A DNA stretch of 64,000 bases. Source: a virus (taxonomy: Duplodnaviria; Caudoviricetes). Below are positions 1-64,000 of this stretch, piece after piece. The position numbers and the translations under genes were made by a program. The number at the start of each line of letters is the position of its first letter. The first letter of the stretch is position 1. Location of the stretch: the IMG/VR virus record IMGVR_UViG_3300025723_000013; one strand, 5' to 3'. The notes below the pieces were generated by a model. The model made no database searches. It saw nothing but the letters and a program-made list of their open reading frames with translations, and had not been told where the DNA came from.

Positions 1-303
1 GATCACGAAGTCAATAAATTTTTCCGGATATAGCGGATTGACATTGTTTAGGAAACTTCCAAACTTTACAAAAGCATTGTAAAAAGAACTCTTGCAAAAA
101 TCTTCATAAGATTTAGTTGTTCTAGAGTTTTGAGTCAGCTGATAGAATCTATTATAGGCCATGAATCCTGTACGGACTCTTTTTTCGTCTTTTTGTAATG
201 CTCTTCGTTTGTTTTCGCACATGTGGCTAAATAAAGTACGGGATTGCATAAATTTCTTCCCACAATGCGAGCAGGTAAAGGGCTGATCAGCTAAATCAAT
301 CAC
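1..303 (-). CDS. Zinc-finger (CxxC...HxC) hypothetical protein, 3' end beyond window
   Basis: Manual translation from GTG at 303: VIDLADQPFTCSHCGKKFMQSRTLFSHMCENKRR..., open to position 1; start overlaps stop of the 58-aa ORF; absent from ORF track. Confidence 0.7.
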   Translation of the reverse strand, partial: MIDLADQPFTCSHCGKKFMQSRTLFSHMCENKRRALQKDEKRVRTGFMAYNRFYQLTQNSRTTKSYEDFCKSSFYNAFVKFGSFLNNVNPLYPEKFIDFVI

Positions 304-476
304 TCTTGTAAGGTCCCGTTTATTTTTCTAGCGAGATTGCTGGCAAACCGAATTAAACTTTCATGAGATGAAAATTTTCCTTCAACATATAATTTAATAT
401 TATTATTATCGATGCCTGTTTCTATATAAACCTTTCCATCATGAGAAACCCCAGTGGTCCAAACTTCTTGTATCAT
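300..476 (-). CDS. Small hypothetical protein (58 aa)
   Basis: Manual translation MIQEVWTTGVSHDGKVYIETG...GTLQE*; ATGA overlap with upstream stop and GTGA overlap with downstream start. Confidence 0.55.
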   Translation of the reverse strand: MIQEVWTTGVSHDGKVYIETGIDNNNIKLYVEGKFSSHESLIRFASNLARKINGTLQE

Positions 477-928
477 TCGTATTCCTTCCTTTGTTTTTTA
501 TCAAACCCCATTTTATCAAATAGTTCTTTGATATCTTCTTTGGTCATCATACCGGACAACAATTTAATCTCATTCATTTTCATTGCAGGATACAGTTCTG
601 CTATCAGTCGTTTAATTTTTTGTGCTTTTTCTTTTTTACCTGCAGCGAGATACTGATGATACATCCGCGTACCTACACCGACACCTGCAAATAGCTTCCA
701 GAGCAATGCTTTATGATGTTTGCTCAGTACCCAATGATGTTTATTAACCAGTTCATTGGTTCTTTCAAGATACCATTCCTGTATATCATGATCTCCTTTG
801 ACATTGCTAGTATAACGCATCAAAATAAAAGGACTAAAGGATTTTTTTTCGTCAGCGGTAAGATTATCATAGAAATTATAATTTCTCAAATCTACTGCTG
901 TCAATTCCTTCTTGATATCAAGCGCCAT
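473..928 (-). CDS. gp62: Clamp loader small subunit (T4 gp62-like)
   Basis: 151 aa; FSPFILMRYTS, TNELVNKHHW..HKALLWKL and KLIAELYP-like motifs fit gp62 family pattern; AGGA SD. Confidence 0.6.
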   Translation of the reverse strand: MALDIKKELTAVDLRNYNFYDNLTADEKKSFSPFILMRYTSNVKGDHDIQEWYLERTNELVNKHHWVLSKHHKALLWKLFAGVGVGTRMYHQYLAAGKKEKAQKIKRLIAELYPAMKMNEIKLLSGMMTKEDIKELFDKMGFDKKQRKEYE

Positions 929-961
929 TTTCTTTTCCTAGATAATATAATATTTTTGATT

Positions 962-2494
962 TCACTTATTTTTTTGATCAATAAACCTGGCAATTTCTTT
1001 TTTATAAACTTCAGTTTCTTTCTTATAAATTTGTTGAGCAAAATTAGTATCAAGTGTACACATTGTTGCGGAATTTGGAGTATAAAATAACATATTTGAT
1101 ATTAAATAATTGTGATTGCCTCTATATAGCATGGTGTCAAAAATCCAGTTATCTCCATATCCAATTTTTAAATCATCTGGAATATTAACCCAATCCTGTT
1201 TAAATAGAAACATGAGGCATCCAAACCCAAATCCATTTTGTCCATTATAATAATCAATATCAATCGATCCGTCAACAAAAGAAGTGTGGGCATCTAGTCC
1301 AAAGATTTTATTTGGTTCGAGATATTCATAGATCTTGTTAATTAGTTTAAGATCAAAAATAAGATCATCATTTAAAATGCAAATCCTATCATATCTACTG
1401 TTTTTAACTCCAAAATTCCATGCTGGATTAACAAATGTATTCTGATCAAAATTGTAGAGAGATATTTTATCGTTATCCAACACGCTGTGCGCAGGAGTGT
1501 CTGCAACTGCATTATTAATTATTAGCACCTCTCCAATTAGCGGTATCTTTGTTAATTCAGATACAAAATTTAGAAATGGTTTGAACTTCCACATCGTGGG
1601 CACAATAACAGTAATTTTAGAATCAAAATTATAAACGCTATCAACAACTTTTGACGGTTTATGAGAAATTAATTTAGGTAAATGGTCTACAGCTTGGGAG
1701 TGAAAACATTTTAAAAAATCCAACGGAAATAAGGAAATATCCACTAATTCAAATTGATCGCCGCTTCTTTCAAATAAATCTTTATTGTTTTCAATTTGTC
1801 TTTTAATATGTTCAGGATTCTTAAAATAATCGTTGTTGAATTCTTGATGAGCAAAATTTTCAATCTTGTCTATAATATGCTTGACATTTCCAAAGTAACT
1901 GAGATGCCATCCGGCATTTTTTATATGAGGAATTTGATATCGATTATTTCTAAACCATTGTGCCGTTTTTTCTTTGATTAATCCTGCTTTAGAAAATATT
2001 GTTCCTACCCAAACATTGAGATTTCTATGTGTTAAATCATAATAAAAAAATTCCTGTAATAATGCACCGTAGGCAAATCCAAGTTGAGCATGCAAATCTG
2101 AATAAATCGATTTGATGACATCTTTGTTTGGGATCTCGTCAGCATCGCTTATTAACACAAGATCATCATCGCCTATTTGATTTACAAATGCAGTGATGTG
2201 ATTTCGCTGAAGATTTTCAACTATCCAAAATGGAGAGTTTTCGCCGTGGTTTTCATGATGATCAAAATCCAATTTGTGGATTGAATTATCAAAAATATAA
2301 GGAAAATAAATTATTTTATCTTTGTATTTTGAATATCTTTGCTCATTCTCTAAAAAATAAAAAGGCTTTGGTTTACCCGAATGAGTGATGTTGGATTCAA
2401 CAATAACAAAATAATCCACAGTATCATGAAGATATTTTATCCTAGATTCTAAAATATCCAATTCATTAAAAAATATAAATGTATCGTATATCAT
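962..2494 (-). CDS. Two-domain glycosyltransferase: N-terminal GT17 (MGAT3-like) plus C-terminal GT-A fold domain
   Basis: YDTFIFFNELDILESR..VDYFVIVESNxTHSG, ISDADEIP, GWHLSYFG are GT17 motifs; second domain ITVIVPTMW..EVLIINN..VNPAWNFG..CILNDD. Confidence 0.8.
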   Translation of the reverse strand: MIYDTFIFFNELDILESRIKYLHDTVDYFVIVESNITHSGKPKPFYFLENEQRYSKYKDKIIYFPYIFDNSIHKLDFDHHENHGENSPFWIVENLQRNHITAFVNQIGDDDLVLISDADEIPNKDVIKSIYSDLHAQLGFAYGALLQEFFYYDLTHRNLNVWVGTIFSKAGLIKEKTAQWFRNNRYQIPHIKNAGWHLSYFGNVKHIIDKIENFAHQEFNNDYFKNPEHIKRQIENNKDLFERSGDQFELVDISLFPLDFLKCFHSQAVDHLPKLISHKPSKVVDSVYNFDSKITVIVPTMWKFKPFLNFVSELTKIPLIGEVLIINNAVADTPAHSVLDNDKISLYNFDQNTFVNPAWNFGVKNSRYDRICILNDDLIFDLKLINKIYEYLEPNKIFGLDAHTSFVDGSIDIDYYNGQNGFGFGCLMFLFKQDWVNIPDDLKIGYGDNWIFDTMLYRGNHNYLISNMLFYTPNSATMCTLDTNFAQQIYKKETEVYKKEIARFIDQKNK

Positions 2495-2497
2495 GTA

Positions 2498-3001
2498 TTA
2501 CCAACACTTTGTATAATCTAACAATTCACTTTGTCGGCTCACTTCTTTGACAAAATATGCGCAGATGGGCTTATTGCCTTTGTGTAAGGGTGTGGTCAGC
2601 AACTGCCCAGTTTTAATTTTGGGAAAATACCACTTGACATCTTGATAGACATTGACTATGTCAATGTCTAAAAATTCCGGTCTAAAAGAACTCAAGGGAT
2701 TGAAACAGAATGTTTTAAATCCTCGATCATTTAAACTGGTCAACGGAAGCACCTCCATGTCCGGACCTTCAGGATCTCCTACCACTGTGCACCAGTCCAA
2801 GGGCATGTTAATTTCATAAGGACCAATTTGTAATACCGCTGCTGGCGCGGTAAAACTTTCTAGGAAAATCAATGGAATAAAGAAGTAATCGGTATTTGAT
2901 GGGTCACTGTTATCCATGACCGAAAATCTCATGTTTTCGTCCACTTCCTCGGGAAGATCATTTAAAAAAAATGTCTGATTTTGTAATGTAAGTATCTGCA
3001 T
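2498..3001 (-). CDS. Conserved hypothetical protein, possible inactive Hint-fold
   Basis: 167-aa ORF overlapping the uvsW stop; manual similarity to the splicing domain of the portal intein. Confidence 0.6.
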   Translation of the reverse strand: MQILTLQNQTFFLNDLPEEVDENMRFSVMDNSDPSNTDYFFIPLIFLESFTAPAAVLQIGPYEINMPLDWCTVVGDPEGPDMEVLPLTSLNDRGFKTFCFNPLSSFRPEFLDIDIVNVYQDVKWYFPKIKTGQLLTTPLHKGNKPICAYFVKEVSRQSELLDYTKCW

Positions 3002-4479
3002 TATTGATATTTCACCTTGTCAATTGTAAAAGGATATTGTGCGTCTCGATAAAAACGTTTCCTTTCTGTTAAATGTCGTTTGGCATACTTACTGGCTGCT
3101 GTAATATCCCAAATTTGAACAAAATCTTTGTCGTCGGCTTTGCGTATACCGCGTCCGATGCTTTGAATAACACGTACAAAACTTTTACCTGGTTCGATCA
3201 AGACCAAATTAAAAATTCTAGGTATATTGATGCCCACAGCAGCCACTCCATAGGTGGCAACGATAATTTTGTTATCAGAAGTTTTAATTTCATCGTATTC
3301 TTCTTTTCTATCTTTGGTTTTGACTGCACCGGAAACAAACGCTACCTCTTGGCCTGTCAATGCTGTGAGATTTTCTTTAATCATATTTCCGCAATCAATG
3401 CGATCGACCAACACCAATGTATTTCCTGTATTTGCTATTCCGGAAATTATTTTGGAAATGAATTCAACACGTTCTTGACTTGTGACCAAATATTTCAATT
3501 CTTCTTGATAATTGCTAAACGCTTTCCACTCACTTGTTTGAACTATATTTACATGACATTGACTCAATATACCTTTTTGTTGTAATTCATGAGCACTGAC
3601 ACGACCTACTACGTCACCTAATGACACACGTATATTTTGAAAATTTATTTCTTCCTTGGGAACCGTTCCGGTCAATCCCCAACGTATGGGAGTATTTCTT
3701 AGATTATGTGTCAACAATTTCTTAAGTACATCAGCTTTGGCCATGTGTACCTCGTCAACTATGATGGTATTAACATTTTCAAGAAATTCTGCCAGAGTCA
3801 ATAACTCATCGCTGTTTTCAAAGTTTTTACTTTTTTTATCCAGGATATTGAGACTTTGCCAGGTGCAAATTGTGTGCGTTTTATTAAGATCTTTTCTATC
3901 TCCATAGTAGACGCCAACATCCAATCCCACATTGATAAAATCTTCTTCGGTTTGTTCAACTAGACTTTTGTTAGGAACTATAGTGATAGTGCGTCCATAT
4001 TTTTCACAAATCTTGCTCAAGGTAGCGGTCATGATGGTTTTGCCTGCTCCTGTGGCCACCTCTTGTAGTGATTGTGGATTGTTGAGAAAATTATTTACAA
4101 CTTCCACTTGATCACTACGCAATCTAATGGGTTCTCCTTCAAAACGGTGACCTTTAGGCCACCTACTGTCTCCCCAAAAATCTTCATTGATCTGATCAAA
4201 CTCCAATGCAGGGCTTGTTCTTAAATCTTCAACCTCCACATAATAATTATATTTTTCTAGTTCAAGTAAAACAGGTTCCAGCATTGCTAGATAAGTGGTT
4301 CCGCCAATGCCAAAAAAACTTACGGATCCATCCCATCGACCTAGCTGATAGGATGGCCTATATCTTGCTGTGGGGTCTTCATATTTGAATTTTTTAGTCA
4401 AAGCTTTGCGAGTATCTAGATCAAGCCCGTCAATCTTGATATTAACCTCGTCTTTGATTATGATTTTACAGCTGGCCAA
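3001..4479 (-). CDS. uvsW: UvsW-like SF2 DNA helicase
   Basis: Walker A ATGAGKT, IIVDEVH, GLTGT, VATYGVAAVGINIP, QSIGRGIR; TTG start; next to uvsY/uvsX/gp32. Confidence 0.9.
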   Translation of the reverse strand: MASCKIIIKDEVNIKIDGLDLDTRKALTKKFKYEDPTARYRPSYQLGRWDGSVSFFGIGGTTYLAMLEPVLLELEKYNYYVEVEDLRTSPALEFDQINEDFWGDSRWPKGHRFEGEPIRLRSDQVEVVNNFLNNPQSLQEVATGAGKTIMTATLSKICEKYGRTITIVPNKSLVEQTEEDFINVGLDVGVYYGDRKDLNKTHTICTWQSLNILDKKSKNFENSDELLTLAEFLENVNTIIVDEVHMAKADVLKKLLTHNLRNTPIRWGLTGTVPKEEINFQNIRVSLGDVVGRVSAHELQQKGILSQCHVNIVQTSEWKAFSNYQEELKYLVTSQERVEFISKIISGIANTGNTLVLVDRIDCGNMIKENLTALTGQEVAFVSGAVKTKDRKEEYDEIKTSDNKIIVATYGVAAVGINIPRIFNLVLIEPGKSFVRVIQSIGRGIRKADDKDFVQIWDITAASKYAKRHLTERKRFYRDAQYPFTIDKVKYQ

Positions 4480-4482
4480 TTT

Positions 4483-5694
4483 TTATCTCTTTTGTAGATC
4501 CAGTAAGTTCATGTGGATAATATTATGATGTCGTTGCAAGAAATTTTTAATCGTGTAATGAGCAGAGTTTGATCCAAAATTTACTACAAGATCAAAACGT
4601 TTGTTGGATTCAAAAAGTGTTTTGGGAAGTTTCACACTCACGAATACAAATTTTGTACTATCAGAAATAGATCCATTTAGATTGTTTTCTTTGATATAGT
4701 CATTGCACATTTTGCCAGTACTGCTATCAAGCCTAAATAAAACTGACATTTGATCATCTCTATAGTTCATGGATTTTAAACTATTGTGTGCAGTTTGTAA
4801 ATGATATAATTCGCTGCCGCCGGGAATAATAAAAAGAATATTATCAGAAAATTTAATAATATGTTGTAAAAAATTTAACGATTCGTGTTCCAGAGCACAG
4901 GGTGCAATTGAATTATTTCTCAACCATTTTTTTACAGAATCTGGATAGGCAGCAGCAGTCAAATGTTGATCAACTGTTTCATCCATGCAGGATATGCCAT
5001 ATTTTTTAGCACCAATCAAAATTTCTAATAAATTATCAGTTGATATTTTTGGAATTCTTTCGTGTGCATTTTTAAAAACATATTTAGAATCTTCAAATGA
5101 AACCATGGGAATGTAATTTTCAATTTGGCTACCCACTTCTTCTATTTGTTTTAGTATTGAATCAAATTCTTCATCTCTGACAAAGTTGTTGAATTTTGAT
5201 AAAAATAAAATGTTAGATTCGGTCAATGCAAAGGTCCAATATTTTTTTGAATTGTTCCATGAGATCTGTTTCGATTCAAAACTCAAATTTAATGACGATT
5301 TATATTCTTTGATTTGATCAATTAACTCTTCATCGTAGGGAAAATAAACCAAGATTTTTTTATTGGTTGATCCTTTGTTATATGAAGGATCATAAATTTC
5401 TTCGATACAAATTTTTCTTATTTGGGCAATTATTCTACTGGGCATTCTAAACTGAGGTTTATCTAAAAATTGTTCTACATCAAAATTTAACGCTCTAGAC
5501 AATTGAGATTTATATTTTTTAATTATTTGTATAGCTAAAGATCTTTGCTTTTCGGTCAAAGAATCTCCTCTGATTAACTGAGCAGCAAAACTGGTTATGT
5601 ATTTTTGATCAATCAAATTGAGTAGTAAAGGCATAGAGAAAATATAATTTCCCTCGCATGCCAGTCTTTCAATTAGTTCTTCCACGTACATCAA
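4483..5694 (-). CDS. Hypothetical protein with HARP-like segment
   Basis: 403 aa; VYFPYDEELIDQIK...ISWNNSKKYWTF resembles HARP; no Walker motifs; coupled to uvsY. Confidence 0.6.
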   Translation of the reverse strand: MMYVEELIERLACEGNYIFSMPLLLNLIDQKYITSFAAQLIRGDSLTEKQRSLAIQIIKKYKSQLSRALNFDVEQFLDKPQFRMPSRIIAQIRKICIEEIYDPSYNKGSTNKKILVYFPYDEELIDQIKEYKSSLNLSFESKQISWNNSKKYWTFALTESNILFLSKFNNFVRDEEFDSILKQIEEVGSQIENYIPMVSFEDSKYVFKNAHERIPKISTDNLLEILIGAKKYGISCMDETVDQHLTAAAYPDSVKKWLRNNSIAPCALEHESLNFLQHIIKFSDNILFIIPGGSELYHLQTAHNSLKSMNYRDDQMSVLFRLDSSTGKMCNDYIKENNLNGSISDSTKFVFVSVKLPKTLFESNKRFDLVVNFGSNSAHYTIKNFLQRHHNIIHMNLLDLQKR

Positions 5695-6149
5695 ATCGAA
5701 ACATCCTCTAATCCTGCTGTACGCAGTTTAACAATGTTGGTGATTTGCCATTGTTTTTGATCAATGGCCTTGATAATACCTAACCATTGATTTCTTAACA
5801 GGGCAAACTCATTAATGATTTTTTCCATGTCAACTACGTCTGCTTCGCCGTCCACATACTTTTCAACATCTCTGGAACTTAATGCTCTTTGATAATTCTC
5901 TAAATATTTCTTAAAAATCTTGCTACGTATTCTTCTTAGCTCGATATTTAAATATTCTAAAATCGCTTCAATTTCTTGTAATTGATTAAAGCGATGTTCT
6001 ACAATTCCAGGCAGTTGTGCCGAGGCCTTTTCTACATTGCCAAAAATCTTGACTTCTTTTTTGGCAGAATCAAGTTCGTGATAAAAATGATCAATGCAGG
6101 AAGGAAGGTGAGCAATGTCCTTGCTCACCTTTGAGTACCATAAGGACAT
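5691..6149 (-). CDS. uvsY: Recombination mediator UvsY
   Basis: 152 aa helical; LENYQRALSSRDVEKYVDGE and IKAIDQKQWQITNIVKLR are UvsY motifs. Confidence 0.85.
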   Translation of the reverse strand: MSLWYSKVSKDIAHLPSCIDHFYHELDSAKKEVKIFGNVEKASAQLPGIVEHRFNQLQEIEAILEYLNIELRRIRSKIFKKYLENYQRALSSRDVEKYVDGEADVVDMEKIINEFALLRNQWLGIIKAIDQKQWQITNIVKLRTAGLEDVSI

Positions 6150-6391
6150 TAATAATCCTCGTGATCATGTCCAAAATCTTCTTCGTCCTCGTGGTCCTCT
6201 GGTCCATCGATTACTAAATTAATAGCATCATCGAGATGTGGATCATAAGACAAATATCCTTCCAATGTTTCGGCATCAATATCTTTTCCTAAAAGGAAAT
6301 CAACATATTGACCTGCAGCATTGTCCTTGTTCTTTTCCGGAATATACTGCTTGAAAGTATCCCAAATTTCAATGATCAAACTCTCGTCCAT
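6149..6391 (-). CDS. Small acidic hypothetical protein
   Basis: 80-aa ORF overlapping both uvsX stop and uvsY start; D/E-rich tail. Confidence 0.7.
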   Translation of the reverse strand: MDESLIIEIWDTFKQYIPEKNKDNAAGQYVDFLLGKDIDAETLEGYLSYDPHLDDAINLVIDGPEDHEDEEDFGHDHEDY

Positions 6392-7449
6392 TATTCGCCC
6401 TCGCTATCGGTTATGTTATTTGTAGATTGATTAACTAAAAGTTCATCCCACTGATCCATAATAAGTCTTAATTTATCTTCGGTCCAGTTTTTACGAAACT
6501 CCGAAATAATCTCTCCGGTCTCTTTGTCAGTGTAGGCCAATTTATTGCCCGACTTGGATAATACATTCATCTTTTCAAACATGTCTACCAAACCGGAAGT
6601 GGCACTCATTCCTGTGGAATAAGGAATTTCAACTTGCACAGTTTCAAATGGTTTAGCATAGCGTGTTTTCATGATTTTACAGGCACTTCGTATGCCATGC
6701 ACTTCGGAGGTCTTATTGCCATCTGCATCGGTCTTGAGTTTTAATTTCTTCATTGCAACCACAATACTGGATGCGTAAATGAATCCTTGGCCGCCGCTAA
6801 TTTTATCATCAGGATCAAACATGTCCTGACTAGCATAGGTATGATTGGTACAGATCATGCCCACATTCCAACTGCCAAACATGTTGACACAGTTGCGCAC
6901 CAAGGATGTTAGGGCTTTGGGTTTACGACCCATGTCGCCCTTCATTTCGCCTGCTTCGAACTGATTGACATCAGTCGGAGTTAACAACATACCAAGGCTA
7001 TCAATCACAAATAATACCTTTGGACGATCCTCATTTGGCATCAATTTGTATTCTTTCATAAACTCTGAAATAGTTTTGGCCACATCGTCAATCATGGCCA
7101 TGTTTAACTTCAGCAGTTTATCTTCTGCGGTATCTACTCCCAATGCTTTTAACCAAGCTTCGTCCAACGCATTTTCACTGTCAATAAGGATTACATAAAT
7201 GCCCTGTTCTTGTGCATGCTTAATGATGTTGCCCGAACAGATATAACTTTTACCTGCCCCGGATTCTCCTGCAAACACAGTGACCTTACCCAGCGGAACT
7301 CCTTTAAAGAAATCTCCTGAAATAAGATAATTCAAAGCATAATTACCAGTCGAGATCCAGTCTGTGGGGTCGTTAAATCCGACCCCTAGACCGTCAATTG
7401 ACTTGGTAATGCTCTTTCTAAATTTAGAAATATCAAAACTTTTTGTCAT
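6391..7449 (-). CDS. uvsX: UvsX/RecA-like recombinase
   Basis: Walker A GESGAGKS, LIDSENA, FVIDSLG, GGQGFIYASS; AGGAG SD. Confidence 0.92.
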   Translation of the reverse strand: MTKSFDISKFRKSITKSIDGLGVGFNDPTDWISTGNYALNYLISGDFFKGVPLGKVTVFAGESGAGKSYICSGNIIKHAQEQGIYVILIDSENALDEAWLKALGVDTAEDKLLKLNMAMIDDVAKTISEFMKEYKLMPNEDRPKVLFVIDSLGMLLTPTDVNQFEAGEMKGDMGRKPKALTSLVRNCVNMFGSWNVGMICTNHTYASQDMFDPDDKISGGQGFIYASSIVVAMKKLKLKTDADGNKTSEVHGIRSACKIMKTRYAKPFETVQVEIPYSTGMSATSGLVDMFEKMNVLSKSGNKLAYTDKETGEIISEFRKNWTEDKLRLIMDQWDELLVNQSTNNITDSEGE

Positions 7450-7463
7450 TTTGATCTCCTAAA

Positions 7464-8507
7464 TTACTGCTGAACCGCGCGACTACGGATCCTTTGCATA
7501 ATTTCCTGTGCTCGGGCTGCACCGTCACTGACTGGAGCAGATTTTTCATCTGCCTTGACAGCAACTTTTTCTTCAACCTTGAGAACAGGCTTTTCTTCAA
7601 TCTTAGGTGCAGCAGCACGAGCAGGAGATGCAGATGTAATCACATCATCCTCGCCCAAGTCATCATTGCCTCGCGACGAAGATGCGTAGTTTGAAGGCTT
7701 AAAGTATTGACCCCAGCGAGCCATATCAAATGCTTCGCCGTCAACTGATGCCTGGAACATTTCCTGAATTACCTTAAGTTCAACCTCAGTGGGCTTCTTA
7801 GGAAGAAAACTCTTTAAATCAAAGAGTCCATACTTTTCAATAGCAGCCATTTCGTTTGCATCTAGTGCACGTTCACGACGAGCATAGCTTGAAGAAGTAT
7901 AATCAGCAAACTTGCCTTTCTTGGTCTTGGCAATCTTGAAATCTAATCCACGCACATAGTCAGTCGGCAGTTCTTCAATTTCCGGATCCATGACACCGGT
8001 CTTTACGATATTGAAAATCTGTGCGTTCATAACAAATCGTCGGATTGGATTTTCTGGAGCTTTATCATCGGGCACCTTGTTATCAACTACAAATCCTTGG
8101 AAAAGATAACTGCGTTTCTTCCAATAACGGCTACCCAATGCTTCTAGCTCGGCCTTGAATGCTGGATCTCGTTCGTCCTTGGCCTGCTTGTACCAAGCAC
8201 GCGCTTCTGTAAGGATAGGACATACCTCATTCTTTCCATACATTTCCATGCAAGGAACAGCCACTGTTACCGGCTTAGAATCAGTTTCTCCCACAATGCC
8301 AGCAAAGGGCATTTTAATAACTGATCGCTCTATCCAAAATCCCCATTCATTGTTCGGATCTGCATCTGGTAAGAAACGTACTGTTGTTGTTTGATCGTCT
8401 TGGATATTCCAAAAAGGATAGATTGCGTTGTCGCCGCCGGTTGAGCCACCGGTACCTTTTTGAGATGATGCTTGAAGTTTTGCTCTAATTTCTGCTAATG
8501 TTGCCAT
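7464..8507 (-). CDS. gp32: Single-stranded DNA-binding protein (gp32-like)
   Basis: TVRFLPD..FWIER, CPIL, RYWKKRSYLFQGFV, DYVRGLDFKI..YTSSSY; typical T4-like SSB pattern. Confidence 0.88.
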   Translation of the reverse strand: MATLAEIRAKLQASSQKGTGGSTGGDNAIYPFWNIQDDQTTTVRFLPDADPNNEWGFWIERSVIKMPFAGIVGETDSKPVTVAVPCMEMYGKNEVCPILTEARAWYKQAKDERDPAFKAELEALGSRYWKKRSYLFQGFVVDNKVPDDKAPENPIRRFVMNAQIFNIVKTGVMDPEIEELPTDYVRGLDFKIAKTKKGKFADYTSSSYARRERALDANEMAAIEKYGLFDLKSFLPKKPTEVELKVIQEMFQASVDGEAFDMARWGQYFKPSNYASSSRGNDDLGEDDVITSASPARAAAPKIEEKPVLKVEEKVAVKADEKSAPVSDGAARAQEIMQRIRSRAVQQ

Positions 8508-8535
8508 AATGTTTTTCCTTTTGTTTAAGCCACAT

Positions 8536-8609
8536 CTTTTTAGCCAACTGACTAAAAAGAAAAAGTGTGCATATGTCTATAATATACACACTTCTATTTA
8601 TTAAAGCAA
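8536..8609 (-). promoter_or_regulatory. gp32 leader: sigma70-like promoter (TTGCTT-17-TATATT), nested late TAAATA, two hairpins
   Basis: -35 at 8604-8609, -10 at 8581-8586, TAAATA at 8595-8600, inverted repeats 8563-8593 and 8536-8559. Confidence 0.6.
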
Positions 8610-8619
8610 GAAAAAATTA

Positions 8620-10440
8620 TTATTTTTTTAAGCCAGACAATCTCAAAATATCTTCAAAAGCCGTTTGATCCGGTTTTTCCATCATGTTTCTATTTTTGAT
8701 GTTTTGTTGTAGCACAGAATTAAATCTTTCTGGACCAAGTACTCGATGCATATGCATAAACTTTTTGGCCAATCGTGCTGCATGCGGACCACCTTCTTTT
8801 TCTATCTTGGTGATAACGCCGGTTTCGCCCAATGTAAAGGTTCCTTCCTGCACATTATAAAACCCTTGGATTCTTTCGGCTACATCTGTGGGAGAAAGTT
8901 TTTTCTTATTGGGTTCTCTTTCTATTTCTTCATCTTCTTCGGTAGGGGACGGAGGTGCTATTCCGGGTTCAGCTCCAGCAGGCGGCTGCTCTTCGGCTGG
9001 AGGAGTTTCTGGAACTTCAGGAGATGCGACTGCTTCCGGTGGAGGAGTTTCCTCCGGCTCGGCGGCTTGTTCTTCTTTATCGCTGTTATCTAGACCTAAT
9101 TCTTTGATGGCATCTTGATCATTTTTTTCATGTAACCAGGATCTCAGTATAGTTCTCATATCGCCATTGGGACCGGCTGCTTCGATAGCGTCTGATAAAT
9201 CTTGATCTAATATTCCAATATCCTCCAACGCCTGCATGGAAGGAGTGCCTTCTAATCCTGTTGTGTCTAACTCGCCGCTATCGAGAAGCTTTTTCAATTG
9301 AGAAATCTGATCGTCAGTCGGGCGGCCTTCTGCTACCTGTGTTGTCCATTCAGAAAATTCTGAAAATTCTTTTATTTCTTTTTCACACTTGCATTGGGTT
9401 TCATACATGCCACATTCGTCGCATGTTTCTTCTCGAGTTTCGCTTACCATGTCCGCTAGATTGACTTCGCCAATTTCTTGCATGATTTTGTGTATTAATG
9501 GAAAGTATTGAACTAGATTTTCATTAAATTTATTAACAGTAAATTGACTTTTGTAGTGTTCCATGGTTGCCTGATCCATGACCATTTGATCATCTTCGGA
9601 TGAGGCATGCTGACCTTCCTTCCATTCTTCGTAACCGCGTTGTGTGCTAATACGTTTCATACATTCACGCAACTGATCTAGTTTTCCACATGCTCTTTCT
9701 AAAATCTCATTGGCCTCGGTCTGCATTGTGTCATTGACCACATGATGAGCATGCTTTTTAAATGATGCCAGCTGAGCAATTTCCTCTGCCATCTTGACTA
9801 TTTTTTGTCCATGATGATCATGTGGTCTTCCATCATTGGCCACATGTCGACCCATGGCTTCGGCCAATCGTAAAGAATTTATTGGGCATTTATAACGTTC
9901 ACCTGCCTGGTTCTCCACATAGATAGCTCGGATATGTCTATGGCGACCACCGTCACTTACAGGAGCACTGTGTCTTACTATAATTTTTACTTTTTCCAAC
10001 ATGGGCAAATAACTGCTTCGTGAGCTGCCATACATTCTGCTTTCCGCCATTTTTTCTTCCTTAGATCCGGTTGATGCTAGATATTGAAAATCATCTTTGT
10101 TCAAATTGGATTTTGTTATATCTCTTGTATCAAAACGTAGCATTCTACGTTTGGCAAATAGTCTCATTTCTCTTAAAAAATCAAACCATACTCCTTGAGT
10201 AAAACGATCTTGACCTTGAAGTATTCCTTTTCCGTAAAATATTTTCAACGTGCCAACGTCATTGATGCTGATGCTGACTCTGCCAAGATTGTTGCCTTCA
10301 AATACAAAGTCAAAATCAAAAAATCGGGCTGCTAATGGATCTGATGTAATCTTGCCATTTTGATCGCCCATTTCTAGGTTAGAATAGCGACTGCGTATTT
10401 TATCAAAAAGATCTTGAGAAATGAGTTCTATAGCGTTCAT
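8620..10440 (-). CDS. Hypothetical protein, probable virion/head protein
   Basis: 606-aa ORF with own TAAATA promoter; acidic Pro-rich linker; C-terminal ILRLSGLKK. Confidence 0.7.
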   Translation of the reverse strand: MNAIELISQDLFDKIRSRYSNLEMGDQNGKITSDPLAARFFDFDFVFEGNNLGRVSISINDVGTLKIFYGKGILQGQDRFTQGVWFDFLREMRLFAKRRMLRFDTRDITKSNLNKDDFQYLASTGSKEEKMAESRMYGSSRSSYLPMLEKVKIIVRHSAPVSDGGRHRHIRAIYVENQAGERYKCPINSLRLAEAMGRHVANDGRPHDHHGQKIVKMAEEIAQLASFKKHAHHVVNDTMQTEANEILERACGKLDQLRECMKRISTQRGYEEWKEGQHASSEDDQMVMDQATMEHYKSQFTVNKFNENLVQYFPLIHKIMQEIGEVNLADMVSETREETCDECGMYETQCKCEKEIKEFSEFSEWTTQVAEGRPTDDQISQLKKLLDSGELDTTGLEGTPSMQALEDIGILDQDLSDAIEAAGPNGDMRTILRSWLHEKNDQDAIKELGLDNSDKEEQAAEPEETPPPEAVASPEVPETPPAEEQPPAGAEPGIAPPSPTEEDEEIEREPNKKKLSPTDVAERIQGFYNVQEGTFTLGETGVITKIEKEGGPHAARLAKKFMHMHRVLGPERFNSVLQQNIKNRNMMEKPDQTAFEDILRLSGLKK

Positions 10441-10446
10441 AGTGTA

Positions 10447-12042
10447 CTATTTATGTAAAGTGCTGATGTAAATCGGCATAGGCAAATCATGTTCTTCCAA
10501 ACCTTTATGATCTCGCATTTTTTCATAAATTACAGGATCCCAATCTTGTAAAATCATGATCATACGCATGGATAACAATAGGCTTGAAACCAAATCATCG
10601 TGCTGACCTGATTTTGCCTTGAATGATATGCCCGAAGCTATAAATGTTTTAAGTTCGCTGATTAAAGTTTTGCTGTTTAATTTTATTTGCTTGCTTTCAA
10701 TCAACTGCTTTAGTTTGGCACAGGCAGCAATTTTGGCTGAATGTGTGGTATTGAAGCCTCGTCGGAATCGTCTCACATGACCTTTTTTAATAGGTTCGCT
10801 TAGAAACAGTCCAGGAAAACTGTCCTCGCCCAATTCATTTATAGCCGCTATGGCGCTTTCGCCAATGGTATTATTTTCAACACTGTAGTAAATGCTACTG
10901 GTGGCGCCCATTTTATTACATTCGTCGTCTACATATTTGATCATATCTCGGAAAATTCTGGCTTGAGCTTGCACAGGAGTAGTATTATGATGCCATTCAC
11001 CCACTTGTTCTAGACTGGGTATTTCCAAAACTTCTATAGCAGCAAAATCACCACCTGTGCCCAAACTGGGGTCGAGGCTGAAAACATATGTCGAACTAGG
11101 GTCTATTCTTTTGTACCATCTGGCCTGTCCCATTTTCATAAAGGGTTCCTGCCCTTCCAGATCACTTAAACTGATGCTGTTGATCAATGTTTCACTGAAA
11201 ATCAAAAACTCGCATTGATGTTCACGACGGAATCTTTCTTCGCCCACTCTACTACGCTCAGTATCAGCCCAGGTTTCATCTCGTTCAGGATGTTGATTCC
11301 ATATGGCTTTGAATGGATAAAATCCATTTCTTCCTAATTCTGTTTCATTTCCAAACTCGTCAAATTTTTTATTAGCTTCATTCCAAATTTGAGCAAACTG
11401 ATCCTCGTCGCTGTTTGGAGTGCTAGTAATAATGGCTTTACCACCTGTGGCCAGAGTAGGGCTGATAGAGGTCCAAAATTCAACAGCAATATTGGGTTCC
11501 ACATATGCAAACTCGTCGGAGTAAAGCAAGGACACAGACATACCTCTACCTGTGGTTTCTGTAGTAGTTTGGGCTATTATTCTCGATCCGTTTTCAAATT
11601 CTACACTTTGTTTGTTATAGCTGGTAACACCTGCTCTTATCCAATCTGGGCAGGTTTCATAAGCATATCGTAATCGCTGCATGATTTCTTGTGCGCCCGA
11701 ATACTTGTGCGCGGCTATGAGAATAGTACTGTTATCCATAAACATCGCATACCATAGCAAATAACCCACCGCGGTGGTGGTTTTTCCCAGCTGCCTTCCA
11801 AGCATGTTAATGCTGAACCGATGTGTATGATAACTTTTTAGTAATTCCTCCTGATAATCATACGCCTCATATTTTAGTTTGCCCTGCACCGGATGCTGTA
11901 TAAAAAAATAATTTCTTAAGAAATGGGCAGGACCTGTGTCAGGATCTTGACATTTGATTAATTCTTCAATCTGAGCTTTGGTCCATTTTTGTTTTTGGTT
12001 TGCACGTTTTATTAAGACCCCATCGAGATTTTTACTACCCAT
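10447..12042 (-). CDS. gp17: Terminase large subunit
   Basis: GRQLGKTT Walker A, LLYSDEFAYV Walker B, ITSTPN, SLDPSLGTGGD, HDDLVSS nuclease motif. Confidence 0.95.
   Translation of the reverse strand: MGSKNLDGVLIKRANQKQKWTKAQIEELIKCQDPDTGPAHFLRNYFFIQHPVQGKLKYEAYDYQEELLKSYHTHRFSINMLGRQLGKTTTAVGYLLWYAMFMDNSTILIAAHKYSGAQEIMQRLRYAYETCPDWIRAGVTSYNKQSVEFENGSRIIAQTTTETTGRGMSVSLLYSDEFAYVEPNIAVEFWTSISPTLATGGKAIITSTPNSDEDQFAQIWNEANKKFDEFGNETELGRNGFYPFKAIWNQHPERDETWADTERSRVGEERFRREHQCEFLIFSETLINSISLSDLEGQEPFMKMGQARWYKRIDPSSTYVFSLDPSLGTGGDFAAIEVLEIPSLEQVGEWHHNTTPVQAQARIFRDMIKYVDDECNKMGATSSIYYSVENNTIGESAIAAINELGEDSFPGLFLSEPIKKGHVRRFRRGFNTTHSAKIAACAKLKQLIESKQIKLNSKTLISELKTFIASGISFKAKSGQHDDLVSSLLLSMRMIMILQDWDPVIYEKMRDHKGLEEHDLPMPIYISTLHK
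10448..10453 (-). promoter_or_regulatory. T4-type late promoter TAAATA, 7 nt before ATG
   Basis: TAAATA-GTACACT-ATG; overlaps terminase stop. Confidence 0.7.
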
Positions 12043-12047
12043 AATTA

Positions 12048-12053
12048 TATTTA
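12048..12053 (-). promoter_or_regulatory. Late promoter TAAATA, 5 nt before terminase ATG
   Basis: TAAATA-TAATT-ATG directly downstream of a terminator. Confidence 0.7.
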
Positions 12054-12056
12054 CTC

Positions 12057-12084
12057 AAAAAAATAGGCCCCGCGGGGCCTATTT
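12057..12084 (-). terminator. Rho-independent terminator
   Basis: Perfect 24-bp palindrome AAATAGGCCCCGCGGGGCCTATTT ending in a run of 7 T on the minus strand. Confidence 0.85.
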
Positions 12085-12101
12085 GATATGTTGTGTACGA
12101 T

Positions 12102-13520
12102 TTACTTTTTGGAAATATTTAAAGCAAACTGTGCACGCTTCTTTTCTTTAGGAGTTCCTGTTTTAGCAAGACTTTTCAATTCACTTTTACTAAATTTTTC
12201 ATCTTTTTTCTTGCCTTCTTGCTTGCGCAGTGCACCTTTGGTTGTGCCTTGTACAGCTTTTTTAACCCAGTTTTTTCCTTCGTCCATCGGTTTGTCCTTA
12301 TGTATTGGGCATTTGTCTTGGCCTTTCTTATCACATAAACAAACGCCTGTTCCGGCTTGACGAGTTGATGACTGTTGTGCTTTGGTTTGCGCATCAAATT
12401 TTTTCTGCCCTGCCTTTACATAAGGTTTCATTTCTTCACTGATATTTCCATGCACAGGACACTTGGTTTTTCCTTTGGTTTTGCAGCAGCATTTGTCTTT
12501 CATTGTGCTTTCCATGTAACCGCTGCATTCCTTCATACCATGCACTGGACACATTTTGCCCTTGGGTGAATGATTGCATCGAGATTCATCCACGCCAACC
12601 TTATTTCTTTCTTTTTTGGAAATTTTTTGACCTGATTTCAATTCCGCTTTGACTTGTGCTTTTTCCAACCATTTGGGCTTGTGCGGAGCTGCTTCTGCAA
12701 TAAATTCTGCATAATCGGCCAGCAATTTTTCCAAGGTAGATTCGCGGGTGGTCATGGTACTGCGACGATTTCTATCAACCAATTCATCTTTGGCGGCCAC
12801 AGCATTTTGATCTCCGTCACCAATGCGGTTAAATGTACCAGGCAGAAGCTCTTCATCTGGACTATTATCCATGGCACGGTGGCTGTGCCCGTTCATTCGA
12901 TCTTCTTCGAACTCTTCCTCGTCGTCATGGACTAGCATTTTTGAGTCTTCGTGACCTTCCATGCCATCCAGAGTCTTGATCAAATCTTTCATTTCTTGCC
13001 CTTGCGATAACACAGGCGAAGCTACCAGTTTGCTTGGTCCTGCGTCTGGTTTTTCAATGGGCATATGATCCATTTCAACCTTGTGAACACCAGCTAGATT
13101 CATGATATCTTTTAACATTCCAGACAGTTCTGGACCGTTATCGGCAGTAATATTAATGCTTGCATGTCCCCGGCTTTGTGCACCATCCATAGGCATCATT
13201 CCACATTCTTCCAGTGCTTCATTAATGCCTGACAAATAACGCAAGCTGTTTACATCTAATTCTTTCATGATTTTTCCTTCGTTGTTTCGGTTATCACTAC
13301 CGCCAATTCCATTATGTTTTTTTCCTGCAGGATCTGGATTTTCTTCATTGCCATTGCCTACCACACTCTGTGTATCGGGTGCTCCGCCTTGATAGCCATC
13401 ATAGGCAGAATTCCTATCTTCCTTGGTTTTTTTATCTTTAACCATGGGATTGATGACGTTTTTGTTGCCTTCGTCCAATTCAGCCAATCTGTTGAGAACA
13501 TTGATCATGTGCATGATCAA
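12102..13520 (-). CDS. Hypothetical protein with three Cys/His motifs and basic C-terminus; probable internal head protein
   Basis: 472 aa; C..CPVH, CCC..CPVH, CLC..CPIH; Lys-rich KNWVKKAVQG..GALRKQ..KRAQFA tail. Confidence 0.7.
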   Translation of the reverse strand: MIMHMINVLNRLAELDEGNKNVINPMVKDKKTKEDRNSAYDGYQGGAPDTQSVVGNGNEENPDPAGKKHNGIGGSDNRNNEGKIMKELDVNSLRYLSGINEALEECGMMPMDGAQSRGHASINITADNGPELSGMLKDIMNLAGVHKVEMDHMPIEKPDAGPSKLVASPVLSQGQEMKDLIKTLDGMEGHEDSKMLVHDDEEEFEEDRMNGHSHRAMDNSPDEELLPGTFNRIGDGDQNAVAAKDELVDRNRRSTMTTRESTLEKLLADYAEFIAEAAPHKPKWLEKAQVKAELKSGQKISKKERNKVGVDESRCNHSPKGKMCPVHGMKECSGYMESTMKDKCCCKTKGKTKCPVHGNISEEMKPYVKAGQKKFDAQTKAQQSSTRQAGTGVCLCDKKGQDKCPIHKDKPMDEGKNWVKKAVQGTTKGALRKQEGKKKDEKFSKSELKSLAKTGTPKEKKRAQFALNISKK

Positions 13521-14107
13521 AACTTCCTTACTTCAGGAGCCTGCTTCAATAGACTCTTGTCATTTGCTTTATCATCCACATTGTAATGTGCCTGCCCTTC
13601 GCTAGGAATTTGTTCGCCGCGTGCTTTGCGTTGCAGTTTTAATAATTCATTTAATTCTTTCACGAACCCCGAATTGTATTTGTCGCCATAATAATCTTCA
13701 AATTTGTGGTTTGGCGCTTCCTTATAATCGGGGTCATTTAATAATGCACCTTCTCTGGGTTCCGTGGGCTGCTGATATATTTCTAGATCTTCGCCAGGAT
13801 GACGAACAACCATGGCATCCTTGGTAATTCCCAAACTGGTACTGAGATACTCATGCAGCTCGCCCTGTGTGACAGGATAATCCACAGTGGCCTCGTAGAT
13901 GGTTACTTCGGCATTCTTGATTTTGGGAAAGTCTAAAGGTAATTCCTGTATGGGGGTAATCCCAACTTTCTTCCATTGAGACAGTTGGTATTTCTCCAGT
14001 AATCCCTTCATCATATCGGCCTGCTCAGGCGTAAATTTGCCCGCGACCTTGATACGGAAGTTCCATTTTTTTGTGCTTTCTGCTAGATATGTCTTAAAAT
14101 TTTTCAT
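13517..14107 (-). CDS. Hypothetical protein with capsid-targeting-like N-terminus
   Basis: 196 aa; starts MKNFKTYLAES; TAAATA at 14129-14134 and AGGA SD. Confidence 0.7.
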   Translation of the reverse strand: MKNFKTYLAESTKKWNFRIKVAGKFTPEQADMMKGLLEKYQLSQWKKVGITPIQELPLDFPKIKNAEVTIYEATVDYPVTQGELHEYLSTSLGITKDAMVVRHPGEDLEIYQQPTEPREGALLNDPDYKEAPNHKFEDYYGDKYNSGFVKELNELLKLQRKARGEQIPSEGQAHYNVDDKANDKSLLKQAPEVRKF

Positions 14108-14131
14108 AGTTAATTTGTTCCTATGCTTTAT

Positions 14132-14602
14132 TTATTTCAAATTCTTAAGTTTTTCCAATATGGAGTTTCGATCTGTCATAATATAGCCTTCGCCCTGTAC
14201 CTCATTGTCTTGTCCATGTTTTTTATCAATAGCTAGCTTTTTAAGCTGTAAATCTACCATTTTTAATTTTTTGTCTATTTTGGCACTTTTAGCTTGTATA
14301 GCTGCGTTCATCATATTGGCCGCTACTTCAAACATGCGAGCGCCATAGCGTGCTTCTACATTCATTCCTAGATCCATTAAATCGTCATAGGCCTGCTCGG
14401 CTTTGACAGCCAATGCGTCCAGTTCGGCATCACTTATATCCCCTAGTCCTTTGACTCTGGGCAAAGCCGCAGATATCTTGTCAAATTCTTCAAGTTTAGA
14501 TTGCAGATCAATAGTGGGAGGAGCCATAGTAGCTTCTTTCGCGGGAATAATGTCCTCGGTCTTGGGGTCAATGTTTAAAATTTCTTCTAATTTTTTTGTC
14601 AT
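14132..14602 (-). CDS. gp16: Probable terminase small subunit (gp16-like)
   Basis: 156 aa helical; AYDDLMDLG..ARMFEVAANMM..KMVDLQLKK and C-terminal TDRNSILEKLK parallel gp16 pattern. Confidence 0.55.
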   Translation of the reverse strand: MTKKLEEILNIDPKTEDIIPAKEATMAPPTIDLQSKLEEFDKISAALPRVKGLGDISDAELDALAVKAEQAYDDLMDLGMNVEARYGARMFEVAANMMNAAIQAKSAKIDKKLKMVDLQLKKLAIDKKHGQDNEVQGEGYIMTDRNSILEKLKNLK

Positions 14603-15036
14603 TTTTTAGTACCTAAAAATAAATCATGTTCGGTTATTATGCGGAAAATCATTCCGGCCTGTTTGCAATAATTTCTAGCTGCTTGCCATTTTACCATGTT
14701 GCGAACATACTGTGCTTGATTGTACTTGTTTTTTCCAACATTTTCCAGTATGGCCTGATTGGCAGGTTTTATTTCCCAAATCTCTGCACGTTTTTTATTT
14801 GATTTATCTACAAATACCACAAGGAAATCCGGAACGTAAACAGTGGCCTTGCCTGTTAAAGGATCACGATAAGGTATTTTAACGCTTTCGCTGGCCCATT
14901 GATGTATGGCAGGATTTTCATCGCACATTTTCATTACAGCAATTTCCCAACTTGAGCGAAATCGCGGGGTTCCTCGCCCGATGTACTTATCAGGATTTTT
15001 GAGTTTGTAACTGCCTTGTGAAAATCTTAGACTCAT
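14599..15036 (-). CDS. gp4: Head completion nuclease (gp4-like, TnsA-type)
   Basis: FRSSWE..CDEN..WASE..IPYRDP..YVPDF..WEIKP. Confidence 0.85.
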   Translation of the reverse strand: MSLRFSQGSYKLKNPDKYIGRGTPRFRSSWEIAVMKMCDENPAIHQWASESVKIPYRDPLTGKATVYVPDFLVVFVDKSNKKRAEIWEIKPANQAILENVGKNKYNQAQYVRNMVKWQAARNYCKQAGMIFRIITEHDLFLGTKK

Positions 15037-15428
15037 TTTACTTTTGGAGTATTGTCTATGATCTGTCTGGTAACTTCCTGTGATGGCTGGAATGATTGAC
15101 TAGCTCCCAGCAAACTAGTTTTCAGTCTATTATAATTTAATATTTCGGCAACCAATCCGCTAATCTCAGTTGATCCCAGTGTTCTTAATGTATCTAAAAT
15201 CTGTAGAGCATTATATCCGTCTTGCAATGCCTGCGTGAGTATTGTTATTGCTGTTGATTCTGCGGCAACTGCTTGAAAACCTCTGCTCTCAAAAAAACCC
15301 GTCATAGCGATTAGCTCGTTGTTGTTTATAGTGATTGGAGTGCTAAAGTAATTGTTCATTACCTGTATTGTTTGATCAGAGCTGGATGGAGCTTTTTGTG
15401 AAGGAATATTAGTGTACAAAGCTGTCAT
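15033..15428 (-). CDS. Hypothetical protein
   Basis: 131-aa ORF coupled to both neighbours. Confidence 0.65.
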   Translation of the reverse strand: MTALYTNIPSQKAPSSSDQTIQVMNNYFSTPITINNNELIAMTGFFESRGFQAVAAESTAITILTQALQDGYNALQILDTLRTLGSTEISGLVAEILNYNRLKTSLLGASQSFQPSQEVTRQIIDNTPKVK

Positions 15429-16603
15429 ATTATTGGTCCGACACCTAATTTTTCACTGTAGGAAGGTAACTCAACTTGCGTTGCTTGTGTGGCATTTGAG
15501 GGTTGAGATCCTGCAGGAACACTTATTCCTGCAGGATTGGTGCTTTGTGATTCATTCAAAGACTGAGATGATAATATATTTGGTCCTGAAGTTTTCAGCA
15601 GTAGACTGAAAAATTTAACATTAGAATTAGGGGGTATAAAAATACTATCTGGTAATCTGGATCCAGCAGCCGCAATTGTTTCGCTGTTTATTCTATCAAG
15701 ATCGCTGTTGCCAGGATTGTTCAAACTGCCTCTAATATCCGTAATTCCCGATACTGACCCATTTTGATCTACAACTGTGGGATTCCCTTGTCCTCCAATG
15801 CCGATGGTACTGAAGGCTGTATCATAATGTTCAGGGCTATTAAATCCACTTTGAGAAATAACGCGATTATCCGGATTGGTATCATAAATCATTGTTTCGT
15901 ATTCTATGATCATTTTGCTGGCTGCTATTTTACTTCCTGCTGACTGATCTAACGATTCATGCGACCAGTCTTTTATCAAGGGTTTGACCAATTTAAACGC
16001 TGTGTATTTCTTTTGATTTAATTGAAAAATATCTATTGATTCAATGAAAGGTATGGATTGTCCATTACTCAATCCAAATTTGTTGGAATTGCTGATGAAG
16101 TCGTTGTATTTGTTATCGCTATATTTAGGCACTGTAGACGCTTGCGTTATACTCACACGTCCGGTGTCATTGCTGTCTCCGTAATAGTATGTATAATAAC
16201 TTTTCCAAAAATTAGTTGAAAGATTTGCCATGTCATCATGAAACGTGATAGAAATTGGACTGTAATTTATTTTCTTTTGTATAATGTGCTTTCTATTATA
16301 CTGATTCATTATTTCGGTATCAATTGTGAATTTAGGCAAATCTACCTGTTTGGATAACAAACCTATAAATCCTTTGTATCTGCCATACCATCTATTAAAT
16401 TCTATATATGCAACAGTATCGGTAATAGCCTTGGCTATATCCGCATTAATGTTGATCCTTACATAATATATCCATCCAGCTTTTGGGCTAAATTCATAGA
16501 TACGATCTGGCGTACTTCTTAGATATAATCTAGAAGCATGTTGGTAGTCTCTAAGATTTACCCCAGCACTGCCGCTTAATTGATTTACCCACCCGCTTGA
16601 CAT
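15425..16603 (-). CDS. Tail tube-like / tube initiator protein (gp19/gp54 family)
   Basis: KQVDLPKFTIDTE..QYNRK..INYSPISITFHDD and LVKPLIKDWSHESLD..IEYE match tube fold. Confidence 0.7.
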   Translation of the reverse strand: MSSGWVNQLSGSAGVNLRDYQHASRLYLRSTPDRIYEFSPKAGWIYYVRININADIAKAITDTVAYIEFNRWYGRYKGFIGLLSKQVDLPKFTIDTEIMNQYNRKHIIQKKINYSPISITFHDDMANLSTNFWKSYYTYYYGDSNDTGRVSITQASTVPKYSDNKYNDFISNSNKFGLSNGQSIPFIESIDIFQLNQKKYTAFKLVKPLIKDWSHESLDQSAGSKIAASKMIIEYETMIYDTNPDNRVISQSGFNSPEHYDTAFSTIGIGGQGNPTVVDQNGSVSGITDIRGSLNNPGNSDLDRINSETIAAAGSRLPDSIFIPPNSNVKFFSLLLKTSGPNILSSQSLNESQSTNPAGISVPAGSQPSNATQATQVELPSYSEKLGVGPII

Positions 16604-16610
16604 AGTGTTT

Positions 16611-16616
16611 TATTTA
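16611..16616 (-). promoter_or_regulatory. Late promoter TAAATA, 7 nt before ATG
   Basis: TAAATA-AAACACT-ATG after terminator. Confidence 0.7.
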
Positions 16617-16621
16617 TCTAT

Positions 16622-16652
16622 AAAAAAAGGCGTAATAAATTACGCCTTTTTT
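16622..16652. terminator. Bidirectional intrinsic terminator
   Basis: AAAAAAGGCGTAAT-AA-ATTACGCCTTTTTT inverted repeat after tube gene. Confidence 0.85.
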
Positions 16653-16671
16653 ATCAGTGTATAAAAAAATA

Positions 16672-17328
16672 TTAAGCCGGAATTCCACTACCGCCGGCTC
16701 CGCCGGTAGCTAATGTTCCGGCTGTTTGCCTAATCCGCTCACCAATTCCTACTAGTGATCCAGCAGCATTGAGTTGAATGGCATTGTCATATCTAACAGT
16801 CAATGTGATCTCTAATGGATCACTGGTTTTATAATCACCTTGAGAGTATGCAGCTTTGTTTAAAAAGCAGCCATCCAATTCAAAAGTTTCTAAAACAACC
16901 GGACCATATTGGTTGCCATTTCCGCCATCTAAAATTTGTATCAACGTGGTAAATTTATAATCTATTCCGCTTACAGCACTGCTTTGTTCATAAAAGTCAA
17001 ATTGCTTTTGAAGCTGTTCGCCAACCAGTCTACTGACGTTGCCTTGTGCATCATCTCTAATTTTGATTTCAACGTCATCCCACTTGGCCTTGCCTGCTAG
17101 TTTGATTCGACTATTATAAACATCTAGAGTGATGTCATCAAAACTGGGTGATGGTCTACCTGCACTCATAACTTGTTTGGTCAATTCGGTAGTGGGTTTT
17201 GTAACACCAAAATTTTCAAAAAGTACGCGAAAACGATATGCCAGTTTTGGCATCAGCAGCCCTTGATTGGATGCACTCTGAGATGTGTCTAACGGTACTC
17301 CTAAATTGCTTAAACTTGAAATTGCCAT
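16672..17328 (-). CDS. gp19: Tail tube protein
   Basis: MPKLAYRFRV, LTKQVMSAGRP, AGKAKWDDVEIKIRDD, TFELDGCFL, LTVRYDNA; follows sheath. Confidence 0.85.
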   Translation of the reverse strand: MAISSLSNLGVPLDTSQSASNQGLLMPKLAYRFRVLFENFGVTKPTTELTKQVMSAGRPSPSFDDITLDVYNSRIKLAGKAKWDDVEIKIRDDAQGNVSRLVGEQLQKQFDFYEQSSAVSGIDYKFTTLIQILDGGNGNQYGPVVLETFELDGCFLNKAAYSQGDYKTSDPLEITLTVRYDNAIQLNAAGSLVGIGERIRQTAGTLATGGAGGSGIPA

Positions 17329-17356
17329 TTAATGCTCCTTGTTCTATTTTGTTAAA

Positions 17357-20300
17357 TTAGGCCTTTGCGCCTGCTGCGATAGCACCGGTGTTGACCAATC
17401 TCAATGGGATGTAAATAAACTCTACAGCTTTAACTGGTTCAATGGCAATGTCTACCCATAACTCACTGCGATCAATTCTCGAAGGAGTATTGTTTGATGT
17501 ATCGCATACTGTGATATAATCGTAAATCGCTCTTTGTGCTACCAATTCTAAAAGAAGATTATCAACTGCTCCTTTTATTTCAGAACGAGTGATCGAATCG
17601 TTTGGTTCAAACAAGAACGGACGAGCCAGTATTTCTAACTGTCTGCGCAGATAGCAAACTAGTCTAGCAACGTTAATACGATCCAAGCTACTGGCCACAC
17701 TTGCACGAGTATATTGCCCCATTACTACCAACCCGGAACCCGGGATAGTGGCTATTGGATTGACTTTGGCTTCTGCTAATACATTTCTTAAACCTTCATA
17801 CAGTGAAGTTTGTACAAATTCATCAGTGGTTGGATCAACATATCCTACCGCTGTGGCATTTTGAACCACGCCTCGTCTTAGTCCAGCTGGAGCAAACCAC
17901 GGATAACTTACATTATCGCTGTTGGCAATGGTATATAACATCATGTGACTAGGTGGTACAACTATATAATTTCCAAAGTTATCATTGCTATAACCGCTGG
18001 GATAATAAAAAGCCGTGTAGTCGTCGTAAGTTACCGCACCAACATCGCCGTTATCCAAAGCACCATTGGTGTTATTGCCCCAAGCACTAAGTGTGGTGGC
18101 ATCTGGTTCCAATCGGAAAGGAGTATCTGCCACAACAAATGCCGTTTGATTTCTATCCGAATTTAGATTGACCAAATTCTGCACAGCTTCTGGATAGCCA
18201 GGGCATGCCAGTAGATTGAATACAAGTGTATCGGTATCTCTTACAGCAGCATTGGTATCAATTAAAGATTTTAATGCTGCAACAACCACAGCTCTTTGTG
18301 CATGTCTTCCAAAGGTACCAACTCCTTGACTATCATTAGGACTTGCTGTTACCCAGCGATCCGCTTCATAGTTGGACAAAGGATCACTGTTGTATCTGAT
18401 ATTGACACCATTGTTGGCATTCAGATTGATGTAATCACTAACATATTTCTTAACATTGAATCCACTGCGACGTGTATTCCATAATCTTGTACCCTGTGGA
18501 TACAAAGCCGGATCAGGTGCATCTGGATCAAGATAATTGCTTCCTAGCATGACCTTGATCGGTGTTACTGTAGACATGCTGGATGCTCCACTGGTGCTCC
18601 AGCGAGCATCCGCAAATAGCCAACCATTTGGTGTGGTATGATCGGTTGGATCTTGCAAAACCCAGGTCAATGTTGAACCATTATACACATAAATTTGATG
18701 ACCATAACTGTCTATGGGCGAAGTCTGTATCCAAATGTCTCCATTTGTTAACGGAGTTCCGTCACTTTGCGTGGTAGGAGCCGAAGCCGAAACCAAAGGA
18801 CCGTTTGGATCACTATTTGGGAACTGATTTAAATATCCCACCCAAGTTGTTCCGTTTTGATATAAAATATCCACTTGATCAGTCATGGAATCGTACCATA
18901 ACTGTCCATCGGCAGGAGTAGTGGAAGGAGCCGTCGGTAATGATTGATAAAACAACGGAGCCCAGTTGCTTGCACGCAAACTGTATCCATTGGTTTGATA
19001 TCTACCTGTACGATATAGGTTTGGCGTAGTTTGTGGATTAAATCCTAAAGCATTGGGACTGCCGCCAGTCAATGGAGAATTGGTTCCATCTGCTATCTTA
19101 AAATCTCCACCTAACGCATGACTTATTGTGATTGTGCCATTGGTGCCAGCGGACGGGCTATAAGTTGCAGAAACATTGCTAAATCCTGCAGCACTAATAG
19201 CTGTAACCAGCGCGTTCAATGATGTGGCTGTGTTGTTTGCTGGCTGCGGAGCAATGGTCACTGTGGCAGTATTAAAATGTCCAAATACTCCTGCTAGAGT
19301 TTCATTCAAGACAAATGTACTATTTGTTGCGGTGTTGAATCCAGTAAATGAGTTAGGTACGGCATAGCTAATAGTTGTAGGAGCTACAGCTTTTCTTCTG
19401 TATACCTTAAATTCAGCTAAAAATTGCGAACTAGTTGATCCGCCTTTGCCCTGATCATAATTACTGCAAACAAATAGTGTTCCAACAGGAATTTGTGTTC
19501 CTCCGGTCAAATCCAAATTGAAGATTGCTGCATCGGTACTTTTGTAGATGGGGGCCGCCACTGTTCCAAAAGTCTGTGTTGCTCCGTTATAATAACTAAC
19601 AGACCAATTGGCTCCATTATTTGGAGGCGTTGTTTTGATATACACACTTCCACTAGGATTTCCATTAGCTGCAAATTGCGGAACCTGCGTGTGTGGCTGT
19701 ATGGCAAGACTTACTGCTGCATAGGTTGACGTAAATCCTAGAGGACCCACGGCCGATCCACTTAGAGAAATGCTGCCTTTGTAAGTGACATCGCTAGCAT
19801 CTGCATATAATGCCACTTGACCATTAAGCACTCTAGCTCCTACTCCGTGTGTGTACATCACACTGTTTATGCTCGAAACAACTTGCGAGGTGCTAGTTCC
19901 GCTAAAAGTAATGGATTGTCCGTTAACGGTAAGTGACAGTCCGGTATTAAATGAGCTGCTTATTCCTGAACTGACCGCGATAGGATAACTGGTTTGCCAG
20001 CAAGTGCTTCCGTTCCAGGTTGGACTAAATGTTTGTTCCCAATTGCTGCCGACCAATACCCAGACATTATCGCTGTTTTTATACCATAGTTCATTGGTAT
20101 TTTCTTGCGTAACTACCATGGCATATGCGCCAAGCGTTCCAAAACTTGGATTCGGGGTCCAATAAGGATTTCCCATAAAATCAGTGGAACTAGCGGCAAC
20201 TGAGTTTTTATTTGTGTCGTCAATGATAAGAAGGGTTTGATTTTCAAACAATCCAGAAGTGGCGTTCCATTCGCTTACTCCAAATACCGAATTGGCGGAG

Positions 20301-20716
20301 TTTAACCAATAAGTTCCTGCTACTGGACTGCCTGTAACCGGGCTGGACTGTGGTTCTAACTGCCCTAAATCAATATCAGCACGAACAACATATGCGCGAC
20401 TGCTGATACCCAACAAACTATGCGCAGCTTGCAACCCATATTCGTTTAACTCACCACCGTTTACAGGGTTTCCATTTGAGTCAGTTTGAAAAGTTGGATT
20501 TCCAAATGTACTACCCAAATCAAGCTGACTGGTAATTGTCCAAACTTTTCCTGCATTAGCACCTAATGTGCCTGCTGCTGTTCCAGTAGCACTGCTGTTC
20601 TTCTTGTTGGCAGCAGATGCCACAAAAATTAGAGGAACTGTTCCAGGAGCTGCTGGATTATAAAAACTCTCGTCAACAACTGTGACGGATACGCCTGGTG
20701 AATTTAGTGTTGCCAT
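17357..20716 (-). CDS. gp18: Tail sheath protein with large internal insertion
   Basis: N-terminal SPGVSVTVVDES; C-terminal PWFAPAG..RG, KVNPI, LDRINVARL, FEPND..TR, IEPVKAVEFIYIP. Confidence 0.93.
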   Translation of the reverse strand: MATLNSPGVSVTVVDESFYNPAAPGTVPLIFVASAANKKNSSATGTAAGTLGANAGKVWTITSQLDLGSTFGNPTFQTDSNGNPVNGGELNEYGLQAAHSLLGISSRAYVVRADIDLGQLEPQSSPVTGSPVAGTYWLNSANSVFGVSEWNATSGLFENQTLLIIDDTNKNSVAASSTDFMGNPYWTPNPSFGTLGAYAMVVTQENTNELWYKNSDNVWVLVGSNWEQTFSPTWNGSTCWQTSYPIAVSSGISSSFNTGLSLTVNGQSITFSGTSTSQVVSSINSVMYTHGVGARVLNGQVALYADASDVTYKGSISLSGSAVGPLGFTSTYAAVSLAIQPHTQVPQFAANGNPSGSVYIKTTPPNNGANWSVSYYNGATQTFGTVAAPIYKSTDAAIFNLDLTGGTQIPVGTLFVCSNYDQGKGGSTSSQFLAEFKVYRRKAVAPTTISYAVPNSFTGFNTATNSTFVLNETLAGVFGHFNTATVTIAPQPANNTATSLNALVTAISAAGFSNVSATYSPSAGTNGTITISHALGGDFKIADGTNSPLTGGSPNALGFNPQTTPNLYRTGRYQTNGYSLRASNWAPLFYQSLPTAPSTTPADGQLWYDSMTDQVDILYQNGTTWVGYLNQFPNSDPNGPLVSASAPTTQSDGTPLTNGDIWIQTSPIDSYGHQIYVYNGSTLTWVLQDPTDHTTPNGWLFADARWSTSGASSMSTVTPIKVMLGSNYLDPDAPDPALYPQGTRLWNTRRSGFNVKKYVSDYINLNANNGVNIRYNSDPLSNYEADRWVTASPNDSQGVGTFGRHAQRAVVVAALKSLIDTNAAVRDTDTLVFNLLACPGYPEAVQNLVNLNSDRNQTAFVVADTPFRLEPDATTLSAWGNNTNGALDNGDVGAVTYDDYTAFYYPSGYSNDNFGNYIVVPPSHMMLYTIANSDNVSYPWFAPAGLRRGVVQNATAVGYVDPTTDEFVQTSLYEGLRNVLAEAKVNPIATIPGSGLVVMGQYTRASVASSLDRINVARLVCYLRRQLEILARPFLFEPNDSITRSEIKGAVDNLLLELVAQRAIYDYITVCDTSNNTPSRIDRSELWVDIAIEPVKAVEFIYIPLRLVNTGAIAAGAKA

Positions 20717-20747
20717 TTATCGATCTCCTTGATGGATTGCTTATTTT

Positions 20748-20753
20748 TATTTA
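20748..20753 (-). promoter_or_regulatory. Late promoter TAAATA for sheath-tube operon
   Basis: Followed by ~30-nt leader with AAGGAG SD. Confidence 0.65.
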
Positions 20754-20821
20754 TCGATTACCAACGGTTTTTACCGATTAAATATTCGGTAAATCACACT
20801 TTTTCAATGATTTGCAAATTA

Positions 20822-21469
20822 TTAAACGTTCTTGATAAAAGATTCGAGCTGTGGGAAAAGACACTGTATTCCTTGACTATTGTCGATCACAGCGTCAAAC
20901 CGGCTACCCACCCAAGACCATTCACTTGCATGTATTTTAGGATACTTTTGACTCATAAGTTCTCTCGCATCTTCCAGTATCCATAGATCAGACCAATCTG
21001 TGGTGTTTTCCTTTACAGCAGTTTCATACCATTCAGGCAGAGGACCTCGCTGTATCCAGACCACTTTGCCGCCTTGCTTACGAATAATTTCTATCTCATT
21101 TGGAAATCGGCAATCTGTGATAACAGTGTTGCCCTTTCTGTTACGCAATTTATTTTCTAAGGATGCGATCCAGATATCGTCGTGAAAACTTTGACGACAC
21201 ACTTCCGTTCCCCAATATTGTAGTATCCAACGGGGAGTAAGGTGTGGCATATCTAATCTTTCCGCCCACCAAGTATCTACTTTTTCTCTCTGCTCGCGGG
21301 CTTCTTTAGTTCTACCCTCAAGCATTTCGCGATCCCACCCAAAAATTAAAGACACAGCATCTTTAAGAGAATTTGCAAATGATTCTCTAGAAAACTGATG
21401 TTTTTCTACTAGATAATCTGCGGCTGTATCTTTGCCGCTGCCGATCCATCCCACAAATCCAATAATCAT
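20822..21469 (-). CDS. gp1: Deoxynucleoside monophosphate kinase (T4 gp1-like)
   Basis: MIIGFVGWIGSGKDT P-loop, FANSLKD, TPRWILQYWGTE, VITDCRFPNE. Confidence 0.9.
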   Translation of the reverse strand: MIIGFVGWIGSGKDTAADYLVEKHQFSRESFANSLKDAVSLIFGWDREMLEGRTKEAREQREKVDTWWAERLDMPHLTPRWILQYWGTEVCRQSFHDDIWIASLENKLRNRKGNTVITDCRFPNEIEIIRKQGGKVVWIQRGPLPEWYETAVKENTTDWSDLWILEDARELMSQKYPKIHASEWSWVGSRFDAVIDNSQGIQCLFPQLESFIKNV

Positions 21470-21489
21470 AAAAATTTCCTCAATATTAA

Positions 21490-21518
21490 ATTGTAATAAA
21501 ATTTAATAAAAAAGTCAA
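21490..21518 (-). promoter_or_regulatory. Sigma70-like promoter TTGACT-17 nt-TACAAT
   Basis: -35 at 21513-21518, -10 at 21490-21495, upstream of dNMP kinase with AGGA SD. Confidence 0.75.
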
Positions 21519-22286
21519 TTAACCTATGACAAAATACATGGGCTGTTGATTATCAAAGTTGTTGATCAGTTCTTTGTCCAGTTCTGCGGCCTTGTCAATC
21601 CCTTCTTTCTTGAGGGCTGTGCCATTCAGTTGAGTATTTCCGCCCTGCGGAGCAGCAATCGATGCAAATTTTTCGCGTGCCTCGCCCAGCATGATCTTGG
21701 CCATGGCCAAAGCGTAGTCCTTGATCCAAACTCCTGCATAGGGATCTTGGAATAGCGCAAAGTCTGGACGATAATTGTAAATCCATGCCAGTACATTTTC
21801 TTCTGTTTGAGGACGCTGAGATACACGTAGTTTTTTAGTGGTAGGATTAAAATCAAAGTTAATAAAGCTACCAAACATTTTACCAACTAGATTTTGATAG
21901 CTGGCAAACGCAAAGTAGGTCCCTAATCCACCCATGTTGCTGGAGCTTAACAGATAGGTGTTGGTGTAGGCTAGATTGAATGGTTCAAACAAGGATCCAC
22001 CATCGCCGCCGCCTGATCTTGAACCTATGCTGCGACGAAACAGTTGCCGAACCTGCATGACTTCTTTGGGCATGTAATATTCATTTTGGTTAACTTGCAA
22101 GGTTAAAAAAGCAAAACTTTCTTCGGTAGAGTTTTGGCTGCGCTGACGATATCTTGACAGAGCCTTGTCAATGGCGGTATTGTAATGTACTGGATCAAGT
22201 TCTATATCTATCATTCCATCACCTAAAAAGGTTTTGATATAGTCTATCACAAGCTGTCTTTGATTATCTAAGTCGTTGTTATCCAT
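21519..22286 (-). CDS. gp13: Neck protein (gp13-like)
   Basis: IDIELDPVHY..AL, WIKDYALAMAKIMLGEAREKF..GG..LNG..LKKEG. Confidence 0.85.
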   Translation of the reverse strand: MDNNDLDNQRQLVIDYIKTFLGDGMIDIELDPVHYNTAIDKALSRYRQRSQNSTEESFAFLTLQVNQNEYYMPKEVMQVRQLFRRSIGSRSGGGDGGSLFEPFNLAYTNTYLLSSSNMGGLGTYFAFASYQNLVGKMFGSFINFDFNPTTKKLRVSQRPQTEENVLAWIYNYRPDFALFQDPYAGVWIKDYALAMAKIMLGEAREKFASIAAPQGGNTQLNGTALKKEGIDKAAELDKELINNFDNQQPMYFVIG

Positions 22287-22291
22287 ACTAG

Positions 22292-22309
22292 TATTTAGTT
22301 CAATAAATA
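22292..22309. promoter_or_regulatory. Back-to-back divergent late promoters
   Basis: TAAATA on minus (22292-22297, 5 nt before gp13 ATG) and on plus (22304-22309, before gp14 AGGAG/TTG). Confidence 0.7.
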
Positions 22310-22334
22310 CAATAGCTTCACTAGGAGAAGTAAT

Positions 22335-23534
22335 TTGCCTCGTTTGAGTATGTATAGACCCGAAAAGGGCAATGATTTCAAAATGATTGATCGCTTAATC
22401 AACGAAGAATTTCAAGTGGGCGGCACAGACATTTTCATTCACAAGTATTTGGGACCTGTGGCTCCTGCTGCGGGCACATCTACCCCTACTGAGCCGGTTA
22501 ATACCAATGCAGTGCCGGAATTGGGCATACAAGACGTGTTACTGATGGAAAACCGTGACAGGAACTACGAGCCCGATGTTTATGTGATCCGTGGCATTTA
22601 TACCATGTTAGATACCGTTTTCAATCTGGCGCAATTTGGACTGTTCCTTAACAACGATGAAATACTGTTGCATTTCCATCTAAGAAGCAGTGTGGAATCA
22701 CTGGGAAGAAAAATCATGGCGGGAGATGTTTTTGAGCTTCCTCACATGAAAGATGAATATGCCTTGGACAACCCCAGCATTGAAGTGGCCTTAAAAAGAT
22801 ACTATGTTGTAACAGAAGTCACGCGCCCCAGTGTAGGATTCAGCCAAACATGGTATCCTCATTTGATAAGATGCAAGTGTCATCCCCTAGTTGACAGCCA
22901 AGAATATGCACAGATATTTGCACAAGACAGCGGAAACGGCGATGGCAGCACTCTAAAAGATATACTCAGTACCTATAATCAAAGCATAGCGATCAATAAT
23001 TCCATAATTGCTCAGGCAGAATCGGATGCCTTGCTAAGTGGATATGATACAAATGGGTTTTATGTTATACCTACTGATAATTGGGTATCAGTTGTGACCG
23101 AAGATGCAAGCGATAGTGTTAACACGGTTGACAGTGAGACTGCTGCGCTAGACGCCAGCATAATTTTGAGTTCTCCTACCAATAATTTTTATGTCAGTTA
23201 CTTAACAGATGCCATTCCGCCAAACGGAGCTCCTTACACATATGGAGTTGAATTTCCAACACCGGGTGCTATTGGACAGTTTCATTTAAGGACAGATTAT
23301 TATCCAAATACTCTTTTTAGATGGAATGGAGCTCATTGGGTGATGTTTGAACAGAATGTTCGCATGACCATGACCAATAAACCGCTGAATGGAATTGGTC
23401 AACCCAATGATCAAACACGTCAAACACAAAAATTCTCTTTCATTAATAATACCAACACAGCCACAATTGCTGGCGAGGTAGTACAGGAAAGACAATTCTT
23501 AAGCAAGATTCTTTTACCAAAGGCAGATAATTAA
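22335..23534 (+). CDS. gp14: Neck / head closure protein (gp14-like)
   Basis: 399 aa; IQDVLLMENRDRNY, FGLFLNND, GDVFELPH; AGGAG SD, TTG start; coupled to gp15. Confidence 0.65.
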   Translation: MPRLSMYRPEKGNDFKMIDRLINEEFQVGGTDIFIHKYLGPVAPAAGTSTPTEPVNTNAVPELGIQDVLLMENRDRNYEPDVYVIRGIYTMLDTVFNLAQFGLFLNNDEILLHFHLRSSVESLGRKIMAGDVFELPHMKDEYALDNPSIEVALKRYYVVTEVTRPSVGFSQTWYPHLIRCKCHPLVDSQEYAQIFAQDSGNGDGSTLKDILSTYNQSIAINNSIIAQAESDALLSGYDTNGFYVIPTDNWVSVVTEDASDSVNTVDSETAALDASIILSSPTNNFYVSYLTDAIPPNGAPYTYGVEFPTPGAIGQFHLRTDYYPNTLFRWNGAHWVMFEQNVRMTMTNKPLNGIGQPNDQTRQTQKFSFINNTNTATIAGEVVQERQFLSKILLPKADN

Positions 23535-24982
23535 TGTCTCAATTTGCATATGATGGACAAATAAGAAGATTCCTAACTCAGTTTATGCGGCTGATGAGTA
23601 ATTTTTGCTATCAAGACAGCAGCGGAAAAATTATACAGGTTCCTGTACGTTACGGGGACATGAATAGACAGGTTGCTCAAATCCTAAACAAAAATACCGA
23701 AAACGTCATGCCCACTGCTCCTTTTATTTCTTGCTATATTAAAGATCTCAAATTTGATCGAGAACGCATGCAGGATCCATCATTCGTTGGAAAACTCAAT
23801 ATCAGAGAAAGAGATTACGATGCACAAGGTAATGAATATTTAAATACTCAAGGAGCCAACTATACCATTGAACGCTTGATGCCCACTCCTTACAAGATCA
23901 CTTTCAATGCAGACATATGGACCAGCAATACCGATCAAAAGTTCCAATTATGGGAGCAAATCACAGTGCTTTTCAATCCCAGCATGGAACTACAGATGTC
24001 GGACAATTATGTGGATTGGACCAGTTTGAGTGTGTTAGAAATAACCGACGGCAGTGTTTTTGAATCAAGGCAGATTCCACAGGGAACAAACAACGACATC
24101 AGCATAGCCACATTGCAGTTCATGGCACCGGTATGGATAACACCTCCTGCTAAGGTCAAACAGCTGGGTATAATAACCAAGATTATTTCCAATGTTTTCC
24201 TAGAACCCACAGGCACAGGGGCAGCAGGAGGATATAACGATGCCATACTTGGTGGTAACATATTTGGAGGACAAACTCCTGATACCAGAGTGACTGTTAC
24301 CCCGGGCAATTATGATCTATTGGTATTGGACAACACTGCGGTACTGGTTCCTTCAAATGAAGCATCGATAAGTGAAACTTGGATATCGGTTGACAGTGTT
24401 CCAAACAGACCCTCTTGGTTATCTCTATTAGATCTATATCCGGGAAAATTTACCTCAGGATTGAGCCAATTGAGATTACTCAAACCCACCGGCAACGAAA
24501 TAGTGGCATTCATGACATTGAATCCCACCAACGATTCCTTGATGCAATTGAATATTGATCCCGACACGGTGCCTGCCAACACAGTGTTAACCGACTATTC
24601 CGGAAATTTCAGTCGCGGAACCATTGACGCCATTGTCAATCCCTTGATCTTGGATCCCGGTTCAGCCAATGGAAAAAACATTGACCGTAGATATTTGATA
24701 TTGAAAGATGTGTTGCTCAACGATTCAATACAAGGACCAGCTGCCTGGGCCAGCTTTAATTCACTGTCAGGCAATAGCGATTCCTTGCAGGCTCGAGCCA
24801 ATGATATCATACAGTGGGATGGGGAGAAATGGAGAATATTGTTTGATGCCACCAAAACTGCTAACTCCTCTACCTACATCACCAATGCCTACACCGGCAT
24901 ACAGTACATGTGGAATGGCACGCAATGGTCCAAATCATTTGAAGGCATCTACGATAACTACAGTTGGAGAATGATCTTGTGA
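23534..24982 (+). CDS. gp15: Tail terminator / sheath stabiliser (gp15-like) with C-terminal extension
   Basis: YDGQIRRFL..F..LMSN, VPVRYGD, MPTPYKITFNADIWTSN..QK.QLWEQI..LFNPS. Confidence 0.8.
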   Translation: MSQFAYDGQIRRFLTQFMRLMSNFCYQDSSGKIIQVPVRYGDMNRQVAQILNKNTENVMPTAPFISCYIKDLKFDRERMQDPSFVGKLNIRERDYDAQGNEYLNTQGANYTIERLMPTPYKITFNADIWTSNTDQKFQLWEQITVLFNPSMELQMSDNYVDWTSLSVLEITDGSVFESRQIPQGTNNDISIATLQFMAPVWITPPAKVKQLGIITKIISNVFLEPTGTGAAGGYNDAILGGNIFGGQTPDTRVTVTPGNYDLLVLDNTAVLVPSNEASISETWISVDSVPNRPSWLSLLDLYPGKFTSGLSQLRLLKPTGNEIVAFMTLNPTNDSLMQLNIDPDTVPANTVLTDYSGNFSRGTIDAIVNPLILDPGSANGKNIDRRYLILKDVLLNDSIQGPAAWASFNSLSGNSDSLQARANDIIQWDGEKWRILFDATKTANSSTYITNAYTGIQYMWNGTQWSKSFEGIYDNYSWRMIL

Positions 24983-25404
24983 AAGAGATAATTTGTTCAG
25001 GTGGTTTGTTCTTGGCCGAGAATACCAAACGTTTTTTATTTTTGTTTAGATCACAGGGCAAGACTGCAGATACCTGGGGATTGGTAGGAGGGAAAAAAGA
25101 CCCTGCTGATCTTACTCCTTATGATACCTTGGTAAGAGAAATTGATGAAGAGGTAGGAGTGACTCCTACCATTAAGAAAATGATTCCTTTGGAACTGTTT
25201 ACCAGCAATGATCAATTGTTCCAATACAATACTTACGTGTTACTGGTTGATAAGGAGTTCACTCCTGCCTTGAATGAGGAACACAAAGCGTATGCCTGGT
25301 GTGATCTTTATGCCTGGCCTAAACCGCTTCATCGCGGAGTCAAAAGCAGTTTATCCAATCGGATTATAAAAAGCAAATTAGAAATTTTATTAGAACTTAT
25401 TTAA
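24964..25404 (+). CDS. Nudix hydrolase
   Basis: WGLVGGKKD..LVREIDEEVG Nudix box; true start probably GTG at 24979 overlapping the gp15 stop. Confidence 0.85.
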   Translation: MENDLVKEIICSGGLFLAENTKRFLFLFRSQGKTADTWGLVGGKKDPADLTPYDTLVREIDEEVGVTPTIKKMIPLELFTSNDQLFQYNTYVLLVDKEFTPALNEEHKAYAWCDLYAWPKPLHRGVKSSLSNRIIKSKLEILLELI

Positions 25405-25407
25405 ATA

Positions 25408-26022
25408 TTATTTAAATTTAGGACCCGACAGCCACACAACTAGAGTTCTTCTCACTCCTCCAGTCACTGGAGTTACTCGATGCATGGTATAACTGGGAAA
25501 TGCATAGATCATGCCCTGCTGTTTTTTCAATTTTTCCGGTTCTGGTCCGGTAAAAATCTCCAAATGTCCACCTTCGTATTCAGACGGATCACTGAGCTGT
25601 ATCACCAAAGACAATTTCCTAGGTGCAGCATTGGCGATACCTTTGTCCATATGCCAAGTATAATGACCCGGAGCTATTTCCAAGGAACCTTCATACACAG
25701 TATATTGTATCAGCTCCACAAATCCAAATAAATCAAGTTGGAAAAATTGGCCATTTAATTCTCTAGCAATGTGCCCAATTCTATCATAGATAAATTGTGT
25801 GTCACTGTTGAGTGGCAGCCAAGACACTTTGGAATTTCTTACCTCTAAATCACATCTGCTGTTGTCTCCGGTGCCAACTTTGGCCTGTTCCAATCTCAAG
25901 CCATATTCGCCAATTTCATTTATGCGATGGATTTCATCATTGGAAAATGCAAAGGATCTGAAAGCATAAGGAGGTTCTTTACAGGCAAGATCAGGGCTAG
26001 GGGGTAACGCATAGTTAATCAT
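25408..26022 (-). CDS. 2OG-Fe(II) oxygenase (prolyl-hydroxylase/PKHD-like)
   Basis: YTWHMD (HxD), RKLSLVIQLSDP..YEGG, HRVTPVT.G.RRTLVVW. Confidence 0.9.
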   Translation of the reverse strand: MINYALPPSPDLACKEPPYAFRSFAFSNDEIHRINEIGEYGLRLEQAKVGTGDNSRCDLEVRNSKVSWLPLNSDTQFIYDRIGHIARELNGQFFQLDLFGFVELIQYTVYEGSLEIAPGHYTWHMDKGIANAAPRKLSLVIQLSDPSEYEGGHLEIFTGPEPEKLKKQQGMIYAFPSYTMHRVTPVTGGVRRTLVVWLSGPKFK

Positions 26023-26411
26023 GATTTTCTCTTTTTATTTTGTGATTTATAAGAATCTAATGGAATAGTAATAGGATCTTCTATCACCCCACCTTGATCA
26101 TGCTCGGCCCAATTTTTCAAATGTACGAATTTGTCGCCATACTTGGTCAAATTCAACAGTACGGTGCCTGCTTCTAGTGCGGCTATTTCATGAGGATATT
26201 CCTGTTCTTGAAAATGAAATATGGCACCTTGGGTGGCCGTATAAGACCAAGATTTTTCTGGGCCGTATATTTCGCAAGATCCTTTGAGCACTATCACATT
26301 GTGTGCATCTTCCACCATGTGATAGTGCATGGGCAACCCATCACCACGGTCGGGAAAGAAATATTGTGTGCCTCGTAAAGATCCATAGTTGTAGCCTTTC
26401 CAATGATACAT
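26019..26411 (-). CDS. Cupin-domain protein
   Basis: GLPMHYH..HNVIVLKGSCEI..PHEIAALE cupin motifs; ATGA-coupled to oxygenase. Confidence 0.75.
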   Translation of the reverse strand: MYHWKGYNYGSLRGTQYFFPDRGDGLPMHYHMVEDAHNVIVLKGSCEIYGPEKSWSYTATQGAIFHFQEQEYPHEIAALEAGTVLLNLTKYGDKFVHLKNWAEHDQGGVIEDPITIPLDSYKSQNKKRKS

Positions 26412-26470
26412 TATAATTCCTTGGGTCGATTATGAATGTACTTATCTAATAGATGAAAGGAGAGAAAAAT

Positions 26471-27298
26471 TTAGGTCCAAGTAAATCTAACGATGCCGGA
26501 ATTGCCAGGAAGACCAGGTGCAGGGGGCGAGTTTCTGCCCCCTGATACACCACCACGCCCGCCGGCACCACCCGAAGGACTACTGACTCCTGGACCTGTG
26601 ACGCTTAATCCTCCGGTGTTGAAACACCCGGGATTTCCAGAAATATTCGTATTGCCTCCTAATCCTGCAGCACCTCCCGATCCAACCGGTCCTTGACCTC
26701 CAAAACCAAGCAAACCTTGTCCTCCTCCGGGTGCAGTCATGGAAAAAGATCCAATACTTGTACTGCTAATTGTGCTTGTGCCCCCAGGTGTGCTGCCGCT
26801 ACCGCCGGCTCCGACTGTGTAGTTTACAAAATAAGAAGGATTGGACCAATAGGTTGACCTAGGAGTTGGCAAACTGTAAGTGAGTTTTCCATAAGCTCCG
26901 CTGCCTCCGCCGCCGCCCGATCCAGGACAGCCAGGACAGCCTGGACAAGCTACAGGGCGGTATCTTCCGGTTCCGCCTCCGCCTCCGCCACCCCATGCTT
27001 CTATAGTAACTGAAAGAGTGCCGGAAGGCACAGTAGTAGTTCCCGAAAGCGGAGTATTGACTGTGGGAGCGGAATAACTAGTAGTAGTATTAGCTCCAGC
27101 CGTGGCTCCTATAAAACTGCTCAATTTCAACGGATTGGCGGCACTGTATGGACCCGAGGTAACACCGGTAGTCCCTGTAGTATTTGCAACATACTGGCCT
27201 CCTTTTACGTATGAGTTGAGGTCAGTGGCAGCAGGTTGAGGTCCTCCTGGGCCAAATCTAGTTATTACCGTGTTTAGTGTTATTGCACCACCAGACAT
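26471..27298 (-). CDS. Glycine-rich tail fibre adhesin-like protein (gp38-type architecture)
   Basis: N-terminal ITLNTV..F..DLNSYVKGG..PLKLSSFIG attachment-like domain; IEAWGGGGGGG and further polyglycine motifs; GIVRFTW end. Confidence 0.6.
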   Translation of the reverse strand: MSGGAITLNTVITRFGPGGPQPAATDLNSYVKGGQYVANTTGTTGVTSGPYSAANPLKLSSFIGATAGANTTTSYSAPTVNTPLSGTTTVPSGTLSVTIEAWGGGGGGGTGRYRPVACPGCPGCPGSGGGGGSGAYGKLTYSLPTPRSTYWSNPSYFVNYTVGAGGSGSTPGGTSTISSTSIGSFSMTAPGGGQGLLGFGGQGPVGSGGAAGLGGNTNISGNPGCFNTGGLSVTGPGVSSPSGGAGGRGGVSGGRNSPPAPGLPGNSGIVRFTWT

Positions 27299-27309
27299 AG
27301 CTTAATTCC

Positions 27310-27387
27310 TCATCCCAATTGCTCAATCACACAAGAATAATTTGTGTTGCTAGCCACGCTGAACTGTTGTGCTGTCACGCGATACAT
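27310..27387 (-). CDS. 25-aa mini-ORF or remnant of a fibre C-terminus
   Basis: MYRVTAQQFSVASNTNYSCVIEQLG*; in frame after TAA-CAT of upstream gene; AGGAG 11 nt upstream. Confidence 0.35.
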   Translation of the reverse strand: MYRVTAQQFSVASNTNYSCVIEQLG

Positions 27388-27390
27388 ATG

Positions 27391-28488
27391 TTAGTATGCT
27401 CCTAAAAATTGTGTAATCTGCCACTGACTGCGCAAAGCGCTGTATTGCACAACAACGTCGTACTCCTTGCCCGAAGTCATAGTCAGTGGAAATGTTACTG
27501 TTGTTCCTGTTGAAGGTAACTTATAGGAGGCGCTCATGGTCAATGTGTAGGAGCCACCACTGGACAAAATGCGCAAGTAGCAGGTGTCGTTGTCTCCTGT
27601 GCCGGTTGGAGTGTTGATTGTTAAGTTATTGGTAGCGGTAATTGCATAGCGTACAACTGCATTAGCTACCACGGGTGTAATAGTTGCTGCGTAGGCTAAC
27701 GGAGTGTAGGCACTGGAGCCAGAGGCGTTGTTAGGAACTGCTACGCCATTGATGTACAGCCCTGTTGCGTTAAGCGTTCCTGCTCCTTGATTACCGCCGG
27801 TAGCTGATCCAACAACTACGCCACCGCTTGATCCAATATCCAAGGTCAATGAAAAATCGGTAATTTGGTTACCTCCCAATATTGTCGAATTAGACGAATA
27901 GAAAGAAGCGCCGCCGCCGTATCCACCTAAACGGAGAACGGTGGGTTTTACATTCGTACCGCCTTGTTTGTACCAATTTCCACTACCGTCGCCTAAATAA
28001 GCACTGCCAGTAAAGAACGCATCGTAAGCCGGAGAATTGCCAATATTAGAAGAATATCCAGCAATTACAAAACCATAAGCTGTGCCGCCATTCACTGATA
28101 AAGTTGCATTTGGCGTACTTGCATTGCTGTTGACTGAAACCAATGAGTTGTTAATTCCAACTGCAACATTGACATAATTTCCAGCTATGCCCGACGTTGT
28201 AGAATAGATAGGCGCTGCACCAAACGTCCCTGAACTGTTAATTTGAACTTGAGTATTTGAACCTGCAGGCACAGCAGTCGTTGATGTGGTAACAGAATAC
28301 CCATTTATATATACGCTTGTGGCTGTGATTGCTCCGCCAACCACTAGTCCACCGCCAATGCCTGCTCCACCTACTACTGTTAATGCGCCAGTCGTGGTAG
28401 ACGTTGACTGATTGCTGCCTGTCACAAACAGTTGCGAGTTAACTGTTGCTGTGCCGTATACTATTGTTCCTGATTGTAATTTAGCCAT
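27391..28488 (-). CDS. Tail fibre-associated protein
   Basis: 365 aa S/T/G-rich; GALTVVGGAGIGG; GGNQGAGTLNA; TAAATA-ATACACT-ATG. Confidence 0.7.
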   Translation of the reverse strand: MAKLQSGTIVYGTATVNSQLFVTGSNQSTSTTTGALTVVGGAGIGGGLVVGGAITATSVYINGYSVTTSTTAVPAGSNTQVQINSSGTFGAAPIYSTTSGIAGNYVNVAVGINNSLVSVNSNASTPNATLSVNGGTAYGFVIAGYSSNIGNSPAYDAFFTGSAYLGDGSGNWYKQGGTNVKPTVLRLGGYGGGASFYSSNSTILGGNQITDFSLTLDIGSSGGVVVGSATGGNQGAGTLNATGLYINGVAVPNNASGSSAYTPLAYAATITPVVANAVVRYAITATNNLTINTPTGTGDNDTCYLRILSSGGSYTLTMSASYKLPSTGTTVTFPLTMTSGKEYDVVVQYSALRSQWQITQFLGAY

Positions 28489-28521
28489 AGTGTATTATTT
28501 ATTAATTTTTGTAGTGATTAT

Positions 28522-30714
28522 TTAAACCACAGTTACCAATGTGGAATAAATGACGGTTTCGTTTGCGTCGTACACATTCAGTGTGCGATTTATTCCCGAA
28601 GTCAATTGCCCTCTATTGAACAAGAACGTGATTTGCGTTGCTGTCCATGACGTTAGTATTTGAGGTTCTGAGTATGTGCCATCTGTGATTTCCACTCGAG
28701 CCCAGGTTAGGTCATGATAGATATCAGTGACATTGAACGCATTTGGAGATCCATAATATGCATCAGGGGTACTGAGAACATTGCCGCCGTAGTTGACAAG
28801 TGCTCCGTTTCCGTTTTCTGTAGCGGTTGTGGCTGCAAACCATGTGGTTGAATTACTGAATGCTGTGCCTGCGTAAGCCAATGCAGGATAATTGGGTATA
28901 ATTATTGGTATATCGATATTGCTATTACTGTTTTGAGCGGGTAAAGAGCTGCTTTGAGCATACATAGTTTTCTGATTTATGCGATTACGCAGCAGTGTGG
29001 CTGTAGTGGCTGATCCTGCCAATATCCTGTGTTCGTATCTATTCCAATTGGTCCAATCAGGCGCGATATTTGTTGTTGTACTTTGTCCCAACCCCAAACT
29101 TCCCGCTATATTAGCTGTGGGATTAAAATTGGTGGACGTTGTCAAAATACTACCTGTATTGCCGTTAACTATATTCAGTTGCAAAGACGGAGTTAGGGAG
29201 TTAACTCCAATAATAAATTGGACTTGACCCAAACTGGTGGCGCTGGTGTACACTGTGGTTGGGCCAAACACTCTTCTAAGAAAAATATTGTTGTTAGCAG
29301 CTAGCCCTGAGGAAGGACCATTTACTTTAAGTTTATAGCTTATATATTCTCCGGCATAATTGGTACCGGTAAACCCGGACATGTTTTCCAGTAACCCCAA
29401 ATGATATCTGTCCGATACTCCTGGAGCAGGAGGAGGGTTTGAAGAAGCCTGGAAAAAATAGCCTCCTGCGGATATGTTTGCAGGAAAAATGCCATCCATA
29501 TTTTCAATGATATTTGGTGCTGGAACAGTTTGTACTGACCCGTAATTATTCCATATGGCGGTCATGCCTCCAATCACTGCGTTCCATCCTGCATCAGTGT
29601 ATGTCAAAGGTTGACCTTGATCAAAGGCTGTCCACATGTAATGCAAATGCTGTTGCCCCTGCCAGGTGTAATTATTGTAATTATAACTGACTCTTGTGCC
29701 AAATGTACCGCTGGTTGTGATTGAGTATGTCTGCCCATGTATGTATCCTGATGAAGAATTAATAGTCAGTTCATCAAAAAATCCAGAAATTTGACAGGTT
29801 CCAGTATTTGAAACACGTTTTTGCGGTGCCGATAAAAACGGTGTTAGTGTGCTGTAAGCCACTGTTCCGCTGTTGATCAACGTGAATCCGTTGCCACTAG
29901 AATCAGTAATATAGCTAGAGCTATTGGCCACTGCTAACAGCAACTGTGCATTATACACCGTCTTTAAAGGGGCCACAGATGGAGTAAAGTTACCGGTATA
30001 CACAGCCGTGTTGTTGATATATCGCAAACTGCTCATATATCCTTGATATGTTCCAGTATTGGACGAGCCTCCAATAAAAATACCCGGATCACTGTTTGTG
30101 GTAGAGGTTAAAGATCCTATACTGGTGGATGTTGTGGTATTGGTTGAAGTTGATATTACAAATGATGCACCCGCTACTCCATTAACATAGGAGGTCAGTA
30201 TTGATGCTGTGGACAAAACGCCGCCCGGCGTGCTGTTGGAAACAAATGCTATATGCGACCAAGTGCCCGTAGAAATTGGAGAGAGATAAACTGAAGAATA
30301 TCCATAAAGATTGTAAAATAAAGTTGCACTGTTGGAAGCATTGGTTATGCCAAACGCCATCCTATTATTGGCTTCATTTCCAATGCTTACAATAGTTTGT
30401 GTTGAGCTGGTGAGAGGATAAATCCAGGCCTCCAACGTGAACGGACTAAAAGACGAATACAAAGTAAAGATAGAACCCGTGTTGCTCAGCAACGATGTAG
30501 CCGATCCACTAAAATAAATAGATCCTCCTGGATTAGGAACTAACCCGTAATTTGTTACTTCATCTAAATTTCCGCTGACAAAATAAGATGATGTAGAACT
30601 GCCATTGCCGTAACTTTCTACAGAAGTTGCTCCCTTCTTGGTTACTTCATCAACTGTGGAATTGGTTAAAAAATTCCCACCGTTGGTTAATCTAGTTACA
30701 AGGGTAGACGGCAT
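28522..30714 (-). CDS. LamG/ConA-like lectin domain virion protein with unknown C-terminal domain
   Basis: FTLEAWIYP..TWSHIAFV..YVNGV..GYMSSLRYI..VYTGNFTP. Confidence 0.75.
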   Translation of the reverse strand: MPSTLVTRLTNGGNFLTNSTVDEVTKKGATSVESYGNGSSTSSYFVSGNLDEVTNYGLVPNPGGSIYFSGSATSLLSNTGSIFTLYSSFSPFTLEAWIYPLTSSTQTIVSIGNEANNRMAFGITNASNSATLFYNLYGYSSVYLSPISTGTWSHIAFVSNSTPGGVLSTASILTSYVNGVAGASFVISTSTNTTTSTSIGSLTSTTNSDPGIFIGGSSNTGTYQGYMSSLRYINNTAVYTGNFTPSVAPLKTVYNAQLLLAVANSSSYITDSSGNGFTLINSGTVAYSTLTPFLSAPQKRVSNTGTCQISGFFDELTINSSSGYIHGQTYSITTSGTFGTRVSYNYNNYTWQGQQHLHYMWTAFDQGQPLTYTDAGWNAVIGGMTAIWNNYGSVQTVPAPNIIENMDGIFPANISAGGYFFQASSNPPPAPGVSDRYHLGLLENMSGFTGTNYAGEYISYKLKVNGPSSGLAANNNIFLRRVFGPTTVYTSATSLGQVQFIIGVNSLTPSLQLNIVNGNTGSILTTSTNFNPTANIAGSLGLGQSTTTNIAPDWTNWNRYEHRILAGSATTATLLRNRINQKTMYAQSSSLPAQNSNSNIDIPIIIPNYPALAYAGTAFSNSTTWFAATTATENGNGALVNYGGNVLSTPDAYYGSPNAFNVTDIYHDLTWARVEITDGTYSEPQILTSWTATQITFLFNRGQLTSGINRTLNVYDANETVIYSTLVTVV

Positions 30715-30717
30715 GAC

Positions 30718-33700
30718 TTATCCAAACACAGTATCTAAACTGTTGGTGGCTGTGTTAAAGTACTGATACACTGCACTGGTGTTAGTAACGCTTGATACCC
30801 AGTGTATGGCATTGCCTACATATAAAGCGCCTCCGATGCCCACACCACCTACCACTGTTAATGCGCCCGAATTGGTCGAGATGCTGGTCAGAGTGCTCAA
30901 TACTTGCACTGCGGCTGTGGTACTGGTTGACAGCAATAACATATCAACTGTGCTAGTAGATCCATTGAGCACAAAGTGCAAGTTGTTGTTATTGTAGGTA
31001 CCAATAGTTAAGTCGCTGCCTACTGATTCCAAGAAGCTGGCACCGGGCAAGCTGAAGCTGTTGTTGGCATATCCAGCAGCTGAATAGCTGTAGTTGGTGC
31101 TGTTAACACCCATTTCCATGTACGTGGTATAGCCATTGTTGGCCACTTCATAGCTGGCATAGGCGGTGTTGGCACTGTTGTTGTTAATTAAAACAACATT
31201 GCTATATGTGTTGTCGTTGCCGGCAAATGTGGCTATTTGTCCTGTAAATGTATTAACATAAATGCCAACATTCAATGCTCCGGCTGTGCTTGGGGTGTTT
31301 GATTGATAGGCAATATTGACGTTGCCTCCTACGCCCACTCCGCCTGAAACCTGTAAAGCTCCTGTAACAGTTGAGATCGAAGTCGCGGTATTGGTCAATG
31401 TCAATATGCTAGAGAACGGATTGGTTATTCCGCCACTTGCGCCACTGGACCCGGTGTATCCCGAAGCTGTGCTGGCTGAACCCACATATCCCTGAACGCC
31501 CAGTGTTGATGCCAGTTGCCATCCATTTGAAGAATTATCATATACAAATGTGGCCTGAATGCTCTTGACATTTAATAATATGTTTTGATTGAGGCCATTT
31601 ATATTATTGCCGTTGTTGTTTATAGTTAAATTGTTGTTAGCCCAACTAGAGCCATCCATCACCACCACAAATGAGCCCGTAGTGGGCGAGGCGGGCAAGG
31701 TCAGCGTAAATGCTCCGCCTGAAGTATCCGCAATGTATGACGTGTTGATAGTGGCCGTTGTCGCGGAAGTTATTCTTACATAATTTAGATAGCCGGAACT
31801 TCCTATAAATCCAATGCTGCCTGTATATCCGGTTGATCCTGTATATCCCGTTGATCCAACAAATCCAACAGATCCCACAAATCCTGTGGAACCCACTGAT
31901 CCGGTATATCCAACGGATCCTGTAAATCCAATGGTACCTGTGGAACCACCTGATCCTGTATATCCAACTGATCCTAGATAACCAACAGATCCGGTATAGC
32001 CTGGGATTTGGCTAGCTGCTCCTACGCTACCAATGTAACCAACGGATCCAAGATAACCGATAGATCCGGTATAGCCAATGGATCCGATATAGCCAGCGGA
32101 TCCTGTATAGCCAATGGATCCGGTATAGCCAATGGATCCCGCATATCCAACCGATCCTGTATATCCTGATGCAGTGCTAGCAGATCCGACGTATCCAATA
32201 CTGCCTGTGAATCCAACAGAGCCAGTATAACCGATGCTGCCTGCATATCCAATACTGCCTGCATATCCAATACTGCCTGTGAATCCTGTTGACCCTATAA
32301 ATCCAGTGGTACCTGTAGAACCCACTGAGCCAATATAACCCGTTGATCCAACAAACCCAGTAGTGCCTGTGGAACCCACTGATCCTATAAATCCAACGGA
32401 TCCTGTAAATCCAATGGTACCTGTGGAACCCACTGAGCCAATATAACCCGTTGATCCAACAAATCCAGTGGTACCTGTGGAACCCACTGATCCTACAAAA
32501 CCAGTAGTGCCTGTTGACCCACTGGATCCGGTGTACCCTGTTGATCCAACGAACCCAGTAGTACCTGTGGAACCCACTGAGCCTATAAATCCAGTTGATC
32601 CTGTAAAGCCAGTGGTACCTGTGGAACCCACTGATCCTGTGTATCCAATTGATCCTACAAAACCAGTGGTACCTGTGGAACCCACCGATCCTGTGTATCC
32701 GATACTACCAACAAATCCAGTGGTACCTGTGGAACCCACTGATCCTACGAATCCAGTGGTACCTGTGGAACCCACTGATCCTACGAATCCAACGGATCCT
32801 GTAAATCCAATGGTACCTGTGGAACCCACTGACCCTACGAATCCAGTGGTACCTGTGGAACCCACTGATCCTACGAATCCAACTGATCCTGTAAATCCAA
32901 TGGTACCTGTGGAACCCACTGATCCTACGAATCCAGTGGTACCTGTGGAACCCACTGATCCTACGAATCCAACGGATCCTGTAAATCCAATGGTACCTGT
33001 GGAACCCACTGATCCTACGAATCCAGTTGATCCTACGAATCCAATTGATCCTGTAAATCCGATTGTGCCAGTAGAACCCACTGATCCTACGAATCCAGTG
33101 GTACCTGTGGAACCCACCGATCCTGTGTATCCGATACTACCAACAAACCCAGTAGTACCTGTGGAACCCACTGATCCTACAAATCCAGTGGTACCTGTGG
33201 AACCCACTGATCCTACGAATCCAACTGATCCAACAAATCCAGTGGTACCTGTGGAACCCACTGATCCTACAAATCCAATGGTACCGGTGGAACCCACTGA
33301 TCCTGTGTATCCGATACTCCCAACAAACCCAGTAGTGCCAGTAGAACCCACTGATCCAATATATCCGATACTGCCTGTGAATCCGATTGAACCAGCAAAC
33401 CCAGTGGACCCGGTATAACCAGTGGACCCGGTATAACCAGTGGACCCAATATATCCCGGAACTTGGCTAGCTGCTCCTACACTACCAGTATAGCCAATAG
33501 ATCCGTTATAGCCAATGGATCCTGCATATCCTGTGGATCCAACAAATCCAACATTACCGATTGATCCGGTATAGCCGACGTACCCAACGGATCCTGAATA
33601 GCCAGCACTTCCAATATACCCAGTTGAACCTGTATAGCCAGTTGAACCTGTATAGCCAGGCTGTATACTAGCTGAACCAATATATCCTATCGGACCAAGT

Positions 33701-35589
33701 GAACCAATGTATCCTGCACTGCCTACAAACCCAGATGCAGTGCTGGCCGAGCCGGTATATCCCACGGATCCTGCATATCCCGAAGCGGTACTGGCCGAGC
33801 CGGTATATCCAATGCTGCCGGTATATCCCACAGATCCTGCATAGCCCGATGCTGTACTAGCCGAACCGGTATAACCTGCGCCTGTACTTCCGGTATATCC
33901 AACGGATCCTGCGTATCCTGAAGCGGTACTGGCCGAGCCGGTATATCCCACGGATCCTGCATATCCCGAAGCGGTACTGGCCGAGCCGGTATATCCAATG
34001 CTGCCGGTATATCCCACAGATCCTGCATAGCCCGATGCTGTACTAGCCGAACCGGTATAACCTGCGCCTGTACTTCCGGTATATCCAACGGATCCTGCGT
34101 ATCCTGAAGCGGTACTGGCCGAGCCGGTATATCCCACGGATCCTGCATATCCCGAAGCGGTACTGGCCGAGCCGGTATATCCAATGCTGCCGGTATATCC
34201 CACAGATCCTGCATAGCCCGATGCTGTACTAGCCGAACCGGTATATCCAATGCTGCCGGTATATCCCAAGGATCCTGTGTATCCTGAAGCGGTACTAGCC
34301 GACCCGGTATATCCTGTTGAACCGGCGAATCCTAAGGATCCTGTGTATCCCGAAACAGTACTGGCCGAGCCGGTATATCCTGTTGAACCGGCGAATCCTA
34401 AGGATCCTGTGTATCCCGAAACAGTACTGGCCGAGCCGGTATATCCAATGCTGCCGGTATATCCTGCGGAACCTGTAAATCCTTGTGATCCTATGTAGCC
34501 AATCGATCCAGTATAACCAAGAGACCCAGTGAAGCCAATAGGTCCCAACGATCCTGTATATCCTGCGGATCCAGTATAACTCACGGATCCAGTATATCCG
34601 GTTGACCCGGTTGATCCTGTGTATCCAGTCGAACCGTTATATCCAGTGGATCCAGTATAACTGCTACTGCCTGTAAAACCAATTGGTCCTATCGAACCTG
34701 TATACCCAAAATTGCCACTGCTCCCTTGTGATCCTATATAACCAATAGAACCATTATAACCCTGCGCACCCAGTGTTGAAACCACTTGCCATCCGCTAGA
34801 AAGATTATTATAAACAAATATAACTTCTATGCCTTTGACATTAAGCAATACATTGGTGCTGGAGCTTTCAATATTACTGCCATTGTTATATACGGTTAAT
34901 GGATATGCCGCCCAATTATTGCCATCAACTACGGCTACAAATGTACCCGTAGATGGATTAGACGGTAACGTTAACCCAAAAGATCCGTTAGTGGTATCGG
35001 CTATGTACTGCGTATTTGCTGTAGCTGTGGTATCAGCGGTTATTCTAATAAAATAGGGACTGCTTCCGGCACCCGAATTCCAAATGGTTACATTACCAGT
35101 ACTGGTGTTTATGTACGTGCCGGTTCCTGCCGTAATTGATTGCACTCCGGTAGTGGTGGTCAAGACCAAAGAATTGCCACTATAAACAGCGGTGGCATAC
35201 AGCTTGCCTCCTACTCCAACTCCGCCTGCTACAGTCAATGCCCCGGTGGTAGTTGAGCTTGATCCTGTCGGATTGGTGATCGAGATTGCATTGCTAGTTA
35301 CGGACCCAAAATTGGTTACAAGTTGTAATGTACCTGTATTTGAAATTGCTACAGTACCCGAACCTACGGTAGTAACGGAAATTCCCGGGCCGGCTTGTAC
35401 GACCACTCCGCCAGTTAATGTGGTTAATACTTGCGCTCCTGCTGCATAAATTATTCCAGAAACATTTAATGATCCACCAATTCCTGCTCCGCCTGCTACA
35501 ATCAGGGCGCCGGACGAAGTTCCTGTACTAATGGCAGTAGATTCTACTACCAATCCATTTTTTACATAAAAATTGTTGTTTGTTGCCAT
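30718..35589 (-). CDS. Collagen-like long tail fibre 1 (1623 aa)
   Basis: About 990 aa of Gly-X-Y (GYTGSx) flanked by two copies of an IADT..TLP..P..G..V..DG..W domain; four GALxVxGGxGxGG motifs. Confidence 0.8.
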   Translation of the reverse strand: MATNNNFYVKNGLVVESTAISTGTSSGALIVAGGAGIGGSLNVSGIIYAAGAQVLTTLTGGVVVQAGPGISVTTVGSGTVAISNTGTLQLVTNFGSVTSNAISITNPTGSSSTTTGALTVAGGVGVGGKLYATAVYSGNSLVLTTTTGVQSITAGTGTYINTSTGNVTIWNSGAGSSPYFIRITADTTATANTQYIADTTNGSFGLTLPSNPSTGTFVAVVDGNNWAAYPLTVYNNGSNIESSSTNVLLNVKGIEVIFVYNNLSSGWQVVSTLGAQGYNGSIGYIGSQGSSGNFGYTGSIGPIGFTGSSSYTGSTGYNGSTGYTGSTGSTGYTGSVSYTGSAGYTGSLGPIGFTGSLGYTGSIGYIGSQGFTGSAGYTGSIGYTGSASTVSGYTGSLGFAGSTGYTGSASTVSGYTGSLGFAGSTGYTGSASTASGYTGSLGYTGSIGYTGSASTASGYAGSVGYTGSIGYTGSASTASGYAGSVGYTGSASTASGYAGSVGYTGSTGAGYTGSASTASGYAGSVGYTGSIGYTGSASTASGYAGSVGYTGSASTASGYAGSVGYTGSTGAGYTGSASTASGYAGSVGYTGSIGYTGSASTASGYAGSVGYTGSASTASGFVGSAGYIGSLGPIGYIGSASIQPGYTGSTGYTGSTGYIGSAGYSGSVGYVGYTGSIGNVGFVGSTGYAGSIGYNGSIGYTGSVGAASQVPGYIGSTGYTGSTGYTGSTGFAGSIGFTGSIGYIGSVGSTGTTGFVGSIGYTGSVGSTGTIGFVGSVGSTGTTGFVGSVGFVGSVGSTGTTGFVGSVGSTGTTGFVGSIGYTGSVGSTGTTGFVGSVGSTGTIGFTGSIGFVGSTGFVGSVGSTGTIGFTGSVGFVGSVGSTGTTGFVGSVGSTGTIGFTGSVGFVGSVGSTGTTGFVGSVGSTGTIGFTGSVGFVGSVGSTGTTGFVGSVGSTGTTGFVGSIGYTGSVGSTGTTGFVGSIGYTGSVGSTGTTGFTGSTGFIGSVGSTGTTGFVGSTGYTGSSGSTGTTGFVGSVGSTGTTGFVGSTGYIGSVGSTGTIGFTGSVGFIGSVGSTGTTGFVGSTGYIGSVGSTGTTGFIGSTGFTGSIGYAGSIGYAGSIGYTGSVGFTGSIGYVGSASTASGYTGSVGYAGSIGYTGSIGYTGSAGYIGSIGYTGSIGYLGSVGYIGSVGAASQIPGYTGSVGYLGSVGYTGSGGSTGTIGFTGSVGYTGSVGSTGFVGSVGFVGSTGYTGSTGYTGSIGFIGSSGYLNYVRITSATTATINTSYIADTSGGAFTLTLPASPTTGSFVVVMDGSSWANNNLTINNNGNNINGLNQNILLNVKSIQATFVYDNSSNGWQLASTLGVQGYVGSASTASGYTGSSGASGGITNPFSSILTLTNTATSISTVTGALQVSGGVGVGGNVNIAYQSNTPSTAGALNVGIYVNTFTGQIATFAGNDNTYSNVVLINNNSANTAYASYEVANNGYTTYMEMGVNSTNYSYSAAGYANNSFSLPGASFLESVGSDLTIGTYNNNNLHFVLNGSTSTVDMLLLSTSTTAAVQVLSTLTSISTNSGALTVVGGVGIGGALYVGNAIHWVSSVTNTSAVYQYFNTATNSLDTVFG
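32721..33027. repeat. 90-bp near-perfect tandem repeat, ~3.4 copies
   Basis: tggtacctgtggaacccactga... recurs in register at 32721, 32811, 32901, 32991. Confidence 0.8.
33743..34245. repeat. 186-bp exact tandem repeat, ~2.7 copies (62 aa)
   Basis: ctggccgagccggtatatcccacgg starts at 33743, 33929, 34115. Confidence 0.9.
34304..34446. repeat. 66-bp exact tandem repeat, ~2.2 copies
   Basis: ccggtatatcc starts at 34304, 34370, 34436. Confidence 0.8.
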
Positions 35590-35686
35590 TAGTTTTCCAC
35601 TATAGTAACGGAGTAATGTTACTTTTGTTATTTATTGATTTTAAATAAATCAAATGCACATAATTTAAGGCAATTATGCCCTAATT
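35590..35686 (-). promoter_or_regulatory. Hairpin, late promoter TAAATA (35629-35634) and hairpinned leader of fibre 1
   Basis: Hairpins TTAGGGCA-TAAT-TGCCTTAA, AGTAAC-8-GTTACT, TAGT-GGAAA-ACTA. Confidence 0.5.
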
Positions 35687-35704
35687 TGGACTCCACAGTA
35701 TAAA

Positions 35705-37108
35705 TCAATTGGTTATCAATGTTCTAGTCCATGTTATAGACATGTTTATTGGATTATACGGAGTAAAAGCCAATGTAACTGCTCCGCCTATTATAGTGGC
35801 GTCAAAGGTTCCTAATTCGCCATTGTTAGTACTGATTCCGTATTCGTTTTTGTAAACAGTGGTTCCTGCATAAAATAATGTGATTTCAGAAATATGAACA
35901 CTCCCTGAATCCACTATTTGTATCAAGTATCGAGCAGTTCTGTAAATTGAGGTGGAGTAGGATTCTAACTGTACAGAGGTAGGCAAATTAATTCCTGAAT
36001 ATTTATTTCCAGTTATCCAAATTCCACTTCCGGTTGTACTCAAGAGTATCCCGCCATTGTTGATACCAAAATTAAATGTTCCAGATCCTCCAGATTGTAA
36101 ATTGCCTCCAATTCCGGCTCCGCCAATTACCTGTAGCGCGCCTGACGAAGTCGAATTGGAATTGGCTGTTCCTGATACAAATAAACTATTAGCCACCGAT
36201 AACTGATTGTTAATTGTGGCAGCACCTCCAACATATAAACCTCCCCCGATACCTACTCCGCCGGCTACAGTCAATGCCCCGGTAGTTGTGCTAACTGTAA
36301 GCCCATTACTGGTTATTACTACATTGCCGCCTGCATAAAGATTTCCGCCAAGTCCTAATCCGCCATTCTGTATTACCAATGCTCCTGTCAAAGTTGACAA
36401 GGCAGCGGCGGCATTATTGATTGTGATGGCATTGGTGGTTGTTGATCCAATATTGGTCACATATTGTAAAGATGCAGTATTTTGTATATAAACAGTTCCA
36501 GTGCCATTTTGTCCCAGCGACCAAACTTGCAAGCCTGCGCCAGCACTGGAGTAATTCAAGGTAGCATTACTAGCAACGATTGATCCAACACCCAAACTTG
36601 GAACATTAACAGTTGTTAATACAGGAGCTCCGTTAATGTACATGGCTTGGGAAGCAAATATTGTGGCTGCTCCTATTCCACCATTTGTTACTTGTAACGC
36701 ATTACCCAAAATAGAGGATGTTGATTGATAAGATCCCTGTATGGTAGCGCTATTGGCTATAATCAAATTTCCCAGTGTTCCGGTAGATCCAGCCAGTGTA
36801 TAATTTCCAAAAGTGGCTGCGGTAACTACCGGCGAATTATTAACAGTAGCTTGTCCGCCTACATTAAGATCTCCGTTGATACCTGCGCCTCCGCCAATAA
36901 CCAAAGCGCCGGTAGTTGGACTGGTTGAGGATGTGGCATTGTTGACAGTAAATGTTGTAGTTGTTCCTTGAACACTAAAGTTTGTTGAATTAAACCAAAC
37001 TGTGACTGCTCCGGTTGAGGTGCTAACACTGGTTCCTGTTCCGGCAGTTAGACTGCTGACTCCTACTCCGCCTGGAGATCCTTTGATATTACTATATTGG
37101 ATTGACAT
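35705..37108 (-). CDS. Tail fibre-associated structural protein
   Basis: 467 aa; five GALxV..GG motifs; C-terminal YRTARYLIQI..SEI..EYG..LGTFDA domain. Confidence 0.7.
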   Translation of the reverse strand: MSIQYSNIKGSPGGVGVSSLTAGTGTSVSTSTGAVTVWFNSTNFSVQGTTTTFTVNNATSSTSPTTGALVIGGGAGINGDLNVGGQATVNNSPVVTAATFGNYTLAGSTGTLGNLIIANSATIQGSYQSTSSILGNALQVTNGGIGAATIFASQAMYINGAPVLTTVNVPSLGVGSIVASNATLNYSSAGAGLQVWSLGQNGTGTVYIQNTASLQYVTNIGSTTTNAITINNAAAALSTLTGALVIQNGGLGLGGNLYAGGNVVITSNGLTVSTTTGALTVAGGVGIGGGLYVGGAATINNQLSVANSLFVSGTANSNSTSSGALQVIGGAGIGGNLQSGGSGTFNFGINNGGILLSTTGSGIWITGNKYSGINLPTSVQLESYSTSIYRTARYLIQIVDSGSVHISEITLFYAGTTVYKNEYGISTNNGELGTFDATIIGGAVTLAFTPYNPINMSITWTRTLITN

Positions 37109-37111
37109 TTT

Positions 37112-37974
37112 TTATACTACCCCTAATAACCAACCTTGAGAATTTCCAGAATATATCAAAGAATTGGCAGCGTTGTTTACGTTGACTATTAATGTTCCGG
37201 TTGTGCCATATATATTTGTACCAGTGCTTGGTTGGAAAATTAAATTTTTTGTTCCAAAAGTGCCTGAATAATCTATAAATGACACTGATGATCCAGTTGA
37301 CACATTTAATAAAGGTAGAGTAACAGTAATACTGGATGATGAAGTATCAATCAATAATTTATCACCTATTACCGATTGATAATTGGAATTGATATAGGTC
37401 CAAAATCCTCCAGAAACATTTCCTATTATTGTGCCTTGAACTGTTAAATTTTGTAAAGTGGTTGGCCCAGTGACCTGCAAAGATGTAAATTTAGCAGTTG
37501 ATGGATTAGTACTACCAATGGCCACATTATCCATGCTGCCAGGTGCACCTGGAAATATACTCACTGTTCCCAGCCCGCTGGGTTTAATACTTACATTGGC
37601 TCCACTAGGACTGAGAGTGATATCACTGTTAGCAGTCAAAGATCCATTGACTACTAAAGATGAGGAAAATTGAACCGGACCGCCCACTGTCAGGCTTCCG
37701 GATATAGATGAATTTCCTAAATCAGTAAAATTACCACCTAGATATAAATTTCCTCCAATAGAAGCACCACCATACGGTATAATTAATGCACCTGTAGAAG
37801 TATTAGTTGGTTGAGCTGTACCTCCTATGAATAGATTTTGCAAAACAGTATTAGCATTTCTGCGCCAACTGTTGGTTGAGGTAGAATAGTTATACAGTAT
37901 ACCATTTACCTGGGCCAGCTGTCCATCAACAAGGGGAGGAGATGGAAACGAGTTCATATTCGGTGGATTTGGCA

Positions 37975-37975
<1 letters not shown>
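37112..37975 (-). CDS. Tail fibre-associated protein
   Basis: 287 aa; FPSPP..G..NG..Y.Y..W start; IDTSSSSITVTLP..D..TFGT.NL..QGW domain also seen twice in fibre 1. Confidence 0.7.
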
Positions 37976-42298
<4,323 letters not shown>

Positions 42299-42306
<8 letters not shown>

Positions 42307-42685
42307 TAGCGGTCTCCAATACGCTAAGTGTTATATTACAGGTTCCTGGACTATCTGCATAACATACCACACTATCCAATTGCTCGACGATCATTTTACC
42401 ATTAACTGCGTTTGCGGCATCATTGGGTGGAACCAGAAATGCATCAAGCATTATGGTAGTTACTCCTGCCGGCTGAGCATTATGCCCGCTGGCGTCTGCA
42501 AATATAGGAAAGTTCCTTTGATGCGCAAACGTTACTGCATGAGCGTTCACTAGATCCAAATTGGCAATCTGTGTCATCAATACGATACTGGTTACTCCGA
42601 TAGGAGCAGTATAAACCGTAGCAGTGGTGTTGGTTGTTAACACCGCGGTTATTGTTCTAAATGTGTTTAACGGTAACGATGCCAT
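42299..42685 (-). CDS. Small beta-rich structural protein
   Basis: 128 aa; [21 protein letters not shown]; pattern shared with 51301-51615. Confidence 0.65.
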
Positions 42686-42697
42686 GTTGTTTTCCTT

Positions 42698-45600
42698 TTA
42701 TCTTCCTTCAATCGCTAATATAAACGGTGTCAAATTAGCAAACAAGCTCTTAGTAAATGTTCTTCCACTCAATACACCGGTGGCCTGGCTAATTACCAAT
42801 CCCGGTCCAATCCTAAAATCACCATTTTGATCTGTTGATGTAAAGAATATCTTACCATTATTTACTTGAACTACTTCCTGTCCCTGTATAGGATCTGCCA
42901 CTCCTCTCTGGGGCAATGCACTGTATGTCACGCCAGCACCCACGTATTCAAATGTATAGCCCGAAGCACTCATATAACTTCTTTGATAGAAGTTAACAGT
43001 GGCACCGTCTGGAAACAGCAGTGGATTGGATACTGTTTCTTCAATTCGCACAATATGATGTGTTCCTGCTCGATACCAATAACTCAATCCGCTGTAAACG
43101 CTGTAGTAGTTGGTACCGTAAGTGAGATCATAGATCAACTGTTGTAAGATTAGAGCCACGTCGCGCCGACATTTATATTCTTTGAAGGGCAAGGTTGGGT
43201 ATGTTTGTTTAATATAAACTATAACACTGTCAACATAGCTTTGTATATTGTTGGAAATTACGATAATAGCTGCTCCTGCTCCGGCCGGCGGAATAGTAGC
43301 CGGAACGGTGCTGGGCTTGACTATGTTGATTGTGTTGGTAACTGTTGATCCTGACACCTTTGTGGTGTAGGTCACTATATTTCCGCTGGCGTTAACAATT
43401 GGTAAAGTCGTAGACGATGTTAAACTGGTGATATAGTTTATGGATGTATTAATAAAATTGATAGGTCCTAAGATATTTGCATTGGTTAAAGTGTTAGCTA
43501 TCAATGTATTGAGATATCGCAAACTGGCCACTTCCGGACCTATTTGATCTACTTGTACACTTGCTGTGCTAAGAATACTGGTCCCCAATGTGTGTCCAAA
43601 GCTGTCATTGATTGTGCTGGAATCCACGGTATAATATGCATTACCGCAGAAATAAACATTGAAATAGTTGTTGTTGGTAAACAAGTTTGAGTTGGTAGGA
43701 TCTTGTCCGCCGTTGCCCAATCCTTGATTCAATGTTATTGATTGATAGCCAATGGCAACTATAGTGGTGCCTGGGAATGTGTAAGGCACAAAAATATTAT
43801 TAGTAGATGTTGTTCCTGTATTTCCATATTGATCGCGTATGTATACAGTATTGCCAACTGCTGCACCGGTAGTGTCAATGCCTTTTATTGTGATGCTGCC
43901 CGTGGTCAAAACGCCCACACTGGGTGAACCGGTTAGGAATCCAGGATAGCCTGCAGAATTAATATAGGTGGTAACAGTGTTTAAATATCCATTAAAATAA
44001 TTCACAGGAGGAACAATTTCCATTAACAGACCAATATGCGGTCTATAGCTAGTATCCGGCAAGTATACTTCAAGTGTGCCATTTTGTGGATAATAGCCTA
44101 GCGGGAAGTATTGTCCTATAGAGGTTGCAGTTGATTGTGAATAGCTGTATATGTAAGTGGGATAAGGCGGATTGTAAATGGTTCCGCTGAATTCTAATGG
44201 TCCATGCCCGTTTGATAGCAAGCAAATATCGCCAAAGTTGCTGTTGCTGTTTACAATACTTGCGATACCACCGTTGTCCACTTGCACGCCCACACTGCAG
44301 AAAATGGTGAATACAGATACCAGCTGAGCATAGCCGTTGTTGGTCACATGTATACCAACACCGCCTTGATTGATCTGCGTGAACGCATCATACACAAATG
44401 ATTGTATTGGCGAAATATCACTAACTACAGATCCATCAACGAGACTGCCGCCCATGGCGCCTATAACATCAACTTTTCTGCTGTTCCATGTGCTGGAACT
44501 GCCTGTATACTGAAGGCTCAGTGCTTCGACTTGACTGTTAGTGGCTGGGAATACTGCAGGGTTTCCAAAATACAGTGTGCCATTTTGCGCATCGCCAATA
44601 GTGGGTGTTGATAATTTAATGGTATACACATTGTTTGAGTTGGTAAAGCTCAGTACCGTTGTACTATTTCTCACATCATCCGAGCTGATTCCTGTTGTGG
44701 CAAACAGACCGGATCCGGTAAATGCAGGAGGAGCAGCATTTGGTCCATTTTGTATCACATTGGTTATGATATGGAAATTTCTGTTGATAGCAGTGGCAGC
44801 ATATTGACCGCCAATTAGATTGTAGTTGAAATATTGTGTAGCTGTTGATGTTATCGTGCTCAAATATCTTGTTACTGTTGAGTTATCAAACGTAGAGCTC
44901 ACAATGGGTGTATTGCTGATAACATTTAGGCATATGGCGTTCAAGTAGTTTATAGAATCCACACATATTGGAGCTTCTATGGATCCAAGAACCGGTGTAA
45001 CTCCCATAAATGCAGGTTCGATCACTTGCGGATACACTACTTGATAACTTGGAACTAGCGGTTGATTCTGAATAACAGATGCCATGATATATTTCAAATG
45101 ATCATAGGCTGCTGCCACTTGAGGTATTTCATTTCCTGCCGCAGTAACCAGTGCCGATGATGTGTTACTGAATGTATAATAGTACACTCCAGTTTGAATG
45201 GTTTGACGATTGCCCCCATGCAGTAGATCAAAACTTAAGGCATCAATCATGTTGCCCACATCTCTAGTTAGAGTAGCAGTATTAATACCCAAAGTGTTAT
45301 ACTTGTTGGTAATAGTTGTAACCGTTTGTGTTTGTAGCACACTTCTGTTGGCCTGTATCAATTCGTATGCCATCACAGTATTGGTGTTGAGTGATGGAAG
45401 TCCATTGGGCACAATTAAGTTAGTTACATTGGCAGTTCCCGAAGTGAGAATATTGGTCAGCGTATTGACATTTGCAGTGATTGTGGCTGTGGATGATAGA
45501 TAGTATGTTATTATTTGATTGATATAAATGCCCAGCGTCTGGACAGTGTCTACCGTGGCGGTCAATAGACTTTGAGTACCGGTGGTTAAACCGGCCTGAT

Positions 45601-48600
45601 TCCAATATTGTAAACCAGCAAATGTGCTTTGAGTATTGCCGTTATAGAGCAAATCCATGGCCACGCTGTCCACAATGATTCCTGTATCTCTCACACACGT
45701 GACCTTGTCATAATAAAAAGGCTGTGCAAAATAATAATTGATGTACGCGATTAATTCATTTTGTATGAATGCTCGATTAGCTGTCAATAAATTATAGGCA
45801 TTGATAGTGGACTGAGTTGTGGTTGATGCTAGAAGAATAGGCTTCTTGGCATAGGGAATATTGGGTCCAGTATTGATGATGCTGTTGATAATGTCAATGT
45901 CATTGGCGATAAATGCCACATCGGCGCTGGTTCCTGTATTGGTACTGGTAATAGGACTAACAGCATTTCCAGGCGAAGGAGTTACAGTTTGACCCAGGAT
46001 CAACTGGCTGGACACTTGTTTGATCCTGTTGTAGGCCGCTGTGATCTGTGCCAGCTCGTATGTGATTACACTGCTGTTGGGATTGTAATTGTAGTAATAG
46101 ACACCAGATTGTATGCTCTGTCTATTTCCACCATGTAACAAATCAAATGCCACGCTGGTCACTATATAACCAACATCTCTCGCGCATTTAACCTGATCAT
46201 ATTGAAATCCGGTAGCAAACTGATTGTTGATATAGGCAACTGTTTCAGCCTGTATAAATGTTCTATTGGCCGCTAGCAATTGCGCAGCATATACTGTGGT
46301 TGCTGTGGTGGTTGCTGTGATCGCGATAGAATTAGGAGCTAGAGCCGCCGATGTTCCTGAGTTGATAATATTGACAATTAAACTGATTTCTTTATTGACA
46401 TTAAAAACATCAGCCGTTGTCCCAGTGTTGGCACTGAGCACTTGTGTGACCGTTGTTTGATACTGTGTGGGTATTCTTTGTCCTGTTATGATGAAATTTG
46501 CAAGACTGTTTATAAAATTATATGCCGCAGTGGTTTGTGGAATTTCATTTGGAATAGCAGTTGATGTATTTGTGGAAGTAAATGCGTAGTAATAGACACC
46601 AGTTTGAATGGCCTGTCTATTTCCTCCATACAACAAATCAAACGCCACACTGTCTACCATTGATCCCATTGTTTGATAAAATTTATTCACATTATAAGAA
46701 TAGCCATACGGGCTGGTAGCTGTGATATAAGCTATCGCTTCTGTTTGCAGATAATTTCTATTGGCTTCTAATAACCAATAGGCAGTTTTCACATTGGTAT
46801 TGGTACTGGCCGATATGCCATTGGGCACAATCAAATCTGTTACGCCGGCGGTGCCTGAATTTATTATGCCAACAATCAAATTGAAATCATTATAAATGGT
46901 TTGTGCTTCTGCGATCGTGGCGGTTGTGCTTGAAGTGATTTGTTGCACAGCAGTTTGATATCTTTTGCCCGTAACGGTATTGGTTACGATTTGGGTGGCC
47001 AAATTGTTTATGTAGTTGATGGTGTTGGTTGTGGTGGTTATTTCTTGCAGGAATGTGGGACTGGCATATCCATTTTGGCTCCAGTATTGCAATCCGGCAA
47101 AATTGCTTTGCGTATATCCATTGCCTGGGAAAAGCAAGTCCAACGATATAGAATCAACGATCAATCCTGTATCTCTATAACAAGTGGCCTGATTGTAAAC
47201 AAATCCCGGATTGTTTTTATTCACATATGCTACCACTTCGGCAGCAATAAAATTTTGATTGGCCAATAAAATATTGTAGGAATTAATTAGACCAACATTG
47301 GTAGAAGACGAACCGTTTGGCACGATCTGATTGGTGATTCCTGTGACACCATTTGACAAAATATTGGTAATGGTGCTGAACAACAGTGCCACTGTTGTAG
47401 TGGCACTGGAAGCAAATGTGGATGTTGTACCAAACACCTGACTGGTAGCAGTCTGTAAAGATGTCACTGTGCTGTTGACAACTATTTTTTGTGCCAATTG
47501 ACTGGCATATTTGATTGCGTTTGTAGTTGTTGTGATTTCTTGTGCGATAGCACCGGTATAGCCGTATTGACTCCAGTATTGTAGTCCAGCAAAAATGGCC
47601 TGACTGTTGTCTTGTTGCAATAAATCCAGCGCCAAACTGTCAACTATTAATCCAGTATCTCTATAGCAGGTGGAGGTGTTGTAATTGAATCCGTTGCCAA
47701 ATGTGTTATCAATCCAGCCTGTGAGTTCGGCAGATATAAATGCGCGATTGGCTTCTAATAGATTGTAGGCATTAAACGCATTGGTATTGGTAGACAGTGC
47801 GTTGACCGCTATGGTACTGGGATACGAAGAAGATTTTGGGCCTTGTGTCACAATCTGCGTTATGAGATCAAGATTGGTGTCAATGGACTGCGCTTCTGCT
47901 GCCGTGGCCGGAGCTAGATTGGTTATTTGCGCAATCAATGTTTGATACAGTCCTGTGTTTTGCATGTTGTTAACTATGTTTACACATAGCTGCTGCATAT
48001 AAGTCAAAGCCGATGTTGGTAGAAGTTGTAAACTATTATAGTTAAGATAGTATTGTATCGCTGCCTGAATGGTGTTGGCATTGCCGCCGGCGGCGGTATC
48101 TGCTGCTATAGCTGTAAGCACCGTTCCGATATATTGATAACTTAGAGCTTGCTGTACAGGAGTCAGTGTATATGTGGCTGTGAATAAACTTCTTATATAG
48201 GCACTGACTTCTGTTTGAACAAACTGTATATTTTCATTTAGAATAACTTGGGCATTGGTATAGCCCGGTCCAAGATTGGGCCCAACCACAGTGGCAGGAA
48301 CAGCACTTGGACCTGTTGTATAGATATTTTTAAACAATGAGAAATTGTTTATCACAGCAGTTTGTGCTACGCCGCTGTCATCCTTGCTGCTTGTAAAATA
48401 ACTTAGCGCCGCTTCAATGGTTTTGGTATTGCCGCCAACAATAATGTCTTGGCTGATGGCATCGATCAAAAATCCCGAATCTCGATAAGACTTTGCGAGA
48501 TTGGTCACGAATGTGGGATAGGTGGCTGCAACATAATTGGCCACTTGTGTTTGCAAGAAATTTCTATTGTTATGCAATAGTAATTCTGCGCTAACCAATG

Positions 48601-50371
48601 GAGCTTCCGGTCCGCAACTGTTGAATGTTTGGGGCGCAACGCTGGTACCACTGTTAATTATGCTGATAATGATGTTGTAACCTGTAACAATTTCTTGACC
48701 AGCCAACGAACCATTGATTAATGCTGTATTAATGGTTTGTGACGTTGCTGTGCTAAACAAATTTGAGTTTAGAATCTGTTGATTTTGTATGATGGCTTGG
48801 CTGAGAGTATTGATGTAGTTAAGTGCTGCAATTGTTTGCAACTGTTGGCCTTGTATGAGACAAATATTGCCATTATAATAGGCCAATCCAGCTTCAACCG
48901 CTTTTTCATTGCCACCAAATGCAGCATCATAGGCCACATTTTGAACATTAAATCCCACATCTCTGGAAAATAGGGCCGGGGTATACACAAAATTTCTAAA
49001 ACTGGTTGAGGTGTTAAGTTGCGGAATAGTAATTGTGGCACTGGTAGCAATTTGATAATTTACCCAAGCCACTGTTTGATCCTGTATGAATGAAAGATTT
49101 GACAACAACAAGGTTCGAGCATTTAAGAACCCGGCGTCTTGAGGTCCACTTATCACATTCAATCCATTTACTATGGTTCCTGTAGAAACAGTTACCACTA
49201 TGGTAGTTGTATTTGATGCAAAGGTAGAGGTTCCTACAGCTTGTGGAACTTGTACTGTTTGATTGGGCACAAACATAGTTCCATCAACCAGCCATGGACC
49301 GCTTTGATTGGTGCAATTTTGTATGTATGGAGAATGGTAAACGTTTATCTTGGCACCATTCACTTGCGGAGGAAATGCTGTGGCGTATGCGCCTCTGTTT
49401 ACTCCATTGGGATACACGCCAGGCAACAACCCGCTTCTTCCGTTGAGGAATTGCATCTGCGCAAGATAGCATCCGCTTTGAACGTGGAATAGATCTTGTG
49501 TTTTATTGATGGGCTCGATGCTGGTTGTTCTTAAATCGTCTCCTACGATTGCGGTGTTGGGCTGCAAAAGTATGGGATTGTTTTCTAGGTAATGTCCGCT
49601 ATAAACCTTGATCATTGTGCCAGGAAGATAATAGGGACTGTTTACTGCACCGCTGATGGTGCGACAGGCTCTGCTGGGATCAGCTGCTCTACCATCGTTG
49701 GTGTCATTGCCGTCAACTGTGACATGCAGCACATTGGTGATTACCGGAGCAGTGCCTATAGGATTTTTTCCTTGCACTCTTAATTCGGCGTTGATCTCAA
49801 GTAAATTACTGCCCGGATTTATCGTGATAGTTCCGGTGCTGCTGATTTGATTGGTAATTATATTTGATATATAGCCATCTAACCAGGATTTAGAAGCACT
49901 GCCAAGATTGTATTGTTGATCAACGGCAGGAATGATATCGGAGGTTATTTCTGAACCAAAAGTCACTGTGTCGGTGGCTGTGTTATTTCCTAAAATAATA
50001 TTGCCATCGGCGGTGATATTTCCTGTAGCATGCAGATTGCCAGTTACCAGGGTATTGCCAACGAGATTTATCATGCCGTTGGCACTTGGTTGCAGCGTTA
50101 TTGGACCCACAGAAGTTGCAATAGTTCCGGAGTTTATTATCAATTGGCCTAATTGTGATTGACCAGTTCCGGGGCCTGTATAAACAACTTTTAGATTGTT
50201 GGCGTTAATGGTGCCATTAACATCCAATTCATAGGCAGGATTAGTTTTCTTGATACCAATGAGTCCACTGGAAACATTCAAGTATAATAAATTTGTTTCA
50301 AATGCTAAGTCTACGCCGTCGCGTAGTAAATTTGGCGCTAGCAACGGACCTGAGATGCGACCAATGGCCAT
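42698..50371 (-). CDS. Giant virion protein: split pectin-lyase-like beta-helix with helical repeats (2557 aa)
   Basis: HVTVDGNDTNDG..CRTI, IVGDDLRTT, SPYIQNCT ... DAFTQINQGG..YAQLVS.FT..NSNSNFG; ten RD.G..D..DL..GN repeats. Confidence 0.8.
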   Translation of the reverse strand: MAIGRISGPLLAPNLLRDGVDLAFETNLLYLNVSSGLIGIKKTNPAYELDVNGTINANNLKVVYTGPGTGQSQLGQLIINSGTIATSVGPITLQPSANGMINLVGNTLVTGNLHATGNITADGNIILGNNTATDTVTFGSEITSDIIPAVDQQYNLGSASKSWLDGYISNIITNQISSTGTITINPGSNLLEINAELRVQGKNPIGTAPVITNVLHVTVDGNDTNDGRAADPSRACRTISGAVNSPYYLPGTMIKVYSGHYLENNPILLQPNTAIVGDDLRTTSIEPINKTQDLFHVQSGCYLAQMQFLNGRSGLLPGVYPNGVNRGAYATAFPPQVNGAKINVYHSPYIQNCTNQSGPWLVDGTMFVPNQTVQVPQAVGTSTFASNTTTIVVTVSTGTIVNGLNVISGPQDAGFLNARTLLLSNLSFIQDQTVAWVNYQIATSATITIPQLNTSTSFRNFVYTPALFSRDVGFNVQNVAYDAAFGGNEKAVEAGLAYYNGNICLIQGQQLQTIAALNYINTLSQAIIQNQQILNSNLFSTATSQTINTALINGSLAGQEIVTGYNIIISIINSGTSVAPQTFNSCGPEAPLVSAELLLHNNRNFLQTQVANYVAATYPTFVTNLAKSYRDSGFLIDAISQDIIVGGNTKTIEAALSYFTSSKDDSGVAQTAVINNFSLFKNIYTTGPSAVPATVVGPNLGPGYTNAQVILNENIQFVQTEVSAYIRSLFTATYTLTPVQQALSYQYIGTVLTAIAADTAAGGNANTIQAAIQYYLNYNSLQLLPTSALTYMQQLCVNIVNNMQNTGLYQTLIAQITNLAPATAAEAQSIDTNLDLITQIVTQGPKSSSYPSTIAVNALSTNTNAFNAYNLLEANRAFISAELTGWIDNTFGNGFNYNTSTCYRDTGLIVDSLALDLLQQDNSQAIFAGLQYWSQYGYTGAIAQEITTTTNAIKYASQLAQKIVVNSTVTSLQTATSQVFGTTSTFASSATTTVALLFSTITNILSNGVTGITNQIVPNGSSSTNVGLINSYNILLANQNFIAAEVVAYVNKNNPGFVYNQATCYRDTGLIVDSISLDLLFPGNGYTQSNFAGLQYWSQNGYASPTFLQEITTTTNTINYINNLATQIVTNTVTGKRYQTAVQQITSSTTATIAEAQTIYNDFNLIVGIINSGTAGVTDLIVPNGISASTNTNVKTAYWLLEANRNYLQTEAIAYITATSPYGYSYNVNKFYQTMGSMVDSVAFDLLYGGNRQAIQTGVYYYAFTSTNTSTAIPNEIPQTTAAYNFINSLANFIITGQRIPTQYQTTVTQVLSANTGTTADVFNVNKEISLIVNIINSGTSAALAPNSIAITATTTATTVYAAQLLAANRTFIQAETVAYINNQFATGFQYDQVKCARDVGYIVTSVAFDLLHGGNRQSIQSGVYYYNYNPNSSVITYELAQITAAYNRIKQVSSQLILGQTVTPSPGNAVSPITSTNTGTSADVAFIANDIDIINSIINTGPNIPYAKKPILLASTTTQSTINAYNLLTANRAFIQNELIAYINYYFAQPFYYDKVTCVRDTGIIVDSVAMDLLYNGNTQSTFAGLQYWNQAGLTTGTQSLLTATVDTVQTLGIYINQIITYYLSSTATITANVNTLTNILTSGTANVTNLIVPNGLPSLNTNTVMAYELIQANRSVLQTQTVTTITNKYNTLGINTATLTRDVGNMIDALSFDLLHGGNRQTIQTGVYYYTFSNTSSALVTAAGNEIPQVAAAYDHLKYIMASVIQNQPLVPSYQVVYPQVIEPAFMGVTPVLGSIEAPICVDSINYLNAICLNVISNTPIVSSTFDNSTVTRYLSTITSTATQYFNYNLIGGQYAATAINRNFHIITNVIQNGPNAAPPAFTGSGLFATTGISSDDVRNSTTVLSFTNSNNVYTIKLSTPTIGDAQNGTLYFGNPAVFPATNSQVEALSLQYTGSSSTWNSRKVDVIGAMGGSLVDGSVVSDISPIQSFVYDAFTQINQGGVGIHVTNNGYAQLVSVFTIFCSVGVQVDNGGIASIVNSNSNFGDICLLSNGHGPLEFSGTIYNPPYPTYIYSYSQSTATSIGQYFPLGYYPQNGTLEVYLPDTSYRPHIGLLMEIVPPVNYFNGYLNTVTTYINSAGYPGFLTGSPSVGVLTTGSITIKGIDTTGAAVGNTVYIRDQYGNTGTTSTNNIFVPYTFPGTTIVAIGYQSITLNQGLGNGGQDPTNSNLFTNNNYFNVYFCGNAYYTVDSSTINDSFGHTLGTSILSTASVQVDQIGPEVASLRYLNTLIANTLTNANILGPINFINTSINYITSLTSSTTLPIVNASGNIVTYTTKVSGSTVTNTINIVKPSTVPATIPPAGAGAAIIVISNNIQSYVDSVIVYIKQTYPTLPFKEYKCRRDVALILQQLIYDLTYGTNYYSVYSGLSYWYRAGTHHIVRIEETVSNPLLFPDGATVNFYQRSYMSASGYTFEYVGAGVTYSALPQRGVADPIQGQEVVQVNNGKIFFTSTDQNGDFRIGPGLVISQATGVLSGRTFTKSLFANLTPFILAIEGR

Positions 50372-50473
50372 TAGGACTCCTCATACCACCGAGTTTCACG
50401 GGGAACCACATTACATTGCGGGTTTACCACAGTATGTTCCTGCTGGTAAAAGCCCCAACATCGATTGTATTTA
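50372..50473 (-). promoter_or_regulatory. Late promoter plus structured ~95-nt leader with 16-codon uORF
   Basis: TAAATA 50468-50473; uORF 50461-50411; hairpins 50423-50450 and 50406-50421; GAGGAG SD. Confidence 0.55.
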
Positions 50474-50497
50474 TTAAGGAATTCTTAAATGTTTCGG

Positions 50498-51304
50498 TTA
50501 GGACTCAAATCGATTGCCTAACGGTCCTGCTGGAAAATATCCATCAAACCCCAACAAAGAGAATACAGGTTTGGCAGGTACCGTTCCTGTAAACTGGATA
50601 TAGGTGCCCGTATTTGGGTAGGATACTGTTATTACCGTGCTGGCCGGAATGGACGTTAGAGTTGGATTGCTGATTCCAAGTGCATATCCATTAAATTGAT
50701 TGGTAAATGTAAACGAAACACTGGTAACAGTTGTGCCCGGCTGTATTCCAACTCCGCTAACGGGTCTCCAATATCCTGATTCTCCGGCGTCTATATTTGT
50801 TATCGTGTTAAGATAGATTGTGGTTACATTACTGGACGTGGAAACTGATAAAGATGCAGTAGAGGCAGATGGATTGGTTATTAGCGAGTAATTTGTGTTA
50901 GGCACTTGATAGACATTGTCAACAAAAACTAATACATTTTGTGGTTTACTGGTGCTGATATTGTAAGCCAATGGTCCAAACACAGTGTCATTATAATTGC
51001 CATATCCTAAATTTTGAGCAGTGATGGTGGCTTGTCTCACAGTCCTAATAATTTCCCATGGAGTAACACTTGCTCCTGAATTATAAATTGCGGGATTATA
51101 AACTTCAAACTCGTTTAATGTTGTGTTATATCGCACAGTGCCTGTGGTCAAAACTGCAGGAAGGGTCACACGTTGCGCAGTGTTTCCGGAAGGTAATTGC
51201 AAAGTGGCAGCACTGTTTGTGACAATCCTACCATCAGGATAGACTGAAAATTTATCGTCTACCGGATCTTTACTATATAATGATAATTTTTTAAGGTATC
51301 TCAT
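50498..51304 (-). CDS. Hypothetical structural protein
   Basis: 268 aa; LPSGNTAQR..GTVRYNTTLNEFEVY; VLVFVDNVYQVP. Confidence 0.7.
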   Translation of the reverse strand: MRYLKKLSLYSKDPVDDKFSVYPDGRIVTNSAATLQLPSGNTAQRVTLPAVLTTGTVRYNTTLNEFEVYNPAIYNSGASVTPWEIIRTVRQATITAQNLGYGNYNDTVFGPLAYNISTSKPQNVLVFVDNVYQVPNTNYSLITNPSASTASLSVSTSSNVTTIYLNTITNIDAGESGYWRPVSGVGIQPGTTVTSVSFTFTNQFNGYALGISNPTLTSIPASTVITVSYPNTGTYIQFTGTVPAKPVFSLLGFDGYFPAGPLGNRFES

Positions 51305-51615
51305 GATGTCTGTACATAGCTAACCAGAGCAGTAACAACGCCAGAAACAAGAGAGGTAGCCCAAATCTGATCACCATTTTCTAAAATTATTTTTTCAGCA
51401 TCAAAAACAAAAGTCTCAGTTGCCGGAAGTGGTAACGCATTGATAATTATTGTGCCGGTTCCAGGTGGAAGGCCTGCCGGTACAGCATAAACATTAACGC
51501 TAGTGCTGGTATTGGCCGAATTATTACAAAAAAACATCGTGGTTATCGCGTTTTGTGACCCGGATAGAAATACCGAGGTCAGTGTTGAATTTATTATAGT
51601 GGCTGTAATGGACAT
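51301..51615 (-). CDS. Small beta-rich structural protein
   Basis: 104 aa; ITTMFFCN..EKIILENGDQIWA; probable paralog of 42299-42685. Confidence 0.65.
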   Translation of the reverse strand: MSITATIINSTLTSVFLSGSQNAITTMFFCNNSANTSTSVNVYAVPAGLPPGTGTIIINALPLPATETFVFDAEKIILENGDQIWATSLVSGVVTALVSYVQTS

Positions 51616-51625
51616 TGTTTATACC

Positions 51626-52639
51626 TTAAAATATTATACCATAGATAATGGCTTTTCTACGGCTGACTAATTCGTCTGATCTATTTGTATTTACAAAAAA
51701 TAATCCCGTGCCCCCACCTGATGCGGGTTCTTTGTAATAAATCGCGGTTTGATTAGCCACTGCTGGAATAATTGTGGCAGTTGATTGCCTTTGTAATATT
51801 AAAGGAGAACTCACTAACACTGAACTGTTTGTTGGAGGTTGCAAAATGAGATTTGTAACTGTATTGCTAAAGGTACTAAGAGATATAACATTGTTGTTAA
51901 CAGCTATACCTTGTATAATTGCGCTGTTACCCGACAATTGAAATACTATATTGGTAGCAGAGCCTAATGCAGCAGTAATTGAACTGATAGGTCCATAAAA
52001 TTGATCATTAGAAGGAACCGATGGATCATTTATCTGGATAAAAGAGTTACCAACCTGCAGTTTTTTAGCAAAAGTTGTACCTGTATACAGCCTATTATCA
52101 ACATATGCTTTGTTAGGAATATGATCAGGATCAATCACCTGTCTTTCATAATGGCTTGTGCCCTTTACGCTCAAAATTCCAAATTGATTTTCAGCTCCAA
52201 GAAAATTTATTTCTTGTAGAGTACTGTTTGATCTAATAGCGCTTACCGCTATTGCCGACCCTGTACTAGCCGCGGAAAATTGCCATACACCTCTGAAACT
52301 AGTTCCTGAGCTGTTTGTCCAGCCGTTGTTACCATTGTATCCGTCATTGTAATACATTGTTGCAGCATTTGTAAGATCGCTATTGCTTCCACGATCAATG
52401 GCAATACCACTAGTTCCTAAAGTGACATAGGGATTTATCTCGCCGGCATTCAATACTATGATGTTGTCATTAATTAAAGAATTAACACTTTCAATTTGAC
52501 TTGTTTGACCAATCACATCCAAATTGCCCAAAATACGCACAGTTCCAGTCGTAGGACCGGTAACATCAAAAATGATATTTCCGTTATTGTTAGCGGCTAT
52601 GCGGTAGTCGCCTGATACTCTTAAAACGTCAGTGGGCAT
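51626..52639 (-). CDS. Hypothetical structural (baseplate/fibre-associated) protein
   Basis: 337 aa; LGNLDVIGQTSQIES..INDNIIVLNAGE; DELVSRRKAIIYGIIF end; TAAATA 52657-52662. Confidence 0.7.
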   Translation of the reverse strand: MPTDVLRVSGDYRIAANNNGNIIFDVTGPTTGTVRILGNLDVIGQTSQIESVNSLINDNIIVLNAGEINPYVTLGTSGIAIDRGSNSDLTNAATMYYNDGYNGNNGWTNSSGTSFRGVWQFSAASTGSAIAVSAIRSNSTLQEINFLGAENQFGILSVKGTSHYERQVIDPDHIPNKAYVDNRLYTGTTFAKKLQVGNSFIQINDPSVPSNDQFYGPISSITAALGSATNIVFQLSGNSAIIQGIAVNNNVISLSTFSNTVTNLILQPPTNSSVLVSSPLILQRQSTATIIPAVANQTAIYYKEPASGGGTGLFFVNTNRSDELVSRRKAIIYGIIF

Positions 52640-52667
52640 TTAGATTTCCTTTAATGTATTTATTTTA

Positions 52668-53186
52668 TTACCATACTCTTATGACGAAGTAGTTAATTCG
52701 AGGAGCTACATTGTGCGGCCACGAAGGATGACTTTGAAATCTTAAAGTTGCCCCAAAACTAGGGTCTGATATTATGGTCGGAGTGAGTGTGGTTCCCCAA
52801 AAAACTCCTTCCCCGCCGTAATTTTTTATGATACTGAGATCGTCGCTGGCTAGATTTTCTCCAAGCGGCTGTCCGAGATACTGTAATTGTATCACATCAT
52901 CTGTGATCCTAGCGCCTCGATCAATGCCCAGCATGGCTTCTAGTCCTGATATAGTGGGCGGTAACGATGCTATGGCAAAGTTTGTTAGAGATAGATAGTA
53001 GGTTTTTTGTTTGACATCATTAACATATGTATTGGCAATATGGGCCAACGGTTTAACAGTAGAAACAAACGTATTGGTCTGATTCCGTAAATTGTAAAAA
53101 TTACTGCCGTCATCTACCCATGCGATATGTTGTGCAACTTCGCAATATTGACTTACAGCGTTAGGATATAACCAATTGGTAGGCAT
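52668..53186 (-). CDS. Hypothetical protein
   Basis: 172-aa ORF; TAAATA-GTCGT-ATG. Confidence 0.7.
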   Translation of the reverse strand: MPTNWLYPNAVSQYCEVAQHIAWVDDGSNFYNLRNQTNTFVSTVKPLAHIANTYVNDVKQKTYYLSLTNFAIASLPPTISGLEAMLGIDRGARITDDVIQLQYLGQPLGENLASDDLSIIKNYGGEGVFWGTTLTPTIISDPSFGATLRFQSHPSWPHNVAPRINYFVIRVW

Positions 53187-53205
53187 ACGACTATTTAACT
53201 AAAAT

Positions 53206-53233
53206 AGAAAAAGGCTCCAAAGAGCCTTTTTCT
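53206..53233. terminator. Bidirectional intrinsic terminator
   Basis: AGAAAAAGGCTC-CAAA-GAGCCTTTTTCT. Confidence 0.85.
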
Positions 53234-53255
53234 CATTTTCCAAACAGAGATCTAA

Positions 53256-53951
53256 TTAATAGGTTGTGATACCTACAATAGTTCCTGTTGCAGTTCCGGT
53301 AGTCCAGGCAGTTAAAACACCATTTCCTACCAAGAATCCAGACCCAGTTGAAGTGCTTTGATACACCAATGCTTTTCTAGAAGTTAATTTTTTGATCCAA
53401 TAAGTGCTACCATTGAAATCTACAGCGGATAAATTCATCTGTCCTGCAGTCAAAAATGAAGTACCAGTTGCTGCTAGTACGCAACGACCAAATCCATCAG
53501 ACGTTTGCACAAAATATGCGCGACTGGATATTTGTTGCAAAATATCTGCAGTCGATGCTGTTGTTCCGCCAGTAATGAACGCACTAGGCTTAAATGTTCC
53601 TGAAGGTCCGGCTGGAGGAGCAGTCATGTTAATCAAGAAAGTGGCTCCTGTTCCTGTTCCCACGTTTGCTAAACTGATACTGGGTGGAGATTCGTACCCA
53701 GAACCTGCTGTAACTACTGTAATTGTGGAAATTGTTCCAATAGCACTCACGGTTGCTGTGGCCACTGCCTGTACTCCTATAGGAGCAGGCACCTGCGGAG
53801 CTGATAATACAACTGTGACTCCAGTTGTTGTGGAATAGTTTGTACCAGAGGTTTTTACCGTGATACTGCTTACCCCTGCTACGATAGACGATGGTGGCGA
53901 ATCTGTGCCTGTGCTGCTAAAAAAAAACTTTTTCTTGATCGGACGTCCCAT
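53256..53951 (-). CDS. Hypothetical structural protein
   Basis: 231 aa; MGRPIKKKFF start; V.SITV..SG.NY..GSGY..PP.I repeat type common in T4-like structural proteins; AAGGAG SD. Confidence 0.7.
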   Translation of the reverse strand: MGRPIKKKFFFSSTGTDSPPSSIVAGVSSITVKTSGTNYSTTTGVTVVLSAPQVPAPIGVQAVATATVSAIGTISTITVVTAGSGYESPPSISLANVGTGTGATFLINMTAPPAGPSGTFKPSAFITGGTTASTADILQQISSRAYFVQTSDGFGRCVLAATGTSFLTAGQMNLSAVDFNGSTYWIKKLTSRKALVYQSTSTGSGFLVGNGVLTAWTTGTATGTIVGITTY

Positions 53952-53969
53952 TTTTTTCTCCTTGTTTAT

Positions 53970-54038
53970 GGCAGTTTTATTGCCTACGCAGTGGGTGCAT
54001 AAATCCCCAAAGATATTCCAGGGACAGTGTTATTTATA
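53970..54038 (-). promoter_or_regulatory. TATAAATA late promoter with three-hairpin leader
   Basis: Promoter 54031-54038; hairpins 54004-54024, 53985-54001, 53970-53984. Confidence 0.6.
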
Positions 54039-54047
54039 TAAAATTCT

Positions 54048-54233
54048 TTATCTTCCATGTCCTTTAATCTTGCAACCCTTTTGAAAACTGGCATTGGAAG
54101 TGGGCGGGCATTGATTGGGATTGCGAATATTCTTGCGTGTGGCCCAGGCATATCCTGCTTGATGTCCTGAGCAGTCTTTGGTGCATTTGGAACCTTTAAA
54201 GTCTAATTCTGTTATGATTTCATGTATACGCAT
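54048..54233 (-). CDS. Small Cys-rich protein (61 aa)
   Basis: MRIHEIITE..CTKDCSGHQAGYAWA..C..SFQKGC; own TAAATA 4 nt upstream. Confidence 0.65.
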   Translation of the reverse strand: MRIHEIITELDFKGSKCTKDCSGHQAGYAWATRKNIRNPNQCPPTSNASFQKGCKIKGHGR

Positions 54234-54258
54234 CGGGTATTTATTTTATTCTCTCAAC

Positions 54259-54283
54259 AAAAAGCCCGCACTGGGCGGGCTTT
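54259..54283 (-). terminator. Intrinsic terminator after major capsid gene
   Basis: AAAGCCCGC-ACTGG-GCGGGCTTT with T-run on minus strand. Confidence 0.85.
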
Positions 54284-54309
54284 CTGTGTAATCAACAAAT
54301 AAGTAAAAC

Positions 54310-55491
54310 TTACTTGTAGCTTACTGTAGCGCTGTTGATCGCCACTTTGGACAAGTAATCAGCTGCATTGCCTAGTGACGATGCAGTATTTGACAACTCA
54401 ACATAACCGTAACGGGTTAGGAAGCCAACTACTGGTTCAAAGGTGCTTGGATCTAGTACAACACCGGAGCTCATTAGAGGAATATATGGGCAATAGAAAG
54501 CAGGTGCGTCTGCTTCGCTTGAACCCTTATAACCAATTAGAACCTGGTTGTTGTTGTCTGTATCAACCTTGTAGGCATCAACATAAACTTTCATCGCGCC
54601 ATTTAATGTACCAACAAACTTGGTGTTTGTTGGAGCTTCAAATGTGCCTTCGGTTGTTCTTGCGAACGCAGAAGTTGTTGCGCTCTGGAGGATTGTTAGA
54701 GCCTGGTTTGAAACCACAGCCCAGTTGCCTGCGCCACGACGTGTACGCTGTGCAATTAGGTTGCTGACACGGTTGATCTGGATAGCTAGTGCAGCATGTT
54801 CGTCACCGACGAATGTGGCTGTACCAGAAACTAGAGCCTGGTCATATGTTTCATCAACTGAGGCCAAACCACGTAGCGAAGCTAGGATTTCCTGGTCGAT
54901 TTCAACCGTGATTTCCTGGGCTAGTGCTGCCATGATTTCTGCTTCGATGTCAATTCCCTGCTGAGCCTGTGCATCCTGTGCAGCCTCAAAAGTCCAACGA
55001 GCTGATAGCTTGCGTGACTTGGCTTCTACTGGAGCCTTGAGGATCTGGATGCTCATTCTCTTACCTGGCTGACCTTCTAACTGGCTGGTTGAAGCGGCTT
55101 TTGGAATCGCGTCAACGTTGTTACCAGAGTAGGCAGCAGCAATCTTGAACGGGCTTAGTGCTTCTTCACCGGCTACTACTGCACCGTCGCCGCTGCTGTC
55201 AGCATAACGAACACGTAGAGTATGGATTTGACCAACAGGGCCAGTCATTGGCTGTACGCCGATGATTTCGTTGGCAATAACTGTGGGCATCACACGTCTG
55301 ATAACTGGTAGAATTACACGGTTAAGTGTTGCTACGTTACCACTGCTGGTTGCACCTGCTGTTGCAGCTTCTGCCAAGTAACGACGAGTGTTTTCTAAGC
55401 AAACCTGCATAGAAGAACGACGATTACCTGATAGGCCTTCAAGCAGAGCTTCCTTTGTCTCGGACCATCTTTCATTTAATAACTGTGACAT
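54310..55491 (-). CDS. gp23: Major capsid protein
   Basis: LPVIRRVMP..IIGVQPMTGPVG, VEAKSRKLSARWTFEAAQD, EIDQEI, FYCPYIPL, TRYG. Confidence 0.97.
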   Translation of the reverse strand: MSQLLNERWSETKEALLEGLSGNRRSSMQVCLENTRRYLAEAATAGATSSGNVATLNRVILPVIRRVMPTVIANEIIGVQPMTGPVGQIHTLRVRYADSSGDGAVVAGEEALSPFKIAAAYSGNNVDAIPKAASTSQLEGQPGKRMSIQILKAPVEAKSRKLSARWTFEAAQDAQAQQGIDIEAEIMAALAQEITVEIDQEILASLRGLASVDETYDQALVSGTATFVGDEHAALAIQINRVSNLIAQRTRRGAGNWAVVSNQALTILQSATTSAFARTTEGTFEAPTNTKFVGTLNGAMKVYVDAYKVDTDNNNQVLIGYKGSSEADAPAFYCPYIPLMSSGVVLDPSTFEPVVGFLTRYGYVELSNTASSLGNAADYLSKVAINSATVSYK

Positions 55492-55512
55492 TTATGTCTC
55501 CTTGAATATAAG

Positions 55513-56607
55513 TTATTTTAGACCCGCTAACTTGCGGATATCTAAGATATTATCTAAGCCTACCTGTGGCTGTGCTTTAACTTCACGATTGCCGGTCACG
55601 GCAGTCGATTCGGTTAAAGTAGCTTTCGCTGCTTTCTTTCGCTCGCCTTCCATTACTGCGGGTAGGTATTTGTCAAATGCGGAAGCCAATTTGGAAGTTT
55701 CTACACTTTCTAACAAGCTGCGCATCATTTCTCTTTTGTCAGCACCTAACGGAGCTAACATTTCGCCCATAAGCGCTTTGCGTTCTGCTAGATCGTTGGC
55801 TACGCGGATTTCGCGGTCCTTGGATTCAACAATACGCTGCTTCTTCTCTAGGGCTTTCTTTGTTTCAGTAATTTCCATATCTTTCTTAGCAAGGACCTTT
55901 AACAATTTACTTGTTTCAGATTTCTCATTGAGATAAGATGAGGAATATTCCTGAGCAAATGCTTCAAATAAGCGACGACCAAAATCGTTGGTACGTGCAC
56001 TGTCAATATCTTCTTTCAATTGCTTGATTTCAGAAGTCAACTGTTTTGCCACTGTAGATTCAACCACTCTAGCTCCGCGCTTAATAAACTTTGTTTTTAT
56101 ATCTTCAAATTTTGCCTTGGCTTCTCTGACCAGCTTGACTCTAGCTTCTGCTAGCTCCTGCTTGTCTTGAGCAAATTCTGTGATTTCTTTTGCCAATGCA
56201 TGAACAACAAACTGTTCCAATTTGGCAAAATTTTCAGAAACTTTCTTGCGATCGTTCTGGAATTCTACCAATTCCTTACCCAGCTGATCCGTGATAAATG
56301 ATTCTAAAATCTTAGCATCACCCTTCATTTTCTTCTGATATTCCACACGAGCCTCGGCTAGTGTTTTTTTATCTTCAGCGAATTCAGCCATTTCTGCGGC
56401 CAATCTCTCGCTCAACATGCGATCAATTGCTTCAACCATAACACCTTTATCATGCGTGTATTTTTGAGCAAATTCTTCGCGTAGTTCAGCGGTGATTTGA
56501 TCGCGATTCTCTTGAATCCTAGCGGCAAATGCAGCTTCAACTACTGACTTCGTTTCTTCTGTCATCACGCCAGACTCTACCAAATGTTTGAATGCGTCCA
56601 ACATCAC
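55513..56607 (-). CDS. gp22: Prohead core scaffold protein
   Basis: 364-aa coiled coil between protease and capsid; FGRRLFEAFAQEY; C-terminal IRKLAGLK. Confidence 0.8.
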   Translation of the reverse strand: MMLDAFKHLVESGVMTEETKSVVEAAFAARIQENRDQITAELREEFAQKYTHDKGVMVEAIDRMLSERLAAEMAEFAEDKKTLAEARVEYQKKMKGDAKILESFITDQLGKELVEFQNDRKKVSENFAKLEQFVVHALAKEITEFAQDKQELAEARVKLVREAKAKFEDIKTKFIKRGARVVESTVAKQLTSEIKQLKEDIDSARTNDFGRRLFEAFAQEYSSSYLNEKSETSKLLKVLAKKDMEITETKKALEKKQRIVESKDREIRVANDLAERKALMGEMLAPLGADKREMMRSLLESVETSKLASAFDKYLPAVMEGERKKAAKATLTESTAVTGNREVKAQPQVGLDNILDIRKLAGLK

Positions 56608-56621
56608 TGTCTCCTATACGG

Positions 56622-57257
56622 TTATTTCAAACCGCTAATTAATTTCAGCATCGCCTCTCGGAGATACTGCTGTTTTTTTGGATCTTCTTTGACTTCTTGC
56701 GCCGTCCTAATCGCTTTATAACCGCCTCGACTGTTCATCAAGTGTTCATAAACCGGAGTAGGATAAGCTCCTGGCGCCGAAGGTTGGGCAACAATATCAA
56801 CTGTTATGATTTCAAAATCGGCCACTTCGCCAGAGCGATCGTCAACGTTGCCGCTGCCTCTGCTGCTGACTCCAAGTTTCACTCCGCTTTCAAGCATCGT
56901 ACGAATCAAGTTGCCCATCGGAGTGGGAAGAATTTTCATCTTCCCATATCCATTAGGACCGTCCATCCACATGTCTGTAATCATGTGGCTAACACGGTCC
57001 AAATTTACTTTTAGGTCATCAGGATGATCAACTTCGCCTAGCACTGAATATCCATTTTGTATCTGATCATTTAGAGTTTTGACAGCATTGGTAATTTCGT
57101 TAACCGGATAAACCCGCTGATTAGCGTTACGAATACCACCTTGGATAGCTATACCTTTAAGATAAAGATTTTTGCTACCTCTCTCTTCAGACTCGTATAT
57201 TTCCACACGAGCTTGATCAAAACTGAGATTTTCTCTTAGATAGGCTAGTTGTTTCAT
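56622..57257 (-). CDS. gp21: Prohead core protease
   Basis: NANQRVYP, LGEVDHP, VSHMI, LGVSSRGSG, DIVAQPSAP.AYP. Confidence 0.93.
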   Translation of the reverse strand: MKQLAYLRENLSFDQARVEIYESEERGSKNLYLKGIAIQGGIRNANQRVYPVNEITNAVKTLNDQIQNGYSVLGEVDHPDDLKVNLDRVSHMITDMWMDGPNGYGKMKILPTPMGNLIRTMLESGVKLGVSSRGSGNVDDRSGEVADFEIITVDIVAQPSAPGAYPTPVYEHLMNSRGGYKAIRTAQEVKEDPKKQQYLREAMLKLISGLK

Positions 57258-57266
57258 CTCAATTCC

Positions 57267-58397
57267 TTAGCGCTTGGGCAGAACGTCTTTGTCATTGACG
57301 CTCATTTCCTTGTTAGTACGCTTGGCATTGTGTACATAGCCTTTGGTTTCTTTGCCATCAACGTTTTGATCAACTTTATCGGTAAATTTCTTACCGCTGT
57401 CCTTGACTAAACCGGCAGCTTTTCCACGTGGAGTAGTACCGTCCTGATCTAGATCTGCGCCGTTGTCGGTAGCAATGTTTCTTGGGCTAGCCTTTCCGCC
57501 ATCTGGACGACCTTTAAAATCAGTGTTGATAGCGCTCTTCTTAAAAACGCCGCCTTCTTCATTTGGACTTCCTGAAGAATAATTGCTTTGTTTTCCGCGG
57601 ACTAGTTCGCGATATTCGCGCACAAAAGACTCGTCAAAATCTTCCTCTTCTTCATCGTCCTCTTCTTCACTATCTTCTTCCTCTTCTTCATCGTCCTCTT
57701 CTTCTTCGCCGTGCATGTCGTTTAGAATCTTGCTCATTTCAGATTCTAGATTCTTGACCATATCTTTAAGATCTAGCACGTCATTGTGTAGTTCATCGTG
57801 TGCATCGCTGTCCATTTCATGTTCGTCGTCCATTTCATGTTCGTCGTCCATTTCTTCGCCGGCATCGTGCATGGCATCATGATCTTCTACAGAATCGAGA
57901 AATTCATCGGATTCGTCGCCGCCCAGTTCATGCTCTGAATCATTACCGATTTCAAACATGCTTTCTTCTTCATCCATCATGGACTCATCTTCCATTTCTT
58001 CGGGTAAGCGTCCTGTTGGTCCGCCCATGTCGTAGTGTTTTTTCAAGTGCTCGGGATATGGCTCGCCGCTGGCAGTGGTTCCGGTACGCATGGCTTTGTA
58101 TTCGTCACCGTATTTGGCTATTGCATCTGCACGTCTATTGGCCAATTTATCCTTGGATGGATTGGATCGACCGCCTTTCTCGGCGTCATCGTCATAGTGG
58201 TACATCTCATCCATTTCTTCCTCGTCATCTTCTTCACGAGCTTCATCCATTTCTTCGTCATCCATTTCTTCTTCGGCAATTAAATTTTCGTAGATCGATC
58301 TAGATTTTTCAACGATAATTTCATGAAACAGTTCATTGGCTTTGTCTGTTTCCTCGTTAACTAGATAATCTAATAGTTTTTCAAACTTTTTAGACAT
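57267..58397 (-). CDS. Highly acidic prohead core/internal protein
   Basis: 376 aa; ANELFHEIIVEKSRSIYENL then long D/E tracts; TAAATA 58446-58451 and AAGGAG SD. Confidence 0.7.
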   Translation of the reverse strand: MSKKFEKLLDYLVNEETDKANELFHEIIVEKSRSIYENLIAEEEMDDEEMDEAREEDDEEEMDEMYHYDDDAEKGGRSNPSKDKLANRRADAIAKYGDEYKAMRTGTTASGEPYPEHLKKHYDMGGPTGRLPEEMEDESMMDEEESMFEIGNDSEHELGGDESDEFLDSVEDHDAMHDAGEEMDDEHEMDDEHEMDSDAHDELHNDVLDLKDMVKNLESEMSKILNDMHGEEEEDDEEEEEDSEEEDDEEEEDFDESFVREYRELVRGKQSNYSSGSPNEEGGVFKKSAINTDFKGRPDGGKASPRNIATDNGADLDQDGTTPRGKAAGLVKDSGKKFTDKVDQNVDGKETKGYVHNAKRTNKEMSVNDKDVLPKR

Positions 58398-58526
58398 TGC
58401 GGGTTCTCCTTTTTTAAATTTAACACTGGCAAGGCTGTCAGCTAATATTTACAACCATTGTAGAATACTTATACAAAATGGGTGAAAAACACGCCGTTTT
58501 AATCTGTGAGCAGGAAACAGTGGTTT

Positions 58527-58772
58527 TTAGATACCAGGAGCAGGTTCTTTAGGTAGTGAATACATTTTTTTAACCAATTGTGATTCTTCTTTTTGCTCTC
58601 TTTCGCGAGCATCGCCGGCCTTGCGTAGTTCATTCAACATGCCCAGTGTGAGTCGGCTTTTTCGTAGATCCGTGGACTTGATCACACTGCTGTCGTGTTT
58701 GGGTTCGTAACGACCTTTGTCCCGCATTTCGTTTTCTTCGGGATTGAAATAAATGAATTCTCTAAGTAGCAT
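58527..58772 (-). CDS. Small hypothetical protein
   Basis: 81 aa; RKSRLTL..LNELRK..VKKMY; TATAAATA-AGTGT-ATG. Confidence 0.7.
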   Translation of the reverse strand: MLLREFIYFNPEENEMRDKGRYEPKHDSSVIKSTDLRKSRLTLGMLNELRKAGDAREREQKEESQLVKKMYSLPKEPAPGI

Positions 58773-58790
58773 ACACTTATTTATAAGTTT

Positions 58791-61772
58791 TTATGCCTTT
58801 GGAATGGGAGCGGCAGCTCCTCCGCCGGTAGGGGTTGGACTGGCAACTCCGGGCTGGCCCGGAGGTTCTTGACCTGTTTGCAGTGTTTCCGATCCTAGAT
58901 CACTTTGTCCCAAATTGCCTAGATCGCTGCTCAATCCTGCAGAAGTTACACCTACCGAACGCATCTCGGCCTGTGCATTTACATTGGCTGCAGACTCAAT
59001 ATTTTCTTCTCTCCACAGTTCTTCATTTTCAGCGATTTCTTCTGCTGTCAATCCCAAGAATCGTTTCAGGGTGAATCGTTTGCTGAGATAAGGCACTTCG
59101 GAAATGGCCTGATATGTGGATACCCTGGCTGTGTCCATTTCGGCTTGCCTGTGTGCGGCAAAATTTTGAGGAGGATTAAATCTTAAATCAAACAGATTTG
59201 GATCAATGTTCATGCCTTTGTTATAAAGGTATAACTTGAACTCTTCGTCAAATTTTTCATTGATCAAACTTTGCAGGCGTTCGCAATAGTTATTAAAACG
59301 CAGTTCTTGTATGTATGCTGTTCCAACTTTTCCATCAGTGAACGCTGCCTGGCTGTCATCTACCCCGGTAGGCAAATAGCTGCTGGGGATACGCAATGCA
59401 CGCATTAATTTTTGTGTAAAGAACAGCAAGTCACTGATTTCACCTAGATTGGTGCCGCCGGGCAATATCTCAACCTTAGATCCTCTGCCCTCGGCAGTTT
59501 GCGGAAAGAAATAGTCTTCATTTATGGAGTTTTTGACAAAAATTCCGCTTTCTATTGCAAATGTGTGGAAGTTGTGCCATTTTTCAGTACCGTCAATGGT
59601 TATTGTTCCGGTATCTCTATTTGAAACCGTTTCAATTTTTACAACTCTATGATTGAAATGGTGGATTTCTCGTACAAACGACTTCCAATTTTTATAACCA
59701 AATTTTTCAATCAATCTATCTAATTTACTATATCCAAACTTATCAAAGTCAATCTTGCATTGTGCGTTTTTATATTCTAATGTGTTGGAATTTTCCTTGC
59801 GCACCATATCTAATAGCGTTTGATCTTTATCGCATAAAGAAATTATTTCATTTTTATTCGCACATCCCAATTTAACTTTGTCTGCAATACGTTGCAACAT
59901 ATCAAATGTTAAGTTAAGTGATTGATTTTTGATCTTGATTCTGTTTTCTAAATTTTTATTCAGCTTATCTAGAAACTCCGGATGATTAGCAATATATTTT
60001 TTCCTAGATTCTGATGCATTCTTTTTATACGATGCTATTGTAGCGAGATCAGTCTGTCTCATTATCACTGATTTTTTCTGTGCGGCTCTGATATTCCACA
60101 AAGCATCTAACCGTTCTTGCTCAGTTAAATTAGCCCACCGCTGTTTAAGTGTCGTAGAAATTTTATCAGTCATTTCAAGTCTATATTCCTCGCTCATGGT
60201 TTCCCAAAATTCTTTTTTCTGAGAAGCATGATACAGAATATGATCCTCTTTGTTCATGTAGGTTAAATTTCTTGGATCGTTATTATATCTATTAGAATCT
60301 TTATGATGTATTACAGCTTTTGCTTTGTCTGCATTTTCTGGCAGATACGTGAATTCTTGATGTTTGTTAACACTTCTAAAGAATTCTCCAACGATCCTAT
60401 GTGTCCATTTCCACGATTTAGATGCATGATCCCAAACCTGTTGATAGGTATTTTTACTATTGGGCATTGCGGTCTGTTGGGTGTTGAACGCAATTAAACT
60501 GTCATCAATAGTTAAATCTTTTGCTTGAACAAAACCTTTTCCAAATACCGGAATTTTATGATCTGGAGTACATATTAGTTCTTTACCGTTATCAAAGGTC
60601 AATTTAATAACAGCCGTGTCTTTTCTTGTAACTCCTGCCCAATTAATCACGCCTGGAACAATTTCTCCAGTTTCTGGATTGCAACTGTATGCCCAATTTT
60701 CTTTTCCTGATTCAAATTCAGATATAAGTTCAGATAAGGTCAATGTTCTTCCATCTAACAAAGGAATTTTGGTATTCAAATCCAAACATAAAGGGTTATA
60801 ACTGGCATCAATCACGCTTTGTCCGCCGCCGGTAACACTAGGAATACGACGTTGATTGATTTCATTTTTAACACGTTCCACAAAGCTCATGGCCAAGTGA
60901 CTTGGCATGTTGCCTACGTCAATATAAAATACGCGGCGTTCCGGTGCACGCTGCACTCGATAGATAATGATGGCATCTTCTAATAATTCTTTTTGTTTGT
61001 AGACTTTGAAAATGGTTTCCATCAAGCTGTTGCCAAACGGAAAGTTATTATCCAGTCCTTCACTAAGGCTCAGATGCACCACATGTTTGGCATCAATGGC
61101 CCATTGATTCTGATTGATGGTAAATCTGCTGCCCATGCTTTGAGGATATGCGCCGACCATGCCTCTCTGTTGGGCTCCGCCGGTCACATAGGCTGTGCCT
61201 CCAGGAGTGCTGTTTTGATTGGTAGGAGTGATTTGTGTTACTGTTAAATTTTGAAAATTGATATTGACATCACGTATCACATACTGTTCAGGTTTCTTGC
61301 CTTCACTTTCATTAACAATCACTTTATCAATCTTGCTGGGATCTATGTAAAACCAAGCGTGTGTTTCGGGATCTCGAATAAAAAAGCAGTCACCGTACTT
61401 GAATGTGTTACGGATGATTTTAAAAATCCTATTGCTGAACTTGTTGAGTTTGGTCCACTGCTGCAGATACTTTTTGATAATTTTAATTTCAGTGGGTGTG
61501 GCTTGATCTTTGAAAAAGGCATAGAACGGAGTGCCATTTTCGTCGTTGAGCTGTGTGCAAAATTCTGCCAATATGTCAAATGCAGCATTGACTTCTGGAT
61601 CCATGTCCATGGTATCATACTGACTGTATCTTTCCAAACGATTAGGATGACCACTGTAAACATCTGGCAAATATGATGAATAATTGGTTCTCGCAGGACT
61701 AGTGCGTCCAGACTGACTCAATGGACTCATTGATCCTGAATTTACTGGGGTAAAATATCTTTTCCACGTCAT
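58791..61772 (-). CDS. gp20: Portal protein, intein-containing precursor
   Basis: MDMDPEVNAA, LEDAIIIYRVQRAPERRVFYIDVGNMP, EDYFFPQ..GRGS.VE.LPGG.NLG. Confidence 0.95.
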   Translation of the reverse strand: MTWKRYFTPVNSGSMSPLSQSGRTSPARTNYSSYLPDVYSGHPNRLERYSQYDTMDMDPEVNAAFDILAEFCTQLNDENGTPFYAFFKDQATPTEIKIIKKYLQQWTKLNKFSNRIFKIIRNTFKYGDCFFIRDPETHAWFYIDPSKIDKVIVNESEGKKPEQYVIRDVNINFQNLTVTQITPTNQNSTPGGTAYVTGGAQQRGMVGAYPQSMGSRFTINQNQWAIDAKHVVHLSLSEGLDNNFPFGNSLMETIFKVYKQKELLEDAIIIYRVQRAPERRVFYIDVGNMPSHLAMSFVERVKNEINQRRIPSVTGGGQSVIDASYNPLCLDLNTKIPLLDGRTLTLSELISEFESGKENWAYSCNPETGEIVPGVINWAGVTRKDTAVIKLTFDNGKELICTPDHKIPVFGKGFVQAKDLTIDDSLIAFNTQQTAMPNSKNTYQQVWDHASKSWKWTHRIVGEFFRSVNKHQEFTYLPENADKAKAVIHHKDSNRYNNDPRNLTYMNKEDHILYHASQKKEFWETMSEEYRLEMTDKISTTLKQRWANLTEQERLDALWNIRAAQKKSVIMRQTDLATIASYKKNASESRKKYIANHPEFLDKLNKNLENRIKIKNQSLNLTFDMLQRIADKVKLGCANKNEIISLCDKDQTLLDMVRKENSNTLEYKNAQCKIDFDKFGYSKLDRLIEKFGYKNWKSFVREIHHFNHRVVKIETVSNRDTGTITIDGTEKWHNFHTFAIESGIFVKNSINEDYFFPQTAEGRGSKVEILPGGTNLGEISDLLFFTQKLMRALRIPSSYLPTGVDDSQAAFTDGKVGTAYIQELRFNNYCERLQSLINEKFDEEFKLYLYNKGMNIDPNLFDLRFNPPQNFAAHRQAEMDTARVSTYQAISEVPYLSKRFTLKRFLGLTAEEIAENEELWREENIESAANVNAQAEMRSVGVTSAGLSSDLGNLGQSDLGSETLQTGQEPPGQPGVASPTPTGGGAAAPIPKA
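59529..60788 (-). mobile_element. Intein (420 aa) with HNH homing endonuclease in portal
   Basis: Inserted in YNPL|SINEDY; C1 CLDLNTKI, block B CTPDH, HRIV..HHKDSNRYNN..NL..H, ends FVKN followed by Ser. Confidence 0.93.
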
Positions 61773-61778
61773 AATTTA

Positions 61779-64000
61779 TTAACTCGGGAATACATTTCTG
61801 TTCAAAGCCTTGGTTGCGCTGACATTTTGCTTGGCATGATCATTGGATTCTTTTATAACCCGTAACATCTCCATCATTGTGTTATTTAACTTTTTTACTT
61901 CGGTTCCAAGATTTATTTCTTCTTTGGCCGCAACTGGTGAACTATTGCTAGCAGTGGCAACAGTATCAGACTTTTCATTAGGGCCAAATGCCTTGGTGAC
62001 CAACGACACAAACCCTGAAACAATTGTTTGTCCCACGCCCGGCGAAGCTTCTTTGATCTTTTGCATACCAGCTGCTACCTGCGCTAGTTTTGCTGGATCT
62101 ACTTGATTGAGTTTCTGTAAACCCTCAGCCACAGTTCCATATCCTTTGCCCAACGCTATCAATCCCAAACTTAACGGAATGGCAGACAGCCCAAAAGCGC
62201 TCATTCCCGGAGCTGCCAGCAGCATACGACCATACGGAGCGTTGCTTATAAAATCCGCTAGATTCATGCCCAGAGCTCCTAATCCGTTTCCGCCGCCGCT
62301 TTTTTGTATAGATTGCAGCCCTGTACCCATGGCAACAAGTGCAAGGCCCAGCATCCCAAATGCCACGGACGTAAAAATTATTGCCGGAGCAACCGGAGCT
62401 GCGAGAGCAGCAGCAGCAGCAAGACCTGTCATGACTCCAATTCCTATAAAGGCCGAACCCCAATTAACTCCGCTAAATTCTTTAAAAGCATTGGCCGCTA
62501 CATATACCGCTGCCCCTAATCCTACGAGAGACGCTACTCCTAGCAATGCTCTAGGATCTCCTAGTTTTTTGAGACCTTCGGCCAATCCTCCCACGGCCTC
62601 TCCTGCACCTTTGCCAATTCCTCCAAGAACTGACCCAACTCCGCCAACTCCTTTTCCAACAATGGCTCCGCTGCCACCTACGGCTTCGCCTGCACCTCCT
62701 AAAACAGATGCACCAACTGATGCTATACCTGATACAGCACTTTTAAAAGCCATTCTGGCAATAACCGCTGAGATCGCTATTCCAAGCACTGTTATAAGTT
62801 TTCCAAATCCGCCAAACAGTCCATTAAGACTTGATACTAGAGATGATAAAAATGTCAATGTTTTTCCAAAGACACCAAGTATGCCTGTCACGATTGATAT
62901 AGGAAGAGAAAAACTATCAATCAAAGATGCTCCCAGTTCACGAAATCCTTTGTTAAGTTCGGCCATTTCAGATGCTTGGCTTGTTGCCCTAGCAGCTCTT
63001 TCGTCGGCTATTTTTTTATCTCTAGCAGCAAATGCCTCTTCGTTGTTTAGCCCAGCTTGTGTTTGTTTAGCCACAGTGAGTTGAGCCTGATCTATACCTT
63101 TTACAAATCCAAGCACAGCAGGTGAAACTTGGTTTAGGCCTTGTTGTGCCGCAAGTGAAATGTTGTTTTGCGCTTTTATGTACTCTTTTGATCCCACTGC
63201 ATATTTTGTCAGATTGGCATATGCCGAGGTCATTCCGGGAGCCAATGCTGAGAGCATTTGTCCTTCCTTGGTGATTACAGCACGACCTTGCGCCTGCGCC
63301 AAAGCCATATCTCTACCTGCGGTGCCGTACTGTTGTGTCATGTATTGCACATTTGCTAAAAATTTCTCTCGGATTTCCGGTGCCATTCTAGCAGCAGTTG
63401 TTTGTATTTCTGCATCCAATTGTTGTTTTTTCATTAATTCATTTTGTTCTTCACGGGATTTTCCTGTTACTTCTGCCAATCGATCCAGCTCTTCCAAGTA
63501 CTGTACTGCTCCTTCTCTCAATGCTTTATTGGTTTCAAGTTCCTTGGCGTTGCTGACTCCCGAAGCGGCCAAATACGTCAGCATGCCTTGATTGGCTTCT
63601 TGCGCGGTGTATCCCAAAGCCATTAAATCGTTACCAGCTTGACTGTTTAGTATTTGCGACGAAAATTTTGAAAATGCTATTACACCGCCATTGACGCTGC
63701 CTGTTATCTGTAAAAAAGCGGCACTGTTTGATTTTATCAAACTGCTAAATTGATCTATAGTTAGATAACTTTTTGCTGCTGCTGTTCTTAGATCGGTTAG
63801 GCTTCCAGCAAATGAAGCGCCTGCATTGCTTATCTGCTGATAAACTTCAAAGTTTTTTTCCTGCATGGCTGCTGCTTTGGCCAATCCCTGGAAAACCAAT
63901 CCCACCACTGTGGAATCATTTGCAAATGTTTTAAAAATACCGCTAGCAGACGAAGTGCCTTCAACTAAAGAATTTAAACTGGAATGAAATAACGTTTGTT
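61779..64000 (-). CDS. Tape-measure-like protein, 5' end beyond window
   Basis: Long Ala/Gly-rich helical protein; frame remains open from 63908 to the window edge (QTLFHSSLNSLVEG...). Confidence 0.65.
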   Translation of the reverse strand, partial: QTLFHSSLNSLVEGTSSASGIFKTFANDSTVVGLVFQGLAKAAAMQEKNFEVYQQISNAGASFAGSLTDLRTAAAKSYLTIDQFSSLIKSNSAAFLQITGSVNGGVIAFSKFSSQILNSQAGNDLMALGYTAQEANQGMLTYLAASGVSNAKELETNKALREGAVQYLEELDRLAEVTGKSREEQNELMKKQQLDAEIQTTAARMAPEIREKFLANVQYMTQQYGTAGRDMALAQAQGRAVITKEGQMLSALAPGMTSAYANLTKYAVGSKEYIKAQNNISLAAQQGLNQVSPAVLGFVKGIDQAQLTVAKQTQAGLNNEEAFAARDKKIADERAARATSQASEMAELNKGFRELGASLIDSFSLPISIVTGILGVFGKTLTFLSSLVSSLNGLFGGFGKLITVLGIAISAVIARMAFKSAVSGIASVGASVLGGAGEAVGGSGAIVGKGVGGVGSVLGGIGKGAGEAVGGLAEGLKKLGDPRALLGVASLVGLGAAVYVAANAFKEFSGVNWGSAFIGIGVMTGLAAAAALAAPVAPAIIFTSVAFGMLGLALVAMGTGLQSIQKSGGGNGLGALGMNLADFISNAPYGRMLLAAPGMSAFGLSAIPLSLGLIALGKGYGTVAEGLQKLNQVDPAKLAQVAAGMQKIKEASPGVGQTIVSGFVSLVTKAFGPNEKSDTVATASNSSPVAAKEEINLGTEVKKLNNTMMEMLRVIKESNDHAKQNVSATKALNRNVFPS

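What the first reader, a model, noticed from the sequence alone, without database searches (positions are those of the whole stretch)
10441..58785. Two classes of late promoter: nine TAAATA boxes sit 4-7 nt from an SD-less ATG (apparently leaderless late mRNAs)
Spacers: 10448 GTACACT, 16611 AAACACT, 28496 ATACACT (shared ACACT-ATG), 12048 TAATT, 22292 CTAGT, 53192 GTCGT, 58778 AGTGT, 54238 CCCG, 50468 CAATCG (uORF). None has a clear AGGA/GGAG. The other TAAATA sites (8595, 14129, 20748, 22304, 52657, 54031, 58446) have longer leaders with AGGA(G). T4 late transcription starts a few nt after TATAAATA, so these mRNAs would begin at or next to AUG. This implies a built-in two-tier translation scheme (terminase and neck in the leaderless tier; sheath and prohead core in the SD tier) and is a clue to host biology.
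Basis: partly seen in the sequence, partly recalled or inferred. Interest (0 to 1): 0.75.

Follow-up and report, generated by a model that had tools for sequence, protein, structure and literature searches.

The report
Late promoters fused to start codons
In this uncultured giant T4-related phage, eight late genes start 4-7 bases after a T4-style late-promoter box and have no ribosome-binding site, so their messages most likely begin at the AUG; dozens of relatives keep the layout gene by gene, but no RNA data confirm it yet.

Summary
TAAATA is the rarest of its 15 letter permutations in the window. Even so, 16 of its 30 sense-strand copies lie in the 2.6% of DNA that is intergenic, and 8 sit 4-7 nt before the ATG of a real gene.

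In 87 relatives from IMG/VR the TAAATA-to-ATG distance is bimodal: a sharp peak at 5 nt, almost nothing at 8-14 nt, and a broad SD-led class at 15-40 nt. Each gene keeps its class across relatives: terminase, neck adaptor and small g81 are leaderless-type; capsid, sheath and tube are SD-led. The T4 late box spans -13 to -6, so N5 puts +1 on the A of ATG, and the base before it is a pyrimidine in 97% of cases. Relatives encode a gp55-type late sigma.

The ninth site's "uORF" is not conserved; it lies in a conserved structured leader. T4, PA5oct and Atu_ph07 lack the layout, while Pelagibacter phage HTVC008M has it. This scan has already reported the layout in many other aquatic phage genomes. 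No transcript 5' ends were available, so "leaderless" remains an inference.

The parts
10438..10453 (-). TAAATA (10448-10453) + N7 (GTACACT) + ATG of the 606-aa virion protein gene (8620..10440). The box overlaps the last codons and stop of the terminase gene.
   Evidence: Six of 6 orthologues have TAAATA N5-7 ATG. PHROG virion structural protein.
12040..12083 (-). Terminator hairpin plus T-run (12057-12083), 3 nt, TAAATA (12048-12053), N5 (TAATT), then ATG of the large terminase gene (10447..12042).
   Evidence: All 7 relatives have TAAATA, exactly 5 nt of varying sequence, then ATG; six of them (not L007) also show the terminator hairpin upstream.
16601..16646 (-). Terminator (16622-16646), TAAATA (16611-16616), N7 (AAACACT), then ATG of the 392-aa tube-fold protein gene (15425..16603).
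   Evidence: Three of 3 alignable orthologues are leaderless-type, each preceded by a terminator.
22284..22297 (-). TAAATA (22292-22297) + N5 (CTAGT) + ATG of the 255-aa neck/head-tail adaptor gene (21519..22286).
   Evidence: Orthologues in three roughly 325-kb relatives all have TAAATA-N5-ATG.
28486..28501 (-). TAAATA (28496-28501) + N7 (ATACACT) + ATG of the 365-aa gene (27391..28488). A second TAAATA lies at 28519.
   Evidence: No orthologue was found in relatives, so this site has no comparative support.
53184..53227 (-). Terminator (53208-53227), TAAATA (53192-53197), N5 (GTCGT), then ATG of the 172-aa gene (52668..53186).
   Evidence: Seven of 7 alignable orthologues are leaderless-type, most behind a terminator.
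54231..54280 (-). Capsid-operon terminator (54259-54280), TAAATA (54238-54243), N4 (CCCG), then ATG of the 61-aa gene (54048..54233).
   Evidence: Two of 2 orthologues are leaderless-type.
58770..58783 (-). TAAATA (58778-58783) + N5 (AGTGT) + ATG of the 81-aa gene (58527..58772), which sits in the gp67 position after the portal gene.
   Evidence: Forty-five of 45 orthologues (37-67% identity) have TAAATA N4-7 ATG with differing spacers.
50369..50473 (-). TAAATA (50468-50473) followed by a conserved, structured leader of about 95 nt, then SD and the ATG of the 2557-aa gene. This belongs to the long-leader class; it is not a leaderless uORF.
   Evidence: the uORF peptide is variable or absent in relatives; the alignment shows a conserved core and a hairpin with a covarying pair. 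No Rfam match.
20717..20753 (-). SD-led late promoter: TAAATA (20748-20753), a 31-nt leader with AAGGAG, then ATG of the tail sheath gene.
   Evidence: Four of 4 orthologues have SD plus a distant TAAATA.
58398..58451 (-). SD-led late promoter: TAAATA (58446-58451), a 48-nt leader with AAGGAG, then the head-morphogenesis operon (376-, 211-, 364-aa genes and the 393-aa major capsid gene).
   Evidence: Eighteen of 18 orthologues of the first gene have SD plus a distant TAAATA. The capsid gene has SD in 79 of 79.
52640..52662 (-). SD-led late promoter: TAAATA (52657-52662), a 17-nt leader with AAGGAA, then ATG of the 337-aa gene.
   Evidence: 11 of 14 orthologues have SD plus a distant TAAATA.
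14108..14134 (-). SD-led late promoter: TAAATA (14129-14134), a 21-nt leader with AGGAA, then ATG of the 196-aa gene.
22304..22337 (+). Plus-strand TAAATA (22304-22309), a 25-nt leader with AGGAG, then the TTG start of the 399-aa virion gene. It sits back to back with the minus-strand box at 22292.
53952..54036 (-). TATAAATA (54031-54038 in full) with a leader of about 79 nt and AAGGAG before the 231-aa gene.
8508..8600 (-). TAAATA (8595-8600) with a leader of about 87 nt and AAGGAA before the gp32-like ssDNA-binding protein gene.

Best explanation
TAAATA is the -10-type late promoter of this phage. It is read by host RNA polymerase carrying a phage gp55-type sigma, and as in T4 it needs no -35 element.

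The promoter is used in two fixed layouts. In the first, it lies 15-50 nt (up to about 95 nt) upstream and the leader carries a strong SD. This layout serves high-copy proteins: major capsid, scaffold-like proteins, sheath and tube. In the second, the box lies 5 nt (range 4-7) before an ATG with no SD. Transcription then starts on the A of the AUG, or within 2-3 nt of it for N7, and the mRNA is translated as a leaderless message, by direct 70S/initiator-tRNA binding to a 5'-terminal AUG. This layout serves terminase, a neck adaptor, a tube-fold protein, a 606-aa virion protein and three small proteins.

A likely consequence follows. On read-through transcripts from upstream promoters these ATGs are internal and have no SD, so they stay silent. 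The genes would be translated only when their own late promoter fires, and probably at a lower rate than the SD tier.

Shown here: the motif, its spacing, its conservation, the absence of SD, and a gp55 homologue in relatives. Inferred: the exact TSS, leaderless translation, and the dosage or timing logic.
For: 1. The signal is real. Sixteen of 30 sense-strand TAAATA copies lie in the 2.6% of the window that is intergenic (p = 4e-18). TAAATA is the rarest permutation of its letters yet has 8 of 46 copies at d = 4-7, against 0-3 for the others.

2. The distance distribution is bimodal in 87 relatives (about 1 Mb). Counts are d4 = 22, d5 = 81, d6 = 5, d7 = 12; only 9 sites at d8-14; and about 140 at d15-40. 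Whole genomes of relatives agree: G003 has d5 = 23 and d6 = 14 over a background of 2-6 per bin, and G001 has d5 = 15.

3. Orthologues keep the spacing while the spacer sequence drifts. Terminase is N5 in 8 of 8 genomes. Leaderless-type counts are g81 45/45, g606 6/6, g172 7/7 and g255 4/4. Capsid (79/79), the scaffold-like gene (78/78), sheath (4/4) and tube (6/6) are always SD-led.

4. The geometry fits. The T4 late box spans -13 to -6 (PMC1524935), so the modal N5 puts +1 exactly on the A of ATG.

5. There is a TSS-like dinucleotide. In the N5 class the base before ATG is T in 86% and C in 11% of 80 distinct sites. At SD-led starts it is A in 55% and T in 21% of 428 sites.

6. Four of the eight window sites lie 3-21 nt behind an intrinsic-terminator hairpin plus T-run. 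Relatives show the same arrangement. This leaves no room for a leader from a local promoter.

7. A gp55-type late sigma is present in all three roughly 325-kb relatives (phrog_12791 E = 1e-85 to 1e-89; phrog_234 E about 1e-24).

8. The first 45 nt of leaderless-type genes fold more weakly than those of SD-led genes (mean -2.7 against -4.4 kcal/mol, p = 2e-14). This comparison is confounded by shared ancestry and by GC content.

9. The N-termini are coding from the first ATG. Alignments start at residue 1-3, and synonymous changes are visible in codons 2-7.
Against: - No transcript 5' ends or ribosome data exist for this phage or its clade.
- The gp55 homologue is 306-310 aa against 185 aa in T4, so its TSS distance could differ from T4's.
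- The N7 class (three of the eight window sites) would leave a 2-3 nt leader, or would need an unusually long box-to-TSS distance.
- In the N4 class the base before ATG is often G, which does not fit a simple Y(-1)R(+1) start on the A.
- A gp33 homologue is only faintly detected (E = 0.054). The T4 gp45 family model finds nothing in relatives.
- The gp55 gene lies outside this window and was seen only in relatives.
- The orthologous loci are not independent samples, so the raw counts overstate the statistical weight.
Confidence: 0.72

Rival explanations
1. TAAATA is the late promoter, but the genes right behind it are translated mainly from longer polycistronic transcripts by termination-reinitiation or coupling. 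The close spacing is only genome compaction, with the box squeezed into the gene junction and sometimes sharing its TAA with the upstream stop codon.
For: In many g81 orthologues, and at the terminase/606-aa junction, the box overlaps or abuts the upstream stop codon. Gene junctions in the window are very tight; intergenic DNA is 2.6%. Several other SD-less genes overlap their upstream neighbour.
Against: Four of the eight sites follow an intrinsic terminator rather than an upstream ORF end. The neck gene sits in a divergent intergenic region with no upstream ORF on its strand. Compaction alone does not predict a sharp mode at exactly 5 nt, the empty 8-14 nt zone or the 97% pyrimidine before the ATG.
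Confidence: 0.12
2. TAAATA next to the ATG is a translation signal, not a promoter: an A/U-rich, S1-binding enhancer that replaces SD.
For: A/U-rich sequences upstream of start codons can enhance SD-independent initiation (general knowledge, not tested here). These sites have no SD.
Against: The identical word, in the same flanking context (a purine before it), also sits 15-95 nt upstream of SD-led late genes, where it cannot be acting on the start codon. It matches the T4-family late box, and the clade has a gp55 sigma. Other A/T words of the same composition show no such placement.
Confidence: 0.05
3. The pattern is an artefact: either chance in AT-rich intergenic DNA, or wrongly called start codons with the true SD-led starts lying downstream.
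For: The window is AT-rich (GC 34-47%). Starts were called only by ORF logic.
Against: Permutation and intergenic controls reject chance. Orthologue alignments begin at residue 1-3 with conserved N-termini in up to 45 genomes. The terminase alignment to phage Phosso starts at residue 1.
Confidence: 0.02

Closest known systems
Phage T4 late promoters (TATAAATA at -13 to -6, read by gp55 with gp33 and the gp45 clamp; PMC1524935, PMC3014915)
   Same: The core word is the same, no -35 element is needed, and the box is placed before structural genes. A gp55-type sigma is present in the clade. The long-leader, SD-led class looks just like T4's.
   Different: T4 itself shows no peak of TAAATA 4-7 nt before gene starts; its leaders cluster around 21-32 nt. 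Here about half of the late promoters in the window abut the ATG. The sigma is about 120 aa longer. gp33 and gp45 homologues were not clearly found.
Thermus phages phiYS40 and Lalka27a (bioRxiv 10.64898/2026.04.20.719267)
   Same: Phage late promoters lie 6 bp upstream of a TSS that coincides with the A or G of the initiator codon, and most transcripts are leaderless.
   Different: The promoter word differs (TAGGGT, a sigma-A-type TANNNT), the phage family is unrelated, and the host phylum uses leaderless mRNA as a norm. Here the same phage also uses strong SD sites, so the two modes coexist gene by gene.
-10 region adjacent to ORFs in Deinococcus-Thermus (PMC12340547)
   Same: A bare -10 element a few bp before the ORF serves as the whole expression signal through leaderless mRNA.
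   Different: That is a host sigma-70-family -10 motif in cellular genomes. This one is a phage late sigma box, and its host evidently uses SD.
T4 gene e and I-TevI: translation gated by late-promoter position (PMC3014915)
   Same: Where the late promoter sits decides whether the message can be translated. Read-through early transcripts stay silent, and only late-promoter transcripts are translated.
   Different: T4 does this by leaving out the 5' half of an inhibitory hairpin around an SD. Here the proposed gate is the presence or absence of a 5'-terminal AUG.
Lambda cI mRNA from P_RM, and poxvirus TAAATG late promoters (from my own knowledge, not checked here)
   Same: Both are viral promoters whose start point coincides with, or overlaps, the start codon.
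   Different: Lambda has a single gene of this kind under a sigma-70 promoter. Poxvirus transcripts gain a poly(A) leader by slippage and are eukaryotic-type mRNAs.
Pelagibacter phage HTVC008M (cultured T4-like myophage)
   Same: It has the same TAAATA-N5-ATG layout. Fourteen of 24 TAAATA-N4-7-ATG sites are N5, and 9 of the 12 hits in the 6-32 kb stretch checked coincide exactly with annotated CDS starts, including head-closure and baseplate genes.
   Different: It belongs to a different family (Kyanoviridae-affiliated, 147 kb) with a marine host. I found no paper that describes this feature.

Membership tests
T4-type (gp55-dependent) late promoter | A conserved TATAAATA-like -10 word upstream of late (virion and packaging) genes, with no -35 element | tested here: met
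   (R)TAAATA precedes 16 genes or operons, nearly all structural. Sixteen of 30 sense-strand copies are intergenic. Some boxes sit only 3 nt behind a terminator T-run, which leaves no room for a -35.
T4-type (gp55-dependent) late promoter | The phage encodes a gp55-family late sigma factor | tested here: met
   Found in three of three roughly 325-kb relatives (phrog_12791 E = 1e-85 to 1e-89; phrog_234 E about 1e-24). It was not seen in the window itself. By synteny with G003 it should lie a few kb beyond the window's end.
T4-type (gp55-dependent) late promoter | gp33 co-activator and gp45 sliding clamp as the activating machinery | tested here: inconclusive
   The gp33 family gave only a faint hit (E = 0.054 in one genome). 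The T4 gp45 family model gave no hit and also found nothing in the control genomes.
T4-type (gp55-dependent) late promoter | Transcription starts 6 nt downstream of the last A of the box | not testable with these tools
   No RNA data were available. Indirect support comes from the modal spacing of 5 nt and the pyrimidine-then-A at the predicted -1/+1.
Leaderless mRNA | The primary 5' end lies at, or within a few nt of, the start codon | not testable with these tools
   Inferred only from the box-to-ATG spacing and from terminators directly upstream.
Leaderless mRNA | No Shine-Dalgarno sequence; AUG start codon | tested here: met
   None of the 8 has SD, against 28 of 40 other genes. All 8 use ATG. 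In relatives the count is 43 ATG, 1 GTG and 0 TTG, which does not differ significantly from SD-led genes.
Leaderless mRNA | Translated from the 5'-terminal AUG | not testable with these tools
   The only evidence is that N-terminal coding is conserved from the first ATG.
Regulatory uORF (site 50468) | The ORF and its peptide, or at least its reading frame, are conserved in relatives | tested here: not met
   In relatives the ATG is missing, or the ORF is 1-3 codons long or of unrelated sequence, while the surrounding RNA sequence is conserved.

The most novel reading that the evidence does not exclude
A widespread group of aquatic T4-related phages, including this jumbo clade and the cultured SAR11 phage HTVC008M, runs part of its late programme on true leaderless mRNAs made by a gp55-type sigma. 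The promoter position serves as a built-in switch. Low-copy late proteins such as terminase and neck are translated only from their own late transcript and only at the leaderless rate, while high-copy proteins use SD. This would imply that the phage or its host supports efficient 70S-type leaderless initiation late in infection, possibly with phage help.
Probability: 0.55. Interest if true: 0.65.

Novelty: new variant of a known kind. Interest (0 to 1): 0.5.

Why it matters
T4 late transcription and leaderless translation are both textbook topics, but I found no paper that links them. If the inference holds, four things follow.

1. Gene callers and promoter predictors for uncultured T4-like and jumbo phages should model a second start type, with no RBS and TAAATA-N5-ATG.
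2. Promoter placement becomes a simple, evolvable way to set both the timing and the dose of late proteins.
3. The fixed assignment of genes to each class gives a testable link between translation mode and virion stoichiometry.
4. Because HTVC008M can be cultured, the idea can be tested directly.

This scan has already met the layout in many other genomes, so this window adds a well-controlled case, not a first sighting.

Tried and rejected
- Megablast of 22 kb of the window against cultured phages found nothing. The nearest cultured relatives are only 40-55% identical in protein.
- No whole genome is held for the window.
- The search for related loci with the 275-aa gene found no relatives. 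The 365-aa leaderless-type gene has no orthologue in the three large relatives, only short repeat-like matches in other genes, so site 28496 has no comparative support.
- Rfam finds nothing in the window or in the 50.4-kb leader.
- I tested whether cultured relatives share the layout. PA5oct, Atu_ph07 (first 400 kb) and T4 show no 4-7 nt peak at ORF starts. The raw pattern counts at d3 and d5 in PA5oct and Atu_ph07 were mostly not gene starts.
- The PA5oct omics paper reports only sigma-70-like promoters.
- Start-codon usage (ATG against GTG or TTG) does not separate the classes significantly.
- The phiYS40 paper (PMC1885378) is not held. I rely on the Lalka27a preprint's statement about it.
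- RNAalifold on a plain MAFFT alignment of the 50.4-kb leader recovered only one 5-bp hairpin. The other helices I saw by eye were not tested.

Full report
**What the window is.** Nearly all genes lie on the minus strand. PHROG matches give the following gene map:
- UvsW/UvsY/UvsX/gp32-like replication and recombination genes at 3-8.5 kb.
- A large terminase at 10447..12042, a tail sheath at 17357..20716, a tail tube at 16672..17328 and neck/head-closure proteins.
- A T4-like head module: a 993-aa gene in the portal position (no family search was run on it), an 81-aa gene, 376-, 211- and 364-aa genes, and the major capsid gene at 54310..55491.
- Giant fibre-like genes of 1443, 1623 and 2557 aa.

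The nearest cultured phages are PA5oct, Phosso and Atu_ph07, at only 40-55% protein identity, and there is no nucleotide match. IMG/VR holds many relatives, including three contigs of 322-328 kb. The window is therefore part of an uncultured jumbo T4-related myophage.

**Checking the observation.** Eight sites sit 4-7 nt before the ATG of ORFs of 61-606 aa:

| Site | Spacer | Gene |
|---|---|---|
| 10448 | N7 | 606-aa virion protein |
| 12048 | N5 | terminase |
| 16611 | N7 | 392-aa tube-fold protein |
| 22292 | N5 | 255-aa neck adaptor |
| 28496 | N7 | 365-aa gene |
| 53192 | N5 | 172-aa gene |
| 54238 | N4 | 61-aa gene |
| 58778 | N5 | 81-aa gene |

None of the eight has an SD-like word. Of the 40 other genes, 28 have one, often a strong AAGGAG (Fisher p = 3e-4). 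The seven "long leader" sites all carry AGGA or GGAG. I add an eighth at 35629, which lies 39 nt before the 1623-aa gene.

**Is it more than chance?** Yes.
- TAAATA is under-represented overall (46 copies against 68.7 in shuffles) and is the rarest of the 15 permutations of its letters. It still has 8 copies 4-7 nt before an ORF-opening ATG, against 0-3 for every other permutation.
- Intergenic DNA is only 2.6% of the window, yet it holds 16 of the 30 sense-strand copies (p = 4e-18).

**Comparative evidence.** I fetched 87 related loci (about 1 Mb) using the terminase and capsid proteins.
- The TAAATA-to-ATG distance histogram is bimodal: d4 = 22, d5 = 81, d6 = 5, d7 = 12; only 9 sites at d8-14; and a broad hump at d15-40.
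- Two near-complete relatives show the same peak genome-wide. G003 has d5 = 23 and d6 = 14 over a background of 2-6 per bin, and G001 has d5 = 15.
- Orthologues keep the layout while the spacer letters drift. All 8 terminase genes have TAAATA, exactly 5 nt, then ATG, with eight different spacers. Seven of them, all but L007, also show a terminator hairpin and T-run just upstream.
- The 81-aa gene is leaderless-type in 45 of 45 relatives at 37-67% identity. The other counts are 606-aa gene 6/6, 172-aa gene 7/7, tube-fold gene 3/3, 61-aa gene 2/2 and neck adaptor 3/3.
- The opposite class is just as stable: capsid 79/79, the gene before it 78/78, sheath 4/4 and tube 6/6 are always SD-led.

The class is therefore a conserved property of each gene.

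**Why this points to leaderless mRNAs.**
- The T4 late box occupies -13 to -6 (PMC1524935). The modal 5-nt spacer therefore puts +1 on the A of ATG.
- In the N5 class the base before the ATG is T in 86% and C in 11% of 80 distinct sites. At SD-led starts it is A in 55% and T in 21% of 428 sites.
- Four of the eight window sites lie 3-21 nt behind an intrinsic terminator. Any locally initiated transcript must then begin in the few bases before the ATG.
- All three large relatives encode a gp55-type late sigma.
- The first 45 nt of leaderless-type genes fold less stably than those of SD-led genes. This is weak support, confounded by GC content and shared ancestry.
- The starts are not mis-called. 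Alignments begin at residue 1-3, and codons 2-7 show synonymous drift.

**Weaknesses.**
- No RNA data could be obtained.
- The sigma is about 120 aa longer than T4 gp55. gp33 is only faintly detected and the T4 gp45 model finds nothing.
- N7 sites (three of the eight here, sharing ACACT-ATG) would give a 2-3 nt leader or need a long box-to-start distance.
- N4 sites often have G before the ATG.

**The ninth site.** The 16-codon "uORF" after the box at 50468 is not conserved. In more than 20 relatives the ATG is absent, or the ORF is 1-3 codons long or unrelated. What is conserved is the RNA: a variable first hairpin, an almost invariant core of about 45 nt, a second hairpin that changes form between subclades, and then SD and the ATG of the giant gene. 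This site belongs to the long-leader class. Rfam has no match.

**Mechanism proposed.** One late promoter word is used in two layouts.
- The SD layout serves high-copy proteins.
- The fused layout serves terminase, neck and several minor or small proteins.

On read-through RNA the fused-layout ATGs are internal and have no SD. Translation would therefore depend on firing of the gene's own late promoter. This is the same logic as T4 gene e and I-TevI, where late-promoter position decides translatability (PMC3014915), but achieved through a 5'-terminal AUG. The dosage reading (leaderless meaning lower yield) is an inference from the gene functions.

**Comparison with known systems.**
- T4, PA5oct and Atu_ph07 have the box but no 4-7 nt peak at gene starts.
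- The PA5oct omics paper reports only sigma-70-like promoters.
- Thermus phages YS40 and Lalka27a have mostly leaderless transcripts with the TSS 6 bp after a different -10 word. Deinococcus-Thermus genomes place -10 boxes next to ORFs.
- Pelagibacter phage HTVC008M, a cultured T4-like phage, shares the TAAATA-N5-ATG layout at annotated gene starts.
- Literature searches linking leaderless mRNA with gp55, T4-like phages, jumbo phages or late promoters found no description of this.

**Earlier notes of this scan.** Notes report the same layout in many other aquatic phage genomes. I re-tested the HTVC008M claim, the T4-negative claim and the Thermus comparison myself.

**Verdict.** This is a new variant of known kinds (T4-type late promoter plus leaderless mRNA). 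It is well supported by sequence statistics and by evolution, unproven at the RNA level, and already seen repeatedly by this scan.

Noticed in passing
window 50372-50467 (minus strand); relatives such as L009:14988-15095 and L042:15917-16025: The roughly 95-nt leader of the 2557-aa gene is conserved in more than 20 relatives. It has a variable first hairpin (loop GACCA in many), an almost invariant core of about 45 nt containing a 5-bp hairpin with one covarying pair, and a second hairpin that takes two alternative forms in different subclades. Rfam has no match. It looks like a cis-regulatory RNA of unknown function.
   Followed up: partly
window 22287-22334: Two TAAATA boxes lie back to back on opposite strands within a 48-bp divergent intergenic region. 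The minus-strand box is fused to the neck gene ATG (N5). The plus-strand box has a 25-nt SD leader and a TTG start. In relative G001 both divergent genes are N5.
   Followed up: partly
window 10447-10453 and many g81 orthologues: The late box is often built into the end of the upstream gene. It overlaps the last codons and stop of the terminase gene, and in many relatives the TAA of TAAATA appears to double as the upstream gene's stop codon (frame not checked). One six-letter word would then serve as stop codon and promoter.
   Followed up: no
G001:215364-216152, G002:288801-289598, G003:295212-296018 (loci L096-L098): The clade's gp55-type late sigma is 306-310 aa, about 120 aa longer than T4 gp55 (185 aa). 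The extra part was not examined. It might replace gp33, which I could not clearly find.
   Followed up: no
Pelagibacter phage HTVC008M, NC_020484 (L153, L154): This cultured SAR11 myophage has TAAATA-N5-ATG at the annotated starts of at least nine genes within 6-32 kb. They include head closure, baseplate tail tube cap, baseplate wedge, DNA end protector and tape measure. It could serve as an experimental system for testing leaderless late mRNAs.
   Followed up: partly
window 8595-8600 and 7464..8507: The gp32-like ssDNA-binding protein gene, an early/middle function, also has a TAAATA box about 87 nt upstream. That would give it late expression as well.
   Followed up: no
window 61883-61888, 51688-51693, 12116-12121: Three more sense-strand TAAATA boxes lie inside the 3' ends of genes, 70-110 nt before the next gene's ATG. 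They could be internal late promoters with long leaders. They were not assessed in relatives.
   Followed up: no

Follow-up and report, generated by a model that had tools for sequence, protein, structure and literature searches.

The Locus and Its Phage Context

The stretch of 64,000 nt analysed here (the window) comes from the IMG/VR virus record IMGVR_UViG_3300025723_000013 and is a block of structural genes from a T4-type phage. At 54310-55491 it encodes the major head protein, which matched phrog_138 at 1.6e-99 and shared 68-70% identity with those of the RaK2/GAP32/CBB group of jumbo phages. The source phage is best read as an uncultured phage related to the T4-like jumbo phages of the RaK2/GAP32 type. 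Within this block, a 126-nt spacer lies between a 268-aa open reading frame and a 2557-aa gene, the first 1000 residues of which resembled PHROG tail-fibre families (E 6e-30 to 4e-19). No family in Pfam was found for the fibre N-terminus or for the proteins of the neighbouring genes, which were structural or of unknown function, with no candidate binding protein among them. A scan of the window returned neither an antisense partner for the leader nor a tRNA. Our best reading of the spacer is as the 5′ untranslated region of a tail-fibre mRNA of the late class, in which a new family of cis-acting RNAs is embedded. Its features, together with the flanking genes, were as follows.

42698-50371, minus strand: tail-fibre-like gene of 2557 aa, ATG at 50371, with the conserved N-terminus MAIGRISGPLL...
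50372-50497, minus strand: spacer of 126 nt, the 5′ untranslated leader
50377-50382, minus strand: Shine-Dalgarno (SD) sequence GAGGAG, 5 nt 5′ of the fibre ATG
50389-50401, minus strand: hairpin P3, CCGUG (50401-50397) and CUCGG (50393-50389) around an AAA loop, with a U-U mismatch in the window
50404-50431, minus strand: core, a pseudoknot according to covariation
50411-50461, minus strand: upstream open reading frame (uORF) of 16 codons, MLGLLPAGTYCGKPAM, ATG at 50461; not a conserved feature
50432-50440, minus strand: linker between P1 and the core, differing in length and sequence between relatives
50441-50460, minus strand: 5′-terminal hairpin P1, UGUUGG (50460-50455) with CCAGCA (50446-50441) and an 8-nt loop
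50462, minus strand: predicted transcription start, a G, the sixth nucleotide after the promoter-like box
50468-50475, minus strand: late-promoter-like box AATAAATA, with the TAAATA core at 50473-50468
50498-51304: open reading frame of 268 aa, upstream of the spacer

Putative Promoter Box and Predicted 5′ End

T4-type late promoters consist of a TATAAATA-like box near -10 that stands 5′ of late (structural) genes, and the box of the leader agrees with this description, which marks it as a putative late promoter. The TAAATA core was invariant, being found 5′ of the core in all leaders that had enough upstream sequence. The window has 30 TAAATA sites on its minus strand, and 18 of them were situated just 5′ of gene starts, in the non-coding 9%. 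The paper on CBB (PMC5259590) describes ATAAATA before structural genes of the related cultured phages CBB and GAP32, compares it to T4 late promoters and reports a gp55-like sigma factor. The geometry of T4 late promoters would place the start of the transcript at about 50462. The distance from the box to the first pair of P1 (mode of 7 unpaired nt, 104 leaders) fits this predicted start, and in most leaders no more than about 1-2 nt separate P1 from the predicted 5′ end.

Distribution and Conservation of the Leader

Relatives were gathered by searching IMG/VR with the first 300 fibre residues, and thirty-odd loci matched from residue 1. In these protein-retrieved loci the leaders were conserved as nucleotides while the first 300 aa of the fibre were only 49-80% identical. 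A 22-nt core pattern was present in at least 119 IMG/VR contigs, in a single copy each, and a variant with the pair A7:U22 (see below) in 17 further contigs, so the core occurs in at least 136. Among the matches listed, all 102 distinct sequences shared one layout: the promoter box, P1 about 6 nt later, a core region of about 45 nt, a strong SD (AAGGAG or GAGGAG) and the ATG of a protein starting with MA[IV]GRI[ST]GPLL. The gene order upstream of the motif was kept in 68-89 of 111 loci. The genes 3′ of it ranged from 350 to 2557 aa and had the N-terminal domain as their sole common part. The initial annotation had described the leader as a switch on the largest virion gene; with the same leader in front of fibre genes at either end of that range, the association with a giant gene is incidental.

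Pairwise identity was 92% in the core versus 46% at the third positions of the conserved codons that adjoin it; the search pattern itself imposes part of this invariance, yet 29 of 30 protein-retrieved loci matched the pattern. Neighbouring synonymous sites were saturated in the >130 core-bearing contigs, and the sequence directly flanking the core was not conserved. By this comparison, the core is decisively more conserved than expected by chance. A protein-coding origin of the conservation was rejected, since each of the three sense frames is interrupted in some members (by UGG-UAA, AUG-UAA, and UGA in those with A26), the lengths of the flanking indels are not divisible by three, and the invariant block has no codon periodicity.

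The covariance model of the core scored 72.5 bits at the locus and 9.7 bits at the runner-up within the window, and it gave a single strong match in each of five phage records of 245-355 kb; no further copies or weaker cousins of the core were seen in the window or in these five records. No match was obtained beside fibre homologues without the N-terminal domain. Cultured phages yielded no match to a 68-nt core query. Searches of 50,697 phage records with blastn and tblastn (spacer, core, upstream gene and fibre N-terminus) produced nothing useful, nor did a 351-aa class-2 fibre against the same records, and a search of Escherichia coli genomes for cultured relatives found none. Among 185,579 prokaryote species (one genome each) there were 25 pattern matches, all without the context, against about 17 expected from an estimate based on database size; we rejected an occurrence in prokaryote genomes because these matches are at chance level and lack the context. 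Rfam 15 contained no match to the element at E ≤ 10 in window positions 49900-51000 or in four other members, which agrees with the earlier statement that the leader belongs to no recognized RNA family, and the whole window had nothing at the gathering thresholds. The core sequence was not found in the literature searched, and neither Rfam nor that literature contained a structured RNA before a phage tail-fibre gene. What we take to be loose resemblances of the core to the T-box GGUGGUACCGCG, to CRISPR repeat ends and to 16S segments are supported by no tool result.

P1 and the Upstream Reading Frame

The hairpin P1 of the window had a folding energy of -7.1 kcal/mol (z = -2.4) when taken alone, and homologues of at least 5 bp were present in 103 of 104 leaders, with a median ΔG of -8.4 and a median z of -3.1. 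P1 varies in sequence and length but keeps its pairing: in the class-1 alignment 97.4% of cells paired, 17 cells were changed on both sides, and none of 500 shuffles matched this. Its G-U pairs are consistent with the mRNA strand. Three leaders (L153, L158 and L163) lack P1. As a side observation, the P1 loop of class-2 leaders (GACCA) could pair with the GGU of L1 in the core; about a quarter of class-2 loops are without ACC, and this pairing has no comparative signal because L1 is invariant.

The initial annotation had proposed a translational switch made of a leaderless 16-codon uORF, a multi-hairpin RNA and a pairing of the first hairpin loop with the SD region. The features it quoted (uORF, hairpin pairings, GAGGAG and the 2557-aa gene) were all recovered from the sequence and with RNAfold, which folded the window into UUUACCA.CAG/CUGUGGUAAA, CCGCA/UGUGG and GGGG/CCCC, and gave CCGCA/UGUGG for the isolated core as well. 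The folding energy of the whole spacer was only marginal (z = -2.0; 9 of 200 shuffles equal or better). Comparison with the relatives separated these pairings from the conserved ones. The first hairpin was paired in 74.7% of cells, with 274 of 500 shuffles as good; the proposed pseudoknot of CAUACU with GGUAUG beside the SD paired in 46.7% of cells, with 436 of 500 shuffles as good; and the enclosing GGGG/CCCC was paired in 48%, no better than shuffles. The register CCGCA/UGUGG was broken in exactly those sequences that covary at position 19.

The uORF is present in the window, and its leaderless geometry was borne out: the AUG comes 5-6 nt after TAAATA, and several late genes of the window likewise begin 4-7 nt after TAAATA and appear to be leaderless, so that a leaderless AUG in class-1 leaders is not absurd. 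Among relatives the uORF did not hold, as a 5′ AUG occurred in only 34 of 107 distinct leaders, being absent from 70 of 104 P1-bearing leaders and from the 3 without P1. Where uORFs are present, they read the core in all three frames and stop at seven or more places or not at all, and their AUG sits within the P1 stem. Neither presence, frame nor stop is thus conserved in the manner of a leader peptide or uORF attenuator. A switch of fibre translation by the uORF together with a loop-to-SD pseudoknot accords with the position of the AUG in the window and 33 other leaders, and the sequence of the window itself allows its pairings to be drawn. We regard it as highly improbable, given that 73 of 107 leaders lack the AUG, that a peptide of differing frame and stop is not conserved and starts inside a stem, and that the SD pseudoknot, the first hairpin and GGGG/CCCC fared no better than shuffled sequences.

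Comparative Evidence for a Core Pseudoknot

The core was resolved into two short helices and their loops, all on the minus strand.

U50431, G50430 and U50429 with G50419, C50418 and A50417: helix S1
50428-50425: loop L1, GGUA
50424-50420 (AACCC) with G50409 and 50407-50404 (GGUU): helix P2, or S2, with U50408 bulged
50416-50410: loop L3, AUGUAAU

RNAalifold independently gave P2 with AACCC, G-GGUU and the bulged U. Position 19 of the core model was examined by a scan of IMG/VR for sequences with a base other than C, in which its partner position was left free. The scan returned six contigs, four with A19:U30 and two with G19:C30, and the pair 19:30 (50420:50409) therefore exists in three types, C:G, A:U and G:C. 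For the pair 7:22 (50431:50417), two reciprocal scans of IMG/VR were run, one for a base other than A at position 22 with position 7 free, and the other for a base other than U at position 7 with position 22 free. Both gave the identical 17 contigs, and all 17 were A7:U22; the number of single changes was 0. In terms of distinct sequences, U:A was found in 79 and A:U in 10. Since U7 lies 5′ of P2 and A22 within the P2 loop, the pair 7:22 crosses P2. S1 consists of this pair plus the invariant G8:C21 and U9-G20, and no nucleotide separates S2a from S1b. Two crossing helices (7:22 and P2, positions 15-19 with 30-35), each with comparative support, are what defines an H-type pseudoknot, and this supports a core of that type in which S1 would stack on P2. 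A pseudoknot in the leader had been suggested before; one does exist, but it joins the strand 5′ of P2 to the P2 loop and does not involve the SD. The loops of the core are conserved as GGUA (L1) and as the A-rich AUGNAAG (L3).

In the whole model, 97.5% of cells paired, 29 cells were changed on both sides and none of 500 shuffles was as good, in an alignment that was fitted to the model and deliberately enriched for variants, with the partner columns always left free. Core covariation amounts to the two pairs 19:30 and 7:22 and one clade in P3, and all else is invariant; because of this invariance, the remaining core pairs are neutral on the fold. Positions 8, 18 and 21 showed no variation in the IMG/VR or metagenome scans, apart from one metagenome match attributable to chance, and positions 8 and 21 were invariant across 241 million metagenome records. 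The A7:U22 contigs represent at least 8 sequence backgrounds, and their labels changed ten times on a gene-start tree of 127 sequences; some of these occurrences could stem from recombination and not from independent mutation. The three things that would have spoken against a conserved RNA element, namely no conservation, no covariation and a match in Rfam, were each checked, and none was found. Conservation and covariation bear out the more general idea that a structured, riboswitch- or operator-like leader lies directly 5′ of the ribosome-binding site (RBS) of the fibre gene.

The thermodynamic evidence was less distinctive. The folding energy of the isolated core was unremarkable (z = -0.4 and +0.1), and P2 had a nearest-neighbour stability of -2.3 kcal/mol versus -5.1 for a competing nested hairpin, UGUGG/CCGCA, which contains the pair 7:22, is mutually exclusive with P2 and is preferred by RNAfold. 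The position-19 variants and L002, the closest relative, break this hairpin; in L002 it is abolished by a change of GG to AU in L1 while the element is still kept. These two cases favour a static pseudoknot, as far as sequence comparison goes, and the core may otherwise be a two-state switch between P2 and UGUGG/CCGCA. Two further candidates within the core were rejected: a "start-stop" AUGUAA within the loop of P2, which varies at its fourth base (U, C or A) among relatives, and a decoy-SD role for the SD-like UAAGGUGGU, which lies within P2 and is altered in the covarying variants.

Conservation at the level of DNA, with the RNA fold incidental, would be expected if the leader were a homology anchor by which phages infecting the same cell swap fibre modules, or a protein-binding DNA site. 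The leader and the N-terminal domain are indeed what the fibre genes of 350-2557 aa have in common, which fits modular exchange, and the A:U labels on the gene-start tree are placed as expected from reassortment or recurrent change. On the other hand, compensatory changes preserve pairing in P1, P2, S1 and P3, some of the G-U pairs are workable on the mRNA strand only, the 17 variant contigs include 0 single-change recombinants between positions 7 and 22, and the sequence directly next to the core is not conserved. We consider an explanation at the DNA level scarcely credible.

P3, the Shine-Dalgarno Sequence and Spacing

Downstream of the pseudoknot, 93.5% of P3 cells paired in the model-fitted alignment, and changes on both sides occurred at 4 of 5 pairs. 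The consensus CCGUG-AAA-CNCGG persisted through these double changes, which replaced CCG/CGG with GGG/CCC in the clade L012-L015, and the outer 3 bp were recovered by RNAalifold. Positions 37:54, which flank P3, covaried in a non-canonical manner (A-G 32, U-U 28, G-U 5, U-A 5 and C-U 5). From the end of P3 to the AUG there were 16-17 nt in 69 of 89 leaders, despite varying spacer sequence. The aligned relatives carried SD sequences of the AAGGAG or GAGGAG type, for which no conserved pairing partner was detected: of 900 SD-region positions, 407 were unpaired, 300 were paired with the coding sequence and 72 with the core. Terminator-like sites were absent from the leader's minus strand. The leader accordingly displays neither a terminator nor a conserved alternative pairing able to mask the SD, the two usual expression platforms of riboswitches.

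Several known classes of small riboswitches combine an H-type pseudoknot and invariant loops with a place next to the RBS, and the same traits (a compact H-type pseudoknot, invariant loop nucleotides, an A-rich L3 and a site directly 5′ of the RBS) suggest that a small molecule might stabilize S1 and P2 over UGUGG/CCGCA and so alter expression of the fibre gene. A stabilizing ligand is plausible because P2 is weaker than the hairpin that excludes it, and a riboswitch here would have to be of a new class, since Rfam has no match. We nevertheless find a small-molecule riboswitch unlikely. The conserved pairings leave the SD outside, the spacer is variable and a terminator is missing; the stems are invariant instead of freely covarying; L002 retains the element after losing the competing hairpin; and a motif confined to phages and placed before one structural gene offers no metabolic logic for a ligand.

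5′-terminal hairpins stabilize bacterial mRNAs, and the whole leader might be a pure mRNA-stability device without any partner, with P1 blocking decay from the 5′ end and the pseudoknot and P3 acting as a roadblock to decay, whether 5′-to-3′ or endonucleolytic. The closeness of P1 to the predicted 5′ end, its free sequence with retained pairing and the great length that fibre genes can have all agree with this. What a roadblock requires, however, is a stable structure; it does not call for about 30 invariant nucleotides with many in loops. The stability of the core is unremarkable, three leaders have no P1 whatever, and the fixed AUG spacing points to the initiation complex. A device of stability alone therefore seems quite unlikely.

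The fixed spacing also bears on an antiterminator of the put type, which would act in cis on RNA polymerase so that transcription runs through the whole of a long late fibre operon. The element, a promoter-proximal RNA that is structured and highly conserved, opens a long run of co-directional genes, and its invariance across divergent phages would make sense if it addressed a host component that is itself conserved, for example RNA polymerase. But some fibre genes behind this leader are only 350 aa long, antitermination would have no need of a constant spacing to the AUG, and the likeness to put RNA is one of element order only. RNA antiterminators are not known from T4-type late transcription, and we hold this role to be very unlikely.

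Relation to Known RNA Elements

The 5′ pseudoknot of the T4 gene 32 mRNA is an autogenous translational operator that is recognized by protein. The leader resembles it in having an H-type pseudoknot near the 5′ end, in belonging to a T4-type phage and in keeping the RBS outside the knot. The two differ in the gene that follows, which encodes a single-stranded-DNA-binding protein in T4 and a fibre here, and in the presence here of a second hairpin and of an AUG spacing fixed at 16-17 nt. The preQ1-I, preQ1-II, preQ1-III, SAM-II, fluoride and guanidine-III riboswitches share the size of about 30 nt, the two coaxially stacked helices and the site in the 5′ untranslated region near the RBS, and small pseudoknot riboswitches also share the invariant loops and the A-rich third loop. 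Unlike them, the element has its SD outside the knot, no SD-sequestering alternative, and invariant stems.

Stabilizers of the ompA type, which are 5′ stem-loops, are comparable with P1 in its position 1-2 nt from the predicted 5′ end and in its sequence being free while pairing is kept; this parallel covers P1, which is dispensable in three leaders, and not the invariant core. Compared by architecture, the HK022 put RNAs are likewise promoter-proximal structured RNAs that act in cis in a phage operon, but they consist of two stem-loops with no pseudoknot and no fixed relation to a start codon. Like the orphan Rfam motifs derived from metagenomes, the element is known from environmental sequence only and is defined by conservation and covariation, whereas it has no counterpart among the families of Rfam 15 even at E = 10. 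By analogy, the leader pseudoknot of T4 gene 32 comes closest in concept and the small pseudoknot riboswitches come closest in shape, which is not membership in either. From its sequence, we classify the leader core as a new family within a well-known kind of RNA, the cis-acting structured leaders.

Possible Function of the Leader

A nearly invariant pseudoknot-plus-hairpin that occurs once per genome in >130 contigs probably controls the expression of the fibre gene. Three features, namely its invariant stems, its weak secondary structure and the missing expression platform, speak for a macromolecular partner or a heavily triplexed knot more than for a classical riboswitch that sequesters the SD. 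Our preferred reading, to which we assign a probability of roughly 45%, is a translational operator or enhancer that binds a factor, with P1 as a 5′ stabilizer. The pseudoknot and P3 would serve as a recognition platform for a trans-acting macromolecule, which could be a protein of the phage or of the host, or else the 30S subunit or ribosomal protein S1. Such a factor, held at the 5′ edge of the RBS, would set how frequently the fibre mRNA is translated, by repression or by enhancement, and P1 would shield the mRNA against decay that depends on its 5′ end. As a platform, the core might set either the translation or the stability of the fibre mRNA. The one observation that suggests an operator bound by a protein is positional, namely the constant distance between P3 and the AUG.

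The pseudoknot could alternatively be the sensor of a riboswitch-like class, with a small molecule or a host component (30S or S1) as the ligand that gates fibre production. We rate this as rather improbable; if it were true, the output of the receptor-binding fibre would follow the state of the infected cell across a large uncultivated clade of T4-like and jumbo phages.

The element is widespread, sharply defined and placed where control of fibre synthesis at the RNA level would act, and it is known from phages without a cultured representative. Its small size (about 30 nt) and extreme conservation make the knot tractable for structure determination and for the search for a ligand or protein. 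The leader and the N-terminal domain together may also provide a fixed anchor for the exchange of fibre modules of 350-2557 aa. In metagenomic phage contigs, the motif and the conserved N-terminal codons mark the starts of receptor-binding fibre genes.

Variation within the Leader

The two positions flanking P3, the hairpin that follows the pseudoknot, were found to covary strongly and non-canonically (columns 37 and 54 of alignments A4/A5, window positions 50402 and 50388; mutual information 0.93). The combinations recorded were A-G (32), U-U (28), G-U (5), U-A (5), and C-U (5), and this covariation may reflect either a non-Watson-Crick closing pair or shared ancestry. The GG of the pseudoknot loop L1, which is invariant elsewhere, is replaced by AU in L002 (3852-3907) / L004 (328-kb contig; closest relative of the window), and the core holds no compensating change. 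Junction lengths tolerate one extra nucleotide, since L1 carries an additional A in locus L012 (2902-3010; GGUAAAACC) and the P2-P3 junction is 1 nt longer in the clade of this locus.

The 5'-terminal hairpin P1 is more variable. About 50 of the 70 longer P1 hairpins, which belong to the class-2 leaders (loci L084-L202), have the loop GACCA, whose sequence complements the invariant L1 stretch GGU(A); on this basis, a loop-loop contact between them is possible. P1 is wholly absent in one clade (L153, 9222-9308; L158; L163), in which the core begins approximately 9 nt after the box and the fibre gene starts with UUG, not AUG.

Genes Flanking the Leader

The fibre genes downstream of the motif in loci L084-L202 encode 350, approximately 500, approximately 1200-1350, 1523, 1922, or 2557 aa, and the same leader and the same N-terminus of approximately 40 aa are common to all these lengths, which suggests that fibre bodies were exchanged behind a constant head. 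On the other side of the motif lies the following gene:

50498-51304, minus strand, upstream gene, 268 aa

It is kept in 89 of 111 loci, and the median length of its homologues outside the window is 187 aa. No Pfam family was found for this gene, and its PHROG matches were only weak, to families of unknown function.

Late Genes Close to TAAATA Boxes

Several late genes in the window start 4-7 nt 3' of a TAAATA box:

52668-53186, minus strand, gene; box at 53197, ATG 5 nt downstream
21519-22286, minus strand, gene; box at 22297, ATG 5 nt downstream
10447-12042, minus strand, gene; box at 12053, ATG 5 nt downstream
15425-16603, minus strand, gene; box at 16616, ATG 7 nt downstream
27391-28488, minus strand, gene; box at 28501, ATG 7 nt downstream
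54048-54233, minus strand, ORF; box at 54243, ATG 4 nt downstream

If the T4 geometry holds, the mRNAs of these genes would be leaderless or almost so.
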